DNA of 64,000 nt, from positions 1,798,001 through 1,862,000 of the forward strand of contig CP075494.1 in assembly GCA_021613535.1 (NCBI GenBank), written 5' to 3'. Below, piece after piece: positions 1-64,000 of this stretch. Position numbers and translations under genes: made by a program. Position 1 is the first letter of the stretch. Each line of letters begins with the position of its first letter. Below the pieces are notes generated by a model. That model searched no databases, had not been told where the DNA came from, and was given only the letters and a program-made list of their open reading frames with translations. This DNA comes from Adineta vaga. Lineage: Eukaryota > Animalia > Rotifera.

Positions 1-327
1 TCATTGGCTGCTTCTTTCAAAATAACTCACCATGTTATTATTCATTATATTGAATCTGGCGGCACTATGTCATGACGACGGTTATTAACAATGACTAATA
101 TAAATTATTGTGCTGTATATACCATCAATATCCGAAAAAAATTAGCAGATCACATAGTTTTTGACGGCTTCCTGTGGTATCACTCTATGCCAATACATTC
201 GTATCGTGGGCATTTCGAAAAAGATTAACATATATTGCTATTATTGATTCAAGTAGAATACTATTAAAACAACCTTCATTAGACGAGAGGCACCAAAAAA
301 CAAAACATCCCGTTACTAACATTGAGT

Positions 328-1149
328 GTGGACGATTATATTTTATTAGTTTTATTATTACTTGCTTCGGCTATTATCGGTGCTATCTTTGGATTTTTCA
401 AATCGAAGAAAAATTCAGCGAAAGAATTTCTTCTCGGTGAGTCAACTGTACACTAATATAATACAGTAATACTATAATCTAAGCTGTTTAGCTGATGGTG
501 GTATGGGAGTAATTCCTACTGCCTTAAGTATTATGGTTTCATTTATTTCGGCTATTATTTTTCTTGGTACACCTGTCGAAGTTTATATGTATGGAACTAT
601 GTTTTGGTATCAAGGTAACTATATACACAATATTACATCATTGATAGCAGCATTTGTATTTATACCAAAATTTTGTGATATATATTTTACCAGTGCCTAT
701 GAAGTAAGCGTTATTGAAAAAAAAGAAAAGGAAATAGATTAGAAGAAATAAGAGATTTAAGTATTTAGAGAAACGTTTTGACCAGTCAGTTCGTGTGTCG
801 GCTTCAATGGTATTTTCCATCTATTATGGTAAGATAAAAGACTGTCACTCGGGTTTCCATATTTCACATTTTGAGTGTCACACGTATGTATAGCTTATCT
901 TCATGGCATTAGTACTTTATGCACGTGCACTAACACTCAGCCAAAGTATGCGGTAAAGTAAGAAAAACAAATTGCTCGTAATTCATGAAGTTTGATTTCT
1001 ACCTAGCAACCGGATTAAATATTTGGCTATCAGTAATTTCAATTGGTGTTATTTGTACTTTCTATTCATCAGTAGTAAGTTAACGTATAATTTTTAGCAA
1101 CTATCTTCATCATAATTTGATTCTTGGGGGTAGAATGAAAGCAGTCATA
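328..1149 (+). pseudogene. 5' part of an SLC5 sodium:solute symporter (SLC5A8/SMVT-like), truncated
   Basis: Short exons separated by GT-AG introns read VDDYILLVLLLLASAIIGAIFGFF..KEFLL / ADGGMGVIPTALSIMVSFISAIIFLGTPVEVYMYGTMFW..TSAYE / YLEKRFD / LIFMALVLYARALTLSQ / TGLNIWLSVISIGVICTFYSSV / GRMKAVI. These are hallmark SLC5 motifs. The sequence switches to transposase at about 1150. Confidence 0.85.
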
Positions 1150-3530
1150 TTCTTACTTCAAAATAATAATGAAAAATACGCAGTTTTAAAAAATGAATCA
1201 TCTACTTCGTGTGCAGACTGGTGGAAGGCTTTTGGATATCCATCGAAATTAGGTGACGATGGTGAATATGATCCAATTAAAGGATTCGTTAGTTGTTTCA
1301 AATGTCTTAATACATTTATTTATAACAGTAGCAGTGGTACTATACGTCTAAAACAACATGCAAATACATGCTTTGGAACTTCATCAAATTGGACTTCTTC
1401 AAACTCAACGGATTCAATTGATTCTTCACCACTTATACAAGGTACACTTAATCATCATGACTTCAAGAAAAACTCAAAACTAGCTGACAAACAAATCGAT
1501 AATATATAAAATAACTATCTGCTCAATGGGTTTGTCATGATCTTCGTCCATTTTCTACATTAGATGCCATTGGATTTCGCAATCTTGCCCAAGAATTAAT
1601 TCGTATAGGTATATTTTCATTTGAATTGACAAAGAAAAGATTTAATCTTCTTTTAGGACATAAACATGGTGCTGTAGATGTTGACAATGTTCTTCGAGGT
1701 CGTCATACGATATCAAGAACGGTTTATGATCTAACAGATTCTTATCGACAACTTATGAAGAAAAAACTAGCTGAACCAATTGCGCACATGCTGTTAGATA
1801 TGTCCTGACTTCTGGTCTGATCCATAGAGAAATATTTCTTATTTAGGTTTAAATATATCATTTGTTGATGCCGACTACAAATCATATTCTATTGATTCAT
1901 TTTGTCGACCATTTTCTGGTATTAAATCAAGTGAAATGGTTCTTAAAGTAAGTTAATAATAGAAAAAAATATTGACTCTAATAGTGTGTTGATGAGATAT
2001 CTTATTTATTGTGTTTTTTTTTCGTATGTAATTGTTCAATTTTAGGTACTTGAACAACATTTAGCAGAATTTGGTATTGATGATCTTAGTATGGTGAACA
2101 TCGTGTCGGATAGAGGTTCCAATTTTGTTGCTACTTTTCGTGCTTTAAATCCATTATTTTGCTTTGCTCATCGACTTAATAATAGAGTTAAATTATCATT
2201 CTTTCAAAATGCACAAAGGAAAAAAAACAAACATTGAATAGATCGACAAGTGCTGCATCAGATCGTACAACATTTAATGAACGAAATGGTGTTCCATCAA
2301 ATGGAAATAATGTTGTGTCAAGTGAAGACACGAGTGAAGATGAAGAACAAGTAATTATTTTCCCAACATTGCCAATGATTCAAAAGAAGAGAAAGAATAA
2401 ATCTACATTAACAAACAATCAACAAGAATCTTCTTATAAATTGTCAATAGATGATATTTCACTTGCAGCAAGAGGAGTTCTCAACACATTAACCAAATGT
2501 AAAAAGATTGTAAAGTTCATAAAAAAGGTGATTAAAACCCCTAACATATAATAAAACTATAATTGTTCTTTTAATTTCAATTTAGAGTGGTTTAAATAAA
2601 GAAATTGAAGATAATGGTGGAAGTACAGTTCATCAATCAATTTCTGTTCGATGGTTATCAATGATTGAATCATTGGAATCTATTTTGAAATCATTTAAAA
2701 CAATTAAGAAGATTTTATGTTCGAAACAGCAACAAAAATTGGTAATGAATCTTGATGAAAGATTGATAAAACAAATTATATTACTGTAGTTTTGAAACCA
2801 GTGAAACATGTAGTGAAATTAATTCAAACTGGAAAATCTCCTTCATTATTTATGGTATTATTATCTGTTGAAACATTAAGGAATGTTATGGGTTCTTACA
2901 AAGAACTAATCAATTATGATAAGACGACGATTTAGTAGAAGAATTAGAAGGTACAATGATATAAAAAATACTATGAAAATATTAAATTATATTCTTTTTT
3001 CTAATTTAGGTATAACATTCTTCTGGAATCGTATACGATCTTTATTAGAAGAAATGTTTACTCTTGATATAAGACATTATGTAGCTACACTTCTTCATCC
3101 GAAATATCAGTCATTAAATATGTGTTCTGAAAGAGAACGATTAGAAACCCGCCATTCTTATATTCGAAAACAACTTGGATCAATTCATGTTGAACTTAAT
3201 CCAAAAGAAACAAATATACCACCAACCAATAAGTTTAAACCAGATTTATTTAGTAGATTTGAATCGTCGAATTTCGATTCTAATCAAGTAGATAATCGAG
3301 ATTCAGAAAATGAAGCTGAAGATTTTGAAATACGTGGTAAAAAACCTGATGAACTTGATCGATATCTCAACTTTGAACTTGATAAATCTAAAGTTGATTG
3401 TAATTCATTAATGTTCTTGAAAGAACATCAAGACAAATTTCCTCACTTAGCTCGATATGCCAGATGTATTCATTCAATACCAGCTACATCTGCTAGTGTT
3501 GAACGACAATTTTCCGGAGCTGGTAAATAA
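1150..3530 (+). mobile_element. Degenerate intron-containing hAT transposase (BED finger to dimerisation domain)
   Basis: BED-like WWKAF..CFKC..SGTIRLKQHANTC; DLRPFS; PDFWSD; VSDRGSNF; CFAHRLN; VRWLS; C-terminal hATC FPHLARYARCIHSIPATSASVERQFS. Multiple stops and frameshifts; no TIRs seen. Confidence 0.9.
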
Positions 3531-4140
3531 GATACTTCTATAGATAAATCAATGTAGACTTTGGTTTGTAACTAGATTTTTGTGTGACAGCATGTAATAT
3601 TTATACACTCACTGATTGAATCTTTTCTATCGCTGTTTCATGTGTGTTTCTGTCAAATGAGCTAATTGTAATAGACGTTAACATTGTATTAATACTGCGT
3701 GTTTATTTTCACTGATAGATCAATCATTAATATACTAACTGAACATTTTTTTCTTTCTATTTATTCTAATAAATTTGATGAACATAAGTTAATTATAAAT
3801 GCATACAGTAGATAATTAATAAACCGAAAGATATGCGATAATTGGAGAACTTTTACGATGAAAAACGACGCAAGTTTTTTTATTGTCCTGTGCTCATCTC
3901 TGGACTATATCATTTAGATTTATTTGATGATGCAATAACCCGATTAGATGTTATTATCCAATGATCATTTGTTCATCGAGACATTAAATCACTTTCAAAA
4001 AATAAAGCATTAATAAGTTTAGTATTCAACACGTCGCTTTATGCAGTTATAATTCACTCCTGAGATTCAATCAATAATCAAAATAGAAGCAAATCCAGCT
4101 GTTCAGTTTACTTAAGACAATAGATAAGAAGAAGTACAGG

Positions 4141-4573
4141 CTAATATCGAATAATAAAAATAAGAAGGATAAAAACAAAGTTCCAACCAGTTAAATCGCT
4201 TCGTTTGGCACCGTTGCACTTCCAACCCTAAACTGACCACCACCTCGAATAACGCCCTTTTCATCATCCACTTCTCCTTTATCTTTCTGTAGCAAATGTA
4301 GCATCAAGTAAATACTAATTTTCAAAATTATCTATCTAGTCTTACCCAACGCCAGTCGCCTATGGCGATTGTTTGTGTTCTACAGTGACACTATCTTCGT
4401 TAAAAGAATCGTTACAGCTCGAAGCATCGTCGCAGGAATAACAATCGTTAGCTATCGTATTATGAATACCTGTTTCAGAAATACTCTTCAATTATAGTAG
4501 ACATAATTATATGTAACAACTTACCGATGTAGAGGAACAGTATTGCAAAGATCAAAATGCCGAATGAACGCAT
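4141..4573 (-). pseudogene. Ly6/uPAR (quiver/sleepless-like) three-exon pseudogene
   Basis: Manual translation, not in the ORF track. Signal exon MRSFGILIFAILFLYI then GTAAG; exon 2 GIHNTIANDCYSCDDASSCNDSF with a frameshift; last exon ends KCNGAKRSDLTGWNFVFILLIFIIRY* (CN motif plus GPI-like tail). Internal Cys are missing. Confidence 0.6.
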
Positions 4574-6246
4574 GTTGCTTTCATTGACTCAACAATGAAA
4601 CAAGCCGTGTTGATGGCGAAAGAAGAGATTTTATAGTTGTCCGTATCTAGACGTTGTTCTTGTAATCGATACACGTCAAACAGGTATGTTTATCACATAC
4701 AGCTGTTTCCTTCTCATAGTTCCATGCGAGCCTCTCTTTAGAAAATCGTTCGAGCAAATATAGCATCATATTGAATGGGATTAATAATTATTTACTACAA
4801 ACACGAGACGATTTTTATCCACTCCTAGAAGTTGTTTCTGTATACACACTATTTTGTGAGTTTTTGGTCAAAACATTTCAGATGAATACTCTCACGGAAG
4901 AATTAACAAATTCAAAAGATTTGTTGCTTCTGATGCATCAGAATAACGGGTAGCGCATAGTAAACGCACCAAAATGTTTCGCTTGTTTTAGCAAATTTAA
5001 CAAGATAGCGGATTTTTGTTTCTACAAAACGATCAACTTCGTTCATCGAATAAGTTTTGCTACTTGGTCAAAATTTGAAGAAGTTGACGGTAACCGTATT
5101 GACCAACTGCCACTATTAGAGAAAGAGACGATTATGAATTTTTTTAAATAACAATTCTGCTGAAAATCAAAATATGCCACCAGATACTGCAGGAAATTCT
5201 GTGTCTAATGATGATTGACAGTTTCAAAGAGAATATTCGAAAGGATATTTTCTAAGCAGAATTAGAAAATGATGGAAAAGATCCTTTTCAGAGCTTGTCG
5301 AGTTCTACAAAAATATGTTTATTAAAAATTTTTAAAGCTTTTCTTTTACGCAAAATTTAAAGGAAACTATTACAGAAGCTCAAAATAATCTTAAAAAACG
5401 TTAAAAATATGTTATTTCAGATCAATAGATATTTCCAAACTCATACTCCAACTCAAAATGAATTACTACAACAACAATGTAATAGATAAATGTTAATTAG
5501 ATTTAAATATTCCATATCCTTCACTATAATATTCAAAATTAAGTATTTTTATTTCTTATACAGTTTCCCTCTATCTTACATTTATCTGCTAAAACTCTAC
5601 GCATTCTCTTCGGACAAAAAAGAGCTATCAAGAGAGTGAGAGAGAAGATAGTTTATGAAAATAGTTTTATTCCTTCTTCGTCCTTACATATTTGTGCATC
5701 TTTACCACGAAAAAGGAGACGTGAAACTATTTCCCATAGAAAAAAAACAGCAACTTATTCTACAATTCTTTCACGCTCTAGTTCATCTTGTTCTACCACC
5801 CATCTCTATACAAACCATCTATTAATCATGCACTACACTTCTAAACCTTATTTGAAAATGTTTATTATTAAATATTCATATTTACACTTCGTCTATTCAA
5901 TATAAACTCTTTATATTTTAGCTCTATTTATCGTACCAGCATGAAAAACGACTTGTGTTTGTTTTAATTAAGAAAATAGGCCAATACAGGATCGACAATA
6001 AAACCATTTTGATTTCTAATTGCATTCGTCAGACGCAATGACGACAAACTAAACATTAGATTTCTTTTCGTTCGTTTGCTATAATAAAAACAAACTTATA
6101 AACGACATATATGGACAAGGACTGACAATTTTTTCACGTTCTGCTTCGCACTTTCTGTATGTACGTTTGCCACGTGTGCTGCATTTATGCGTATGAAAAA
6201 ATAAGATAAAACAAAATCATTTACATTTTTACAAAAAACGTATTCG

Positions 6247-7917
6247 ATGTTGCTTCGAATTTCATCTACTCTATCATTTTTCTTGACACTTTGCGTTTTA
6301 TCGATATTTGTCGATCGATCGATTGGTCTCAATGTTCTATTCATTTGTGATGGTGGAGCAGGCCATCTCACACCTCTGTTTCAATTGGCCAGAACAATGA
6401 AACATCATAATATTACTTTTCTCACTCAGCGTATGGCACTGGTCTACATCGATTTGGATTCGTTTTCTTCGCCTCTATTTCGTCCCGTTTATGCCGATAA
6501 TTCAACCGATGCTTTGCTCAGAGAGAAACATGATTATGAACGAGGAATACACGTCATGTCTAATCATTCGTTGTTGACCGCGATGCCCGAACTGGTACCA
6601 TCGATGATCGGAATAATTCAAACATTCTTGTACAAAATAATCGAAATTCTAACGCACGAACATTTTGATGTTATTATCGCTGGTCAAATGATCTTCGGAA
6701 CCCCACTTTTCTGCAAGACGATCTCGACACCTTGTGTTGTTCAAAAGGCAGCACAACTTCCCGATCTGTTTGATTTCAATTCACCAAATATGTTCACACT
6801 ATTAACACAGAACGAGATAACTCAATTACCATATCGTATCTATAATGCAATATTTACAGGATATGCCACACTACGACTACTACCAGTTTTGATACCAACA
6901 TTTTATAAATTTTTTCAATCATTACCACAAGTACCCGGTTTATTTTACAATAGTTTTACATTGAAAAGTTTTCTTACATCGGATATGAAGTGTCTAGAAT
7001 TGATCAGCATACCCCAGTCGTTCCTAACGCTATCCTATCCGAATCACTATCAAAAATATTTAGGTCCATTTATTGATGATACAAAGATTCGTAGCGATAA
7101 TAGTGCTTTAAGTATATGGGTCAAATCAAAACCAATCAGTTCGATTATCTTCGGCGCTTTTGGAAGTAGTTCTCTTATTCCTTATGATCGAATGTCCAAT
7201 CTTATCAATGGTCTAGCGAAGTTTCTAATACAAACCGACGATAGTTTTCTTTTGCTGGCATTACGTGATTTTAACTATGAGACATACAAAACTGTTCTGA
7301 AAGATATATCGAATAATCGTTATCGTCAAATATTTGAAGATAACGACCGAGTACGGATTGAACAAGGATATGTTAAACAAAAATGGATATTACAACAGAC
7401 ATCGGTGAAGGTATTTCTCACTCATTGTGGAATGGGTTCAGCTTTAGAAGGATTGTACTTTGTCAAAGTGATCGTATGTATGCCATTCAATGTAGACCAA
7501 TTTGCGAATGCGGTATCAATCGAAAACTTGAAACTCGGTCAATCACTATTCACTCGACCATCACTGTTACAAACGCTGTTTAGACTTGGCGATTTTACAG
7601 ATTATACTTTCACAGATGAGAGTGTGACGCGCAAATTATCAACTGTATGGACAAACACAAACTATGAAACAGAAGTTGAACGTATGTCATTGGAAATGAA
7701 ACATGCCGGTGGGTTACAACGAGCTGTTCAAGAAATCGAGTTCTTTGTCAAACTCAATGGAAATCTCGATCGTTATGCACCTTTGCCAAGTACTCTACCG
7801 TTTTACCAACGATATCTTCTGGATCTGTTATTCATCTTCATAGTTTTACCTCTCATAGTCACTAGATACATCCTTTCAATATGTTGTAAAAGACGAAAGA
7901 AAACGAAGACAGATTGA
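6247..7917 (+). CDS. UDP-glycosyltransferase (GT1/UGT), intronless, ER-membrane type
   Basis: Signal peptide; GGAGHLTP catalytic His; UGT signature YVKQKWIL..FLTHCGMGSALEGL..PFNVDQFANA; C-terminal TM followed by a dilysine-type KKTKTD tail. Confidence 0.92.
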   Translation: MLLRISSTLSFFLTLCVLSIFVDRSIGLNVLFICDGGAGHLTPLFQLARTMKHHNITFLTQRMALVYIDLDSFSSPLFRPVYADNSTDALLREKHDYERGIHVMSNHSLLTAMPELVPSMIGIIQTFLYKIIEILTHEHFDVIIAGQMIFGTPLFCKTISTPCVVQKAAQLPDLFDFNSPNMFTLLTQNEITQLPYRIYNAIFTGYATLRLLPVLIPTFYKFFQSLPQVPGLFYNSFTLKSFLTSDMKCLELISIPQSFLTLSYPNHYQKYLGPFIDDTKIRSDNSALSIWVKSKPISSIIFGAFGSSSLIPYDRMSNLINGLAKFLIQTDDSFLLLALRDFNYETYKTVLKDISNNRYRQIFEDNDRVRIEQGYVKQKWILQQTSVKVFLTHCGMGSALEGLYFVKVIVCMPFNVDQFANAVSIENLKLGQSLFTRPSLLQTLFRLGDFTDYTFTDESVTRKLSTVWTNTNYETEVERMSLEMKHAGGLQRAVQEIEFFVKLNGNLDRYAPLPSTLPFYQRYLLDLLFIFIVLPLIVTRYILSICCKRRKKTKTD

Positions 7918-9180
7918 AAATATAAATATATTATTAAAATAATATTTAGTAACAAAAAAAGTATCTCAAACAATAGTTAGATGCTCTGTCACAGTTGGCA
8001 TGAGAATTTCAGTTGAGATTAGAATGCGCGAAAAAAAATAGAAAAACAAAAGAATAAAACATAGAAATAAATAAATAAATAAATACAATAGATAATAGAT
8101 TTCAAAAGAAAGAAAGAAGAAAAAAACTTCTTTTTTCCACCATATTTCTTTTATTATTAAATAGCAGAAAAATAAACAGTAATAGAAAATTATGAATAAA
8201 CATCGTTTTAAATAAGGCATTCAATTTACCTTACCATTGATTTATAAAAAGGATGCTTTATACATTTGTTTTCAATATTTCACAATTTATATCTTAATGA
8301 TACTTTTGAAATCATATTCTATGTACATATAAATAAATAAAATTATGATAAAATTGTATTTCAAAATATCCCTATGTTAAAATGCATTGAATCATCATAA
8401 TCCTATTTTTTTTCTGCTCAAATTGAAATCTCGTTCATTCGAAACCGACATGAACACATGTAACTATGATAACGATAATTAACTTAGTAACTACATACAT
8501 CATTTGTTTTGTCTTTCTTTTAACTCACACCCACACCCTCAAGATTACGGAAAAAATTAGTGATGCAAACGAGTAGTTGCGAGGAAAACGATTTGCTAAG
8601 TTCAGCTTTTTGTGATGACATTTCGTTAATTTTTATATGTTCAATGTTTTCGGATAGGCACAACCGACATGAACGAGAATGTCTCACATCAGTCATGGTG
8701 AAAAGAGAACTCCATCATGATGGTGCTTTAAAGCGTCTTTCAGCTGTTAATAATCTTCTATAGATACTCAAATCAACCATTGACGTTCTTATCTTTATCC
8801 ACATGTACTTTGTCACGTTATTGTTTCCTAATAGTTTAATAGCATATCGGATTTTTCGTTTTTCTCATTGGTTAGAAAGTACACGAAGAGTTTTGAAAAG
8901 ATTAAAACAAGAATGATCACGATGACACCGTAGTTTTCACATACTTGTGTTTATGTCAATTTTACATCGTTTCTTTTCTCTCTTCCCGTGTGCAAATAAG
9001 CAAGCAACGACTCGATGAGTTAGACAAACAATGTACTATGCCCATGTGATATACATCAATGCAAAACAGCGAGAAAAAACAACTGTTGTTCGAAAAACTT
9101 CCTCAAGTTTTTCCACACATTAACATCTTTTGAATATCTTCTATAATTTCCATTATTTTTAGAAGTCACATTATACAACG

Positions 9181-10705
9181 ATGGACATTCTTGTGGGTAC
9201 ATTCATTTTAGGTGTTATAGCATGTCCTTTAATTTATTTTCTACGTTCTAATCATGGCGATAAGTCATCCATTCCATATGTTACACATGAAAATTATCCT
9301 GTTGTAGGTCATCTATTTTCTTTTCTTCGTAATCGAACAAAATTTTTGATGGATTGTAAACAACGATATGGTCAATATTTTAAAATTCGACTTTTCAATC
9401 AACGTTTTACATTAGTACTCTCTCCACCTGACTGGGCTGCTATCATACGAAACCAATCATTTTACTTTCCAGCAGGCGATCTTGGGATGCAAATATTCGA
9501 TTTATCTAATAATTTGTCCGGTAGGTATCAATCTTTAACGTAATTTTGACAAACTAGAAAAATCTGCATATTTTAAAGGCCATACAGAATTTGATGCTGA
9601 AGCTCATCGACAGTACGTACAATATTTGAAAAATCGTGATGGTTTACGACCAATGATTGTTGAATTTGTTCGTCAAATACGCGAACTAATGCACCGTGAA
9701 AAAGTGACAATTGAAAATAATGGTACTATATCGGAGTGGATACCAAGTGGTCTATTAAAATTTAGCCATCGTATGATCTTTCAACCATCGACACTTGCAT
9801 TGTTTGGAGAGATCAATCCACTTTCGCTTGAGGATGATTTCCGTTTATTTGACGATAAATTTCATTATTTTAGCGCTGCTCTTCCTCGTTGGATGTATTC
9901 ATGGTTCTTCTCAAAAGAACTAAAAGCCCGTTCAAGATTATATAATTCATGGTTAGAAAAGCTATACCCACCTCGTGAGTCTGAGTTTATACGAGCTCGA
10001 ACAACACTTTTTTTGGCCAATTCTGAGTGGCTTACGAAAAAAGATCATGGCGCTATGCAAACAGCCATTCTATGGGCATCATTAGGCAACACTATTCCTG
10101 CCGTATTTTGGTGTTTGCTCTATATTTTACAAGATCCAAAAGCAGTGGAAGCAATTAAACAAGAAATTGACACGTATTTGCCAGTTTTTTCACTTGATAA
10201 TGATATTGATGATTCACTTATCGACGAATGGACCTCTGAACAATTAAACTCGTGTGTTTATTTGGAAAGTGCAGTAAATGAAATGCTCAGATTAGCTGGT
10301 GCAGCTTTGATGACAAGAAAATGTCAACGAGAGACTCGAGTAGTTTTACAAGATGGGCGTATTTTAAATGTGAAACCTAATGAGACTGTCGCTTATTTTG
10401 CTGCTGTAACTCATCTTGATCCAAATTTATTTCCAGAACCAAACAAATTTATTTTCGATCGATTTCTTAATAAAAATGCAGAGAGTGTTCCTGGTTTCAT
10501 GCCTTTTGGAGGTGGCAAGAGTATGTGTCCGGGGCGATTCTTTGCAAAAAATGAGATAAAAATTTGTCTTGCTATGCTTTTGCGTTATATGGAATACAAG
10601 TTTGTCGATACAGAAACAATTCCAACACAAAAACCACATCGTGTAGGATTTGGTGTTGCACCGCCTAGCCAAGATATACCAATTATGTATCGATATAAAA
10701 TATAA
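9181..10705 (+). CDS. Cytochrome P450, CYP7 clan (CYP7/8/39-like); exons 9181-9520 and 9579-10705
   Basis: N-terminal anchor; phase-1 intron 9521-9578 (GTAGGT..AAAG) joins the two ORFs in frame; I-helix WASLGNTIPAVFW as in CYP7; ExxR (EMLR); heme motif PFGGGKSMCPGRFFA. Confidence 0.92.
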
Positions 10706-13700
10706 TAGATTACATTCATAATATTATTTATATTTGTTGAACTGTATTAACATGATGCAAACATTTTACTTTTCTGTAGATAGATAGTATTTATTCAAGG
10801 ACACTCTATTAGAGCTATTAATACCCAAACAAACAAAATTTAAAAAAACGGTTAATTACACTTAAAATTTTAGCGAAAACAAAATCCGAAAAAGCGCACA
10901 TTTTGTTTTCACCCGTCGTTGATGTACCTATTTTTACCCGTAATCTATCAAGAAATTTTTACGAGTAACCCATCTACTCATTTTAACCATTAGCAATTCG
11001 ACGCAATTTAAGCCGTTCGTAACATACGTGTTTCTAACGCCTGAAAATGTGCGCTTTCCGCGATTTTATTTCCGTTAGTCTTTGTACGGCGCTTATCGCG
11101 TTGATATTAGAACCGTTTTAATCTTCATAAATTCCACGGTTTTCCCGCATCTGTTGTCCATCAAATTTGCAGATACCTTTTGGATTGGTTTTATCACGTT
11201 TCTTGCTCACCATACATTTCTTACGAATTCAATATCCAAAATCAGATATACGGCGCAGTATATTCCTATAGAAAGTATGCCACATATGCCGTATGCGCTC
11301 TATATATACATATACCTGTGCATACGAGTAAACTACCGAATATACTATTATCGATAACATACAGATTCATACGCGGATGTATTTACCTACTCACTGGTAC
11401 AATATAAGATTCAGAGATAATGGAACCAAAATCATCCATATGAACACCATTACGCGCTCCTACCATGGATCTGTGATCCTTGAAGAATGCGTTTTTCTGT
11501 TGAACTTGAAATAATAAACCATAGTTGTATGTATATAGGAATATAAATGAACGTACTTTATGGCCGAGGTGATCAATCTGGAATAATCTGAAAGTTGCTG
11601 AATGTGTGACCGAAATAAAAGTTGGATAGTGAAAAATTGTAGAAGGAAGTGCATTTTGAGAAACATGTCTTGAATTCTTTTATGTGTGGGTATGCATTGT
11701 ATTCTTGGGAAGATATTAATGCAGGAGTATGCAGTAGAGTTTACTGAAAGAGAAGAAGTTAGTTTCTCATCAGATGAGAAAGTAGCGTTATCTAAAAGAT
11801 ATTGATTGAACCTTCATCGAGAAAGTTCTCGTAAACTGATACCGGATAACATTGATTTATAACTTTCGTTTTAGTGAAGGAATAGGAATTCTCAAGTACA
11901 TGTATACCGATGTGTCAAGATTGCGTAAAATTATTACAGTCTAGTATTGTATTGTTGATGTGCTAAGGGTGGTATCACACACCTTTTTAAAATTTTCTGT
12001 CTGAACGGTTTTGAGTAAAATATTACATTTCTTGACAATAGCTAATTCTCGAAAATTTGAAACATCCTATCGATAGATCATGTACAAGATAGAAGTGTAG
12101 AATTGTTCTCATGCTCAAAGCTCTCGTAGTAAGTTTTGTCTATTTACTGCATCAATATAAAATTATTATTTTTAGTAGACTGAGTACTAATTCATCATTT
12201 CCATCATAAAGTCTCTAGTGAATCGATTGGTCAGAATAGTAACCATTGATTATATCGCAGTTCTGTATATACAATATATACTAATATATAATAGTATGTA
12301 AAACCAATAAACCAATAATAGCACAGAAAGTAAATAAATGGAATAAAATAGAATGGACTATGTTTGTCTAGGACAAACCATATAAGTTTCTTTTGATGAA
12401 ATCAACAAAATTGTACCCAAAGAGTACCACAAAGTTTTGTTAATATTCAGAGATATAAATGATGTAACACAGACAAGGATTTGTCTTTCCGTTGCATCAT
12501 TGATTTTTCTTGTCATCATTAGGTCTAAATTTTAATGAACGTCTGAAACTTCCATGCGTCATGTTTTAGATTATTGTTTGCTACATCGATTTTTACCGAA
12601 CTCAACAATGTCAAAGCGAAATTCGAACAAAAAGAAATGTTTCAAAACGAAATCACTCTACAGCAGTTCCTGTAATGGATCCTGTTAGTAAAGAACATGA
12701 AATGGCTCCTACATCAATAAATTCTTCAAATCAAAGTCAGAGCGAAAAAGATATTTCCACTCAAATTGATCCCGTAATGAAAAAAACAAAATAACATATA
12801 GAAGATTATTATAAAAATGTAAAAAAAAACGAAAAGTTAGTTCCATTATAATTAAAAAACTTTTGTGTAACATGAATTTCACTGTCATATTTATCGCTAT
12901 ATACTATTTCTACCAATAGAATCTTCATGTTATGCACTCTTTTTTCATTATAAAACAATCTAATACTATTCTACATTGTCAGTGGTTTAATATGATAAAA
13001 CAAAATAGATTTTCGTTCAAAAATGGAAAAATACGTTCATACTTGAACTCGTTAATAACGGGTGTCCCAGGATAAATGAGCCTCTCAGTATTTTGAATAT
13101 TTCTCTGCTATTATCTCATTGATTAGAACACTTTTTTACCAAAAGATAGCGCTTGGAATTCTCTACAAAACCATATATGAGGGTGTTGGTGTGGGTGAGG
13201 GTGAAGAGGATATACACCCACCCACCCACCCTCAAGAGCACAGTTTGTATTCATATGAGACATGTATGATTAAAGCTATTGGAAGTTGATTGTTGATCTG
13301 ATTCCAGACCTGTTTCACTGCAATATCTGCTGAACAATTCCAATATCTGATGATTGTGATAGTTTTTCTTCTTTTGTAATGAGTAATGGTGAAATGTGTA
13401 GAATTCATTAGGCATGTTGATAAGCGGTAGCAACAGTGTTTCTAATGACAAAGTGTACAGAACCCGAATGAAAAGGCATTGGCTACGATAAATATGTACT
13501 TTTGATCTTACTAAAAACTTTCTTCCGACAGAAAAATTGCGAAAATATTCAGAGAGGGTTCGTTTTCACCAAAACTGTACTTGTTCCTAGAACATGCAAG
13601 ATATTATACTATCCTTTATGTTTTTCATTTTCAAAATAATTTTTCCTGATTCATCACCATTAACGGAATTGAAAACCGCGTCCTCAGAGCGACTCTAATG

Positions 13701-14215
13701 AAAAAATTGTGTTGGCGAGAGCGCTTCGAATCATTTCATTCGATACATCATATCACCCGTTTAAAAGTACACATCGATTTCTTTTTGTCTTCTTTTTTTT
13801 GTAGAGCAAAACCGGTTCTCGTGGAACCAACATTATTTTAATCAGTATTCGAAAACTTTCAAGTTAAAAAAGTCTATTTAGAATCAAATAAAATAAATAT
13901 TCGGAATCAGTATGAAAAACTGAGTTAGACCATGTGTATTTGAACTTTTGGTTTTATATTCTAATTGATTGTTCCACATGAAGGAAAAAGACGTTTTTTC
14001 ATTATTGCATAAAATGATTCTAATACGAAAGAATACATTTATCAATTTCTCTTGAATAGAAGAAGAAAAAACCTTTTAAATTTTGAATTTTAAATTTCAT
14101 TTTCTTTTTCAAGCATCTGAACGTTAAAAGGATGTTTTTTTCTCTATAAATATAGAATGCTAAGTGATGATAAACATTACATTCTTATTTTATTCAAACT
14201 AACAAAATAGAAAAA

Positions 14216-15142
14216 ATGGATGACAAGAACATAATCTACATTTTAGTATATGCTAAAATAATTCTTCTTGGTTTTACTTCAATTGGATCAATACTTTATA
14301 CTTTACCAATATGTCTGATTAAAAAATTTCATACATCTCTTAATTTCTTAAGTATTAATATTAGTATTACTTTATTTCTTTGTGTTGTATTTTGGGCAAT
14401 TTATTTCATTATGAATACATGGTATATTGATATATTTTGGACTGAAAAATCATGTTTATTAATATCATATTTACAAACAACCTTTAATTGTTTATTTATT
14501 TATAGTACATGTATTGCTTCATTAAATCGATTATTTGCTATTGTTTATCAAAGTAAAGTATTATTTCGAACAAAAAAGTGGGTTATGATATGTATTAGTA
14601 TACAATGGAGTATATCAATAATAATTCCTTTACCACATTTTAGATCAAGTTCACAAGTAAATTTAATGAATTGATAGAAATATCACAATAATAGTTTTCT
14701 TTTCTTTTAGCATTGTTTTACATCAGGTCCTGGACTTATTCAACAAATTTACTCATTATTTATTGTTAGTATTTTACCTTCAATCTTTTTGATAATAACT
14801 AATATCATTATTTTTATCAATGTTCATCGATCAACGCGACGTGTGCATTCAATGAAAAATGATCAAGATCAGTCATGTTCAACTCTTCATCCACGAGATG
14901 CGAAATTATTGAAACATATGATTTTCATGTTTGTTGTATTTTTTTGTGGTTGGACATCAATTTACATAGTAGGATTAGTGGATTGGAGTGAAAAAGATAT
15001 TACGTATGTTGTATTACATAGTGTTGCAATGTTACCACCAATATGTTTTGCTATTAATATAATCGATTTATTCTTATACAATCATGAATTACGAACATAT
15101 TATTCAAACAAGCTACGCAATCGATGTCAACCATCAACATAA
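14216..15142 (+). CDS. Rhodopsin-like 7TM GPCR; exons 14216-14656 and 14711-15142
   Basis: Seven hydrophobic segments; SLNRLFAIVY (DRY-equivalent); HMIFMFVVFFCGW; FLYNHELR. A 54-nt phase-0 intron joins the ORFs in frame. Confidence 0.88.
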
Positions 15143-16728
15143 ACATATTATATGTTATCTTTGTCATGTTTTCTTCGTCGTCTCATATATATCTCATTTT
15201 TAATCATAAAATAAAAAATGTATTTTAAAAATAAAACCTTTGAATATGGAAAGTCATTTCTAAAAATCAGTCGTTATTTCCCATCTTGAGAACTTGGGTA
15301 TATCTTCTACACTCACATCTATACCCTCACCCACACCCACACCCACACCCACCCACACCCTCAGCTTTGAAAGTAATGCAGTATACAGGTATTAACAAGA
15401 AAAAGTAATTTTATATCAAGACAAAGCTGTATAAAATTCACACTTTATAATCAATTTTTTTATTATAAAAGCTTATATATTATTGCATTGTTCTAAGTTT
15501 ATTTACTAGTTAGTTACCATGAAACGAGTTATGTCTTTCATCTGCGTCAGTTGTATTATCGTTATGTGTAACGATTTTTTAAAACCATCATACTATGCGT
15601 CATAGCTTAAGATCTAAGCAAAATAAATTCTAAGATTGTTAGTTCGTGATATCACTGAAATTTAATATAAATGTTTTCATATTCGTAACATGTTCCTTTA
15701 AACAAAATGTTTTTTTTTATTCTTCTCAACAGATAAAAATCAATGGTGCTTTTAGCATCAGGAGGAAGACAAAATTCAACAATCGAGCGAAATATTAATA
15801 TGAATTATTGCACAGCTAATTATATGAAGCATTGATATTTATATATATATATGAATTGTAATATGATAATTCACATATCTTAGTTTGTTATTGATTCATA
15901 TGCAGAGAATAACTCGAATGAATAGCACGAAATGTATATTTTTATTCAGGCTTCTTAATACAAAGTGTTACAGAAATGTACTAATGGAAAACAAATTTCT
16001 GTTTAGCTTCATTACAGCAAAATTACCGAGTTCTTTTAATAAAAATAAGGTTGTTCAACTGTTCAGCCGCTACCGTCATGGGCATCTCTGGTCTGTTCTT
16101 GTCTGTGTTTTGATTTAAATATAACGCTCGTTTATTTCTTTCCTCATATTTAAAAAAAATTAGAGAAAATATCTCATGATACTTGTGCAAAGAAAAAACT
16201 CAATGTAAAATAAATATTCACCTTTGGATTTTGGTTGCGTTGTAGTTACAACTACGCTTAACGGATGGCCCATTTTCCTATGTTGATTTTTAGATGAAGA
16301 AAATGCAAAGCACTGATTCTTTCTTTCCATTAAGAATGAGCTAACCTAGAACTTGACTCCAGCGATATATTTATTCAATGAACGGAAGAAAAGGGAAATA
16401 AAACAAAATTATAGTCGCTATAACAACACTAATGATAATCAGAATCAAAATACTAGCAGTAACAGCCATAAAAATCAAAACTTTTCTTTGACATACGACG
16501 TCTATTCGTTTAACCATCAAACATACTTACATGAAGAAATAAGAGAGCACACTCATTTTTTTTATACAAGTGTTACGATATAATCTCAAGAAAACAATGA
16601 TTCATTCAAGTACTCAAAAAGCGTCATGTTAAGAAAAAAAAACGATAACAAAAAAACAACATGCATTGTAATATAGATAGTATATTATGAAATAGTTTTA
16701 GTGTAATGCAAGTCATTTACATAAACAA

Positions 16729-18849
16729 ATGTTTCGATTCAAATTCTTCTTCTGTTTTATTCATATAAGTTTAATTATAACTTTAACCAAATCCGAATTT
16801 CCATGCCTTACTAATTCAATCATTTCTTGTCGTTGTAACAGCGATGAAAGTTTAGTTACTTGTATTGAAAATCGTCCAAGTAATGAAACATTTATCGATT
16901 GGTCAACATTTTCATCCGGTGGTCATCGATTTCATTTATTTAAATTCATCAATTTTACACATTTAACATCGAATACATTTACAAATTTCACATCAACAGT
17001 TCTTTCACTTGGAGAATTCGAATTCACATTTATCAATGGTATTGATCAAGTAAAAGAAAATACTTTTCAAATATTGAATTTCTATTCCGATACACCAATT
17101 ACTCTTATTTTTGAAAGTCCAAGAAATTTTCAACTTGCTGATTATGCATTTAGTCGACTAAAATATAGGGAAATCGTTATTTCTGGTATTCAAAATGATA
17201 ATCCTCCATATCAACTTAATCTAAAAGCATTTGATAATACACAAATTTATCAACTGAGTATTTCTAATTCTCCCGAATTTCATTTTATTTCTAATGGTTC
17301 ATCATCGATGAATATTACTCATATGAAATTGAAAAATTGTTCTTTAACAAATATTGATCTTCTTCTTGATAGTCTTTCAACATTCATATTAGATATAGAT
17401 TTATCATCAAATAAATTAAATTATATTCCATCATTCATGAAATTATCTACATTAAAGGATATTGACTTAAGTGCAAATTTATTTGAAGATGTCAAATCAA
17501 ATATATTTACAAATTTAACTCAACTAAATCGAATTAATTTATCACATAATCAAATCAAACATATTGTACCCGATGCATTTCTTGGATTAACACATTTATC
17601 TACTCTAGTTTTATACGATAATCATTTAACTTCACTTGAAACTATCACAGTTCATAATGAAGTTACATCATTTTTATATCCATTAGTTCAAACATTAACT
17701 ACATTGTATTTATCAAACAATTTTTTACATGATTTCAAACCTATACGAAATCTTTCATCTCTAAATTCATTACAAATATGTTGCAATAAAATTAAAATTT
17801 TGGATGAAAATTCATTTAAGAATGCACATAAACTTGAAACGATTGATTTGAGTTCTAATCATATTGAGTCAATTCATCCGATGGCTTTTAATGGAACAAT
17901 TCTGCTAAAGCTGGATCTATCATCAAATAGTTTCTCTTCGTTGGAAACAACAAAACATGTCATTGATGATCATTTTCATCCAAAAAATCAAACAAGCTCA
18001 TTTCTTGATACGCTTCAATCGACACTTATAGTTTTATCATTAGAAAATTGTACAAATCTATTAGAATTGAATTGGTTTGTTTTAACAAAATTAAGAAAAT
18101 TATCAATTGTGAAACTTTCAGGAATATCAAAAACAGACAAATTTTGGACATTAGAATCGAGAGACGGTTCAATTATTGATTTGGGTCATCCATCATTTGA
18201 GCTTCGAATTGCTCTTAGTGATATTCGCTTCAATAATAATGATTATTGTCTATCAAAGTCAATTTTTCGAATATTCAACAGAACAATTCTAGACGTTGAT
18301 AAAAATCATCCATGTAACTGTTTTATATTTATGATGAAAAAGAATTTCGGTGCGGGTTATCGTCCAATATGTTTATCAAACCAATCAATTGTGCAAGAAC
18401 TAACTCAAGACTGTATGAATATTGATTTATCCTGTTTATCACTGGCAAATAGTACAACTATACCATCAACTCAATCTTCACCATCATCTATGACTAATAC
18501 TTCAACAGAAACTTCATCGACGTCTAAAGTGACAACTATATCATCAAGTCAATCCTCACCAACTATAAGCAGTACTTTGACAGTAACAACAGGATCAACA
18601 ACAGCTTCATCTATATCAAGTTTGACAACATCAGTTACAACAACAACAAATGCACCAACTACACTACGAACAATAATAAAAGATGATGGAAAATGGAAAA
18701 CAATATTAGCAATAACAATTCCTTTAACAGCTGTTTCTATTATTGCAGCTGGAACCAGTATTTTTATTGTTAAAAGATGGAAAAAAAAGAATTCTAAGGA
18801 AAATATTGAGATGCTAACTGGATTTGAAAATTTATTAGCGAGAAAATAA
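16729..18849 (+). CDS. Leucine-rich-repeat single-pass membrane receptor with Ser/Thr stalk
   Basis: Signal peptide; Cys N-cap; LxxLxLSxNxI repeats; PCNC C-cap; mucin-like S/T region; TM (ILAITIPL..IFIV) and short basic tail. Intronless. Confidence 0.9.
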   Translation: MFRFKFFFCFIHISLIITLTKSEFPCLTNSIISCRCNSDESLVTCIENRPSNETFIDWSTFSSGGHRFHLFKFINFTHLTSNTFTNFTSTVLSLGEFEFTFINGIDQVKENTFQILNFYSDTPITLIFESPRNFQLADYAFSRLKYREIVISGIQNDNPPYQLNLKAFDNTQIYQLSISNSPEFHFISNGSSSMNITHMKLKNCSLTNIDLLLDSLSTFILDIDLSSNKLNYIPSFMKLSTLKDIDLSANLFEDVKSNIFTNLTQLNRINLSHNQIKHIVPDAFLGLTHLSTLVLYDNHLTSLETITVHNEVTSFLYPLVQTLTTLYLSNNFLHDFKPIRNLSSLNSLQICCNKIKILDENSFKNAHKLETIDLSSNHIESIHPMAFNGTILLKLDLSSNSFSSLETTKHVIDDHFHPKNQTSSFLDTLQSTLIVLSLENCTNLLELNWFVLTKLRKLSIVKLSGISKTDKFWTLESRDGSIIDLGHPSFELRIALSDIRFNNNDYCLSKSIFRIFNRTILDVDKNHPCNCFIFMMKKNFGAGYRPICLSNQSIVQELTQDCMNIDLSCLSLANSTTIPSTQSSPSSMTNTSTETSSTSKVTTISSSQSSPTISSTLTVTTGSTTASSISSLTTSVTTTTNAPTTLRTIIKDDGKWKTILAITIPLTAVSIIAAGTSIFIVKRWKKKNSKENIEMLTGFENLLARK

Positions 18850-20155
18850 CTTTTTGTATTAATTATATTTATTTTATTTTGGAATAAATTTTCAGGATGT
18901 AAATGAATGAGTGATACCATTTTCAAGATCTGGCGAGTTGTTTGATGCTCTGTACCGTGTGCTTTAGTGGCTAATTCAATTGCTTTTTTAAAGTGTTTAA
19001 TAGCAGACTCCCAGCTATTCGTTTTTGTACAGATTTGACCGAGTAATTGTTGACATTCTAAATGAAAACTATATTCATTTTCATTACTATTATTGAGAGC
19101 AAGTTGTAGGTTGGTACAAGCTTGTTCATATTCCTTAAGATTATGGTGAATAGTGGCAATATTATAATAAATGATACCTATCTCTTTTCTATCAGTATCG
19201 GGACATTTTGAATAACAATGTTGTGCTGCTATATATTGTCCAATCACTAATTGATTTTCTTCCCTATGATTATAAAGAACACCTAAATTATTATGTATTC
19301 TACCAGCGAATAAAGACTCTTTCTCCATTTCTTCATGTAAAAGACGTAAGAAGCGTTCGCGTGCAATATCAAATCGTTTAATACGGAAAAAAGATTTCAC
19401 AATATGTGCATATAAATCTTTGTCTGAGTCTGTCCTAGAAAGTGTTCGAATTATATCTAATGCTATGTGATCAACCAAAATCATTGAGAATGTCTCGTAT
19501 AATCTCTCACGAATTGGATGGTTCGGAGCTAGAGACGCATATTCAATTATTTGCTTGATTAATTCAGTGTGGTTAGATGGCAATGAACTTAAAAATATAG
19601 ATTCGGCTTTAAAGAATTGCTCGAGAGCTTGTGGTACATTGCTCATTAGAAAATATAAGAATCCGATACTGACGCAAGTTGTGGCAATCGATGGATGATT
19701 ACATGGCAGTAGTTCAAGTTCACTTTTTTTATAAAACATTAAAGCTTCTTGTAGTTTTCCTTTTTCTGTTAGAGCATTTGCCATGCCATGATAGATAGTA
19801 TGAATGAGTTCTAGTTCATTTACTTCGTTGTGTTTAAGGACAAATAGCGCATACCGATAATGAATAATTGCTTGAATGAAATTTTGTTTTGCACTATATG
19901 TCAACGCTATATTACTTTGAACAATAGCAAACCAAGGTGAAAAAATTCCAATAGTAGTTGCCGTTTCATTCAAAGCTTTATGATAATATTGCATGGCTGT
20001 ATCTAAATAGCCTTGTTGTCGACAAATTTCTCCGAGATTATTATAAATAACACTTATATCATAGTGAGTGTCAGGTAGTTCAGCTAATAATAATTGATAA
20101 AAATGTGTAGCTTGTTCATAGTCGCCAAATTTTGAGAGAAGTAAACCGAGTTCAA
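18549..20155 (-). pseudogene. TPR-repeat gene, 5'-truncated by a piggyBac end (probable C-terminal half of an ART-TPR gene)
   Basis: TPR motifs (NNLG, YNIA, HPSIATT). The frame continues upstream of the ORF-track ATG (LIELGLLLSKFGDYEQA..YNNLGEICRQQG) until the TTAA at 20156-20159. Confidence 0.8.
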
Positions 20156-20159
20156 TTAA

Positions 20160-20619
20160 CCCTCAAATGCCCACCTGGGGTCCGCACGGACCCCAACTAG
20201 TTTCATTCGAATGTTTTACACATGCGACCGCAGATTATATCGGACCACTGTAGATATGCTCTAGTGAAGACTAGTATACGTATATCATAGAAAGCATTCG
20301 CTTATCTTCTGTCTATGAGATAAATTACCTCAAAGTAATATATACGTTTATCACTCATCTGGGGTCCACTTGGACTCCATAATAAAACATTAGTTTCCGC
20401 TTATTATTTGATTATAAATTTTTCATTCTGATATTTTATACATTTGTCCGTTCCTATCAGAGTATTGTATAGCTATCTAATAAACTGTAAAGCATGTCAT
20501 TGACTTTAGAACATCATATTGTTTATATCTGAGTACCCTTACAAGCTATCTATTATTCTTCTAAATAATTATGTCCGCCATATAAAAGTTGAATATTTTA
20601 ATCAAGAATAATTCTAGCC
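20160..20619. mobile_element. Single terminus of a piggyBac-like element
   Basis: TTAA target followed by CCCTCAAATGCCCACC; palindromic TGGGGTCCgcacGGACCCCA; subterminal repeat CTGGGGTCCacttGGACTCCA at about 20359. The other end is missing and the fragment stops at a telomeric tract. Confidence 0.7.
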
Positions 20620-20729
20620 AGGGTGTGGATGTAGGTGGCGATGTGGGTGTGGATACTACATCTTTCTAATAACCACCCACACCCACACACCCACACCCAC
20701 ACCCACACACACACACACACCCTCAAGAT

Positions 20730-21183
20730 AGAACATATGGATAAATTAATATTTCCTCTTCTTCAGAAAATTTTGATCGAATTTCCATATGAAGTGCTGT
20801 ATATCGCTGATTGTGAAGGTGATATGTACAAAAAAGTGATATTTCATATTCATTATTTGAATTTGTCTCTTTAAATTGATTTAAACTTGGATGAAACATA
20901 AGTGATAAAAATGCTTGAATATCATCTTGAGTATGTGCTAAAATAACACAATTAAGTGATGTACAATAAAGTTTGAATTCATGATATGCATTTTTTGCCA
21001 TATTTTTTTTGATTTTCTTGGTAAATACACTTGAACATGTATAAGCATATAGAATATATTGAGGATCATCATAAGCACTTGCAAAATCAAAAGTTTCTAA
21101 AATTTCTTTCCATGTTTGAGGATCCTTTGATTTATCAATATTATTTAAATAACCTTTTTTTAATGCATAGATCGAATCTTTAA
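20730..21183 (-). pseudogene. ADP-ribosyltransferase (ART) domain fragment
   Basis: Exon after a CAG acceptor reads KDSIYALKKGY..ILYAYTCSSVF..HPSLNQFK..RSKFSEEEEILIYPY. The ExE-type motif is present; the R and STS motifs are not seen. It is cut by the ATCTTGAGGG telomeric tract. Confidence 0.6.
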
Positions 21184-21250
21184 CTGTCAGATTTGGTCAA
21201 AAGAGAAACGAAATCTAAATGAAATTAGAATTAAGTATATTTAATTAATT

Positions 21251-21503
21251 CCCAGTTCAAATAATCCGGTTCGGAACCGGCCAGTTCCGGGACTTTCCGG
21301 TGACTAAATCCTGTTATCGGATTTACTTCGTTTTAGTGGGAACCGACAAGAACCTGCCATAACCGATAGTCGGATACGATCTCCGATTCCCTCAGCAGGA
21401 TACCAGACACTTTCCCATGGTATCCAACGCGGAAAACATAGATATCCTGCAGGTATTCGTCGGGAATAAGCGGAATCCTGCTTCCAGGAACCATCGTTCT
21501 GGG
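21251..21503. mobile_element. Short non-autonomous element with CCCAG..CTGGG termini
   Basis: GC-richer CCGG/GGAA-rich 250-bp block with 5-bp inverted ends in AT-rich context. Confidence 0.45.
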
Positions 21504-21867
21504 TATATATGATTGCGTCTATTGATCACACAGAAAATCATTTCGTTGATTTCAATAATTAATTATTTTCACCTGAAATTATTAGATTAAGTTGTTTTAA
21601 TAAATGATATTATTGTATTTGATGAAAATTTTGAAAAGAATTCAGAAACAAAAAAAAACATATTGAAGATAAAGTGAATGTTGAAAAATTTCTATCTTGA
21701 GGGTGTGAGGGTAAGGATGTGGAAATAACACCATCACCCTCAACACCTGAAAAATTCTATATTAAAAATAAGGACGTTCTGTTCAGCCCGCTATAATCTT
21801 ATCTATAATAATCTCAAATGTCTGAGTTTGGAAAGTTGTTCGGTCCGTTGCATCGCTGCCCAACACC

Positions 21868-22707
21868 CTATTTCACCTCCGCATACATCTCCAACGCATC
21901 ATGCAACCGCCCAAAAAGACCTCCATGACAACTTCTCACCTCTTCCCATTCACTCTCCGGTAGAGTCACACGCATCATCCGCAGCCACGCACCAACGATC
22001 AAGTCCGCATAGCTAGCCCTTGTTCCGAGTAGAAAGGGCCCACTAGTGTCCCTCAAGAATAGCTTAGCCAGACCACCCAGCATATTCCGGAACGAATCCT
22101 TCATCTTCTCTCGCTCCTCGCCAACCAATGCAAAGTCCTCCCAGCACGTAACACCCGCGCGCCGGACGAATTCCGCCTTACTTATCTCGGCAGTAGCTGG
22201 ATCGAACGGAAAACCCTGAAGCGTAAGCTGTACATGTGCGGTAAAGGCCGCGTCGACGTTCATATTGAACTTGGCGTATTCAGGAAATTCACTCTCGCGA
22301 CACTCCGATAGCGGTACAAGTGATGCATGATCAGGCGCGAAGATGTAGTCGATCGTCTGAGGAGGGAAAAGGTCGCCCGCGCCCGAGTTTGGATACGTGT
22401 TCTGCAGGTAGACCGCGATATCGAAGGAGTCGCCGACCAACGAACCAGTGGCGGGATCCTCGATGACAGGCAGGGTAAAGAAGTCGGTGCCATCGGCGAA
22501 TTTGCGACAGGGTGGTACTTTGAGACTGCTGCGAACTTTTGCAACGTCGGGTAAAGCCACCCATGAGGTCGAGTATGGGAGACCTTTGAAGTTGAGTGCC
22601 AGTCGGGTTTTCCAAGGGTTTGGTGAGCAACAGTTTTTCTCCATGGGGGGACGCATGGCGATGTCATAGAAGACGATAGGGCTGGATGAAATTGAGGCCG
22701 TCGGCAT
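21868..22707 (-). CDS. Fungal-type glutathione S-transferase (GST_N_3, LigE/etherase-like family), probable horizontal acquisition
   Basis: IVFYDI..CCSPNPWKTRLALNFKGLPY; TLPVIEDPATGSLVGDSFDIAVYLQNTYP; GPFLLGTRASYADLIVGAWL. Intronless and visibly much more GC-rich than the flanks. Confidence 0.88.
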   Translation of the reverse strand: MPTASISSSPIVFYDIAMRPPMEKNCCSPNPWKTRLALNFKGLPYSTSWVALPDVAKVRSSLKVPPCRKFADGTDFFTLPVIEDPATGSLVGDSFDIAVYLQNTYPNSGAGDLFPPQTIDYIFAPDHASLVPLSECRESEFPEYAKFNMNVDAAFTAHVQLTLQGFPFDPATAEISKAEFVRRAGVTCWEDFALVGEEREKMKDSFRNMLGGLAKLFLRDTSGPFLLGTRASYADLIVGAWLRMMRVTLPESEWEEVRSCHGGLFGRLHDALEMYAEVK

Positions 22708-24090
22708 GGTGAATGATGGAAATGTGATAGGAAGACTTTTCTCCTAGAGACTGGATATTGTGTCTTTGAAAAGGAAAATGGCCTGATGGCTCAATAGAAT
22801 ATATCTGTCAAGAAAAAAATAAACAGAATTATAGGTGATGAAGAAAAATAGTAAACGTTGCGTCAAAAGAGTCACAAACTTCGTACACAGTATATATTCT
22901 TTTTCAGTTTATTTATCTTAGCAGATTTGCTGCTTCATTCGTTCCTAGACTAAGATTGTGTTTTCGCTCAACTACTACCAATGCAAAGATCTCGAAAGTA
23001 GCGTTTCTATGGAATCAAAGTTCACGTTACTCTTTCCATCACACATAGTTTAGAGAGCCAAAACGCTTTTTTTGCTCAACAAACGTATGTAAAATTCAGC
23101 TGTTAACAACCGAGTGTTCTAAAAAGAAAGATTCATAAATACATATGGCATTGCTACCTGGAACATATTAGTCCATTACCGAACATGGTGCAACCGCGAG
23201 GAAAGCAGTTGCAAGCCCCAAAAAGTAGCCTAAACTAGAGAACAGTCTTTACAAGAGACACATAATGACGACTTCCTACAATATGCTGATACGTTCCCCA
23301 ATTTTTAGTTGAGCTAAATGACATGACTCTTAGATACAGCGTTTTTAATAAGATTTTTTTCCAGAGTATACAATCAAAGAATCTTTTTAAAAAACAGAGT
23401 ATATTTGTATACTTTAGTTTAAAAAAGAGAAGATATGTATATCCAACAACACTTCTAGACTGGAGGTTGATAAATTCGTTGTCGGAAGCTAGCCGTGCGA
23501 ACTATCCGTGCGATAATAGCCAGCACAGAAATCCTTCATTTCATAGAACGTAAAAAGTTTCCTTTCGCTCGATTTCTATGAATATTTTTGAAGATTTTAA
23601 GCGATAGTTCCATGTCTTAGCACAGCTAGATAGTAGAAAGTCAAATGTTTTTATTAATATAAAAAAATAAACACGCATTTAATACGTTAAACACACTGCT
23701 CATCTCACAAGGGCAGCTAATGTGGTGAAAGAGGAGGCCGCCGCCCCTCATATGGGAGGGATTTCTGTTTTATCGAGAGACGTTTAGTGTAAGTCAGTAT
23801 GGACTATTATAGGTCACTCACCACTGTGAAACTGGTTACCGGTATGATATGGTGAAACGATGATTCACCACAATTGCATGCCCATTAGTGATCATGGTTT
23901 AAAATTTTCAAAACATTTTTTTTTGATCATCATCGATGCGGACAAATGAAAACATTTATTATTTGTTTGACTAATTTTACTGAGTTTTTCAAGCTTTTGA
24001 AAACGAAAACAGGAAGACTAATGACTGGAAAGATGTATACTAGAAAAGATTAGAGAATACATTAAAATCTATTTCACGTAGCAAAGCACC

Positions 24091-24283
24091 TAGGCATGCA
24101 CCGAATTCGAACTATAGTTCGGAGTTCGGGGTTTGGGTTCGATCTCAAGGTCGGGTTCGGGTTCGGTCCTTTTTAAACATGATTATTTATTTCTGAGGCG
24201 CTGATCGCACTTCCTTTTATCAACATCTACAAAATGACTGTATTTTAGATCGAACCCAAACGTTCAGGCTCGGTGCGTGCCTA
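24091..24283. mobile_element. hAT-type MITE
   Basis: TIRs TAGGCATGCACCGA / TCGGTGCGTGCCTA; degenerate 8-bp TSD AAAGCACC / AAAACATC; internal GGTTCG repeats. Confidence 0.75.
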
Positions 24284-25778
24284 AAAACATCTAAAACTAT
24301 ATTGTCCATCTGATAGAAACGATGGCGACTCCAATTTTTACAACTTTACATAGGAAACAACGACACAGCAACTACAGTCTTGACAGATCAAGGACAAAGG
24401 CTCAGTTTTTTTCTTGTTTTTGGAAAAAAGTGACAGTAAAAGATGCAGCTCAGTCATTCACCTTATACCTCTCGTAACAATATGATAAAGAAATCATCTG
24501 TTTCGAATAGAGCTTCTCTCGTATGTGTTCTCGTACGAAAATGACTATGGTAAAAACATTCTGATTTTTTTTCACTCGAAAACTACAATGAAAAGTATGA
24601 CTACAACTTGATTGGTTGCGCAGTTTATTTCTTGTCTACTCAACTCCAAAAACGAAACGCAGAATAATCCACTCTGTTTCTTTTTCGTTACCACCACAGT
24701 TCAGCTCGTTTTCTGTAAACAGAAAAAAAGAAATAAATTTACATGACAACCTACACTGTTCAATCAATCGGAATTCAATAAGAGTTTTACTTACTATGGT
24801 GAAGATAAAAAGTGATATTGCGCACGTTCATACCTCTTGGTCAATCAAATCGATTTGAAATCTTTGAAACATGATGAGGTTGATTCAGTTCCAGATAAGT
24901 GAAGGAGGTTCTCCTCTATTGAAAACTGATATTCTAACGCCTGATTTCTGACAACTGTTGAATTATTCATTGCTGTCGATTGACTTTGCTTTTTATACCC
25001 ATAAAAATGTAATACTCTACTGAAAGTAAAATAATTTTGACATCTCTCACTAATAAATCAGGATGTGTCATTGCTACCTACGATTTCAATAATTCCCACT
25101 ACGTAAAAAAAATCTAAGAATGAAAGCAGGTAACAACTTGCAAGTGATGAAAAAATCGCCCACTCTGTTATTCATGACCCACAGTAAATAATATCGAAAA
25201 GAAAAAAACATAAAAATAAAATCTGGTGCATTTTTTTGTCCTTTTTTGTCCTTATCAGTATCTACTCCTTTTTTTATTTTTTCTTTCTCTTACTTTTCAT
25301 TCCTTTCAATCGTTTTTGTTACACAAGAAATATACCGCCGCTGCCGCCGCCACCGTCGTCGTCGCAGTCGCGTTAAAAAGACTGTAATTTAAAACGTGTA
25401 AAGAAGAAAAAAAAACATTATTCTTTCTCTTTCTATATTGGTTCCATTTTTCTTTTCAAATTTACTGCAGCTCGTGTTGCTCTCTCAAGACAATATCATA
25501 CTAAAATCTATTTAATTCAATATTGAACTTAAAAACAAAGAACAAGTGTCTCATTTTCAAACTCAAAATGAGACATGTACAGAATTAGTGTAACTTTTCC
25601 ACGTTTGAGGGTGAGGGATGTGAGAGTGTGGGTGATGGTGAGTTTGTACATAGGATTAAAAAGAAACTTTAATCAGAAATCTTTCAATTTGCCCACGATA
25701 CAATCTAATCGAATCCAATTGAGGTATCCACGGCGATATACTTAGATAAGTACGAAAAACTTATCCAAAAAGATCATG

Positions 25779-25850
25779 AAATCAAAGCAGGACTCGAACC
25801 CACATCTTCCGATAACCGGTCGGCTATTTTACCAATTAAACTATTTGATT
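25779..25850 (-). other. tRNA-like sequence (pseudo-tRNA or SINE head)
   Basis: 72 nt: acceptor stem AATCAAA/TTTGATT; A-box TAGTTTAATTGGT; anticodon arm CCGA-CCGGTTA-TCGG (GGT at the anticodon position, non-canonical loop); B-box GGTTCGAGTCC. Confidence 0.7.
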
Positions 25851-26121
25851 TTCTCTTCCGTTAATTAATAACAACATATCAAAACTTCAAAATGAATTTC
25901 GACATAGGAAGTTCAGGACAACAATGGTCAAATGATTAACTAATAAAGAATCTTTGTTGTTGCACGAGGACTTAAAGAAATTGGTGAAGTAGACGAAGCC
26001 ACTTCTGATATAGCAAAACAGAACTCTTGTTCACGATATATAAAAGATATCTAAAAAGATATCAAAATACATCAGAACAGTGGAGTTACTATATCTTTCA
26101 TTTCGTGACCACAAAATTAAG

Positions 26122-26860
26122 ATCTAGAGGGTGATGGGTGAGACTAGCTGCCATTATCTAGATTTTACTTCTGCTAAGAAGATCATCAGATCTCTTATTA
26201 AGTTTTAATGATGAATGAAGAATATTATTATATGCAACTAAAAACAAATCAAGATTATTTTGAAGATTTCGAAAAGATTACCTGTATTAGCAAATAAGGG
26301 TGTTGGAATTGCTTTCGATCGTTGAAGTGGAAATGGATTATAGAATATATAATCTGTTTTGTGAGTTTGAAGATGGAGTAAGTTGAAGATCTTATTCTGT
26401 TGCAGTTTGTCGGTTGTCACATATTGGTTTGAAATAAGAAATTATTTGTTGATAAGTTGATGGTAAACTAAAAATACAGGTCTTATAGTTAAATAATTGT
26501 GTTCTGTATAATGTTGAGTTTTTGGTTAAATTTTTTGAAAGAAATATTATTTAAAGTAGGATAGAATGTTTGTCTAGATTTTTACAAGCAGTTGGTATAG
26601 TTGAAATAAATTTAATTAATAGAAGGATTTTATGGCATTTTGAATAATTGTATAGTTTGCTAAATACAAAGTTCAACTTGATTTTGTTTGATATTTGGTA
26701 AGAAATAATTATAGAGGTTTATTATCATATAATTTAATATTGATAAAATAATAATTGTTGTTGAAATTGTGTGTTGTAATTATGATGTAAGTGTACAATT
26801 TGGAAATAAGTCTAGTTTAATATGAAGATTAAGAATACATATGACTTCAAGCTAAAAAGA
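26122..26860 (-). mobile_element. Degenerate 3' end of an Athena/Terminon-like Penelope-like element with decayed hammerhead and telomeric junction
   Basis: Minus strand reads CTGATGA-TCTTCTtagcAGAAGT-AAAA-TCTAGA-TA-ATGGCAGCTAGTCTCACCCATCACCCTCTAGAT. It shares the ATGGCAGC..CTCAC tail with the copies at 46307 and 49980. The body is A/C-rich on the minus strand. Confidence 0.6.
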
Positions 26861-27550
26861 AATATTCTTTTTTGGTAGCAAAGCTTTATTGTATTAAACA
26901 ACACTATAGCATAGATAGAAATCAACGGATAGTGTTGTAATCATACATAAGCTGGAAGAGAGAAAAGAAAGGACACGTGAAGTATGTCTTTTGTCCGTAG
27001 AGAGAAGAAAAATAAGAATGATAAAAGTCATATGTAATAATAGTGAATGTACATGAAGCGACGCATGTAAAGTCTTAGTTGTGTGGTGAGAAGAAGAGAA
27101 AGAAAAAGAAAAAGAAAAGAAAGTGGTCCTATATGGATAGAATGGAGAGGAAAAGAAAAAGAAGCTGGATTATATGTGACATGTTTAAATCAGCAAATAA
27201 ACTGACTCGATATCATATTACATAAGAACGAGCAAAAGATTTGGCTGGATGACTTGAATCATTAAATACGTTCACTCGATATCATATTATATATAAGAAC
27301 GAGCAAAGACGTTGACTCGATATCGTATTGTATACAAGAATGCGATCAATATATAACTGGATAGAACGAAAGAACGATACAGCAGATAAATTGAATCGAT
27401 TTCTTATTTTGTATAAGAACGGGTTAAACGAAGTAACTGAATAGCTTATATGTGCTTCGATATATCGATTTTTGTACAGATTCGACTGACACAAGAATAG
27501 TCTATTCTCTCGATGTTACTATTATATGTAATGGTTGGTGATTTCTTTTT

Positions 27551-30229
27551 TTAAATTTTGTCTAAGATGCATTGTAGATGATTCTTCAGTGTAATGTCGT
27601 TGTTTGTTGTTGCCTTTTGAAGTGTATGTTTAAGTAGTCCTATTGCATAATCTTTGATTTTTGGAATGTTGCTGATCTTGTGGATATATTTGACAGATGT
27701 ATATATGGGTAGTCCGAGTGCAGCTCTAATTGCTTTATTCTGCATGATTTGTAAACGGTCCCATACTTTTTGATCAGCAGTAAGGAGAATAGGATGTCCA
27801 TAGATGATAACTGTGCGTACAATTGATTTGAAAATATTTATCATCGTCTTGTTGTTGGGTTCATATGCTGTTCTCGAAATATATCGAAGTAGAACGATCC
27901 GAGGAGCAATCTTGCTTTCAATATGTTCGAGATGTGCTCGCCATTTTAATCTTTTGTCTATAATTACACCCAAGTAACGTGTGGAATCCAGTGGTTTGAT
28001 GATGGTGTCTTCAACTTTAACTTTCACTGAATTCTTGTAGTGTTTTCTTGGATGTATGCTGAAGTGTATCAGCTCTGTCTTAGTTGGTTGAAGTTTTAAT
28101 TTCCATGACTTGCACCAACTTTCGAATGCATCTATGGATTGTTGTAATCTGGTGTTAAGATTTGTTAAGGTGTTGCCAGATGTCCATAATGCAGTGTCGT
28201 CGGCGAACAACCCATGTTCTGTATGAGTTGGTATTCCATTCATCGAATCTGCCGTATACATAATATAAAGTAATGGTGATAACGGAGATCCTTGTGGTGT
28301 ACCGCTCTTCAGATTAAACGGACGTGATAATATATTTTCGATTTCAATTGCAGCCGTTCTATTGCTTAAGAATGAGATCAGATAGTTGATGATGAAACAG
28401 GGAAGACGTAGATCATTAAGCTTGTATATCAAACCATCGTGCCATACCGAATCAAATGCTGCTTTGATGTCGAAAAGAATGACAGCTGAGTGACGTCGTC
28501 TAAGTTGTCCTGCAGCGTATCTTTCTAATCGCACGATGTTGTATATAGTGCTTTTACCTGGTCTAAATCCGGCTTGATGTTGTGGTAAGATGTTACGTCG
28601 TTCAAGTTCGAGCATTAAACGTTGTTTGATTATTTTCTCCAATAGTTTGCCTAAGCAACTAAGGAGACTAATCGGTCGATAACTAGACGGTTGTTGTTTG
28701 TCCTTCTTTGTCTTCAATAGAAGAATAATATTAGCCTTTTTCCACATTGCTGGAATATAACCTTGTTTCAAAATTGCATTGAACAGATTTGTTAGATGCT
28801 GTACAAGTAACTTTGAATTATTTTTTAAACACCTGTTATGGATGTTTTCCGGACCTGTGGAGCTATTTCGAAGTTGTCTTATATGATAGTTGACTTCTTC
28901 TACTTTAGTTAACTTCCACCTAGATGTGTTTGTTGAGGTTATATTACCATTCTTGACTTTGTTTGCTTGACTTGTTACTTGATCATGAAATGGCAATGTA
29001 TCAGCAGTAACAGAGTAGACTTCATTTTCGAAGTAATCTGCAAATAAGTCTGCTTTCTCCTTTTCTTACGTTGCTGTCGTGTAATTGTATTTCATGATGC
29101 TAGTAAAGGTTTGCTTGATCTGTTTGTTGTGGAACTTGCGAACCGTTAACCAAACTTTTCCAGAATACATGTTCTTATGACATAGAGAAGACATTAACTT
29201 GTTGAAGTTGTTTCTCCTGTCGTTACGTAGTGAATTTGTAAGTAAGACTTTGGAGTTGTAGTATAGATGTTTATCTATGTTGTTTCCAGTCTTCTTCCAT
29301 TTTCGATATGCTTGATGTTTTTGTTTTATCAGGCTTATCGATACTTCACTTGGTGTATACGTTCGGATCATCTACTTTGTTTGTGGAACGGCTTCTTTTG
29401 TTGCTTTTAGTATACTAGTGGTAATGAATGTAGTATATTCTTCTATGTCTGCTGCTGAATCTTAATGATGATCATTTTTCCACAGCATCAGTTGTTGATC
29501 TAACTTGCATCTAAATTTTGACCATTTTGCTGCTTTGAAATTAAATGAAATTCTTGACGAAACCGGTTTGGGTTCAGCTCCGCAAGGAATATCAAATGTT
29601 AATGGTTTATGGCCATTTAATGCACCGATTGTTGGATGAGTCTCAACGTTTGATATGAATGAAAGAAGTGGTTGACTTGTTAAAACCCAATCTAGTTTAA
29701 CTTCATAATCATTCTTTTCGAAAGTTGGACTATCATCGTCGACACAATCAATAAGACCATCTTTAAATAATTCTTGCAGCTGTCTTCCTCTAGCATTAGC
29801 TTGTTGTGATCCCATATTATATAATGTTGCATTAAGATCACCCATGATAATGCAGTTGTTGTTGACGTTATAAAGTTCGTGGAATAAGTTGATATCGATC
29901 TTTGCTTTTGGTGGTACGTAAATGGAGGATATTAGTATTGATTTGAATGATTTAGTTCGAATCTCTACTGCTATCGCTTCATTCTTGCAGGTTGTTTTGT
30001 TTAGTACTTCTTGACACTTGATATGTTGTTTCACTGCTATTAATACTCCGCCCCCAGCTTGTCCTATTCGATCATTTCTGAAGATGTTATAACCAAAAAG
30101 AGTGAATGGTCTTTCGCTCTTTAGATTAGTTTCATTAACAGAGATAATATCGTATTTGGAGAATCTGGCTAGGAGTTCATCTTTGTGTTTCGTAATTGAG
30201 TTAATGTTGATATGGCATAAACTAAGCAT
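27551..30229 (-). pseudogene. LINE ORF2: AP endonuclease plus reverse transcriptase with three in-frame stops
   Basis: APE motifs HININS, NET, GDLNA, LDW; RT motifs YRPISLLS, QAGFRPG, DIKAAFDSVWH, GTPQGSPLSP, FADD, YLG. The ORF pieces are all in one frame, with stops at 29462-64, 29372-74 and 29066-68. Confidence 0.92.
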
Positions 30230-31634
30230 CGTTGTTGCTTGTTTTAAGTGTTTTGCTGTTGTTTATGGATGCATCAGGAGAGTTGTTGGAAGAAAGGACT
30301 CTCCTGTTTGTAGTGGATCCTTCTTTTTTATTTTGTGCGTCTTTTGATGTAGTAGAAGTTGATGGCATAGTAGGTTTATTTGAAGTGACATTCGCTGTTG
30401 TAGACGATTTGTCAGCTTCACTCTGTTGTTTTTTTGGTTTTGGTTTGATGATCTTAACTGCTTGACTTTGTTCGTTGGAATCAGAGTCTGAATCAGTTAA
30501 TATATATTTTTCTTCATTATTACGATCGATGAGTCCGAATGATTTTTCGATCTTCTTGATCTTCTGATGTAGTGCTTTGAATAGTCGATTGGTAGTTTTT
30601 TCGATGATGGTTTCCATTTTGCTGGTAAGAGCATTAATGATATGGTCGAATAAATTGTCCCTTAATAGTTGTTTTTGTGTTTGGTTGAATTGTGATAGAG
30701 GTGGGAAGTCCTGTGTGTTGTAGATTGATGGTGCTTGTGTTACTTGTTTGCTTGTTGTTGCATATTGGTTAACCATGTTTTGTATCTTCTTTTCTTGTTC
30801 TCTATAATGTGAACATTCTTTGGAAGTAGCAATATGATTACCTTTACAGTTGTAGCACTTGACTGCATCATCTGTAACATTACATTTGTCGTTGCTATGA
30901 TTTTCACCACATCGACTACATACTTGTTGTTTGGTTTTGCAGTACTTAGCTACATGGTTGTATTTTAAGCAAATGTAACATTGCACCGGTTTGGACTTTT
31001 GTGTTGCTGTTTCAGCTGTGAAGTGCATGCAATCCACTTGTAAACCAGTTTGCACAAAGATATTTCGATTTGTTGCATCGCTAAATGATATCTTGACTGT
31101 TCGTGCTGGAGTCTTACCATCTTTGCTTGTTAATCGAATAACTTCTGTTACTTCAAGACCAACGTTCTTTAGTGCTTCAGTTATTCGATCGTTTGGTAAT
31201 TCTAGATCGACTCTTTTTACGAAGGCGATCTTTTCTGTGTCCTTGATTCTTTGTATAGATCTTGGAACGTATACCGTGGCTGATGGTTGACCGTTTGACG
31301 ATAATATTGATGAAAAGTCGTTTAATATATTGTTGAACGATTTAACATCACTTGCATATAATGTGAATAATCCATTTCGTCCAAGTTGGATGTCATGGAT
31401 ATTGACTTCAACAAGATGTTGCTTCAGTATATCATTTAGCTGCAACTTGTTTAAGTTAACACCCTCTAGAATAAGAGGGGCGATACTAAATGTTGGTTGG
31501 CTTGATTTTAAAGCATATGGTCCTGCTTTGCCGTCTTGTGTTGTTCGTTGTGTGGTGATAGTTCTTTGTTGGTTGTCGACGCTATGATAGGGTCTATTCT
31601 GGCCAGCGCCACCCCTTCCTCCTCTAGGAGGCAT
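30222..31634 (-). CDS. LINE ORF1 gag-like nucleic-acid-binding protein
   Basis: Three CCHC knuckles (CYICLKYNHVAKYC, CSRCGENHSNDKC, CYNCKGNHIATSKEC); the stop overlaps the ORF2 start. Confidence 0.9.
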   Translation of the reverse strand: MPPRGGRGGAGQNRPYHSVDNQQRTITTQRTTQDGKAGPYALKSSQPTFSIAPLILEGVNLNKLQLNDILKQHLVEVNIHDIQLGRNGLFTLYASDVKSFNNILNDFSSILSSNGQPSATVYVPRSIQRIKDTEKIAFVKRVDLELPNDRITEALKNVGLEVTEVIRLTSKDGKTPARTVKISFSDATNRNIFVQTGLQVDCMHFTAETATQKSKPVQCYICLKYNHVAKYCKTKQQVCSRCGENHSNDKCNVTDDAVKCYNCKGNHIATSKECSHYREQEKKIQNMVNQYATTSKQVTQAPSIYNTQDFPPLSQFNQTQKQLLRDNLFDHIINALTSKMETIIEKTTNRLFKALHQKIKKIEKSFGLIDRNNEEKYILTDSDSDSNEQSQAVKIIKPKPKKQQSEADKSSTTANVTSNKPTMPSTSTTSKDAQNKKEGSTTNRRVLSSNNSPDASINNSKTLKTSNNDA

Positions 31635-31854
31635 TTAAATCATTACCAGTTTTTGATACCTTTATGTAAATTGTTTTTGCTTTCTTGTTTTGGTTGGTGA
31701 TGTACAGAGGATCAAGATGAAATACCAGTTTTTCAAGTCCTAGGACTTTTTAGCTGGTCGAAAGAAAAAAGTAGAAAGACGAGAGATACGATATATATGT
31801 TTATTTCACTTGGACGAATGCGACTGATCGCGATCAAGTCAACTAGACGAATGT

Positions 31855-33223
31855 ATAAATCATCTTGATCTATCATTTATGTATACACAATTAATGAAAG
31901 AAATTTGATTTGATTTTTCATATGATAGAACTACAAAATATTCAAGTATTCAAACATGGCGTCAAATATGTCATGGTGATAAAATTCAATTAAAGAAAAT
32001 TGATGAATTTCAAGAAACTTATACACAAAACTTAGCTATTTGGTGGTATTCAAAAGATAGTTGTATTTATCGAACATTGAATCGTTCACTACGCACAGGA
32101 AATACTGAACTCATTATTCAAATGGGTTTTCTTATCAATGATATTCATCGACAACTTGAACAAGAATATATTTTACAATCATCAAATATTGTTTATCGTG
32201 GTCAAAATATGACGAAAATTGATTTTGATAAAGTATGTCAAAGTGAAGGTGATCTTTTCTCATTTAACAATTTTCTATCGACTTCTACCGATAAACAAAT
32301 AGCAATATGTTTTTCTTCATCTGAATCAACCGATCCTAATTTTGAAGCAATTGTATACGAAATCACAATTAATTCAATGCATACAACAATTCAATTTGCA
32401 GACGAAAATGAAATTCTATTTTCTATGCATAGTGTATTTCGAATTGGTAAAATTAACAGAATAGATAATAAATATTGGCAAGTACAATTAACATTAACTT
32501 CAGATAATGATGAACAACTTACTATACTTAGTAAAAGTATACAAAATAAAATTTCAGGACAAACTGGATTCTATAGACTCGGTAATTCAGTGTTTGAAAT
32601 GGGAAAATATGATAAAGCTGAAGAAGAATATCAATTCATTTTGAAATCGTGTTCTATTGAAGATCATTATCAAATCAGTAAGTTATATCTTTCTTTAGCT
32701 TTAATTGCAAATGAAAAAGAAAATTTCAAGAAAGCATTGTCTTTCTATGAAAAATGTCTGCTTGCAATTTAAGAAACAAGCATTAGATATTCGGACAAAT
32801 CATCTTCTTTTGAAGATCCTGTTGAAGCTACAATATTCAATGAACTGGGAGCGATTTATTCAGATAAAGGAGATTATCATAATGCTATCGAAACATTTCA
32901 AAAGGCATTGAATATTAGAGAAAAATGTCTTCCATCAAATCATCCAGATTTGGCTACAAGTTATCGTAATTTTGGTTGGATACATGAAAAAATGGGAGAA
33001 TATTCGAAAGCAGTGTCAAACTTTTTTAAAGCATTGCATATCGAATATAAATCTCTTTTACCTGATCATCCTCATTTAGGTGTTATTAATGGAAATATTG
33101 CAAAATTAAACAATAATATGGGTAATTATTCACTTGCACTTTTCTATTGTGCAAAAGCACTTGAAATCCTCAAAAAGTCTGTTTCATCCGATCATTCATA
33201 TATAAGTGTAACTTACAGATATA
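31855..33223 (+). pseudogene. ART-TPR pseudogene (R-S-E type ADP-ribosyltransferase plus TPRs)
   Basis: LDLSFMYTQLMKEI; AIWWYSKDS; VYRGQ; FLSTS; DENEILF; then TPRs (HPDLATSY). In-frame stops at 31906 and 32770. The 5' end is lost at the LINE and the 3' end is cut by a TIR element. Confidence 0.88.
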
Positions 33224-33225
33224 CA

Positions 33226-34666
33226 CTGGGATCGGATTCGACCTATATTTCCTATAAATCCTATGTTTTTGAAAAATCCTATAATTTGTCCTATCTAGCG
33301 CTTATTTTACCTATTTTTCCTATATTACGTCAAGAAAGGAACGTAAAAGTGTAAAAACCAATCAGTTTTGTTATATTTGGCCCTTACCCATTAAAGAGTT
33401 CATATACAGGGCTATATAGAAGTCGTGTACCAAAGAGAAGCTTTGATATCTGTATGAAGAATGATTTAATTGTGTTGTTATTTCCACCGGTGATAGAGGA
33501 TCGCAAAGATAGAAAATATTGCATTGTCTTGAGGGGTATACAGAATCTTACAAAAATTAACCCTTTGCAGACGGAATTCCTACATATAGCATCGGGAGTA
33601 TTTCTCAAAATTTGATGATTATATATATACTTCAAATCAATTAAAAGTGCGAAGAAATACCGTGTCGACTGACTTTCTGTGTTAGTAAAATTCCTCATCA
33701 GATTTAAAAAGTACATGAACCTCTTTATATGAGAAGCGTTCCAAATTTTTACTGAAGGTCTCGAATATATCCTATGATTTTTTTCAAAACTTTATTTACG
33801 AATGTTTTCAGAACTATTGGGAAGATTTTTCGAGTGATTATCAAAGAAGTTTTCAGATCTAAGTGTGTTCAACAAAGAACGTAGTACTCTTTTCTACCTT
33901 AAAAGTATCTTATTTTTCAAATTTCACTTTAAAAAAACTAATAACAGCTTCCAACAAAAAACTCGCATTTTTAAAGTGAGTGGTCTTCGCATACGGTTGG
34001 CAACTTGAAATTTCAAAAGGAACTTTCTAAGATAGGAACTTATAATACGGAGGAGGAAGTTAACGAAGCGCTTGATCTTTTCAAAGAAATCGTTTTCGAA
34101 GAGTTAATTGTTTGCTTAGTTGTCTTTTTGCTTTTGTTCATAGTTTACTGATTAACTCAGGCATGAAGTCCAAATGAGAATGATTCTTTTCAACAAAACT
34201 TGACTGAACGGTGATGGGAGTGAAGGAACGCAAAGCCTAAATTAATCTGTAAAAATTATGTAAAGTAATGTCTTACTCATATTTTACAAACGGTTTCTAT
34301 GAAAAAGAATTAAGCAAGTCCTGATGCAATTGCTACCTGTATTTTACTCAAAGGAAACGTTAGTCAATCAGAGATAGCGTTTTAGAGTACATATTAGAAC
34401 TAATTGAACTCATTCATTAAAACGAAATCAATCTATCATTCTTGTAAAAGGAAGTTAGGTATGTTTGATGACGTCCAGCTACTTAGATTCATTCTATTCG
34501 TAAAAATTCTCGTCCACTAATGTCATAATTATTAAACTTTCAAGTAGAATCAATCTATTTAATAAATCCTATATTATTCTTATTTTCTATAAAAAATCCT
34601 ATGTTTTAGAAGAATTGAATCCTGTTTGAATTCCTATGTTTTTAAAAAATCGTAATCCGATGCCAG
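33226..34666. mobile_element. Non-autonomous TIR element truncating the ART-TPR gene
   Basis: 13-bp TIRs CTGGGATCGGATT / AATCCGATGCCAG (1 mismatch); clustered TCCTAT subterminal repeats at both ends. Confidence 0.65.
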
Positions 34667-35261
34667 AACTTTCACTTTGAAATGGTTGTCGTATCGTTAG
34701 CAAATACTAAAAAAATTGCATTCTAAAATAAATATAGATATATGCTCAAATATTTGAAAGCTTTCAGCAGAGTTATATACTTTTCAGATATCCACATTAG
34801 TCTTTCTACTAGAACACACCTGCATATAGCTATCAGAAATCTTTATATTACTTAAAGAGAGTTCTAATTCTTCGATACAGAATTGTTGTAACATCAATAT
34901 ACATTTTAACAAGAATTGATTTGAATGATATTCAATCTCATTTCTTATGGTGAAATCGATATTAGATGTTTTTACGTCAGCATAAAAATGAATGCTTATC
35001 TTTAGATAGATCATCGTATAAATAATGAATCAATGATTATTTATACAGGAATGAAATTTAGTAAAAATCTTTGTTCTATTAGTGTAACAGACTATTTTTT
35101 TCAATCAAAACTTCTAAATTTACTGATCAAATAAATGTTTTAAGACAAGAGTTAATTCATTTATAATATTAGGGATTTAAGAGAGAAAGATTTTGGATAA
35201 CTCCAGTATAGTTTTGGAGTGTCACTATCCACATTAATGCACGTGTCAAAAAACACAGGAA

Positions 35262-35481
35262 TGGGTGTGGGTGTGGGTGAGGGTGTGGGTGGGGTGGGTG
35301 TGGTGTGGGTGTAGATGAGAGTATATAATACACCCACACCCACACCCACACCCACCCACACCCACACCCACACCCACCCCCACCCACACCCACACCCACA
35401 CCCACACCCACCCACACCCACCCACACCCACACCCACCCACACCCACCCACACCCACCCACACCCACCCTCACCCACACCC
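35262..35481. repeat. Head-to-head interstitial telomeric tract (TGTGGG)n-spacer-(CCCACA)n, largest in the window
   Basis: About 50 bp G-rich, a 17-bp unique spacer, then about 150 bp of CCCACA/CCCA/CCCTCA. These match the reported bdelloid telomere units TGTGGG and TGAGGG. Confidence 0.9.
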
Positions 35482-36657
35482 GCGATAAACAGATGTAGGA
35501 TATCTTGGACACTGATTTGTCTATTTACTTTCCAATATCATTCCAAGACCTGTTTCAGATAGAACTCAACGAGCTCTGTCTATTCAAATCATTCAAAATC
35601 ATATGTTTTCTAGTACGGATTCGCAATAACAGCTATTTTTAGAAAACTAACGTTGATTGTAGATCAAGCTCGATTATTTTTATCGACTCCACGTCATATT
35701 CATCAATTTTGAGCTATACGGGTATTATCGAGCAAAAATACAAATTATTAATATATCTAACATATACACCTGGAAATCAAAAGCTGCCGTCAGTATTTTG
35801 AACTTTTTGTCATCATAAAAAGATCTCTTTATAAAACCAATACCATATTCTGAAAGCTCGAAAAGTTCTTCATCACCTTATATCTATATTTATTTTATTT
35901 GGTGTTTACATATTACATATGTACTTTTTCACTTCAAAATGTCGGTAGGTTAAAAGAAAACTATTTCGATGAAAATCCCGCTTTTTTAAGTGTTTCTTCG
36001 GAACTCCGACACTAGATTTTATATATAGAAAAAATATCAGAAATACCTTAGAATATCTTCAAAAATATAAAACAGGTCTAGAAAAATGTTTCATGACAGG
36101 CAGTCATTCTATTCCGCAACGTTGAACATTTGGGAACTGGTTCCGCTCACAGAATCAATTTCATAAATTCCGAAGTTGACTCTCTTCACAAACATAAGAA
36201 ATGCTGGAATTCTGTAACGCAATTCCTATTGATTCCATTTTGAGAATTCGATCGTGTGCAAGGCCAGGCAATATGTGAGGATGAAAGGAGTGAGTTTGAT
36301 ATCATTATAGAATGTCAGAATTCAGTTGTAGAATATATGACATCGTGGTCAGAGAAGGCGCCAAAGTCGAACCAATTGATTTCGGGGTAAAACTGATTCT
36401 GCAAAGTGGAATATTAGGGAATATGATATATTCGCTTTTTTCATCAAAAGTGGGTGGATCTTCACGGATTTACTCTGTGTTATTTCATTATATTTTTTTT
36501 GTATTGATAAAAGACACATATGTTTTAGTATGGAACCGTGACTGTCTGTCTAGAATAGAAATTATAAGTTACAGCTAAGGATATTGGATGATTTGGTCGA
36601 AGACTAAGCGAGTTTATAGTGACGAGTGTTATTTATTGATATTTATCAGAAAGATAA

Positions 36658-37779
36658 TCAATTAATAATAACAAGAAATAAAATCGAACATATTTTACAA
36701 ATCATAAGTGTTTTCAGAGTATTGGTTTTTGAAGATGGAGAAGACAATAAATGATCTACTTTTGTAGATAATGCTTCTGTTGTAACAATTGTAAAAGATG
36801 TCGAAGTATCATTAAACGTCGCCATTATCATTTCGGTAGACAGTGAATAATATGATAATGTAGATTGAATAGTCGAAGACTTGTTTTTGAATCCTAAAGC
36901 CTTGCGTAAAGGTGATAAATCGTAATAGTCTTCAACAATCTTTTGTACTTCTTTAAGACGTCCAATTCCATTACAATCATTATAGTGACATTCGAAAATA
37001 AATTCCTGTTCTTCATGATTAACGTCTGTATTAATATACGTAATTATATGTAATAATGGAAATTTTGTCTCTGTTACTTTGCAACTGTGTTTATATGTCT
37101 TTTCCTTTCTGGAACGAGTACCCACACATGTCTTACTTGGACATCGTTGTGAAATATTATACTCATTAACACACATGTCTATCAAAATAAACAAATGATA
37201 ATAATATCTATTAACATCGTCAACTATAAAAATTCATATCTAAGGTTCATCGAATGAATTTTTCTCATTATTCCAATACTTGAAATAAACTCTCATTCAA
37301 AAAGACTTACTTTGATTGGTTTTAGGACCATCAAGTAATTTCTCAACTTTCTGCTGTAATTCTAAGTATTTTGCTTTGTAGAACCATTCGATATGTTCGA
37401 GAACAAATTGTTTTTCGCAACCATCATAATTTGAACATGCATATTCTAAATAATGTTTCAATTCAAAACTAATTTGATTCTGTAGTGTTAACATTGTATC
37501 AAGTTGAACCACTTTATCAGCTAATGGTATTCCTTGAATAACTTCACCGAATTCGATGTCCAATGTTCCTGCATACAAATGATAGCTAAAATCAAGACTA
37601 ACACGACATAAGTTGTCATTTGTAATCGGGCTAAGAGTGAAACTGTCAAGGTCCGATTGAAGCTTATCATGATCAAATTCGTCTATTGAAAAATCTTGAA
37701 AAATTTCGTTTTTAATACATCGAAGACCAGTTGTAGAGTGTAGCATGAGAAATAGCATTGATATCCATCTTTGCATCAT
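36658..37779 (-). CDS. Secreted or GPI-anchored Cys-rich protein with two Ly6-like modules (2 exons)
   Basis: Signal peptide then LRCI; CRV; ACSNYDGCEK; donor GTAAGT at 37310; second exon with C..C..C..FECHYNDCNG, S/T stalk and hydrophobic C-terminus. The acceptor position is ambiguous (37223 or about 37178). Confidence 0.65.
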
Positions 37780-37995
37780 ATTTGAAAAATAATAATGAAG
37801 TCAAAATTAATTTCATAGATGGAAATGATTGATTGATCAATATTGTATGTAGATTATGAATAGATAGGAAAAATCATATTTGTCAATAAAAAAATCTGTT
37901 CATATATTGTATAATAATAATCAAGAGAATTTTAAAATAAAAATCTCATAATGAACGAGTTGACTGTTGAGTAGGAATATTTAAATATTACCAAT

Positions 37996-40900
37996 ATGAA
38001 TTTATTTCAAATTTTTCTTTTAATTGTCTGTATTGAAAATGTGATCATTGCACAACTATATGTGACCAAAACCGAAGATTTAGAAGACATGAATGGTTAT
38101 GATTGTCTACTTTTTGATCAAATTCAATTCTGTCGACGACCAAATATAAATGAATCCTTTGATCGTAATCGATCTAAATGTGATCATAATGGAAAACCTA
38201 TTATGTTCAATTATTTAGCTGAATATAATATAACTGGTGAGCAAGTACTTCAATGGAGTACAAGTATTGACAAAGCTGATCAATATGCACGCTGGTATCG
38301 ATCATATGAACGGAAATCAAATCAATTATTTATTTGTAATTGTTCAATACCTGGAACATTTGGATCATTTTGTGAATATAAATATGAATTCTATAACAAA
38401 GATTCTACATTTCAATCCACAGTTGAAAAAGTTTTTCTCAATAGACGACATTATCGTCCATATGATCAAATCTATGGTGATATATTATGTTATGAAACAT
38501 TATTTCCATGTGATTATGGATTACTTTGTTTGGATTGGAGAGATATATGTGATGGTCGACAACAATGTATGGATGGAATTGATGAAGAAAACTGCGATAA
38601 ACTCGAATTTGATGAATGTGAATTTGATGAATATCGATGTGCAAATGGTATGTGTATTCCAGATGATTATTTTCTTGATGGTAAGAATTTTCGTTTGAAT
38701 ATGTTCAAAAATAATTCCGAAAATTTTGGATTTTATCCGAAAGTTATGTGTACTGCAGAAAGTGTGCAAGAAAGATGAATTACACAGGCTAATCTTGAGG
38801 GTGAGGGTGTATAAGGGGTACATTCACTGTATAGCTTATCGAGACTGTTAAGGATCTGATTATACAGTGCTGCCAGTAATAGTAAAAATGTGTCAAATTA
38901 TACATGTTTTGAGTAATTTTTAGGAAAAATCCTTTTTTCAATCCCTGTGGCTCTCCCTCAATGGCGATCTGGACAAAAAATGTCAGTTTATTCGATATCT
39001 CAGTTGTTTCTACGAGGATCATTGCCATTTTCAAACACGGTCTAAATACTGATGACACCGAACTACTTAGGGCATTCTAAAAGTAGTGACGGAGGTAGTT
39101 TTTTTCCTTCGTAACGGATACAAAAAAGTTGTTTTTTTCACTAATAGATAGAGCGTGTTTTGCTCTATCTTTCTATGCTATTTGATCACTATTAAACTGT
39201 GATCATAATAATAAAATTATGATAGGATTTGTTTCTGTCGCATATTCGCTAGTAGCATGAGTGCTCGTGAGTATTTTCGAAATAACTTTTGGTAGAAATA
39301 GGATAGAGAACTGCGGTTTTCACCGTTGGAAAGACAAGACGAAAACGCATTGAACAGTATACTATCGATTTTTCTATTATGATTTCTGACGATTTTTTAT
39401 TCAATTTTCTAACCGGCGGAAAAACGCTTACTTCATGAAAAAAGACGAAAAGATAAAAAATTTGTTAGAATATCGTAGTAGAGGTGTCTCAAGAATAGGT
39501 ATTATTTATAAATAATTGTATTAAATAGATGAGTCTGTCGCAGTCTGTAAATATCCAATTAGGAGTTTGAATCTGAACACGATTAATGAAAATTTACTGC
39601 ATACAACTTATGGAATAGTGTCCCTCTTTAAAACAACAGCTGACACCTCATAAAAAGTAGATTGAAAAAGTTAGTAGTACGTAGCTCGATGCGTCTTCAT
39701 CTCCTCTTTCCAACGGTGAAAAGCGCAGCTCTCTATGTAATTTCCATCAAAAGTTATTCCAAAAATACTCACAAGCATTCATGTTCGTGCTACCAGCGAA
39801 TATGCGACAGAAACAAATCCTATCATAATTTTATTATTATGATCACAGTTTAATAGTGATCAAATAGCATAGAAAGATAGAGCAAAACACGCTCTATCTA
39901 TTAGTGAAAAAAACAACTTTTTTGTATCCGTTATGAAGGAAAAAAACTACCTCCGTCACTACTTTTGGAATGCCCTAAGTATGTAGGAGAATTCCATTAC
40001 GATTTGACGCTTTTATTGAAAGTTATCCTATGAACAGTCAGACACACTGACCGATTCTAATTAGTAGTGCATCCACTTTTTGAGTACACAAATCTGTTCT
40101 TCTTATTAAAGGAGATATCGATTGTATGGATCAAACCGATGAAAAAGATGTTCCATCTGATATTTCTTGCTTTTGGCAATTATCTCCGTTCAACTGTGAT
40201 GAACGTATTTGTGGTCAACAAAATTTATTTTCATGTGGCGATGGTCAATGTATCAAAGAATCAGAGCGACATTTATTTCTTGCTCCCAGTCAATATTTGA
40301 ATTATAAATCTGATCGGAATCAAAATTGTCTTAGTTTACGTCAATTGTACTTCAGATGTGAAACATCAACACCTGTGCACATGTGGACATTGCCATCAGG
40401 TATGTGTTGGTGGTTCGAAGAAAAAACAAACATATTTCATCCATATAACAGTTGTAAACAGAATTGTAATAGTGAAATTATTTGTGATTTTTTACTAAGA
40501 TGTTTATTATCTGAAGGTCAACATATTAATTGTCAATGTCATTCAACATATACATGTATGCCAATTATTGAAAAGAATTGCCCTCGATTTATTGCTTATC
40601 CAAATCGTCCATTATTAACTCCTTATCTGACATTAATATATGGACGAGATGATTCCGGGCGTGGAATTCAAGAGCTGTTTGGATATGTACTCACTGGTCG
40701 TATTAAATGTCGAGGATATCACATTCATTTTAAAGAAAATATAACAATTATGAATTTTACGGATCTTATTTTTCATCCAATTCGTTTAGAACATTTCTTA
40801 TGTTCATCATCGAAGAGTATTCGAAATAATTCCAAATTAACTCGATATTATGATATAAATTGTTATAATGACTCCAAAACATTTACAGGATATTCATATC

Positions 40901-43900
40901 GATTCTTAAATATTTGTTCCGAATGTATTTCAGCTTATCGTATTAATGATGGTATTATCGATTGTTGGTTTGAACAAGATGAAAAGCAATATAATTTACC
41001 ATTTCATACATGTGAAAGACAAAACAAATATCGATTTACATGTTCACCAACAGAATCAATGATGTGTCTTCAAATCCGAACAATTGGTAATGAAAAACTT
41101 GATTGTTACAATGGATTTGATGAATTAGCTTTTGGAAATGAAATAGCATTAAGTTCGATCATTTGTAATACTCATCATGAACAAAAACGCCAATGTTATA
41201 ATTTAAAACATTATATTGAGCATAATCATACAAATGATTTATTTATGCGAAATCCATTTCTTACGTATTGCGATACATTTTGGGATTTAGGTGAAGGATT
41301 CGATGAATTAACAGAAAATTGTCAACAATTTTGGATTTGTCCGAAAAATTTTTATCGATGTTTAACAGGTCAATGTATTCCAACATCTTGGATATGTGAT
41401 AAGGAATGGGATTGTTCAGATGGATCTGATGAAGAAGGTATTTTAATAATTCAAAATTTATCATTACATAATCGTTATCTTCGTCTTAATGATCTTAAAA
41501 AACAATGTTCTTTTTATAATGATAAGAAACCATTTTCTTCTTGGTGTGATTTATCGTATCAATATCCATGTTTATTAGCTAATGTAGAAAATCCTTTACA
41601 TTTATTCAATTCTCGACCATGTATTAATATAACACAAATTGGTGATGGAAAAATTGATTGTTACGGTGGTCTTGATGAAAGAAATTTATTATCACATTGT
41701 AATCAAAGAAATCAAATCGGATTGGATTTTCGTTGTTCATCGACAAACACATGTATACCTTACGACCGATTGTGTTTGGATCGTTGTTCTAATCAGGAAG
41801 ATGATATTTTATGTTTCGGTAATCGAACAAATCGAAAGACATGTCAGGGACTAAAAGATGCTGTATGTTTTGATGGTACATGTGTACATTATCTACGTTG
41901 TGATGGACGCCATCAGTGTCCACATGGAGAAGATGAATATTGGTGTGATTATACTCGAAATTTTGAACAGTTGTCGTACCGTTTAAACAAGAGATTGACG
42001 AAGAAAAATTCCATTAATTTAACTGTATTACCTTCGCTAATAACACGTACTCGTCGAGCTTTAATTGAATCTGAATTATCACAAGCAAAAATGCAGTTTC
42101 ATTGTAATCGAGGAATATCTATGAAATTATCCAATAATACAATCGTTTGCTTTTGTTCTCCTGCATATTATGGTTCGAAATGTCAATATTATAGTGATCG
42201 ATTAACAATATTCACTCATGTAGATTTGACTCATTGGTCCAATAATATAATAAACAAACAAAAGTTATTAATTAGTGTTATAGCATTTTTTTTATTCGAA
42301 GAAGATATTTTAGATTATCATGTATTTCATGTTCGACCAAAAGAAGATTTAACAGATTTTATAAAACAACGTTTTCAATTCCTTTATCCACGATCATGGT
42401 CAATGATCGAACAACGACGTCAACGTTTTTTTAATCGAACAGATATTACTCAACATCATCCATTTAGCATTCGATTTGAAGCTTATAAATTAACATCAAT
42501 TCTTCAACTTATTGGACTATGGCATTTTCCCATTTATTTTGATTATTTACCATCATTTCGTTTAGCTAAAGTATTACGTCTTCCATCAATTTCTAATTCT
42601 AATATATGTGCAAATAATCCATGTAAATCAAATTCTATCTGTCAATCAATACTTAACAAGAATAACTCTTACGTATGTTTATGTAAAAGTGGTTTTTATG
42701 GGAATGATTGCTCGAAATATGATACCAAATGTACAAATTTTTGTATAGCAAATGCGATATGTAAATCGACTAAAAATCGTCTCCCGATTTGTATTTGTCC
42801 AATGGGTTATTTCGGACGATCTTGCTCTCTACGATATTTTCAATGTGATTCTTCACCTTGTTTAAACAATGGCACATGTTATTCATTAGTTGATCCGAAA
42901 TTATATAGATGTGATTGTTTATCAACATTTTATGGAGATCGATGTGAATATTTTATTAAACCAATCGTAATCACTTTCAATGAAACGATAAATAATGATT
43001 TGATCTATTTAACTCAATCGAATGGAATTGTATTTCAAGGATTAAAAGCGAATAAAGGCACAATTATGCATCAACAATCCTATCAACTAGATGAAATTTC
43101 CTCATTTATTTTTTCAAATCCATCACAGATCCAACCAGATATAATTCTTGCTAAAATTTATCAAATAAATGGTCAATATGCACTTTTTCTTATTTCTATT
43201 AACATTTCACCAATTACAAATCCATTGAACATATCAACTTCATTAATCAAAAACAATTCTTGTTTACATGTTCGTTTATTATTAAGTATATTTATTTGAC
43301 ATTTTCATCATAAAATTATTGATTTTTTTTTTCTTCAAGGTGAACAGAATATATTTGATGCGCGACGAGCTGTATTTAAATATCATTGGCTTTGTAATAA
43401 CCAGAGTAATTTACTTTGTTTCCATGATGATGGTTACTTATGTATTTGTCATAAAAATCATTTCCGAGCCGAATGTTTCCCGTATGATCATTCACTTGAT
43501 CGATGTTCATCTTGTCTATCGAATGGTTTTTGTTTACGTGGTGATTTGAAAAAAGTCAATGATTTTCTATGTTTATGTCCTCGGTGTTATCATGGACGTA
43601 TTTGTCAATACAGTACACAATCATTTAGTATTACTTTAGATTCTCTTATAACTCGAGATAGATCATCTATTCAATTATGTTATATTTCTCTTGCTTGTTT
43701 GCTATTTTGTATAGGTACATTTGGGAATTTGTGTAGTTTTATGACATTAAAACGATCAACAGTACGTCAGTTTGTTGTTGGACACTATTTGTTTATCATT
43801 ACTTTATTAGATCAATGTTCAATCTTATTTCTTTTACTAAAAATTATTCATATATTCGTAGGTATAAATGGTAAATTCCTTCATTATTCTCGTCTTAATC

Positions 43901-44592
43901 TTATTTCATGTAAACTTATTTCATATTTATTATTTGTTTCAAGTAAGTCAACATATTGGTTGACAAGTTGGATAACAATTGTACGTGCATCGATCGTTCT
44001 CTTTCCCGCAATGACATTCTGGAAAAAGACTTATTTAGCTACTCGACTTAGTATTTTAACAATTCTTCTCTTATTTATACTCGATATTCATGATATTTTT
44101 TATTATACTATTGTTCAAGATATCGATTCACAGACGATTTGTGTGATTACGTTTCCGAATGAAAATATATCAGGATATGCACGAATCCTTACTGCCATAC
44201 ATTATCTCATTCCATTTTCTATTCAAATCACATCTATATTTACATTTTGTATTTTAATTACTCGTCGTCGTGTGAAAATTAATAAAAAACAATTCACATT
44301 TCAACAGATTTTTAAAACACAATTATTAGCACATAAGGAACTTTTATGTCTACCAATTCTTATTATTCTATCAGCTCTCCCACAGATTATCATTTCATTT
44401 AGTTTTGCTTGTACAAAAATCTTACATTCATGGCAACAATATCTACTTTTATCAGCTTATTTTCTTTCTTATGCACCACATGTCCTGGGATTTGTATTGT
44501 GTATATTACCATCGAAAACATTCGCACATGAATTTACCCAAACGTCCATTGCAAAAAAAATCTTCGAAATTATCAAACTAATCAAAAACTAA
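37996..44592 (+). CDS. Large LDLa/EGF-repeat rhodopsin-type GPCR (GRL101-like), about 1703 aa; exons 37996-38680, 40112-43285, 43340-44592
   Basis: Signal peptide; many LDLa repeats (CDGRQQCMDGIDEENC, WICDKEWDCSDGSDE); EGF repeats; RTRR furin-like site; 7TM C-terminus. Both phase-1 GT-AG introns keep the frame. Confidence 0.9.
39066..39979. mobile_element. MITE with about 220-bp TIRs in intron 1 of the GPCR
   Basis: CTTAGGGCATTC..AAAAGTAGTGACGGAGG mirrored at 39748-39979; TA on both sides (Tc1/mariner-type TSD). Confidence 0.9.
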
Positions 44593-44943
44593 TTGAATTT
44601 CAGTATTTTTCAATTGCGATTGTTGTTGATCATTCGATTAATTTACATTTTTGTCGATAAATATATCTCAGGCCCATCGAGCGTGACTCACCATCACCCG
44701 TTCAGTTTCACGATAAAGTTTTATTCACGAATGAATGAGCTTTAACCTTCCACTGACGGCAGATACACATAGAAATAAAGATTAACAAATCTGTAAATAA
44801 AACCGTAAGCTGTCACAACCATGTTCTCATCATTATGATCAAGAAAAATGTCAAATTTAGTATTATTATTATTGATCACTACAATATCGAGGATCGCATC
44901 GTGATTAAAACTTCTTTATTGAGATATAACAAAAAAGAAAATT

Positions 44944-46306
44944 CTAGAGACTATTATAACGTGTTCTTCTTCGAATACGAAAAATGATGAATGCAATAGT
45001 TGTGATTAATGCGATCACTAAGCCTGCAATCGAAAGACCCAATGTGGTATGATCACTTTTCCGTGTGAATGGAGTCGATGTCTCACTATACGAATTGATC
45101 GTATTTGTTGGATTGATAGCCACTTTTGTTTGATTCTTCGTCGAAATGGGATAGAACGGTGGTAAAATAATAGCTGGTAACTTTTGCATGTCTGGTAATT
45201 TGTCGAATTTTAAACACACATATAGAGGACAATCATTTTCAATAGCACCCATAACATATGAACTATAACCATCTAGACATTGTTTTGTAGCTGAAGGAAG
45301 TATCACATTTCCTTGAGAGCACGAAAACATGCCACCATAATGAGGTAAATTTCTCGTCTCAAATACTTGATCAGCTAAACATACTATTAAATCGGAAGTT
45401 ACTTGGACTGTTTTAAACTGATCGTTGGGACACTTATGTATTCCAGTGATTGGATTCACTCGTACTGATGTATACGAACCACCGTAAACATATCGGTTAG
45501 AAACCGACAGAAGTCCTGTTAATGAATCGCGTAACATCATTTTGCTATTGCAAACAAATAAGTTTATTTCACGTCGACCAACACCATCAGGAATATCTTT
45601 GCAGCATTTTCTTGAGTACATGTCGCAACGTCGACATTCTTCTCTATATACAGTTTCCGTTTGAACTGATTGATGAATGAGATATTGATTGAAACCGGAT
45701 GGACATTCAAACGTTTGTGTATAGAAATTCTTCATATTATATTGACCGCATCTCCTTAAGTCCCAATACGAACATTGAAGTCAAACCGCACAGATTAAAT
45801 TTACTGTTGACTTACTGTGCTAAACGTCGATCTTCAGTGCAAGTACGAATAAAACCTCCAAACTGAGCATTGGCTTCAGGCGGTGCACAAGAACTATCAT
45901 CGACATTCGCAATCCAATTGAATGACGGCGAACTTCAATTCATACATCCGTTGTACACATTCATTTGAATATATGTGTCAATAGCTTGAGCAATCTTCTC
46001 GCGCACACATAACAATGCAGTTTCAGATAGTTCGGAAATTTTATTTGAAACAATGTTGATTGTTATATTCTCTACCGCACGTCGAACAATAACCGGATCA
46101 GTTTCCACTGTTGTTTGCCAAGTATTCATCGAATTTTCCAGTAAAGATACTTTGCCACCTTTCGTCTGAATCATCTTGCGTTTGATAGTCTTTTTCAACC
46201 CTTCGGTACTGTTATCGATCGAGGTTGAACTGTAAGCGAATTTGCCGGATATACTAAACGTGCTAAAGAACGATGCTTCAGCTGCAGCATGGTAACTACG
46301 TTTAGT
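44944..46306 (-). pseudogene. Perforin-2/MPEG1-like MACPF protein, 5'-truncated
   Basis: MACPF end (TKGG..WQTTV); MPEG1-like GCMN*SSPSFNWIANVDDSSC..FGGFIRTC; P2-like YGGSY..VNPITG..CP and YGGMFSC..GN; C-terminal TM. Stop at 45935-37; intron at about 45754-45815; N-terminus replaced at the telomeric/hammerhead junction. Confidence 0.8.
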
Positions 46307-48200
46307 TTGAGGGTGAGTCAAGCTGCCATAACGCGTTTCGACCTTTTTCAAGGGTCTCATCAGATGGCTTAATTCTGAATATGATTACGAAAGACTTAGT
46401 CTACTTAAAGCTGAAATCAGATAGTTTTTGTCTTACCTATTTGTTGAAGAGCTGTGACAGATCATGGATGTCATGGTAGTTAAGAATTAAGCGTGTTGAA
46501 CTTGGAATGTCTTTGTTTGTATTTTGTTGTTTTGCGACGTAGGGTTTGTATGTATTTGTCTGGATAGACTTGCTACTGTTGGAGTATTGTTGGCTTGACT
46601 GGTGTTGAGATGTATATAGCTTGTATTGTAGTGAAGAATAAAGTGACTTGTATAGGTTATAGCGGTGTATTTGTTAAGAATATGTGCTATTATGTTTGCA
46701 ATAAGATGAATGATACTTACTTATAGGCAACCTAAGAAATGAATGTTATAATGAAAAAGTGCTTCGTATTTATAGGATGAGTTGAGAATGTGAACTTTGA
46801 TCTATGATACTGGCATTTATGTGTGGGCAAGAATTTCATCTCGTGTTTTACGTGATGAATGTTTGGAAGTTGGTATTTTAAGCAAAGGCGTATATTGTTT
46901 GTTTCGTTTAATAGCATTTGAATATGTGAAAAAATGGAGAAAGAATGTCTTCAGGAGGCGTATGAAAGTATGTTCTTGCTACGTGAAATTATTCTTATAG
47001 AGAAATTCACTTTTTTTATGGAATGAGTGCATACAGGAAAATTTTGTGTAAGAAAAGGTAAAGCAGATATCATGGAAGAAAGAGAAAGATAGTGATTAAC
47101 TCTACATACATGTGTTTATTGATTTGTCTGCACTTGATTGATTTTTGTCATTTTTCATTGTGTGAAAGACTGATTCAATATATATATATATCAAAGATGT
47201 GAAAGTATTGAATAATACATTTGTTTAGAAATGACATCCTAAGTATTGGAGTAAAACATTAAAATCATCAAAAACAAGTAAGTAAAGACATACATTCTAA
47301 ATGTTTTCTTTCAGATGCATTATATGGTATATTTTCGTTTATTAAATTCAAGTATGAACTGGTTGAATGCAAATCAATTGATATGTATGATTCAAGTTGT
47401 TTATGTGATAGTTATAAAATATCTAGAAGGAAAAGAAGAAAAATCAGATAATTTCTTTTTATTTTATATAAGCAACAGAAAAATGATGATATGGGATGGA
47501 GAAACTTCAGATAAATCGATTTATACTTGAGCAATATTATAAATCAATAGGAAATAAGGAAATTTTGAAATAAGCGTTTATCCTTTGGTTTTTAAATTAT
47601 TCATTAGAATCTATTGTTTGTTACGAACGATTCTCGATGTTGAATCATGTGGCTAGCCGATGCTGTTTGTCATAATTTGCCCGTTCAATCATATGCAATC
47701 GACGGTTCTCTATAGCATCATATACTATGTTTTGCCATTCTGATGTTGATTGCATATATCTATTCTTTAATAAAAATTTCTTTCGTTTAGTTTGTATTAT
47801 TGTACTCAAGTTTTCAATTTTGCTATGACTAGCAAGAATGGCATGATTAATGATATTATTCTTTAAAGTATTTAATTTATCAACTTCATATGTTAAAGAA
47901 TCACTAATTATAGTTGATTTCATAGTTTCATTCCATTTTTGTATATCTTTATCAATATTATTGATCATTTCATGAACTAAACTGGATGTTGCTTGTAATG
48001 ATGTTGATGAAAGACGTTTTTCTAACAAAGCAATATCTTCTTCAATCATCATTTGTTCTTTTGTTGCACGCCATATATGTGTTGCCAAAGTGATCTGTAA
48101 TTGATATAAATTGAAAAGACATTCAATTCAATAAATAATACAGTTTAATATATATTTACGTGATTCTTGTTTGGGTTGACATTGTAAAAATTTTGAATTA
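46307..48200 (-). mobile_element. Deleted Athena/Terminon-like retroelement: coiled-coil ORF fragment plus 3' hammerhead and telomeric end
   Basis: ORF 47645-48088 is a coiled-coil resembling Athena ORF1 (family assignment from recall). The 3' end carries a 62-nt GT-AG intron-like segment (46436-46375), a hammerhead, and the tail ACTCACCCTCAA. Confidence 0.6.
46325..46368 (-). ncRNA. Minimal type I hammerhead ribozyme
   Basis: GCCAT-CTGATGA-GACCCTTgaaaAAGGTC-GAAA-CGCG-TT-ATGGC: intact core, stem I GCCAT/ATGGC, palindromic CGCG stem III typical of Penelope-like-element hammerheads. Confidence 0.88.
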
Positions 48201-48412
48201 ATTGATGAATCAGTGTGAAGCTAGCACCACGAAGCTAGCACCGCGAAACTAAGAGTTTTGCGAAAACGAATTCCCGTCGATAAAAAAGAGTCTATTCGAT
48301 GCAGAATTTGATTCTGAGTCGAATGGTGACATTTTTATTCACGGAAAAACGATAGGAAAAAAGTTTTCTTCGATCTTTATTTGTCTTCTATATGTGTATA
48401 TGCGTCATTGTA

Positions 48413-48729
48413 CGACATTCGGCACGCAATTTCTCTGCACAAAATGAACTCCCGTCCATGAAAAAGAGTCTGTTCGACGCAAAATTCGATTCTGCATCGA
48501 ATGACGGTACTTTCATTCACGGGAAAACGAATGAACAAATTTTATTCGAATTTTTCTTTTACATATGTAAGTATGAGAGGAAAATAAAAATCGAGGTAAG
48601 CTTCGTCCTGATCGTTTTCCCGTGAATGAAAGTACCGTCATTCGATGCAGAATCGAATTTTGCGTCGAACAGACTCTTTTTCATGGACGGGAATTCATTT
48701 TGTGCAGAGAAATTGCGTGCCGAATGTCG
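48413..48729. mobile_element. MITE with about 118-bp near-perfect TIRs
   Basis: CGACATTCGGCACGCAATTTCTC.. mirrored; flanked by TA (48411-12, 48730-31). A diverged half-copy of the same family lies at about 48265-48360. Confidence 0.9.
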
Positions 48730-48731
48730 TA

Positions 48732-49972
48732 TTAGGTTGTCAACAAAGTTTTGGCGTTTTTTTCAAAAATTTTATTTTTGTTTTTTCACTTCAAAAGTAC
48801 AACTAGTTCTCAGATATATATTGACCATTACTATCTACCACTTGTCGCCAACGTTCTGGCAGAGACATGATCCCGCGCTCGTAGAAGTCTTGGGATTTTT
48901 CATCGAAGAACTTGACAAGCTCCATTTTGACACCGCTTTCGTCTTTGAACTTTTTATCACGTAAATCATTCGAAAGAGAACGAAACAAATGGTAGTCTGT
49001 TGGAGCCAAGTCCGGAGAATAAGGTGGATGAGGAACCGTAATACAGCCAAGCTTCAATAATTTTTCACGAGTCGACTTTGCAATGTGTGGTCTTGCGTTA
49101 TCATGTAAAAAATAAACTCGATCCTGCTTTCCTTTGAGTTTCTCTGCAACCCGATCCAATTGTTGACAGTACAGATCAGCAGTGATGGTGTAACCATTTG
49201 GTAGAACTTACCAGTGGATAACTCCTTTGATACCCCACCAGACGCTCAGCATCAATTTCTTGGGATGGAGATCAGCCTTCGGTGTTGCTACGCCGGTTTG
49301 ACCAGCGCTCAGCCACTGACGTCGACGCGTGTAGTTAACATACAACACCCACTTCTCATCACCAGTAATCAGATTGGATAACCATTGGTAGTTGCGGTGA
49401 GATGTGATTAAATCCATACATGCATCAACTCTCTGTTGCAGCTGATGTGCCGATAATTCATGAGGTATCCATACCCCATATTTCCAGGTCTTGCCTAATT
49501 CGTTCAGATGTTTTTCCACCGTAGTATGAGAGCACCCGACCTGCTCTGCTAAACACCGTAAAGTCAGTCGAGGATCTTCTTCGATAAGCTGCTTTAAAAA
49601 GTCCACATCCACTTCCATTGGTCTACCAGATCGAGGTAAGTCGTCGAGTTCTAAATCGCCATTCTTGAAATGATTGAACCAACGTTGCGCGGTACGAGTG
49701 GAGACTAGACCCTGACCCATCGTGCCGCATATGTTGCTGGCTGCTTCCGTTGCTTTGTGCCCCAAACGAAATTCATGAAGTAAAAGCACCCGAATCTCTC
49801 AATGAGAAAGATTTATTTCTGATTCGACATCAACGTCCATATCGATGATTTTTTTATCATTCGAAAGACGTTCATGTCCTATATATATACACTTAGTATG
49901 GAAACTTCTAGAACTTTCTAGGTTATTCTACAAGATTTTAGAAAAAACGACAAAACTTTGTTGACAACCCAA
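48732..49972 (-). mobile_element. Mariner (DD34D) transposon, full length, transposase inactivated
   Basis: 31-bp TIRs TTAGGTTGTCAACAAAGTTTTGGCGTTTTTT (2 mismatches); TA TSDs; transposase 49840-48803 with WIPHEL, GDEKW, HDNARPH and YSPDLAPTD; in-frame stops at codon 14 and at 49208-10. Confidence 0.95.
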
Positions 49973-49979
49973 TAGATAA

Positions 49980-50024
49980 GCCATCTGATGAGATTCTTTA
50001 GTAGGAATCGAAAATAGTCATGGC
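49980..50024 (+). ncRNA. Minimal type I hammerhead ribozyme followed by reverse telomeric repeats
   Basis: GCCAT-CTGATGA-GATTCtttagtagGAATC-GAAA-ATAG-TC-ATGGC, then AGCGGACTCACACCCACACCCAC (to 50046). GUC cleavage triplet. Confidence 0.82.
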
Positions 50025-50229
50025 AGCGGACTCACACCCACACCCACGACTATCAAAAATACAGAGATATAAGCTATTCGTTTTTATTAATTAATTTCTT
50101 AGAGATGCATTGAGTCAAAGATATCTATATAGAAACGATTTATCCTTATTAAAATACGGCATGCGTGTTTTTAGGATTATACTTGGATACTAAAATAATT
50201 GTATCAAACCTCAAAAGTTGTTTATTATG

Positions 50230-51245
50230 TTAATTTCTTTGAAATAATGAGTACAATTCTGTACTCTTCAAAACAGTGTCATTTTTCGATCCACCAATAA
50301 CTAACACTTTTCCATTCGTTAATACGGATGCAGTGTGTCTTTTTCGTATATCATTCATACTATTAGTAATTGTCCAAATCGCTGTTGATGGATCATACAA
50401 CTCAGCACTATTTAGATCACCATCATAATTAGTTCCACCAGTAACTAACACTTTTCCATTTATTAATACGGATGCTGTGTGGTCTGCCCGTGCATTATTC
50501 ATATCACCAGTAGTTGTCCAAAGACCTGTTGATGGATCATACAACTCAGCACTTTTTAGAACACCACGACCGTATCCAGCAGTGACTAATACTTTTCCAT
50601 TTGTTAGCACGGATGCTGTATGCTGATATCGTACATAATTCATACTACCAGTTGTTGTCCAAAGGCCTGTTGATAAATCATACAACTCAGCACTGCTTAA
50701 AGCACTACCACGACCATTATTTCCGCCAGTAATTAGTACTTTTCCATTTGTTAATACGGATGCTGTATGATCAAATCGTGCATCAGTCATGTTATTAGTG
50801 GTTGCCCAAGTCCCTGTTAATGGATTATACAACTCAACACTGTTCAGAGAAATATTCTGATTATGTCCAGCGCTAACTAATACTTTTCCATTTGTTAACA
50901 CGGATGCTGTGTGCCCGTATCGTTCATATTTCATACTACCAGTTGTTGTCCAAGTCTCTGTTGATGGATCATACAATTCAGTATTGTTTAAATAACGAGT
51001 ATTATCTCCACCAATAACTAATACTTTCCCATTTGTTAATACGGATGCTACATGCCTCCAGCGTTGATATTTCATACTAGCAGTTGTTGTCCAACGGCCT
51101 GTTGATGGATCATACAACTCAGCAGTGCTTAAATATGAACCAGGATTGCCAGCAAAGCCACCAGTAACTAGTACTTTTCCATTTGTTAACACGGATGCTG
51201 TATGATAATGTCGTATATTTATCATGCTACTCGCATTAGTCCAAC
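50230..51245 (-). CDS. Seven-bladed Kelch/galactose-oxidase-type beta-propeller, terminal exon
   Basis: Seven highly similar R..HTASVLTNGKVLVTGG..L.SAELYDPSTG.W repeats; TTTAG acceptor at 51246-47 (phase 1). Confidence 0.88.
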
Positions 51246-52284
51246 CTAAATAGAAACATTTGAATGTATTCATTCTAGGAAAAATATATCTGGATGAACT
51301 CCCAAGATTCTCTGATCATGTATGAAATATTTTAGATCTTGTAAAAAGTGTTACAATTCTTTCAAGAAGTTGTTCATGAGGAGGTACGACAGTAAGCCTT
51401 AAACTTTTTCCTAAAGAATCGCACGCGTGAATAAAGAATAAATTAGATTTGCGTTTTCTATCTGTTGTTACAGGATTTATACAAACTAATGCACTTTCGA
51501 TTATATACAGTGGCTTTCTTTAATAGTTTTAAATTACCATAAAATCTATCTCAATCGTCCAAGTCTTAAAAAAGCAATCAAAATTCTTTCGAAGTATCTT
51601 AAGGGCCCCCTCACCCTATGGTATACATTTTTGGATTTTGGTTGCTCTGGCTGTTTTGAACCTTCAGATTATACAGTGCTGCTGAATTTTTTATCAGATA
51701 TTTACCATATGTCGGGCATCTTGCACTATAAATTTCAGCCCTTCCTATTCAGTCTAGCTTGAGATACAGTGGCAACAGATAACCTCACTGTATTTGCCAA
51801 ATTTCTCCGTCGTTCGGAATGTTGAAGAATTCGGACTGGTCTCAAAATGTAGCCCTGAGCTTGCGCTACAATCCTACAGACTCCAATCTTTCTCGTCATG
51901 TTCTTTTTTATTTCAACTCAATCCCATCTAATAAAAAAAATAGTCAACGGTAGTAAAAAACGAGTTATTTTCTCAGTTTTTACTAGATAGAATTGAGTTG
52001 AAATAAAAAAGAACATGACGAGAAAGATTGGAGTCTGTAGGATTGTGCTTCAGCCGACCTGAACTCAACATATGACGATGGAATCTGTTGCCATATCTCA
52101 AAACTGAATAGGAATGAAAAAGCTATATCTGATAAATAAATAAGCTATAAAAATAAACATTTCGCTAATATAGAAATAAAAATCAAAATCAATAAGAGAC
52201 TTTATGAGTTGTCTAGTTATAATTATAATATAGACGGACATTCAACAGTCATATATGACTTATAAAATAAATAGATATTAATAC

Positions 52285-53065
52285 TAGGAATAGATTTAGA
52301 TATACATATACATAGGTACCCATGTTAGTTTTAGGAATAGATAGGAATATATTTAGATTTGGATTTGGATGTTTTCATACATTTAACTTTTAACTACATA
52401 TATTAATCTAACTGTGATGATATGCTTAACTATAATTATAAAACAAATGAATACTTGAATGAAAGGGTTCATTTAGAAAATAAAGGTATAAGTTTTTGTA
52501 CTTTTACATAAAAAAGAAAACAGAAAATTTTTATATCGTTTATAATTTTATCAATGACCCATATTTCATGTACAGCTTTCTACAAAAACAAAATAAAAAG
52601 CTTCTATATCATTCATACATTTATAAATGACCATTTTTTCCGCTCGTCTAGTATAGATAAGGAAAAACCTAAACTAGCAAATAATGAAACACAAATAGAC
52701 AGCTTGTGATACATTTTATACTTTTTGGAGCGCTATTCAATGCTTTACGTGGTGACTACATGCGCTCTACCAAAGTGAAGTGATAAACACATATGTGCTG
52801 AAGAGCGTCAATGACTCAATTTTCAAGAGGAGACATATCTGAAAAATAGAATTCGTCAATAACTAGCATTTTTTGCTCTACCTCAAGATAATTCGAATGG
52901 AATCTCTTTATTTTTTGACATTCTTGGTCGTTGATAATCAGCTGTGCTAGCTCTAACTTCTAGGGTCTCATTCAACGTGGTTGTCTCCTCATATAATCTA
53001 AACCTAAATCTATTCCTACAACTAACATGGGTAGGTATGTATATGTATATCTAAATCTATTCCTA
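52285..53065. mobile_element. Old MITE-like element with about 55-bp inverted repeats
   Basis: TAGGAATAGATTTAGATATACATATACATA..CCCATGTTAGTT is mirrored at about 53009-53065. Another inverted pair lies at about 51869-51921 / 51991-52044. Confidence 0.55.
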
Positions 53066-53758
53066 TCTAGTTCTATAGATGTATAGGAATATAGAGATTT
53101 CTGCATTTATATTATAAGTCGAATTAGGCAGCTACTCGGTTGATAAATGCGAAAAAAAAGAACTTGCTCTCGCTTTCATAGGATGTCTGGAGATAGTCGA
53201 GTAAAACAATATATTTTGTTTTTCTATCTTAATATCGTGACAATAAAAGAAAACATATTTTAGATCCGATAACAGTGATAAGAACAAGAGAAGAGAATGG
53301 TTGATTTATGATAAATAAAGTAGATAGTTTTTTTGGTCTGACGTAGAATGAAATGTGAAGTTTGATAATCGAAGTTCTAAGTGGAACCTAAGTAGAGCGA
53401 TGTCATCAATTGTTTTGCAAAGCGAATTTTTCCTTTAGAAAACAGCTTTGTAATGAAAAAGCTCTTTGCACATTTAAAAGTTCGCTGTGTCTTTATGTCG
53501 TGTTCGATCTACATACAACAGATTCGACATTTAAAACTGATGGATATCGCCCATGAGACAAGACTAGACTTTTTATCGAATAATTACAATTCGATTTTTA
53601 TGTGTGACACTTTATCTAGTTTTTTCATAGTTTATGGCTGTTTTGTTGGACCAGAGCAACATTTGTTGCATATGTGAGTGATTTGTGAGCGGTGAAAAGT
53701 ATCTCTGGGGAAGATTTGAGTTCTGCAAAAATCTGTCGATCACTGTTTGTTCTCTTAC

Positions 53759-54148
53759 TTGTTATTGGTGGGCAGGTTCGCTGATCAAGCATTGACGCAG
53801 GATAACAAATAGGAAGATCATGACATCGAGGATGGCGAACACAGATAGTAGCAGGCTGATCGCATGCATTGGTTGAAGAGTTGCATGGCACAAGCCGCGA
53901 ACAAGTTACCCAGAGGAAGCCACAGATACCAGTATTATCAGCACCTACCATATGAAAACAGCCACAGGCATGATTCGTTGAGCATCGATCATATTGGGGA
54001 ATCTCATGACATGTTTGCGATTTCACTTGAACTATCAATGAAAGAAATCAATAGCTGAACATCTAAGACGAAACGAGAAGCAAACCTGTGACGCTAAAAT
54101 AGAAGAACACTGAGTATTAGAAGATTGAAAGGTAAAAATCATTGTCAT
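53759..54148 (-). CDS. Cys-rich secreted N-terminal module (signal exon possibly frameshifted)
   Basis: Exon about 54032-53759 encodes CHE..CSTNHACGC..ICGFLWVTCSRLVPC..CDQPATICVRHPRCHDLPICYP..CPP and ends at a GTAAG donor (phase 1). The upstream exon resembles a signal peptide only with T-run indels. Confidence 0.6.
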
Positions 54149-57100
54149 TTACCTTAGAAGAATAAAAATGAAATAACGAATCATTACTCTAATCATGGCT
54201 TGTATTGAAATGAGGCAGTATCGTAAGGATGCTTCTTTTTTATGTCTGGTATTCAGATGGCATTGTAAGCTGCATTTCTCCAAATCGAAAACAGCACAGT
54301 CTAATGCTTTGATAATTGGAAACTCGATATTGGTCTTATTGTTTTTAACGTACGTATATCAGTCCGCGAGAAATATAATTTTCACGGAATAAAACAGACA
54401 AATGAGCACGTGATGCGCGCAAGACTAAAGCTTTTTTTATTATCGTTCTAAAATAGAGTTTTCTGTTACCTTAATTCTTAAATCGTCAAATTAACGGTAG
54501 ATGAAAGATTCGCGTCACCGCATCTTGAGAGTGTGTATGTGTATGTGTGGGTGTGACGGTGAGGCTCTTTTGTTGAGTGACACCCACACCCACACCCGCC
54601 CTCAAGATGGGTTGTGATCGTTGGATTATTAATCTTAAGAATGTCATTGTTCCTAAACGAAATTTTATGTCATTTCTATGGGAGCGTACAGATATCAAAG
54701 CTAAAAAGTCGAAAATATATATTCCGTTCAACTATCATCTACATATGCCAATTAGTCCGCTCGATAATTCTCTTCCTCTAACCAATAATTCTTCATCGCA
54801 AACAGAGAATCACGATAATCTAACTTATTCACATGATGATTGATATAAACTTAATATTTACAATGTTTAAAAATAGGTTTCTATCGTGACTGGTCAATTC
54901 GTCGCAGAATAAATTAGCTGTAACAAGATTAACAAAATATGCAGATAGAGGGGGAGAGATAAACCTCTCATGAAAATGATTATGTTTGTAAAAAATAAAC
55001 AACTAGCGGGCATACCTGCTGCAAATTAAGATATACTCACATGATAAAACATCGCAAGTTGACAAATGATAGGAAATGTAGTTGTGAATATTCCTAACAC
55101 TGAAACTGTGTCAGATTCCTTCTTTGGATTTAGTTCTACAGAAGTATTTATTAAGATTTTTGACTAATCTGGATTTATTCTCAGAATCACACCCTCACAT
55201 CCACTCACCCTTCAGGTCTGCTGTAAATCTCATTCACACCTTTATCTTACACCCTTACTCTAAGAAAACTGGAATTCTAGAAGACTATTTTGGGTTTTGT
55301 ACCAGTGTACTGAATCTGAATAGCTTCAACAGATCATCGTTTTATTCTTTTTGAGTTTAGTAAACCATCCAGGTCGAAGCGGGTACATCGGATCTTGTCG
55401 GTTCACATGACACATAATCCCTGATCAATCCGATCAATAACCGGTGATAGGAACGTGTCGGATTCTACAAAGATGTAGAAGTTCCGTTGATCGGATTTTC
55501 TTTGTATCGTATGAAACAGATCCGACCGGATCAGCTGCTGGTGCACATCGGAACTAATCAGAAACTCGTGGATATATATAATTGAACTGATTAGCATACT
55601 GTCAAAGAGATAAAATGGTCTGATGTGATTGAAATTTTATTCCGATACATTTTTTGGAACAAAGTTAAATCTAATGATTAACACGTTGATATCTCAATCA
55701 TGTATGTCAAGAATTACTAAATAGAAGTAAGTATGCAAATAGTTGCTGCTTATCGAAATAAATATAGCTTTAACAACTTTCATACAACAAAAAACCTTTC
55801 AAAATATATTTGACTTTTGAGTAATGATAAAAAATAAGCAAATTGGTTTTTTGTTGTGATAATCTTACAAAATTTCTGATAACTGAAATGAACTTCCTAT
55901 TGCTTTATGTAGATAAAGACCACTGTATACTCTATTGAACATTGGACTATGATCACAATAACAAACTGATAAATATAAATGATGGATTTCTTGTTGGTTG
56001 CTAGAAATTGATGGCGGTTGACTAGTCTTAATAATGCATTAAAACTTATTAAGCGCTCATAAAAACAAAGATGAAATTCATCGTTAATCTTAAACAATGA
56101 TATTTAAAATCAAATGAGAAACTTCCTTTTTCGATCAGTTTCGAAGAAATTTCCAATGAGTTGTTATTTAAATATTTGATAATGCTATGATATCTTATGA
56201 CGAGTTGCTTGTGGACACCTATTGTAATTGTGTTGAGGGTGTGGGTAATACACTTCTCTTCAACTACACCCACACCCATCTTTACTTTTTTAAATATATT
56301 AAAATTAATAAATGAAAATGTTTATCGTATTTCTATGAAAACATACGCTTGTATTCATTCAATAAATATTCTTAATATATTATTAACAATGGAAAAAGAA
56401 CGAATAATTTTAAATACATCATCTTTATCATTTTTCTCAATAGTTCATAATTGTTCAGGAATATTAGAACATTATCTTATTGAATATCTTCAACAAATTC
56501 ATATTGAAAATCAAATGGAAAAGATTTTAAAAGAAAAATATTTTATTTCAATTAAAATTATATAAATATTCCAATTTACATTATTCTGTTAATAATGCAA
56601 TAGAAATACTGATAGAAGATCATTACTCATTATTTTTCGAGAAATTTATTATTTATTTCTGTAATAATTTATGTTTAGAATTGATATTTGATGATTATGT
56701 AGATATACTTTAGGATCTTTCAAAATCTAATATCTATTGATAAGGAGAGATTTATAGATGCACTTTGTAAAGGTAGTCAAAAAACAAGCAATATATTATA
56801 TTTAGGTTTATGTTCTTCTTTTAGTGAACTTACAGATGAATTTGTTAAAATATTGATAAATGTTATGGAGAAGAAAATAAAACTGATAGACAAGCATTTG
56901 AATTTTATTTTAGTAAAATCAAAACAATATCAAATGAAAATGTTATAGAAGATTTATTCAAAGAATTTCGATTAATTTTTTTATTTAAAATCGATATTTT
57001 CTATTCGAATTTTAGAATTCTTTGTTTGTTTTGTAGAACAAGATTTCATTTCTATGTTAGAAGTTATAGATCATTTATTGATTGTAACTAATTATAAATT

Positions 57101-59146
57101 CGATGAATATGATAAAACAATATTTAATAATGAAAATGATCCTTTCTTTTGCATTATGAATATCAGAAATTTTAGTTTCCCTAGAGATTGTAATGATGAA
57201 ATTCAATTTTTATCTATGGAAGATATTTCATTAAAGAAGTTCATCATTTATTATTATAATCAAATCTTACATCTGCACTTATCATTTGAATATTATCTGT
57301 GTTTTTTTTAATATACTTTTTTAATGTAGTAATTCATTTATTTTTATGTTTGTTTTATTTATGTTAATTGTAGATTTTAGTCTCATAACTAATCTTCTTT
57401 ATATAGATTGATGAATATAAACAAACTTGAGGATGCGAACTAAAGAGAAATATACACTCACCATTGAGATGATATATTATTAATAAAACGAGAATAATGA
57501 ATCTTATGTAAATAAAGAAGTAAAAATTCTGATTTAAAATTAGTCCTAATACAAAACAAGACTGAGTGGATGTTGGTGTGCGTTAGGAGTTTCAGTGAGG
57601 ATATACGTTTAATGAAAACTCGCACACCCACACCCTACTAGAGATTAATAGTAGGATTCATCAATACGTAATTGATACAAATTTCAAATGTTTGATCATT
57701 TTATCTTTGTTTACGTGATATTAAGCAGTTAATATCGTTTTCAACAAAAGTAGAACTATACGTCGTATCGAATTGAAATATTTCTTCAGAGTGAAGGTTA
57801 GGGTATGACTGAGGATGATTTTGTTCTCATACATACGAACACCCTTTTCAATTTCTAACCGCTTTTTTCCTGATGTATTTTTTTCTTTCAATCAAATAAA
57901 TCTTAGCTTGTGGGAATGCAGTATGATTTGATTGCTTTTCACATCTAAACTACCACTCGTATACTTCAGTAAAAAGAAGCTAATATCATATACGAGAGAT
58001 ATAATAACTTGTTATTTAAATTTGTTTCTGACTAAAAGTGAAATTCTTTTGTTTTTTGTCAAAGTTGAAAGAAATAAACAGTTCAAACCTAATTTTATAG
58101 TACGTTTTAAAACTGTATGACGACTGGAAATTAATTTAATAGTAAATAAATATTGTCTACCAAACATAGAAACCGTAACGTTAAATATTTTAGTATGTTT
58201 CTTTTCTATTATAATTGCATAGTCAATAGAAATTATCATCACCTTGTTATTTTAAACAGTATTTCAAAGAACATAACGAGTAAGAAAATCATATACTCAA
58301 CATTTCATATCTGATAACTACAAGTAAAAAACTGTTTCCTTATATAAATGAATGTTTTTCTCATTAATACTTTTAATTTTCTTCTTTATTTTACTTACAT
58401 ATATATTCCTGTAAGATGATAAAGAGAATGAGTAAGAATATACTTTGATAAATAATCAATTTTTCTGAGTTTATATTTATATAATGATTTAATTGTTGTA
58501 CTAATCAACTCTCCTCAATTTCCAAGCCTATTGTTGTACGTTTAATGACAGAGCTTCTTTTCTTTCTATTCGTAATTATCATACCTAAATTATGATGATA
58601 TCTTCCAATGAATCGATCTTCTACACTTAATCCATATTCAGTCTTTTTTCTGAATAGGTGCGTTCATTTTCCAAGTTTATCGGATATGCATAACAGTGCA
58701 AATAGTAAAATGATTTGGCAAAAAGTTTCTTTTTTAAAATGAGTTTTTTCTTATTAGCATTTTAATGACTATTGCGTATATATTCAAAATGAAAATATTA
58801 AATATATATACTTACATAGATAGAGTTAACTTGGTAAAGTCCATGAAAACTAATATCGTTGCACACACATTTACCAAAAATAATTGCATTTATTCAACTC
58901 ATTATTGTTCAACAATTAGCATGTATTATTTATATAAGTTTCACGCGATTCTTTTGTTTATAGCGCTTATTTGGATCTTTGATTGATACATATTCTGTAT
59001 ACTGTTATGATAGAATTATGTGCGAGAAAAACAGTACTAATCAAATTAACTACATTTGCATAATCATGTCATATTGAAATAACCAAAAAGATAAACTATT
59101 GAGTTAATAAACATACCATATTTTTAATTTATTTCTAGCAGGAAAC

Positions 59147-60307
59147 ATGCTTGGAATTATAAATAAATTTTGGAAAAAATTTAAAAAATATATACAAAAT
59201 TTTAATTTATTCCCATCTCTACCACCATCACTTGATCAAAATCAACTCACAAATGAAATTATATCAACAAGAGTGTTCATTGTTTTATTCATATTATCAT
59301 TAACAATTCTTATTTTATATACATCATTGATAACTATTACAAAAACTGTCACTATTGATTCACCATCTCTTACAACATATTCACAATTATATTCTCAATA
59401 TTCAGAATCGTTAATATGTCCATGTGAAAAAATATCGATTGAATATGTTAAAATGCTTACTATTAATTATACAATACATCAAGTATGTTCAAGTTATTTT
59501 ATTACTGATGAATCGATATATGATTTTCGACCGGAACGCTATAGTTTGATGGCGAATATCGACTTTCGCTACATAGGCTTATGTGCTTTTCAAGGACTGA
59601 AGGAATTTTGTGGTTTAATTAAGGAAACAATTTCTAATAATTTAATTGATTTTTATTCAACTCAGTATATGAGTTCATCTGTCGCTCCGATTGATTTATT
59701 AGAGTCTCAAATTCTTACATTTACTAAACAGTTTGAATGGTCGGCTAAAACAAGATTTGCAGAATCTCTTTTAATCATCCGAAGTACAACTCATAGTAAT
59801 GGTTTAATCATGATCCATCAATCAAATTACTATCTTTTCGTTAGACCTCCTAAGAAACTTGTTCTTCCAGAACCGCAGAGTTACGACTCCTGTCTTTGTG
59901 ATAGTAGAGCTACATGCCACTTAGAAGCTTCTATTTATCGATATCCTACCATAATAGAACAATTTACAGTACCAGGTTTTTATCAAGGATGCGTACCTAT
60001 TGAAGCATTACTTCAATCTACTCTTGAATGTTTCTTTGATGATTCTTGTATTCAACAAATAAAACCTCATCTAGCATCATCTTCAACTATACAAATACAA
60101 TCTCTTAATTCATCCTCATTAACTAACTATCACGAGAATTCAACAATCAATGATATTATTTATATAGTAACTACAATATTTGGATTGATTGGTGGTTTAG
60201 TTACAGTTTTGAAATTAATCATACCACAAATAATTCAATTCATCTTTGATTGCATTCGAAAATGGAAAATGAGAATCATTGTGGTGAGACCGTTCAATGA
60301 CAATTAA
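59147..60307 (+). CDS. Two-TM membrane protein with Cys-rich ectodomain (expanded rotifer family, function unknown)
   Basis: TM after ISTRVFI; CPC..HQVCSS; CLC..C; PGFYQGC..EALLQSTLECFFD..C; C-terminal TM YIVTTIFGLIGGL. Confidence 0.75.
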   Translation: MLGIINKFWKKFKKYIQNFNLFPSLPPSLDQNQLTNEIISTRVFIVLFILSLTILILYTSLITITKTVTIDSPSLTTYSQLYSQYSESLICPCEKISIEYVKMLTINYTIHQVCSSYFITDESIYDFRPERYSLMANIDFRYIGLCAFQGLKEFCGLIKETISNNLIDFYSTQYMSSSVAPIDLLESQILTFTKQFEWSAKTRFAESLLIIRSTTHSNGLIMIHQSNYYLFVRPPKKLVLPEPQSYDSCLCDSRATCHLEASIYRYPTIIEQFTVPGFYQGCVPIEALLQSTLECFFDDSCIQQIKPHLASSSTIQIQSLNSSSLTNYHENSTINDIIYIVTTIFGLIGGLVTVLKLIIPQIIQFIFDCIRKWKMRIIVVRPFNDN

Positions 60308-61000
60308 CTATTTTATAAACAATAATTATATTTTATCTTGAGGATGTATTCTGAAATCGTTTTCTTTTGAAAAAAATATGCCAATTTTCATTACAAATTT
60401 TAGTAATGCTTTTCTGTTTGAATAAAATATGTGGAGATGAGACTTAATCACAACTACATTTAAATGACTAGCATATTTATATGAAACAATGAACACAACA
60501 TTCATTGATAATCTTGAAAATCTCGAATATTATTTGTTTTTAAGAGTGGATTTGAATATTGTATGCATTTCATATTCACACTCACCTTCAATTGTGTTGT
60601 CAATAAATATTAGAATTATGATTTTCGTCTAAATGATATGACTATTTATACTCGTTGAAAAAAATCTTCTACACTGCATCTGTAAATGATCTACTAGAAC
60701 ATTCAAAGAAAAGTTTTCTTATAATAATACTTTGAAATAAATGAAAGAGACTTTATTTCGTAGTTTTTCTAATGTAATCATGCAGATGTTTCTTTTCTAT
60801 TCACATAAAGTTTACTTGTTTTACCCACATTGTTAATTCAGATGCAAGCTTTTTATTTCTATCGTTTCTTTTTAAAAAAATCCAAGAGACTTTCTAACTA
60901 ATTTTTTCTTCTTATGCATACAGGATATGTCATAATGACATATATACGTAAGAGAAACATTAGTTACACTATTTGTTTTAATTTATCTAATAAATAGAAT

Positions 61001-61066
61001 ATCTTGAGGGTGTGGGTGATGGTTTTGGCCTTTTTTTTATCTCACCCACACCCACACCCTCAAGAT
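61001..61066. repeat. Perfect mini telomeric palindrome ATCTTGAGGGTGTGGGTG..CACCCACACCCTCAAGAT
   Basis: 18-bp perfect inverted repeat around a short unique spacer; no TSD. Type example of the dispersed family. Confidence 0.9.
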
Positions 61067-62271
61067 TTGAATAAGAGCTAAAGCTTTCTTTTTGGCGTTC
61101 ATAGTTATATCGAAACTAATCAGAATCCAAGTAGAAAAATTCATTGGCCTGGTCAAAACAAAATGAATAGAAATGAAAGAAATAGTATTCACTCACCTGT
61201 CACTTTTTTCGTTCTATCACTGATGCAAGTTATCTATTAGAAAGAATCGTATAGTTATTCATCATGTAATACAAGAGAAGGAAAAAGGTGAGTAGCGAGT
61301 AAGCGAGTATCATTGCTATTTCTGCCATCCTAATGTTGCTATATAAACAGAAAATAAAATTTGATCTTCACAATATAGTTATGATCAAAGTAATAGCAAA
61401 TTTCGACTCTATATTACCTGAATGGTTGCGTAACATATTTTTCAAATCATAATTCACAAATAAAGGTTACACCAGAATACTGGATATTGTCAAGATTCTA
61501 TTCCGTCTGTTCCTTTTTTTATGTTAAGTCACGTGTCGATAAAGTAGTAACGACGAAAAGAAATACTAAACATACAAAAAATTAATTCACCGTGATATAT
61601 CGTTGATGTGTGCCTATTCGTTCGAAACATATATTTTATATGATAAAAAAAGGAAGAAAACAATAAATATAAATTTGTTGATTATTAAAGAACCATCGAT
61701 TCTAATTGACATTTGAAAAGATAAGTATTTCTTCAAAGTTTTTCTCTAATTTCTGTAATCCATAAATACTTGTAGCAAACGGGCATTGAATCTAGTTGAG
61801 TTTGGAATCGTTAGTTATTCTATCATTTTATAAATGCGATATTTATTTCAGTAAATTTGTATTACAAACGGTCTGAAATAGTTTTATAGAGCATATATTT
61901 AGAGAGAAGTAGTAATGAAATAAAGATTTTTTCTTTCTTCAGTTTAAAAATGATAAGATATATTCGATAGATATTTATTTTTTTCTCGGGGCTATGAAGA
62001 ACAGTAAATAGTGAGAGAATTTTTCCTTTAATTGAAAGATGATAAGATATATTCGATAGATGTGTATTTTTTTTATCCCGGGGACATGAAAGACATTAAA
62101 TAATCGGTGTCAATTTGTGAAATTTTTTTTATGCAGTGTTTATTATCATGAGTAGGAGAGGTTGACTTGATCTGTTTTTTTTTGTCGTCGGACATTTTGG
62201 ATTATTGCTGTATTACTGTTAGATTACACTTCTATTTCAGCCTTTCCTTTTATCGGTAGCAACGATTACAG

Positions 62272-63812
62272 ATGATAAATAATAAACATCCGCAACGTCT
62301 ACCAGATGGTGAAAATTCCGACATAGTAACTACCACAACATTCAAGAATGATAGCAACATTACAGTGGTATGGCTAGATGAAGAAGCCATGCGTTTCGCG
62401 TCACCTAACTCTCAAATTATAATTAACATGTTTCAGAAAATATGCGGCACCAATTACAAACTGTATGATCGTGTGGAATCGTTTCTTTTGGCAGTTGAAA
62501 GTATGACTAAAACGATGAAAATTATAGTTGTAATGTCGGGATCATTTGCCGAGATTATTCTGCCCTAAGTTATCCGCATCTTTGTTACGTGAACTCTTGT
62601 CAATATTTATATTTTGCAAAGACTACGATGGTTATAAGTATTTACTTAAAAAGTGTCGAAAAATAACTGCTATCTGCAGTGATGACGGTTCATTGAAGGA
62701 GGCCATCGAGAATGAATTACAGTCATCGACAGATTTCGTTATCATGGATCAAAATTTAATACCCATATTCAGTTTAAAAGAAGAATATCAACAGTTTTTG
62801 TGGTACAAACTTAATATAGAAGTATTGACCCATTATCCATGGTCGACAGATAATACACAAAGAATGCTCACTGAGTGTATTAAATATTACTGGAAGAATA
62901 ATGCACAGAAGACGAATATTGAACAATTTAAAAATACATACAATCCTGACAACGCCATTGAATGGTATACAAGAGATAGTTTCCTTTATCGGCTCGTGAA
63001 TAAGGCACTTAGATCGCTAGATATGGAAGAAATTAATGTATTTCGACCTTATATCAAAGCTTTGTGTAGACAACTGGAGCAGTTGCACAAACAAAACCAA
63101 TCGGATAAACCATTAACAGTGTTTCGGGGGCATGGAAATATGACAACTTCTCAATTAGATAAAATCAAAGGAAATGTTAATGCTTTGGTATCATTCAACG
63201 GATTTTTGTCGACTTCAACTAATTATAACGTTGCAGTGATGTTTGCTGGGACTACGTCAACAGACGAAGAATCGGTAATATTTGAAATTAAAACGAATTA
63301 TAATTTAACAAATGTTGTATTTGCCGATATTTCACAATTTTTCAATATGCCGATCGAAGATGAAGTTTTATTTAGTCTCTGTTCAGTATTCAAAATCGAT
63401 AGTGCTGAACGTGACGAAGAGAATCAATTGTGGAAAATTTTAATGAGCGCATCAGATGAAGATACGCTAAATCTTTCTGATTACTTTAACAAGAAAGCCA
63501 TGGAAAAGCACCAAAGAACTGAACTTCATGTATGTCCAGAAATAGTTCGTGGAGCGGATGATGAAATCAAGCAGAAAATTGACAATGAAATAGACACGAG
63601 CGTGAGTAACAAAAAAGAAAAAAATTATCTGTTACATTGCATAGATCGAAACATTGAATGCAGAACTATCATTATAGCGTCTGTTGCAATCGTTTTCATA
63701 ATAGTAATCGGCTTAGTTGTCCTTTATGGTCTTTATTTTAAATCAACATATCAAATATCAAGCTCAGATAACTGTGAAAATATGAATTGTACGACAGTTA
63801 GTACAACAACAG
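62272..63812 (+). CDS. Membrane-anchored ADP-ribosyltransferase with N-terminal receiver-like domain; +1 frameshift near 62563; probably continues beyond the window
   Basis: VVWLD..IIVVMSGS N-domain; AIEWYTRDSFLYRLVNKALR; VFRG; FLSTS; EDEVLF (R-S-E); TM IIIASVAIVFIIVIGLVVLYGLYF; GTAATG donor at 63813. Removing one C from CTGCCCTAAG gives LPKLS in frame. Confidence 0.8.
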
Positions 63813-64000
63813 GTAATGTCTATTTAAATTCGGTCTTTAGAAACATTGCCTTATCAGAGTGCGGGTGGGCATGAGTCGATGTTAAAGAAATCTACGCCCA
63901 CCCTTTAACTAAAGGCACTACTATAGAAAGAAAGTTCATGGTAAATTCTCCTTTTTTCTGTGGAGCTTTTTCAAGCATATAACTTTGTCACGATATGAAT

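Follow-up and report, generated by a model that had tools for sequence, protein, structure and literature searches.

Telomere-type repeats inside chromosomes

Short interstitial telomeric sequences are known at repaired breaks in primates and rodents, and telomere-telomere fusions leave scars such as that at human 2q13. Endonuclease-independent LINE-1 insertion and capture of cDNA at double-strand breaks have reportedly been described by Morrish et al. 2002, Teng et al. 1996, and Moore and Haber 1996. In bdelloid rotifers, the 3′ end of Athena/Terminon elements, telomere-associated Penelope-like retroelements (PLEs) that lack an endonuclease, consists of a hammerhead motif followed directly by (ACACCC)n or (TCACCC)n (PMC6431247, PMC8557442). 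PLEs of this endonuclease-deficient kind start synthesis on exposed ends or at double-strand breaks, and head-to-head inverted terminal copies are typical of PLE insertions (PMC3846280). Interspersed TGTGGG tracts in Adineta vaga have been treated as "telomeric repeats" of subtelomeres or of old fusions (PMC8494291, PMC7943196, PMC13564844). Neither the end motif described below nor inverted telomeric hairpins were found in the bdelloid literature consulted, and a prior description is possible in Gladyshev and Arkhipova 2007 and in Arkhipova et al. 2017. The present analysis shows most of the interspersed TGTGGG tracts to be structured hairpin modules, positioned at joints of unrelated segments and bearing a fixed end in common with Athena/Terminon-type tails. 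These hairpins are probably a record of breaks patched by the reverse transcriptase (RT) of a telomere-associated retroelement, not by telomerase alone.

Architecture of the hairpins in the window

The window, a 64,000-nucleotide stretch of A. vaga DNA (contig CP075494.1, positions 1,798,001-1,862,000), belongs to contig 5 of an assembly of 100.8 Mb and six contigs, at a distance of 1.8 Mb from one contig end. The initial annotation listed 15 tracts of bdelloid telomere units, and telomere-type repeats are present in all 15 coordinate ranges. A symmetric scan for 18-mers with three or fewer mismatches to (TGTGGG)n detects 17 tracts in the window, compared with 0 in a shuffled sequence, and adds to the list a decayed hairpin with a 34-nt spacer (57566-57637). 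The hairpins are 42-227 bp in size and are composed of a G-rich arm, a spacer, and a C-rich arm, with a strong hairpin-forming potential (z about -6 to -7). The only Rfam matches at the hairpins are sub-threshold ones to miRNA families, which are owed to the hairpin shape.

The best-preserved hairpin, 61001-61066, has both ends exact, ATCTTGAGGG on the left and CCCTCAAGAT on the right, and a predicted fold of -36.5 kcal/mol. The loop of this hairpin shows a TT length polymorphism. Hairpin H1 (54522-54608) has an exact right end and a left end, ATCTTGAGAG, that is one mismatch from ATCTTGAGGG. In the hairpin at 13178-13237, the two arms enclose a 9-nt spacer, the left end is trimmed to TGAGGG, and the right end reads CCCTCAAGAg. 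The G arm at 15283-15363 is decayed (ATCTTGAGAAC...), and its 45-nt C arm is clean. The hairpin at 20620-20729 belongs to the spacer family TACTACATCT.TCTAA and has an exact right end, CCCTCAAGAT. A short hairpin at 21694-21743, situated 3′ of a GST gene (21868-22707, minus strand), combines an exact left ATCTTGAGGG with a right CCCTCAA. The largest hairpin, 35258-35484, is composed of a G arm of ~60 nt, a spacer of 10 nt, and a C arm of ~155 nt, and has neither fixed end. Two tails stand alone: a C-rich tail at 8524-8545 (plus strand) ends in an exact CCCTCAAGAT with no recognizable G arm upstream, and a tail at 38792-38810 (minus strand) has an exact outer ATCTTGAGGG, with non-telomeric sequence on the inward side. 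Exact copies of ATCTTGAGGG and CCCTCAAGAT are found three and four times, respectively, in the window, and the end motif with one mismatch allowed has 15 matches versus 2.5 expected.

The arms follow a nearly invariant order, G-rich and then C-rich, as originally noticed. In 321 kb, neighboring tracts with at most 60 nt between them are arranged GC in 49 cases, CC in two, GG in one, and CG in none. Genome-wide, TGTGGGTGTGGG-N0-30-CCCACACCCACA occurs 67 times and the opposite order twice, both of the latter matches belonging to a single site at which two elements abut. The absence of a target-site duplication (TSD), first noted for two copies, extends to 15 elements with defined ends, the flanks of which, read from retrieved genome stretches, share 0 nt (nine elements), 1 nt (four), or 2 nt (two), that is, the chance level; the constant-length TSD of a TIR transposon or MITE is not seen in these 15.

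The outer ends of the hairpins adjoin non-telomeric DNA via a fixed ATCTTGA adaptor that is present to varying extents. Among 129 arms, 32 have the full 10-nt ATCTTGAGGG, four lack one base, six lack two, ~24 begin with TTGAGGG, and the remainder are shorter. Such stepwise loss of the terminal motif is as would be expected for the copied end of a template. Healing by telomerase predicts pure repeats starting at the break, with no more than microhomology to the template, and here 32 of the 129 arms have the full adaptor and ~34 more have it in shortened form. The two arms of one element are unequal in repeat number and in variant units, and the repeat number also varies among members of one spacer family.

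The 16-mer ATCTTGAGGGTGTGGG is present in 474 copies in the genome, with none for the reversed control, and extrapolation gives ~4,000-5,000 arms genome-wide. Elements with both ends perfect number 29 (for gaps in the range 25-55 nt only) versus 474 perfect single ends. Hairpins are rarely found inside ORFs of at least 150 aa (2/55 and 0/13, versus 15 and 5 expected). The motif is also visible in at least 58 AT-rich environmental contigs, where it is extended to ACTATCTTGAGGG, giving other organisms a terminus longer by 3 nt. With respect to telomere seeding, only two environmental contigs end in a motif-led array, and two run off in the other sense.

Logan contigs from four independent public runs, placed on 55200-61199, contain these hairpins as well as the 56233-56342 junction described below, and the hairpins are therefore not assembly artefacts. 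No hairpin-skipping allele is present among these contigs; the joints listed in them are cross-matches among hairpins of different loci. No de novo hairpin event was seen in the reads of the four runs, and an exact protein look-up of two neighboring ORFs returned no record of allelic contigs.

Hairpin edges and homology breakpoints

Seven hairpin or tail edges match homology breakpoints, and at three of these the paralog reads through without a hairpin. One such arrangement is segment A-H2-segment B. The right edge of H1 is immediately followed by the first base of segment A (54609-56232, plus strand), a 98%-identical duplicate and copy of G000:C3:18596828-18598597; in this C3 paralog, a 407-aa ORF crosses the point at which segment A is cut by H1. 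Tract 55188-55212, listed originally as a separate scar, is present but weak and is part of this duplicated segment. Hairpin H2 (56233-56278) is common to the window and the C3 paralog, with a C arm that is shortened here and joined to segment B (56278-57382, plus strand), a paralog of C6:12916254-12917903. Both the left and right edges of H2 are breakpoints, the repeats at 56277/56278 meet the break without the fixed adaptor, and the C6 paralog extends upstream without a hairpin. Further breakpoints are found at the right edges of a hairpin at 1365-1533 of locus L023, for which the source paralog of the segment has no hairpin at the matching boundary, and of a hairpin at 59237 of the C1 sample. 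In addition, copies of the repeat on the left flank of hairpin 20620-20729 stop at 20613, and two truncated mariner copies terminate at a tail or hairpin.

Alignment endpoints are enriched at hairpins, with 25 observed versus 6.3 expected for loci that were picked for matching window segments and are thus part-biased, and 16 observed versus 4.2 expected in an unbiased subset. No paralog alignment in this endpoint analysis spans a hairpin. Of four junctions examined, three lie no more than 2 nt from the outer end rather than inside the hairpin. One hairpin (C1 sample 52964) is flanked on both sides by sequence colinear with a paralog, as expected of a plain insertion, which argues against an origin by reverse transcription at a break.

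Two genes had been reported as cut exactly at telomeric tracts. For the MPEG1-like gene at 46306, this is borne out: the MACPF ORF at 45935-46360 (minus strand) matches profile positions 106-214 only and begins within tail unit 46303-46375. Neither Pfam nor BLASTP confirmed the ART fragment at 20729. Pfam gave no matches for the ORFs interrupted by H1 and at 20729, and in BLASTP against the ART gene of the window, the ORF of the C3 paralog matched weakly (E 0.025) and ORF 20723-21001 did not match.

Hammerhead-type and tRNA-like units share the hairpin terminus

Among the listed tracts, those at 25605, 26122, 38792, 46307, and 50031 represent solo 3′ tails of longer units rather than half-hairpins. 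The unit at 46303-46375 (minus strand) adopts the arrangement GCCAT-CTGATGAG-stem-CGAAA-ATGGC, has a C-rich tail ending in CCCTCAA, and adjoins the MACPF fragment cut at 46306. A second hammerhead-like unit with a tail, 49977-50050 (plus strand), points away from the first and directly follows a mariner copy (48730-49974) on the side of its right inverted repeat. Together with three units in the C1 sample, these two have a hammerhead-type motif directly upstream of the tail; the core of the units is GCCAT/CCTAC-CTGA(T/A)GA-stem-(C)GAAA-ATGGC/GTAGG, then the C-rich tail. The hammerhead assignment is based on core motifs, a covarying stem I, and a consensus fold, and the Rfam hammerhead models give no match at E up to 1 in the window or at E up to 10 in 49900-50100.

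The hammerhead-type units terminate in the same sequence as the hairpins or in a one-base variant: CCCTCTAGAT at C1 sample 98813-98897, CCCAAGAT at 182883, and CCCTCAA at 46303 of the window. The combination CTGATGA...CCCACACCC...CCCTCAAGAT has two matches in the genome and one in environmental contig L073. The variant terminus CCCTCTAGAT, preceded by ...ATGGCAGC, also closes a 3′ tail at 26122-26200 (minus strand) in the window, as it does the hammerhead-bearing unit at C1 sample 98813-98897. This tail belongs to the second of two adjacent units. The first, 25605-26121 (minus strand), is present in many copies that are 76-92% identical, has a C-rich tail (25642-25605) with the terminus CCCTCAA, and contains a tRNA-Thr-like sequence (25778-25850). 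Since this tRNA-Thr-like unit bears the hairpin-type tail, the tail is common to non-coding passengers. All longer units seen with the fixed end are hammerhead-type or tRNA-like tail units, and the hairpins themselves have no hammerhead and no coding part. The sole RT in the window, at 27551-28996, adjoins an AP-type endonuclease and represents a non-LTR element; no PLE RT is found in the window.

Telomerase, named originally as the agent, is disfavored by these units, which are also terminated by the fixed end ...CCCTCAAGAT or its one-base variant. The fixed end thus appears not to be a telomerase signature and seems to match the published 3′ structure of Athena/Terminon (PMC6431247, PMC8557442).

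Spacers

The spacer had been described as different in each copy. This is the case for hairpins 61001-61066 and 54522-54608, the spacers of which are unique in the genome (no other match within three mismatches in 28 nt), and is not the case for many others, which fall into recurrent families found in both orientations; conserved spacers had been named at the outset as an observation that would count against break healing. Because their spacers are genome-unique, these two hairpins are without a master copy, and the near-identical young copies characteristic of a MITE are not found for either spacer. The spacer families resemble the linkers between hammerhead and tail; the H2 spacer (...CTTCTCTTCAACTA), for example, is similar to the hammerhead-tail linker (...TTTCTCTTCAATATAAT) of the unit at C1 sample 98813. 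For the CTATRCTCTTAACCC spacer, a genome-wide search for CTGATGA 25-55 nt upstream as a hammerhead source gave 0 matches, and the search for a source of the H2-type spacer likewise gave 0 matches with a pattern too strict even for the related unit at C1 sample 98813. With no linker-matched hammerhead source, these two common spacer families may therefore propagate as whole hairpins.

Possible origins of the hairpins

The initial annotation proposed that both ends of a break are extended and then joined. The absence of a TSD, the location at breakpoints, the G-then-C order, and the absence of a master copy are in keeping with this part of the proposal, and break addition and joining therefore fits better than an ordinary MITE, a classification also opposed by the breakpoint-matched edges and the genome-unique spacers of the two best copies; telomerase as the agent is the part that is not supported. 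We tentatively favor, short of confidence, a reading in which breaks were extended at both ends by endonuclease-independent reverse transcription of a tail-bearing RNA and joined head-to-head. For the enzyme, the RNA template, and the joining of the two halves, we infer the following steps. The template RNA would end in (CCCACA)n-CCCUCAAGAU-3′, the 3′ tail type of bdelloid Athena/Terminon. A free 3′-OH at a break would prime at or near the extreme end of this RNA, for which reason the added DNA would begin with ATCTTGAGGG, continue with a variable number of TGTGGG-type units, and at times include a few bases of the upstream linker. The opposite end, or the end of another break, would be extended likewise. 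The two short cDNAs would then be joined head-to-head, often uniting sequences that were formerly non-adjacent, to give flank / ATCTTGAGGG(TGTGGG)n - spacer - (CCCACA)nCCCTCAAGAT / flank without a target duplication.

The same arrangement could be produced by telomerase if repeats were added to both break ends before ligation and the fixed ATCTTGAGGG were copied from the far end of its RNA template. Head-to-head order, the lack of a TSD, and breakpoint position are all compatible with such an origin, a template ...ACUCCCACACCC... would account for the frequent TGAGGG beside TGTGGG, and conservation of the motif across environmental contigs is what a template would show. Repeats also meet the break without an adaptor at 56277/56278, and A. 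vaga lines have been reported with telomeric repeats at deletion breakpoints (PMC13564844). A bounded template is, however, not expected to leave the same end on hammerhead-bearing and tRNA-like units, in which the end belongs to a longer RNA that was copied. The spacers also recur and resemble the linkers of these units, and the terminus is 3 nt longer elsewhere and shortened in discrete classes. No telomerase RNA was identified in this analysis, and its template may yet contain this sequence; on balance, telomerase is quite an unlikely source. Still further from the observations is a cassette system in which the hairpins serve as recombination sites (cf. integron attC), or as fragile palindromes, and the intervening segments are shuffled. 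The hairpins are imperfect palindromes, conserved at the outer ends and variable in the center, they are largely intergenic (2/55 and 0/13 in ORFs of at least 150 aa, versus 15 and 5 expected), and duplicated segments terminate at them. The paralogs from which segments A and B and the L023 segment derive nevertheless continue without a boundary hairpin, so that these segments are not cassettes with flanking sites in both places; an integron-like array was rejected on this ground. With three of the four examined junctions no more than 2 nt from an outer end rather than internal, and no linked recombinase, none being seen in the window, a site-specific or palindrome-driven shuffle is highly improbable.

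Spread of the hairpin itself has more to commend it and is nonetheless unlikely. A self-propagating non-autonomous hairpin, either foldback/MITE-like DNA or a hairpin RNA copied whole, would integrate in one piece without a TSD, preferentially at breaks, and later promote rearrangements. Terminal inverted repeats that close in a fixed 10-nt sequence, spacer families that recur in both orientations at unrelated loci, two such families without a hammerhead-bearing source, the insertion-like colinear case (C1 sample 52964), the extrapolated ~4,000-5,000 arms, and conservation of the motif across environmental contigs are what such an element would leave. A TSD and an autonomous partner are not seen, however, and the longer units with the same end look like retroelement tails rather than transposons. 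The two best-preserved copies have no master, perfect single ends outnumber elements with both ends perfect (474 versus 29 at gaps of 25-55 nt), arm repeat number is unequal among family members, and terminal truncations are nested. Where paralogs permit testing, the flanks are usually unrelated.

It is conceivable, though rather doubtful, that bdelloids routinely cap and bridge breaks by copying a conserved template, which could be the tail of a retroelement or a telomerase-like RNA, onto both ends as adaptor plus repeats before joining them to each other or to other fragments. If so, past double-strand breaks could be read off from the thousands of hairpins that they left, and gene fragments, transposons, and foreign DNA could be stitched into subtelomeres in the same manner. 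If the hairpins record break repair, the signature flank / ATCTTGAGGG... could be searched for in irradiated, desiccated, and mutation-accumulation lines; the stabilizing and rejoining of bdelloid chromosomes, the assembly of subtelomeres, and perhaps the uptake of foreign DNA would become testable; and the role of endonuclease-deficient PLEs would be widened to include internal breaks as well as chromosome ends. Should the hairpins instead be mobile elements without TSDs, they would be among the most numerous repeats in a genome known as transposon-poor, and apparently absent from the descriptions consulted.

Comparison with known systems

Similar to interstitial telomeric sequences and fusion scars, the hairpins are internal telomere-type repeats probably tied to break repair, with the head-to-head order seen in fusions. 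Those sequences are not known to have a fixed non-telomeric adaptor, recurrent spacers, or a terminus shared with retroelements. Endonuclease-independent LINE-1 insertion and cDNA capture resemble the origin favored here for the hairpins in that retroelement cDNA patches pre-existing breaks, with no TSD and with truncations, deletions, or rearrangements; the differences are that the hairpins are apparently primed at both ends, would have a telomere-like template end, and are very frequent in subtelomeres. MITEs and foldback transposons are likewise short and non-coding, with terminal inverted repeats, thousands of dispersed copies, and strong hairpin potential. Unlike these, the hairpins have no TSD and no transposase partner that was seen, their youngest copies are unique, their termini form nested truncations, and their flanks are mostly unrelated.

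The pLTRs of PLEs share with the hairpins outer ends that are both 3′ ends of the element, a palindrome that is often found at the inverted junction, the occasional lack of a TSD, and host DNA captured between terminal repeats (PMC3846280). The main differences are that pLTRs are 180-220 bp, belong to endonuclease-bearing elements, and usually have TSDs of 8-10 bp (PMC3846280), whereas the hairpins are 42-227 bp, telomere-type, and without a TSD. In Athena/Terminon, as in the units described here, a hammerhead-type motif is followed by reverse-complement telomeric repeats (PMC6431247, PMC8557442). Priming on exposed DNA 3′ ends or double-strand breaks, presumed for the hairpins, a subtelomeric location, 5′-truncated copies, and host genes trapped between units are further points of similarity (PMC6431247, PMC8557442, PMC3846280). 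The hairpins differ in being two outward-facing tails without a hammerhead or coding part, and the tail here has the extra fixed end TCAAGAT. The published tail anneals to telomeric overhangs, whereas the outer ends of the hairpins adjoin non-telomeric DNA. The canonical model predicts C...C pairs, in one-polarity head-to-tail arrays on G-rich overhangs; the arrangement observed here is instead G...C, by 49 to 2, with a single GG pair.

Setting and structure of the hairpins

The window lies 1.8 Mb from one end of contig 5 of the 100.8-Mb, six-contig assembly over which the genome-wide counts were made. It is AT-rich (32% GC) and has a typical subtelomeric mix of genes (UDP-glycosyltransferase, P450, LRR, TPR, GST, LDL-receptor/EGF, Kelch and ART), a non-LTR retrotransposon, hAT and mariner fragments, and a MACPF fragment. 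A tandem array at 50289-51215 (144-bp units, 6.4 copies) encodes the Kelch repeats of the minus-strand ORF 50230-51273. A near-perfect inverted repeat of 169 nt at 51873-52041 is unrelated to telomere repeats and is probably another small palindromic element, because its matches to plant miRNA-precursor models are sub-threshold and on both strands.

Telomere-type repeats are present in all 15 tracts listed by the initial annotation, and a symmetric scan, which returned 17 tracts in the window and 0 in a shuffled control, adds a hairpin (G-rich arm, spacer, C-rich arm) at 57566-57637. The boundary 10-mer occurs seven times exactly in the window and 15 times at one mismatch, compared with 2.5 expected. 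Genome-wide, ATCTTGAGGGTGTGGG is found 232 + 242 times, concentrated near contig ends, and its reversed control 0 times; scaling perfect 16-mers by the ratio of all arms to such 16-mers gives approximately 4,000-5,000 arms. The proposed G-rich-then-C-rich order holds across the genome in 67 pairs versus 2 of the opposite order, both of which come from a single site where two elements abut. Within a 321-kb set comprising the window, a 200-kb stretch at the far end of contig 1 (the C1 sample) and ten paralog loci, tracts no more than 60 nt apart pair as GC 49, CC 2, GG 1 and CG 0. Element length ranges from 42 to 227 bp (median 56) and spacer length from 8 to 49 nt. Elements are under-represented inside ORFs of 150 aa or longer (2/55 and 0/13, versus 15 and 5 expected). 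An assembly artefact was considered and rejected: the 57566 and 61001 hairpins, as well as the junction 56233-56342, recur in contigs of four public runs that belong to three studies. The loop of the 61001-61066 hairpin behaves like a small microsatellite, with a TT length polymorphism in its T-run at 61030 in contigs of two runs.

Among metagenome contigs, at least 120 contain ATCTTGAGGGTGTGGGTG, and 80 of these were examined. The 58 AT-rich contigs (GC <0.44) include many with the same hairpin structure and pair as GC 36, GG 7, CC 3 and CG 2; the GC-rich remainder are chance matches. The conserved end is 3 nt longer in the AT-rich contigs, because ACT directly precedes ATCTTGAGGG in about half of them (A 32/58, C 28/58, T 33/58; the upstream count used 57 contigs with GC <0.42). 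Many hairpin-bearing AT-rich contigs (e.g. L064, L069, L080 and L093 among the metagenome contigs L031-L110) come from a few related JGI samples.

Hammerhead-like units carry the same or a variant terminus

The fixed end of the hairpins belongs to a retroelement-type tail. Two units of approximately 70 nt, at 46303-46375 (minus strand) and 49977-50050 (plus strand), contain the core motifs of a hammerhead in the order GCCAT-CTGATGAG-stem-CGAAA-six bases-ATGGC, with a C-rich tail attached through a short linker. Three further units occur in the C1 sample, two of which have a compensatory change in stem I (CCTAC...GTAGG), and in a consensus fold stems I and II form around invariant cores. The units are termed hammerhead-like because Rfam hammerhead models do not score them. 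Their tails terminate in CCCTCAA, CCCAAGAT or CCCTCTAGAT, the last of which is also the terminus of the tail at 26122; the genome has two exact matches to CTGATGA...CCCACACCC...CCCTCAAGAT, and one environmental contig has another. In one repeated unit (window 25605-26191, minus strand; locus L010:8490-8790; many copies, 76-92% identity), a tRNA-Thr(GGT)-like sequence precedes a C-rich telomere-complement tail by 136 nt. The unit looks like a SINE-like passenger with the tail of the hammerhead-bearing units and shows that this tail is also used by non-coding passengers. A mariner copy at 48730-49974, with 39-nt terminal repeats, adjoins large inverted repeats at 48263-48731 (120-nt arms, 99% complementary), and its right end abuts the unit at 49977.

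Hairpins lie at joints between unrelated segments

The hairpins are located at joints of unrelated segments. Window 54609-56277 and C3:18596828-18598597 on contig 3 share 98% identity, and the match begins at the base directly after the 54522-54608 hairpin (...CCCTCAAGAT, then GGGTTG). Left of this hairpin the two sequences are unrelated; in the contig 3 copy, an ORF of 407 aa that is weakly ART-like crosses the point uninterrupted, without a hairpin. The hairpin at 56233-56278 is common to both copies, and more distant paralogs run on beyond its left edge. The window copy has a shortened C arm, fused to a segment (56278-57382) whose paralog on contig 6 extends upstream without a hairpin. Similarly, a hairpin at locus L023 adjoins sequence for which both 94% paralogs have a different continuation, match coordinates give the same pattern at C1 sample 59237, and of two truncated mariner copies, one breaks off at a tail and the other at a hairpin. 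One hairpin, at C1 sample 52964, has flanks that are colinear with a paralog.

Searches found no paralog alignment crossing a hairpin, no empty allele over 55200-61199 in contigs of the four public runs, and no allelic contig by exact protein match for two neighboring ORFs. Hairpins or tails coincide with alignment endpoints 25 times versus 6.3 expected, in a set whose paralog loci were picked for matching the window; in the window and contiguous sample only, the figures are 16 and 4.2, with several of the 16 being ends of tail-bearing repeats. A repeat at 19828-20613 ends against the hairpin at 20620, and in further copies (C6:893630-894338; C3:2133757-2134472) a hairpin lies approximately 180 nt past the same end; this family may carry a hairpin within its own end.

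Origin of the hairpins

The hairpins are not ordinary transposon insertions. Target site duplications, initially noted as lacking at two copies, are absent: flanks of 15 end-defined elements share 0, 1 or 2 bases (9, 4 and 2 cases). Loss of the outer motif is stepwise and nested, with full ATCTTGAGGG at the start of 32 of 129 arms, four arms lacking one base, six lacking two, approximately 24 starting from TTGAGGG and the rest beginning inside the repeats. Both 10-mers are perfect in only 29 elements genome-wide (at 25-55 nt spacing), versus 474 perfect single ends, and repeat number and variant units are unequal between the two arms of one element. The hairpin may nevertheless be a mobile unit, and the main point in favor is possible self-copying. 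Spacers had been described as different in each copy, which is borne out for 61001-61066 and 54522-54608, whose spacers have no other genome match within three mismatches; these young-looking copies have no master. Many other spacers form recurrent families in both orientations at unrelated loci (e.g. ...CTATACTCTTAA, ...TACTACATCTATCTAAC and purine-rich ...GAAGAGATA). Some of these spacers are similar to the hammerhead-to-tail linker of longer units, as in the 56233-56278 hairpin and the unit at C1 sample 98813; for two families, no hammerhead-bearing source with an identical linker was found, the second search pattern being poorly chosen, and therefore some hairpin lineages may copy themselves. 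The arrangement at C1 sample 52964 would fit plain insertion or in-place repair.

The reading that fits most observations is reverse transcription of tail RNA at break ends followed by head-to-head joining. A free DNA 3' end would prime reverse transcription of an RNA ending in ...(CCCACA)nCCCUCAAGAU, at both ends of one break or at ends of separate breaks, and the two short cDNAs would then be united head-to-head; we infer the enzyme, template and joining step. Such a mechanism would account for the fixed outer ends and nested start points, variable and unequal arms, linker-derived or unique spacers, absent duplications and unrelated flanks, solo tails, and longer forms, for example the two units that face outward at 46303 and 50050. 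The earlier model of end addition and rejoining is therefore partly supported. Its agent, telomerase, is not: a telomerase RNA containing the fixed-end sequence is possible as a template, but that end or a one-base variant also terminates the hammerhead-like units.

Comparison with known retroelements

The hammerhead-like units and tails match the published 3' structure of the bdelloid endonuclease-deficient Athena/Terminon elements, in which (ACACCC)n or (TCACCC)n comes directly after a hammerhead motif (PMC6431247, PMC8557442). Elements of this type prime at exposed chromosome ends or double-strand breaks (PMC6431247, PMC8557442, PMC3846280), and in Penelope-like elements the terminal copies are typically inverted head-to-head and meet at palindromic junctions, an arrangement attributed to self-priming (PMC3846280).

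Follow-up and report, generated by a model that had tools for sequence, protein, structure and literature searches.

Two outward-facing Athena/Terminon-type hammerhead ends bracket a 3.7-kb segment, and one interrupts a perforin-like gene, inside chromosome 5 of Adineta vaga

The window analysed here, a stretch of 64,000 nucleotides of A. vaga DNA, contains a 3.7-kb segment (46307-50047) that lies on chromosome 5, 1.84 Mb from the chromosome end. Each edge of this segment is formed by a hammerhead motif followed by a telomere-like tail; both tails are directed outward, and one of the two ends interrupts a perforin-like (MACPF) gene. A preliminary description of the window had reported outward-pointing hammerhead-telomere ends bracketing 3.7 kb, and both are indeed present, with a minus-strand hammerhead at 46319-46372 and a plus-strand hammerhead at 49975-50029; the right edge given there as 50046 lies one base further on, at 50047. 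Genome-wide searches covered the six chromosomes of the assembly (100.8 Mb). The features of the locus, in window coordinates, are as follows.

44944-46308, minus strand: 3′ portion of a MACPF (MPEG1-like) gene, with coding blocks 44944-45735 and 45935-46308 and a transmembrane helix near the C-terminus
46307-46318, minus strand: tail of the left element, ACTCACCCTCAA (plus-strand reading TTGAGGGTGAGT)
46319-46372, minus strand: left hammerhead, with stem I GCCAU/AUGGC, stem II GACC/GGUC, stem-III loop CGCG and U as the cleavage-site base
46373-47644, minus strand: 3′ UTR of the left copy, between ORF and hammerhead, as in the related copy L070 (4464-6530)
47645-48091, minus strand: last exon, an intact 147-aa ORF of an orphan protein, the 3′-terminal ORF of hammerhead-ended elements
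48092-48157, minus strand: putative 66-nt intron (GTAAAT...TTACAG), suggested by splice signals
48158-48208, minus strand: final 17 codons of the upstream exon, translated separately; the element is 5′-truncated here
48209-48731, no strand assigned: foldback MITE with an intact left terminus (ATCAGTGTGAAGCTAGCACC) and about 200 nt of the right arm gone
48730-49974, minus strand: mariner (element 48732-49972) with TA on both sides and the transposase split in two ORFs
49975-50029, plus strand: right hammerhead and linker, with stem II GAUUC/GAAUC, stem-III loop AUAG and C as the cleavage-site base
50030-50047, plus strand: tail of the right element, ACTCACACCCACACCCAC, that is ACTCAC(ACCCAC)2
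50048-51273, minus strand: right flank, an intact six-bladed kelch-repeat gene (ORF 50230-51273; Pfam Kelch_1, 3.6e-64) with its 3′ flank

Both ends carry type-I hammerhead motifs of the minimal Penelope-like element (PLE) variant, which are predicted from their sequence to be ribozymes. The conserved core CUGAUGAG...CGAAA is present in both copies and matches CUGAUGA ... GAAA with H at the cleavage site, and the pattern CTGATGAG..GAAA..ATGG was found twice in the window against 0.00 matches expected. The Rfam model Hammerhead_1 gave 19.5 bits for the left copy (gathering score 34) and did not detect the right one. A covariance model made in this analysis from 24 genomic copies (R1) scored the left copy at 68.1 bits and the right copy at 60.0 bits, with 17.7 bits for the next-best hit in the window. 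Stem I is 5 bp long in both copies, and stem II is 4 bp in the left and 5 bp in the right. Folding-energy z-scores of -0.6 and -1.5 were not significant for RNAs so short, and covariation was therefore used as structural support: across the family, covariation was seen in four of the five stem-II pairs, and the share of paired cells is 94.7%, compared with 14-48% when the 3′ partners are slid.

The inverted repeat common to the two ends is confined to the 22-nt catalytic core, while stems, linkers and tails differ. The nearest relatives of the left end are C6:13307236 and C5:999835 (both 88% identical), and those of the right end are C5:792073 (87%) and C6:3846772 (82%), indicating that the two ends belong to different subfamilies with a shared core, as had been proposed. 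The tetraloop of stem III, which in the dimer-forming type of this variant is palindromic and closes a stem of 1 bp, is palindromic in the left copy (CGCG) and not in the right (AUAG); relatives of the right copy have CGCG (L073 and L074) or CUAG (L045), and the right hammerhead has probably decayed. Self-cleavage is predicted for the left copy, and for the right one an impairment through the AUAG loop. Upstream of the right hammerhead there are just 2-8 nt of element sequence, and the upstream sequences of L073 and L074 are unlike it.

A covariance-model scan of the genome returned at least 132 hammerhead motifs, among which both ends of the locus fit. A strict pattern gave 29 genome matches and none in the control, and all 29 are followed by a linker, then ACTCAC or ACACAC, and (ACCCAC)n. 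At the locus, reverse-complement telomere repeats likewise stand immediately 3′ of the hammerhead, as ACTCAC(ACCCAC)2 in the right copy and in the minimal form ACTCACCCTCAA in the left. The left tail holds no complete telomere repeat and has the same form as in L064; its linker, tail and CCCTCAA(GAT) boundary recur at other hammerhead ends (L064, L067 and L048). The right tail adjoins unique DNA, and the usual CCCTCAAGAT boundary is missing there. Athena/Terminon elements have been described as attaching by way of a 3′ hammerhead and (ACACCC)n (PMC8557442; PMC6431247). Both edges of the segment are genuine 3′ termini of this type, consisting of hammerhead, linker and reverse-complement telomere repeats.

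At the left edge, the two bases TT at 46307-46308 are common to the tail and the MACPF gene and constitute a microhomology. The truncated gene covers positions 118-214 of the 214 positions in the Pfam MACPF profile. A paralog at C5:1.354 Mb, 76% identical, has about 640 bp of additional 5′ coding sequence, and homology between the two genes ends at 46308, exactly at the left tail. The missing 5′ half was found nowhere in the assembly, nor was an orphan half seen beside a reciprocal scar, which bears out the earlier statement that the MPEG1-like gene had lost its 5′ half at the junction. On the right side, the 3′ flank of the kelch gene (50048-50220) is single-copy in the genome. A reading of the sequence revealed no direct repeat at the two outer flanks, and hence no target-site duplication.

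The body of the left element comprises 1.9 kb and is part of a unit (ORF, 3′ UTR and hammerhead) that is present in multiple copies. The orphan ORF has at least 17 genomic copies, and in at least eight of these a same-strand hammerhead lies 0.5-1.4 kb downstream; nothing else in the genome matches 46400-47390. The ORF has no Pfam match, and its sole outside relative in a large protein search was an unnamed protein of Adineta ricciae (55% identity), so that the ORF carries no annotation as Athena. The related copy L070 extends into an upstream ORF of 314 aa. Reverse transcriptase (RT) domains were absent from every ORF of 46307-50047 in Pfam searches, as is expected for 5′-truncated copies, and from the neighbouring ORFs of the related copies L070 and L071. 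No other Athena-defining protein was found in the 3.7 kb either, and the assignment to Athena therefore depends on the 3′ end together with the ORF-hammerhead linkage. A genome scan with RVT_1, dominated by LINE and LTR elements, gave no more than weak matches near this family, for example at C1:18028798, 1.7 kb upstream of a hammerhead.

The remaining 1.77 kb of the segment consists of the truncated foldback MITE and the 1.24-kb mariner. The MITE has more than 50 genomic matches, the best of them 90-92% identical, and its internal arms of 120 nt are 99% complementary; a full copy (L030) measures 727 nt and is flanked by the 9-bp direct repeat TTCACATAG. Rfam matches to MIR161 at 48491-48654 were rejected, as they merely reflect the MITE hairpin. 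The adjoining element has the marks of the Tc1/mariner class, namely terminal inverted repeats (39 nt, 90% complementary), a TA duplication, and a Mos1-type helix-turn-helix plus DDE transposase (Pfam HTH_48, 7.8e-17; Transposase_1, 1.1e-13; DDE_3) with a broken reading frame. At least 14 full-length copies of this family, 94-96% identical, are present in the genome. The MITE is broken off at the TA of the mariner, and the right hammerhead starts immediately past the opposite TA. The mariner thus sits exactly at the inner junction, which therefore has been rewritten, so that no 5′-to-5′ fusion point survives. Telomere repeats were not found at the inner 5′ ends, which adjoin the MITE and the mariner.

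On this anatomy, 46307-50047 probably represents two 5′-truncated copies of endonuclease-less Athena/Terminon-type Penelope-like retroelements joined head-to-head. The earlier proposal of two Athena ends fused 5′ to 5′ holds in so far as both termini are of Athena/Terminon type. It does not hold for two fused bodies: the right element contributes about 73 nt, the left one 1.9 kb without a reverse transcriptase, and the 1.77 kb between them are unrelated DNA transposons. The locus probably marks the place where a chromosome break healed or ends fused long ago; such events are known from A. vaga, and no new mechanism is implied.

Each copy would have been reverse-transcribed from the 3′ end of its RNA (hammerhead, linker, ACTCAC and telomere-complement repeats), with an exposed chromosomal 3′ end as the primer. 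For the left copy, priming may have occurred within the MACPF gene, with a 2-nt TT/AA overlap, and synthesis would have run for 1.9 kb, past the 3′ UTR, last exon and intron and 17 codons into the upstream exon. For the right copy, priming would have taken place 185 nt past the stop codon of the kelch gene, where about 73 nt remain. The two extended ends would subsequently have been joined, or juxtaposed by rearrangement, with the 5′ half of the MACPF gene lost. Afterwards a foldback MITE would have entered the left copy, and then a mariner the MITE. Given that the right end of the mariner now adjoins the right hammerhead, we propose that the original inner junction was erased, probably by a mariner-linked deletion or recombination.

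How the two ends came together can be explained in several ways. It is possible, as proposed in the preliminary description, that a single double-strand break arose in or near the MACPF gene, and that each side was seeded and extended from a different Athena RNA before the two were rejoined with some loss of the DNA between them; this is a special case of the head-to-head two-copy explanation. If a single break had been healed on both sides, outward tails would be expected; at least six small scars in the window have the same polarity (a G-rich arm and then a C-rich arm 10-50 nt away), and neotelomeres and Athena fragments have been reported at breakpoints (PMC13564844). However, nothing indicates that the two flanks were formerly contiguous. 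Exact-protein look-ups with the kelch ORF and with the MACPF exon, aimed at the other haplotype and at other assemblies, gave no match. The paralogous locus has only the gene body in common with this one, and its synteny is therefore uninformative; moreover, the kelch flank is unique, the MACPF 5′ half is gone, and the mariner occupies the inner junction. The small scars of the window split no host gene and are intergenic, and are therefore uninformative on break-and-rejoin.

The distribution of hammerhead ends in the genome also bears on this question. These ends are concentrated in subtelomeres, with 38 on the plus and 36 on the minus strand near left chromosome ends and 26 and 30, respectively, near right ends. 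This lack of orientation bias along the arms suggests a scrambled region, which speaks against a single break. From the 132 unoriented ends, we estimate that about 0.5 tail-outward pairs within 3.7 kb would be expected by chance. Accordingly, two separately healed ends that were joined later fit the distribution equally well as one break.

It is about equally possible that two unrelated healed ends were attached at different times to different chromosome ends or fragments and then juxtaposed by end-to-end fusion, inversion or ectopic mariner recombination. For the last of these, one mariner copy would have been in the MITE and another just upstream of a hammerhead. The mariner lies precisely between a truncated MITE and a truncated Athena end, which recombination or deletion at the mariner explains and which would be a precise coincidence for an independent insertion. 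Its many near-identical copies are possible substrates, and the hammerheads at C1:16335274 and C1:16335368 have a further copy about 100-200 nt away. Subtelomeres have in addition been described as rearrangement-prone (PMC8494291), and the chance expectation of about half a pair likewise accords with two independent ends. Against this, more events are required.

An assembly artefact, in which the 1.24-kb mariner repeat led to a false join or a switch of haplotype, is unlikely. The join is located exactly at a multi-copy repeat, and uncollapsed haplotigs and structural variants have been reported in the subtelomeres of this assembly (PMC8494291). However, a repeat of 1.2 kb is easily bridged by the long reads of chromosome-level assemblies, there are no Ns, and the hammerhead-to-flank junctions lie outside the repeat and are valid independently.

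A single Penelope-type (GIY-YIG) insertion with an inverted pseudo-LTR is very improbable: inverted 5′-truncated copies are common in endonuclease-positive (EN+) PLEs (PMC8557442), and genuine inverted-pLTR pairs exist in this genome (L023 and L027), but in those pairs the arms form near-perfect palindromes, are spaced by about 400 nt and have no telomere tails, whereas the arms here share 22 nt only, no GIY-YIG or RT ORF is present, and target DNA was lost. One element with an inverted pLTR and a target-site duplication, the outcome named beforehand as refuting the paired-end reading, is excluded, as there is neither such a duplication nor a pair of near-identical inverted arms; no further copy of the complete 3.7-kb unit, having its two ends and a target-site duplication, was found in the genome.

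The head-to-head pair of truncated copies can be compared with several known systems. Descriptions of Athena/Terminon elements (Gladyshev & Arkhipova 2007; Arkhipova et al. 2017, via PMC8557442 and PMC6431247) give a 3′ hammerhead that precedes short runs of reverse-complement telomere repeat, (ACACCC)n or (TCACCC)n, 5′-truncated copies, intron-bearing accessory non-RT ORFs, and a subtelomeric setting with host genes between copies, all of which resemble the present locus. In contrast to the head-to-tail arrays at chromosome ends described there, the two copies here are head-to-head and lie 1.84 Mb inside the chromosome. In addition, truncated Terminons typically carry telomere-repeat caps at their 5′ ends (PMC6431247), whereas here the inner 5′ ends are without caps, an RT is lacking, and the left tail is reduced to its minimal form.

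In experimental lines of A. vaga, telomere repeats and Athena fragments were found at deletion breakpoints (PMC13564844), and on the basis of these lines break healing has already been put forward as a way for Athena to reach non-terminal sites. The likeness consists in telomere repeats and Athena fragments edging a broken or deleted segment, which were read there as fragment stabilisation leaving scars. That evidence came from soft-clipped reads in recent laboratory lines (PMC13564844), whereas the present structure is fixed, old and two-sided, stands in a reference assembly and has received later transposon insertions. EN+ PLEs with inverted pseudo-LTRs are alike in their inverted hammerhead orientation, and differ in their near-identical arms with the spacing and tail-less ends noted above, their target-site duplications and their GIY-YIG domain. 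A further parallel is the endonuclease-independent insertion of LINE-1 at DNA breaks and dysfunctional telomeres, which Morrish et al. are said to have described in 2002 and 2007. It reportedly shares priming by reverse transcriptase from a DNA 3′ end that is already present, the missing target-site duplication, the deletion of target DNA and short junction microhomology; it is said to differ in RT clade, in having poly(A) instead of a telomere-like tail, and in usually having one primed end.

The locus is thus a real, ordinary-to-moderately interesting case of a known type. It offers a clean and datable example in which the end of an endonuclease-less retroelement is joined to the middle of a host gene deep within a chromosome, and it supports the published idea that bdelloid chromosome breaks can be stabilised by telomere-like or Athena additions that later become interstitial scars. 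It also illustrates gene loss as a cost of repair, and the later build-up of DNA transposons at such sites. It is chiefly valuable for anchoring the scar motif seen across the genome, since the telomere-like boundary is here physically linked to Athena-specific sequence (the ACTCAC linker and the hammerhead).

A more speculative and somewhat doubtful extension is that internal breaks are patched by 'twin priming', in which both broken 3′ ends would prime on the 3′ ends of Athena/Terminon RNA (or on telomerase RNA) and the cDNAs would then be joined. The CACCCTCAAGAT copies would be the short products of such a process, and the present 3.7-kb locus a rare long one. A new mechanism is not established by this locus alone; if twin priming were true, the locus would reveal which RNA acts as the template. 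For the scar boundaries, this would be an RNA that ends in or contains ...CCCUCAAGAU, either an Athena/Terminon transcript or telomerase RNA. The boundary 12-mer CACCCTCAAGAT itself has more than 1,100 copies in the genome, in subtelomeres as well as chromosome cores, often as G-rich/C-rich inverted pairs.

In the assembly examined (100.8 Mb in 6 contigs; the window is C5:1,798,001-1,862,000), the locus is situated in a transposon-rich part of chromosome 5, 1.84 Mb in from the chromosome's left end. The telomere-type repeats of this genome are TGTGGG/CCCACA, and about a dozen interstitial tracts of telomere repeats occur within the window. These repeats, together with the Athena-type hammerheads and a sole outside protein match, in Adineta ricciae, agree with the chromosome-level Adineta vaga assembly in the literature (PMC8494291). 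We found that two Athena/Terminon-type 3′ ends, with their tails pointing outward, adjoin non-telomeric host DNA at this locus, and that one of them truncates a gene. The features are as follows:

up to 46308: left flank, 3′ portion of a MACPF gene (profile positions 118-214 of 214)
46307-46372, minus strand: left edge, hammerhead and tail
46373-48208: 3′ module of a multi-copy element (3′ UTR, exon, intron and 17 codons)
47645-48091: 147-aa exon of this module, intact
48209-48731: foldback MITE with more than 50 genomic matches
48732-49972: mariner with TA on both sides, 39-nt inverted repeats (entry I4) and a broken transposase
49975-50047, plus strand: right edge, hammerhead and tail
right flank: 3′ flank of an intact kelch gene, unique in the genome

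Direct reading of the sequence bore out the preliminary description of both edges, the right one ending at 50047, one base further than proposed. The left edge reads UUAAGCCAU-CUGAUGAG-ACCCUUGAAAAAGGUC-GAAA-CGCGUU-AUGGCAGCUUG-ACTCACCCTCAA on the minus strand, and the right edge reads GAUAAGCCAU-CUGAUGAG-AUUCUUUAGUAGGAAUC-GAAA-AUAGUC-AUGGCAGCGG-ACTCACACCCACACCCAC on the plus strand. The hammerhead core pattern had two matches in the window where 0.00 were expected, and a strict pattern matched 29 times genome-wide against none with the reversed control; the Rfam search of the window gave a sub-threshold Hammerhead_1 match at the left edge only. When 24 distinct genomic copies were aligned, compensatory changes appeared at 4 of the 5 stem-II pairs, and 94.7% of cells were paired, compared with 14-48% when the partners were slid. 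A covariance model built from this alignment (R1) gave the two hammerheads of the window 68.1 and 60.0 bits and identified 132 copies genome-wide. Nearly every genomic hammerhead is followed 3′ by a short linker, then ACTCAC or ACACAC, then (ACCCAC)n, and such an architecture has been described for Athena/Terminon 3′ ends (PMC8557442; PMC6431247). Both ends are typical of Athena/Terminon 3′ termini. They belong to different subfamilies, as had been suggested, because they have only the 22-nt catalytic core in common (entry I6) and their nearest relatives differ.

The truncation of the MACPF gene was confirmed by comparison with a paralog (76% identical, at a distance of 490 kb), which carries about 640 bp of additional 5′ coding sequence and whose homology to the gene ends at 46308; the missing half was not found anywhere else in the assembly. 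Positions 46307-46308 (TT) are compatible with two readings, gene sequence or the first two bases of TTGAGGG in the tail. A 141-aa open frame (45935-46360, minus strand) has its AUG within the conserved CUGAUGA box of the left hammerhead and continues in the same frame across the tail and on into the truncated MACPF gene, with the predicted ribozyme cleavage site falling between the AUG and the gene; it is probably due to chance. Just past the 3′ end of the paralog lies a small telomere-like scar, TTGAGGGTGGGTGTGAGTG (C5:1354218-1354238; 1340-1360 of stretch L002).

Athena/Terminon RNAs, whose 3′ hammerhead is accompanied by telomere repeats in reverse complement, are known to attach to G-rich 3′ ends that are exposed (PMC8557442; PMC6431247). 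For each copy, a free chromosomal 3′ end would have primed reverse transcription, and the two ends so extended would have been joined afterwards. The left geometry fits priming near the RNA 3′ terminus: a DNA end ...AGTTT-3′ would overlap the AA of ...CCCUCAA, and synthesis would then proceed as GAGGGTGAGT, with the antisense hammerhead next. We conclude that chromosome-end healing by endonuclease-less retroelements left a genuine scar here, which DNA transposons remodelled later.

We regard only tentatively the possibility that the two ends are the two sides of one break. The tail polarity is as required, and at least six small scars in the window have the same polarity, a G-rich arm being followed 10-50 nt on by a C-rich arm. 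Other observations speak against one break or are neutral. The orientation of hammerhead ends is unbiased along chromosome arms, and about 0.5 tail-outward pairs within 3.7 kb are expected by chance, an estimate based on 132 ends concentrated in subtelomeres. In the genome-wide count of inverted pairs, this locus alone among the scored matches formed a telomere-tailed, tail-outward pair within 5 kb; neighbouring pairs within 30 kb pointed inward (7) about as often as outward (8).

The outer boundary of the tails is non-random. CCCTCAAGAT, in full or truncated, directly precedes unique DNA at many hammerhead ends and likewise at many scars made of pure telomere repeats. The 12-mer CACCCTCAAGAT, which marks a sharp outer boundary of telomere-like tracts, occurs 1,152 times genome-wide versus 2 for the reversed control, equally on both strands and in chromosome cores as well. 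Its boundaries in the window are:

8536-8547, 20715-20729, 54598-54609 and 61051-61063: one strand
38792-38801 and 61001-61010: other strand

Many telomere-like tracts are G-rich/C-rich inverted pairs with a 10-50-nt spacer, often containing GGATATAC- or GTATATA-like sequence. At the left junction the truncated form CCCTCAA is directly linked to Athena-specific sequence, which favours an Athena-type RNA as one template of scar boundaries; telomerase RNA may be another.

The preliminary description took the 3.7 kb for two Athena bodies fused 5′ to 5′. The two Athena-type ends stood, but the bodies did not: the interval consists instead of the 3′ module, the foldback MITE, the mariner and a right copy of about 73 nt, and no such fusion is visible, the mariner lying at the inner junction. 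The left copy has a 1.27-kb 3′ UTR and a 66-nt intron (GTAAAT...TTACAG), beyond which the upstream exon is represented by its final 17 codons; chromosome 3 carries a 72% identical copy that is laid out alike and continues into a 314-aa ORF further upstream. The 147-aa exon belongs to a family whose genomic copies number at least 17; in no fewer than 8 of them a same-strand hammerhead lies 0.5-1.4 kb downstream, which makes it the 3′-terminal ORF of hammerhead-ended elements. It had no match in Pfam, and its sole outside relative is an unnamed Adineta ricciae protein. The locus contains no reverse transcriptase.

The MITE is intact at its left terminus and about 200 nt short in its right arm; a full-length copy (stretch L030) is 727 nt with a 9-bp flanking repeat. 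Its 120-nt hairpin, 99% complementary, accounts for spurious sub-threshold Rfam MIR161 matches on both strands at 48491-48654. The mariner has at least 14 genomic relatives at 94-96% identity, and the right hammerhead lies 2-8 nt past its TA. The truncation points of the MITE and the right Athena copy are the two TAs flanking the mariner. Had a mariner inserted independently, it would have had to hit an older junction precisely by coincidence, whereas deletion or recombination at the mariner explains both truncations without one. Since both cuts coincide with the mariner's TAs, we infer that the original inner junction has been erased.

A single Penelope-type insertion with an inverted pLTR, the alternative named at the outset, is ruled out by the lack of a direct repeat across the two outer junctions; inverted-pLTR pairs elsewhere in the genome (stretches L023 and L027) form almost perfect palindromes with a spacing of about 400 nt and have no telomere tails.

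Host genes caught between copies are known from subtelomeric arrays (PMC6431247), interstitial telomere repeats have been interpreted as marks of old fusions (PMC8494291), and telomere repeats with Athena fragments at deletion breakpoints in A. vaga lines have been read as transient neotelomeres leaving scars (PMC13564844). The locus does not represent a new mechanism; its new features are that the two ends stand head-to-head at a fixed internal site and that a minimal tail is welded directly onto mid-gene sequence.

A third, decayed Athena-type 3′ end lies at 26125-26200 on the minus strand, where ATCTAGAGGGTGATGGGTGA and then GACTAGCTGCCAT precede a degenerate hammerhead (R1 17.7 bits, E 0.014). 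A 504-aa open frame with a strong RVT_1 match (139 bits) at 27959-28705, minus strand (C5:1825959-1826705), is probably a LINE or LTR element unrelated to the locus. On chromosome 3, an intact 581-aa DDE_3 transposase ORF (C3:652049-653794, plus strand; 8050-9795 of stretch L070) adjoins a related element copy. Units as short as the right Athena copy exist at other sites too: tandem hammerheads at 88-217-nt spacing are common in the genome, with a 216-217-nt period at C3:20277175-20277656, C4:2712-2978, C4:63610-63877 and C3:2174630-2174896 and 88-193 nt in shorter tandems elsewhere. These arrays are either hammerhead-plus-tail mini-units or a retrozyme-like repeat; in stretch L042, a unit starting 13 nt upstream of its hammerhead directly abuts the preceding tail.
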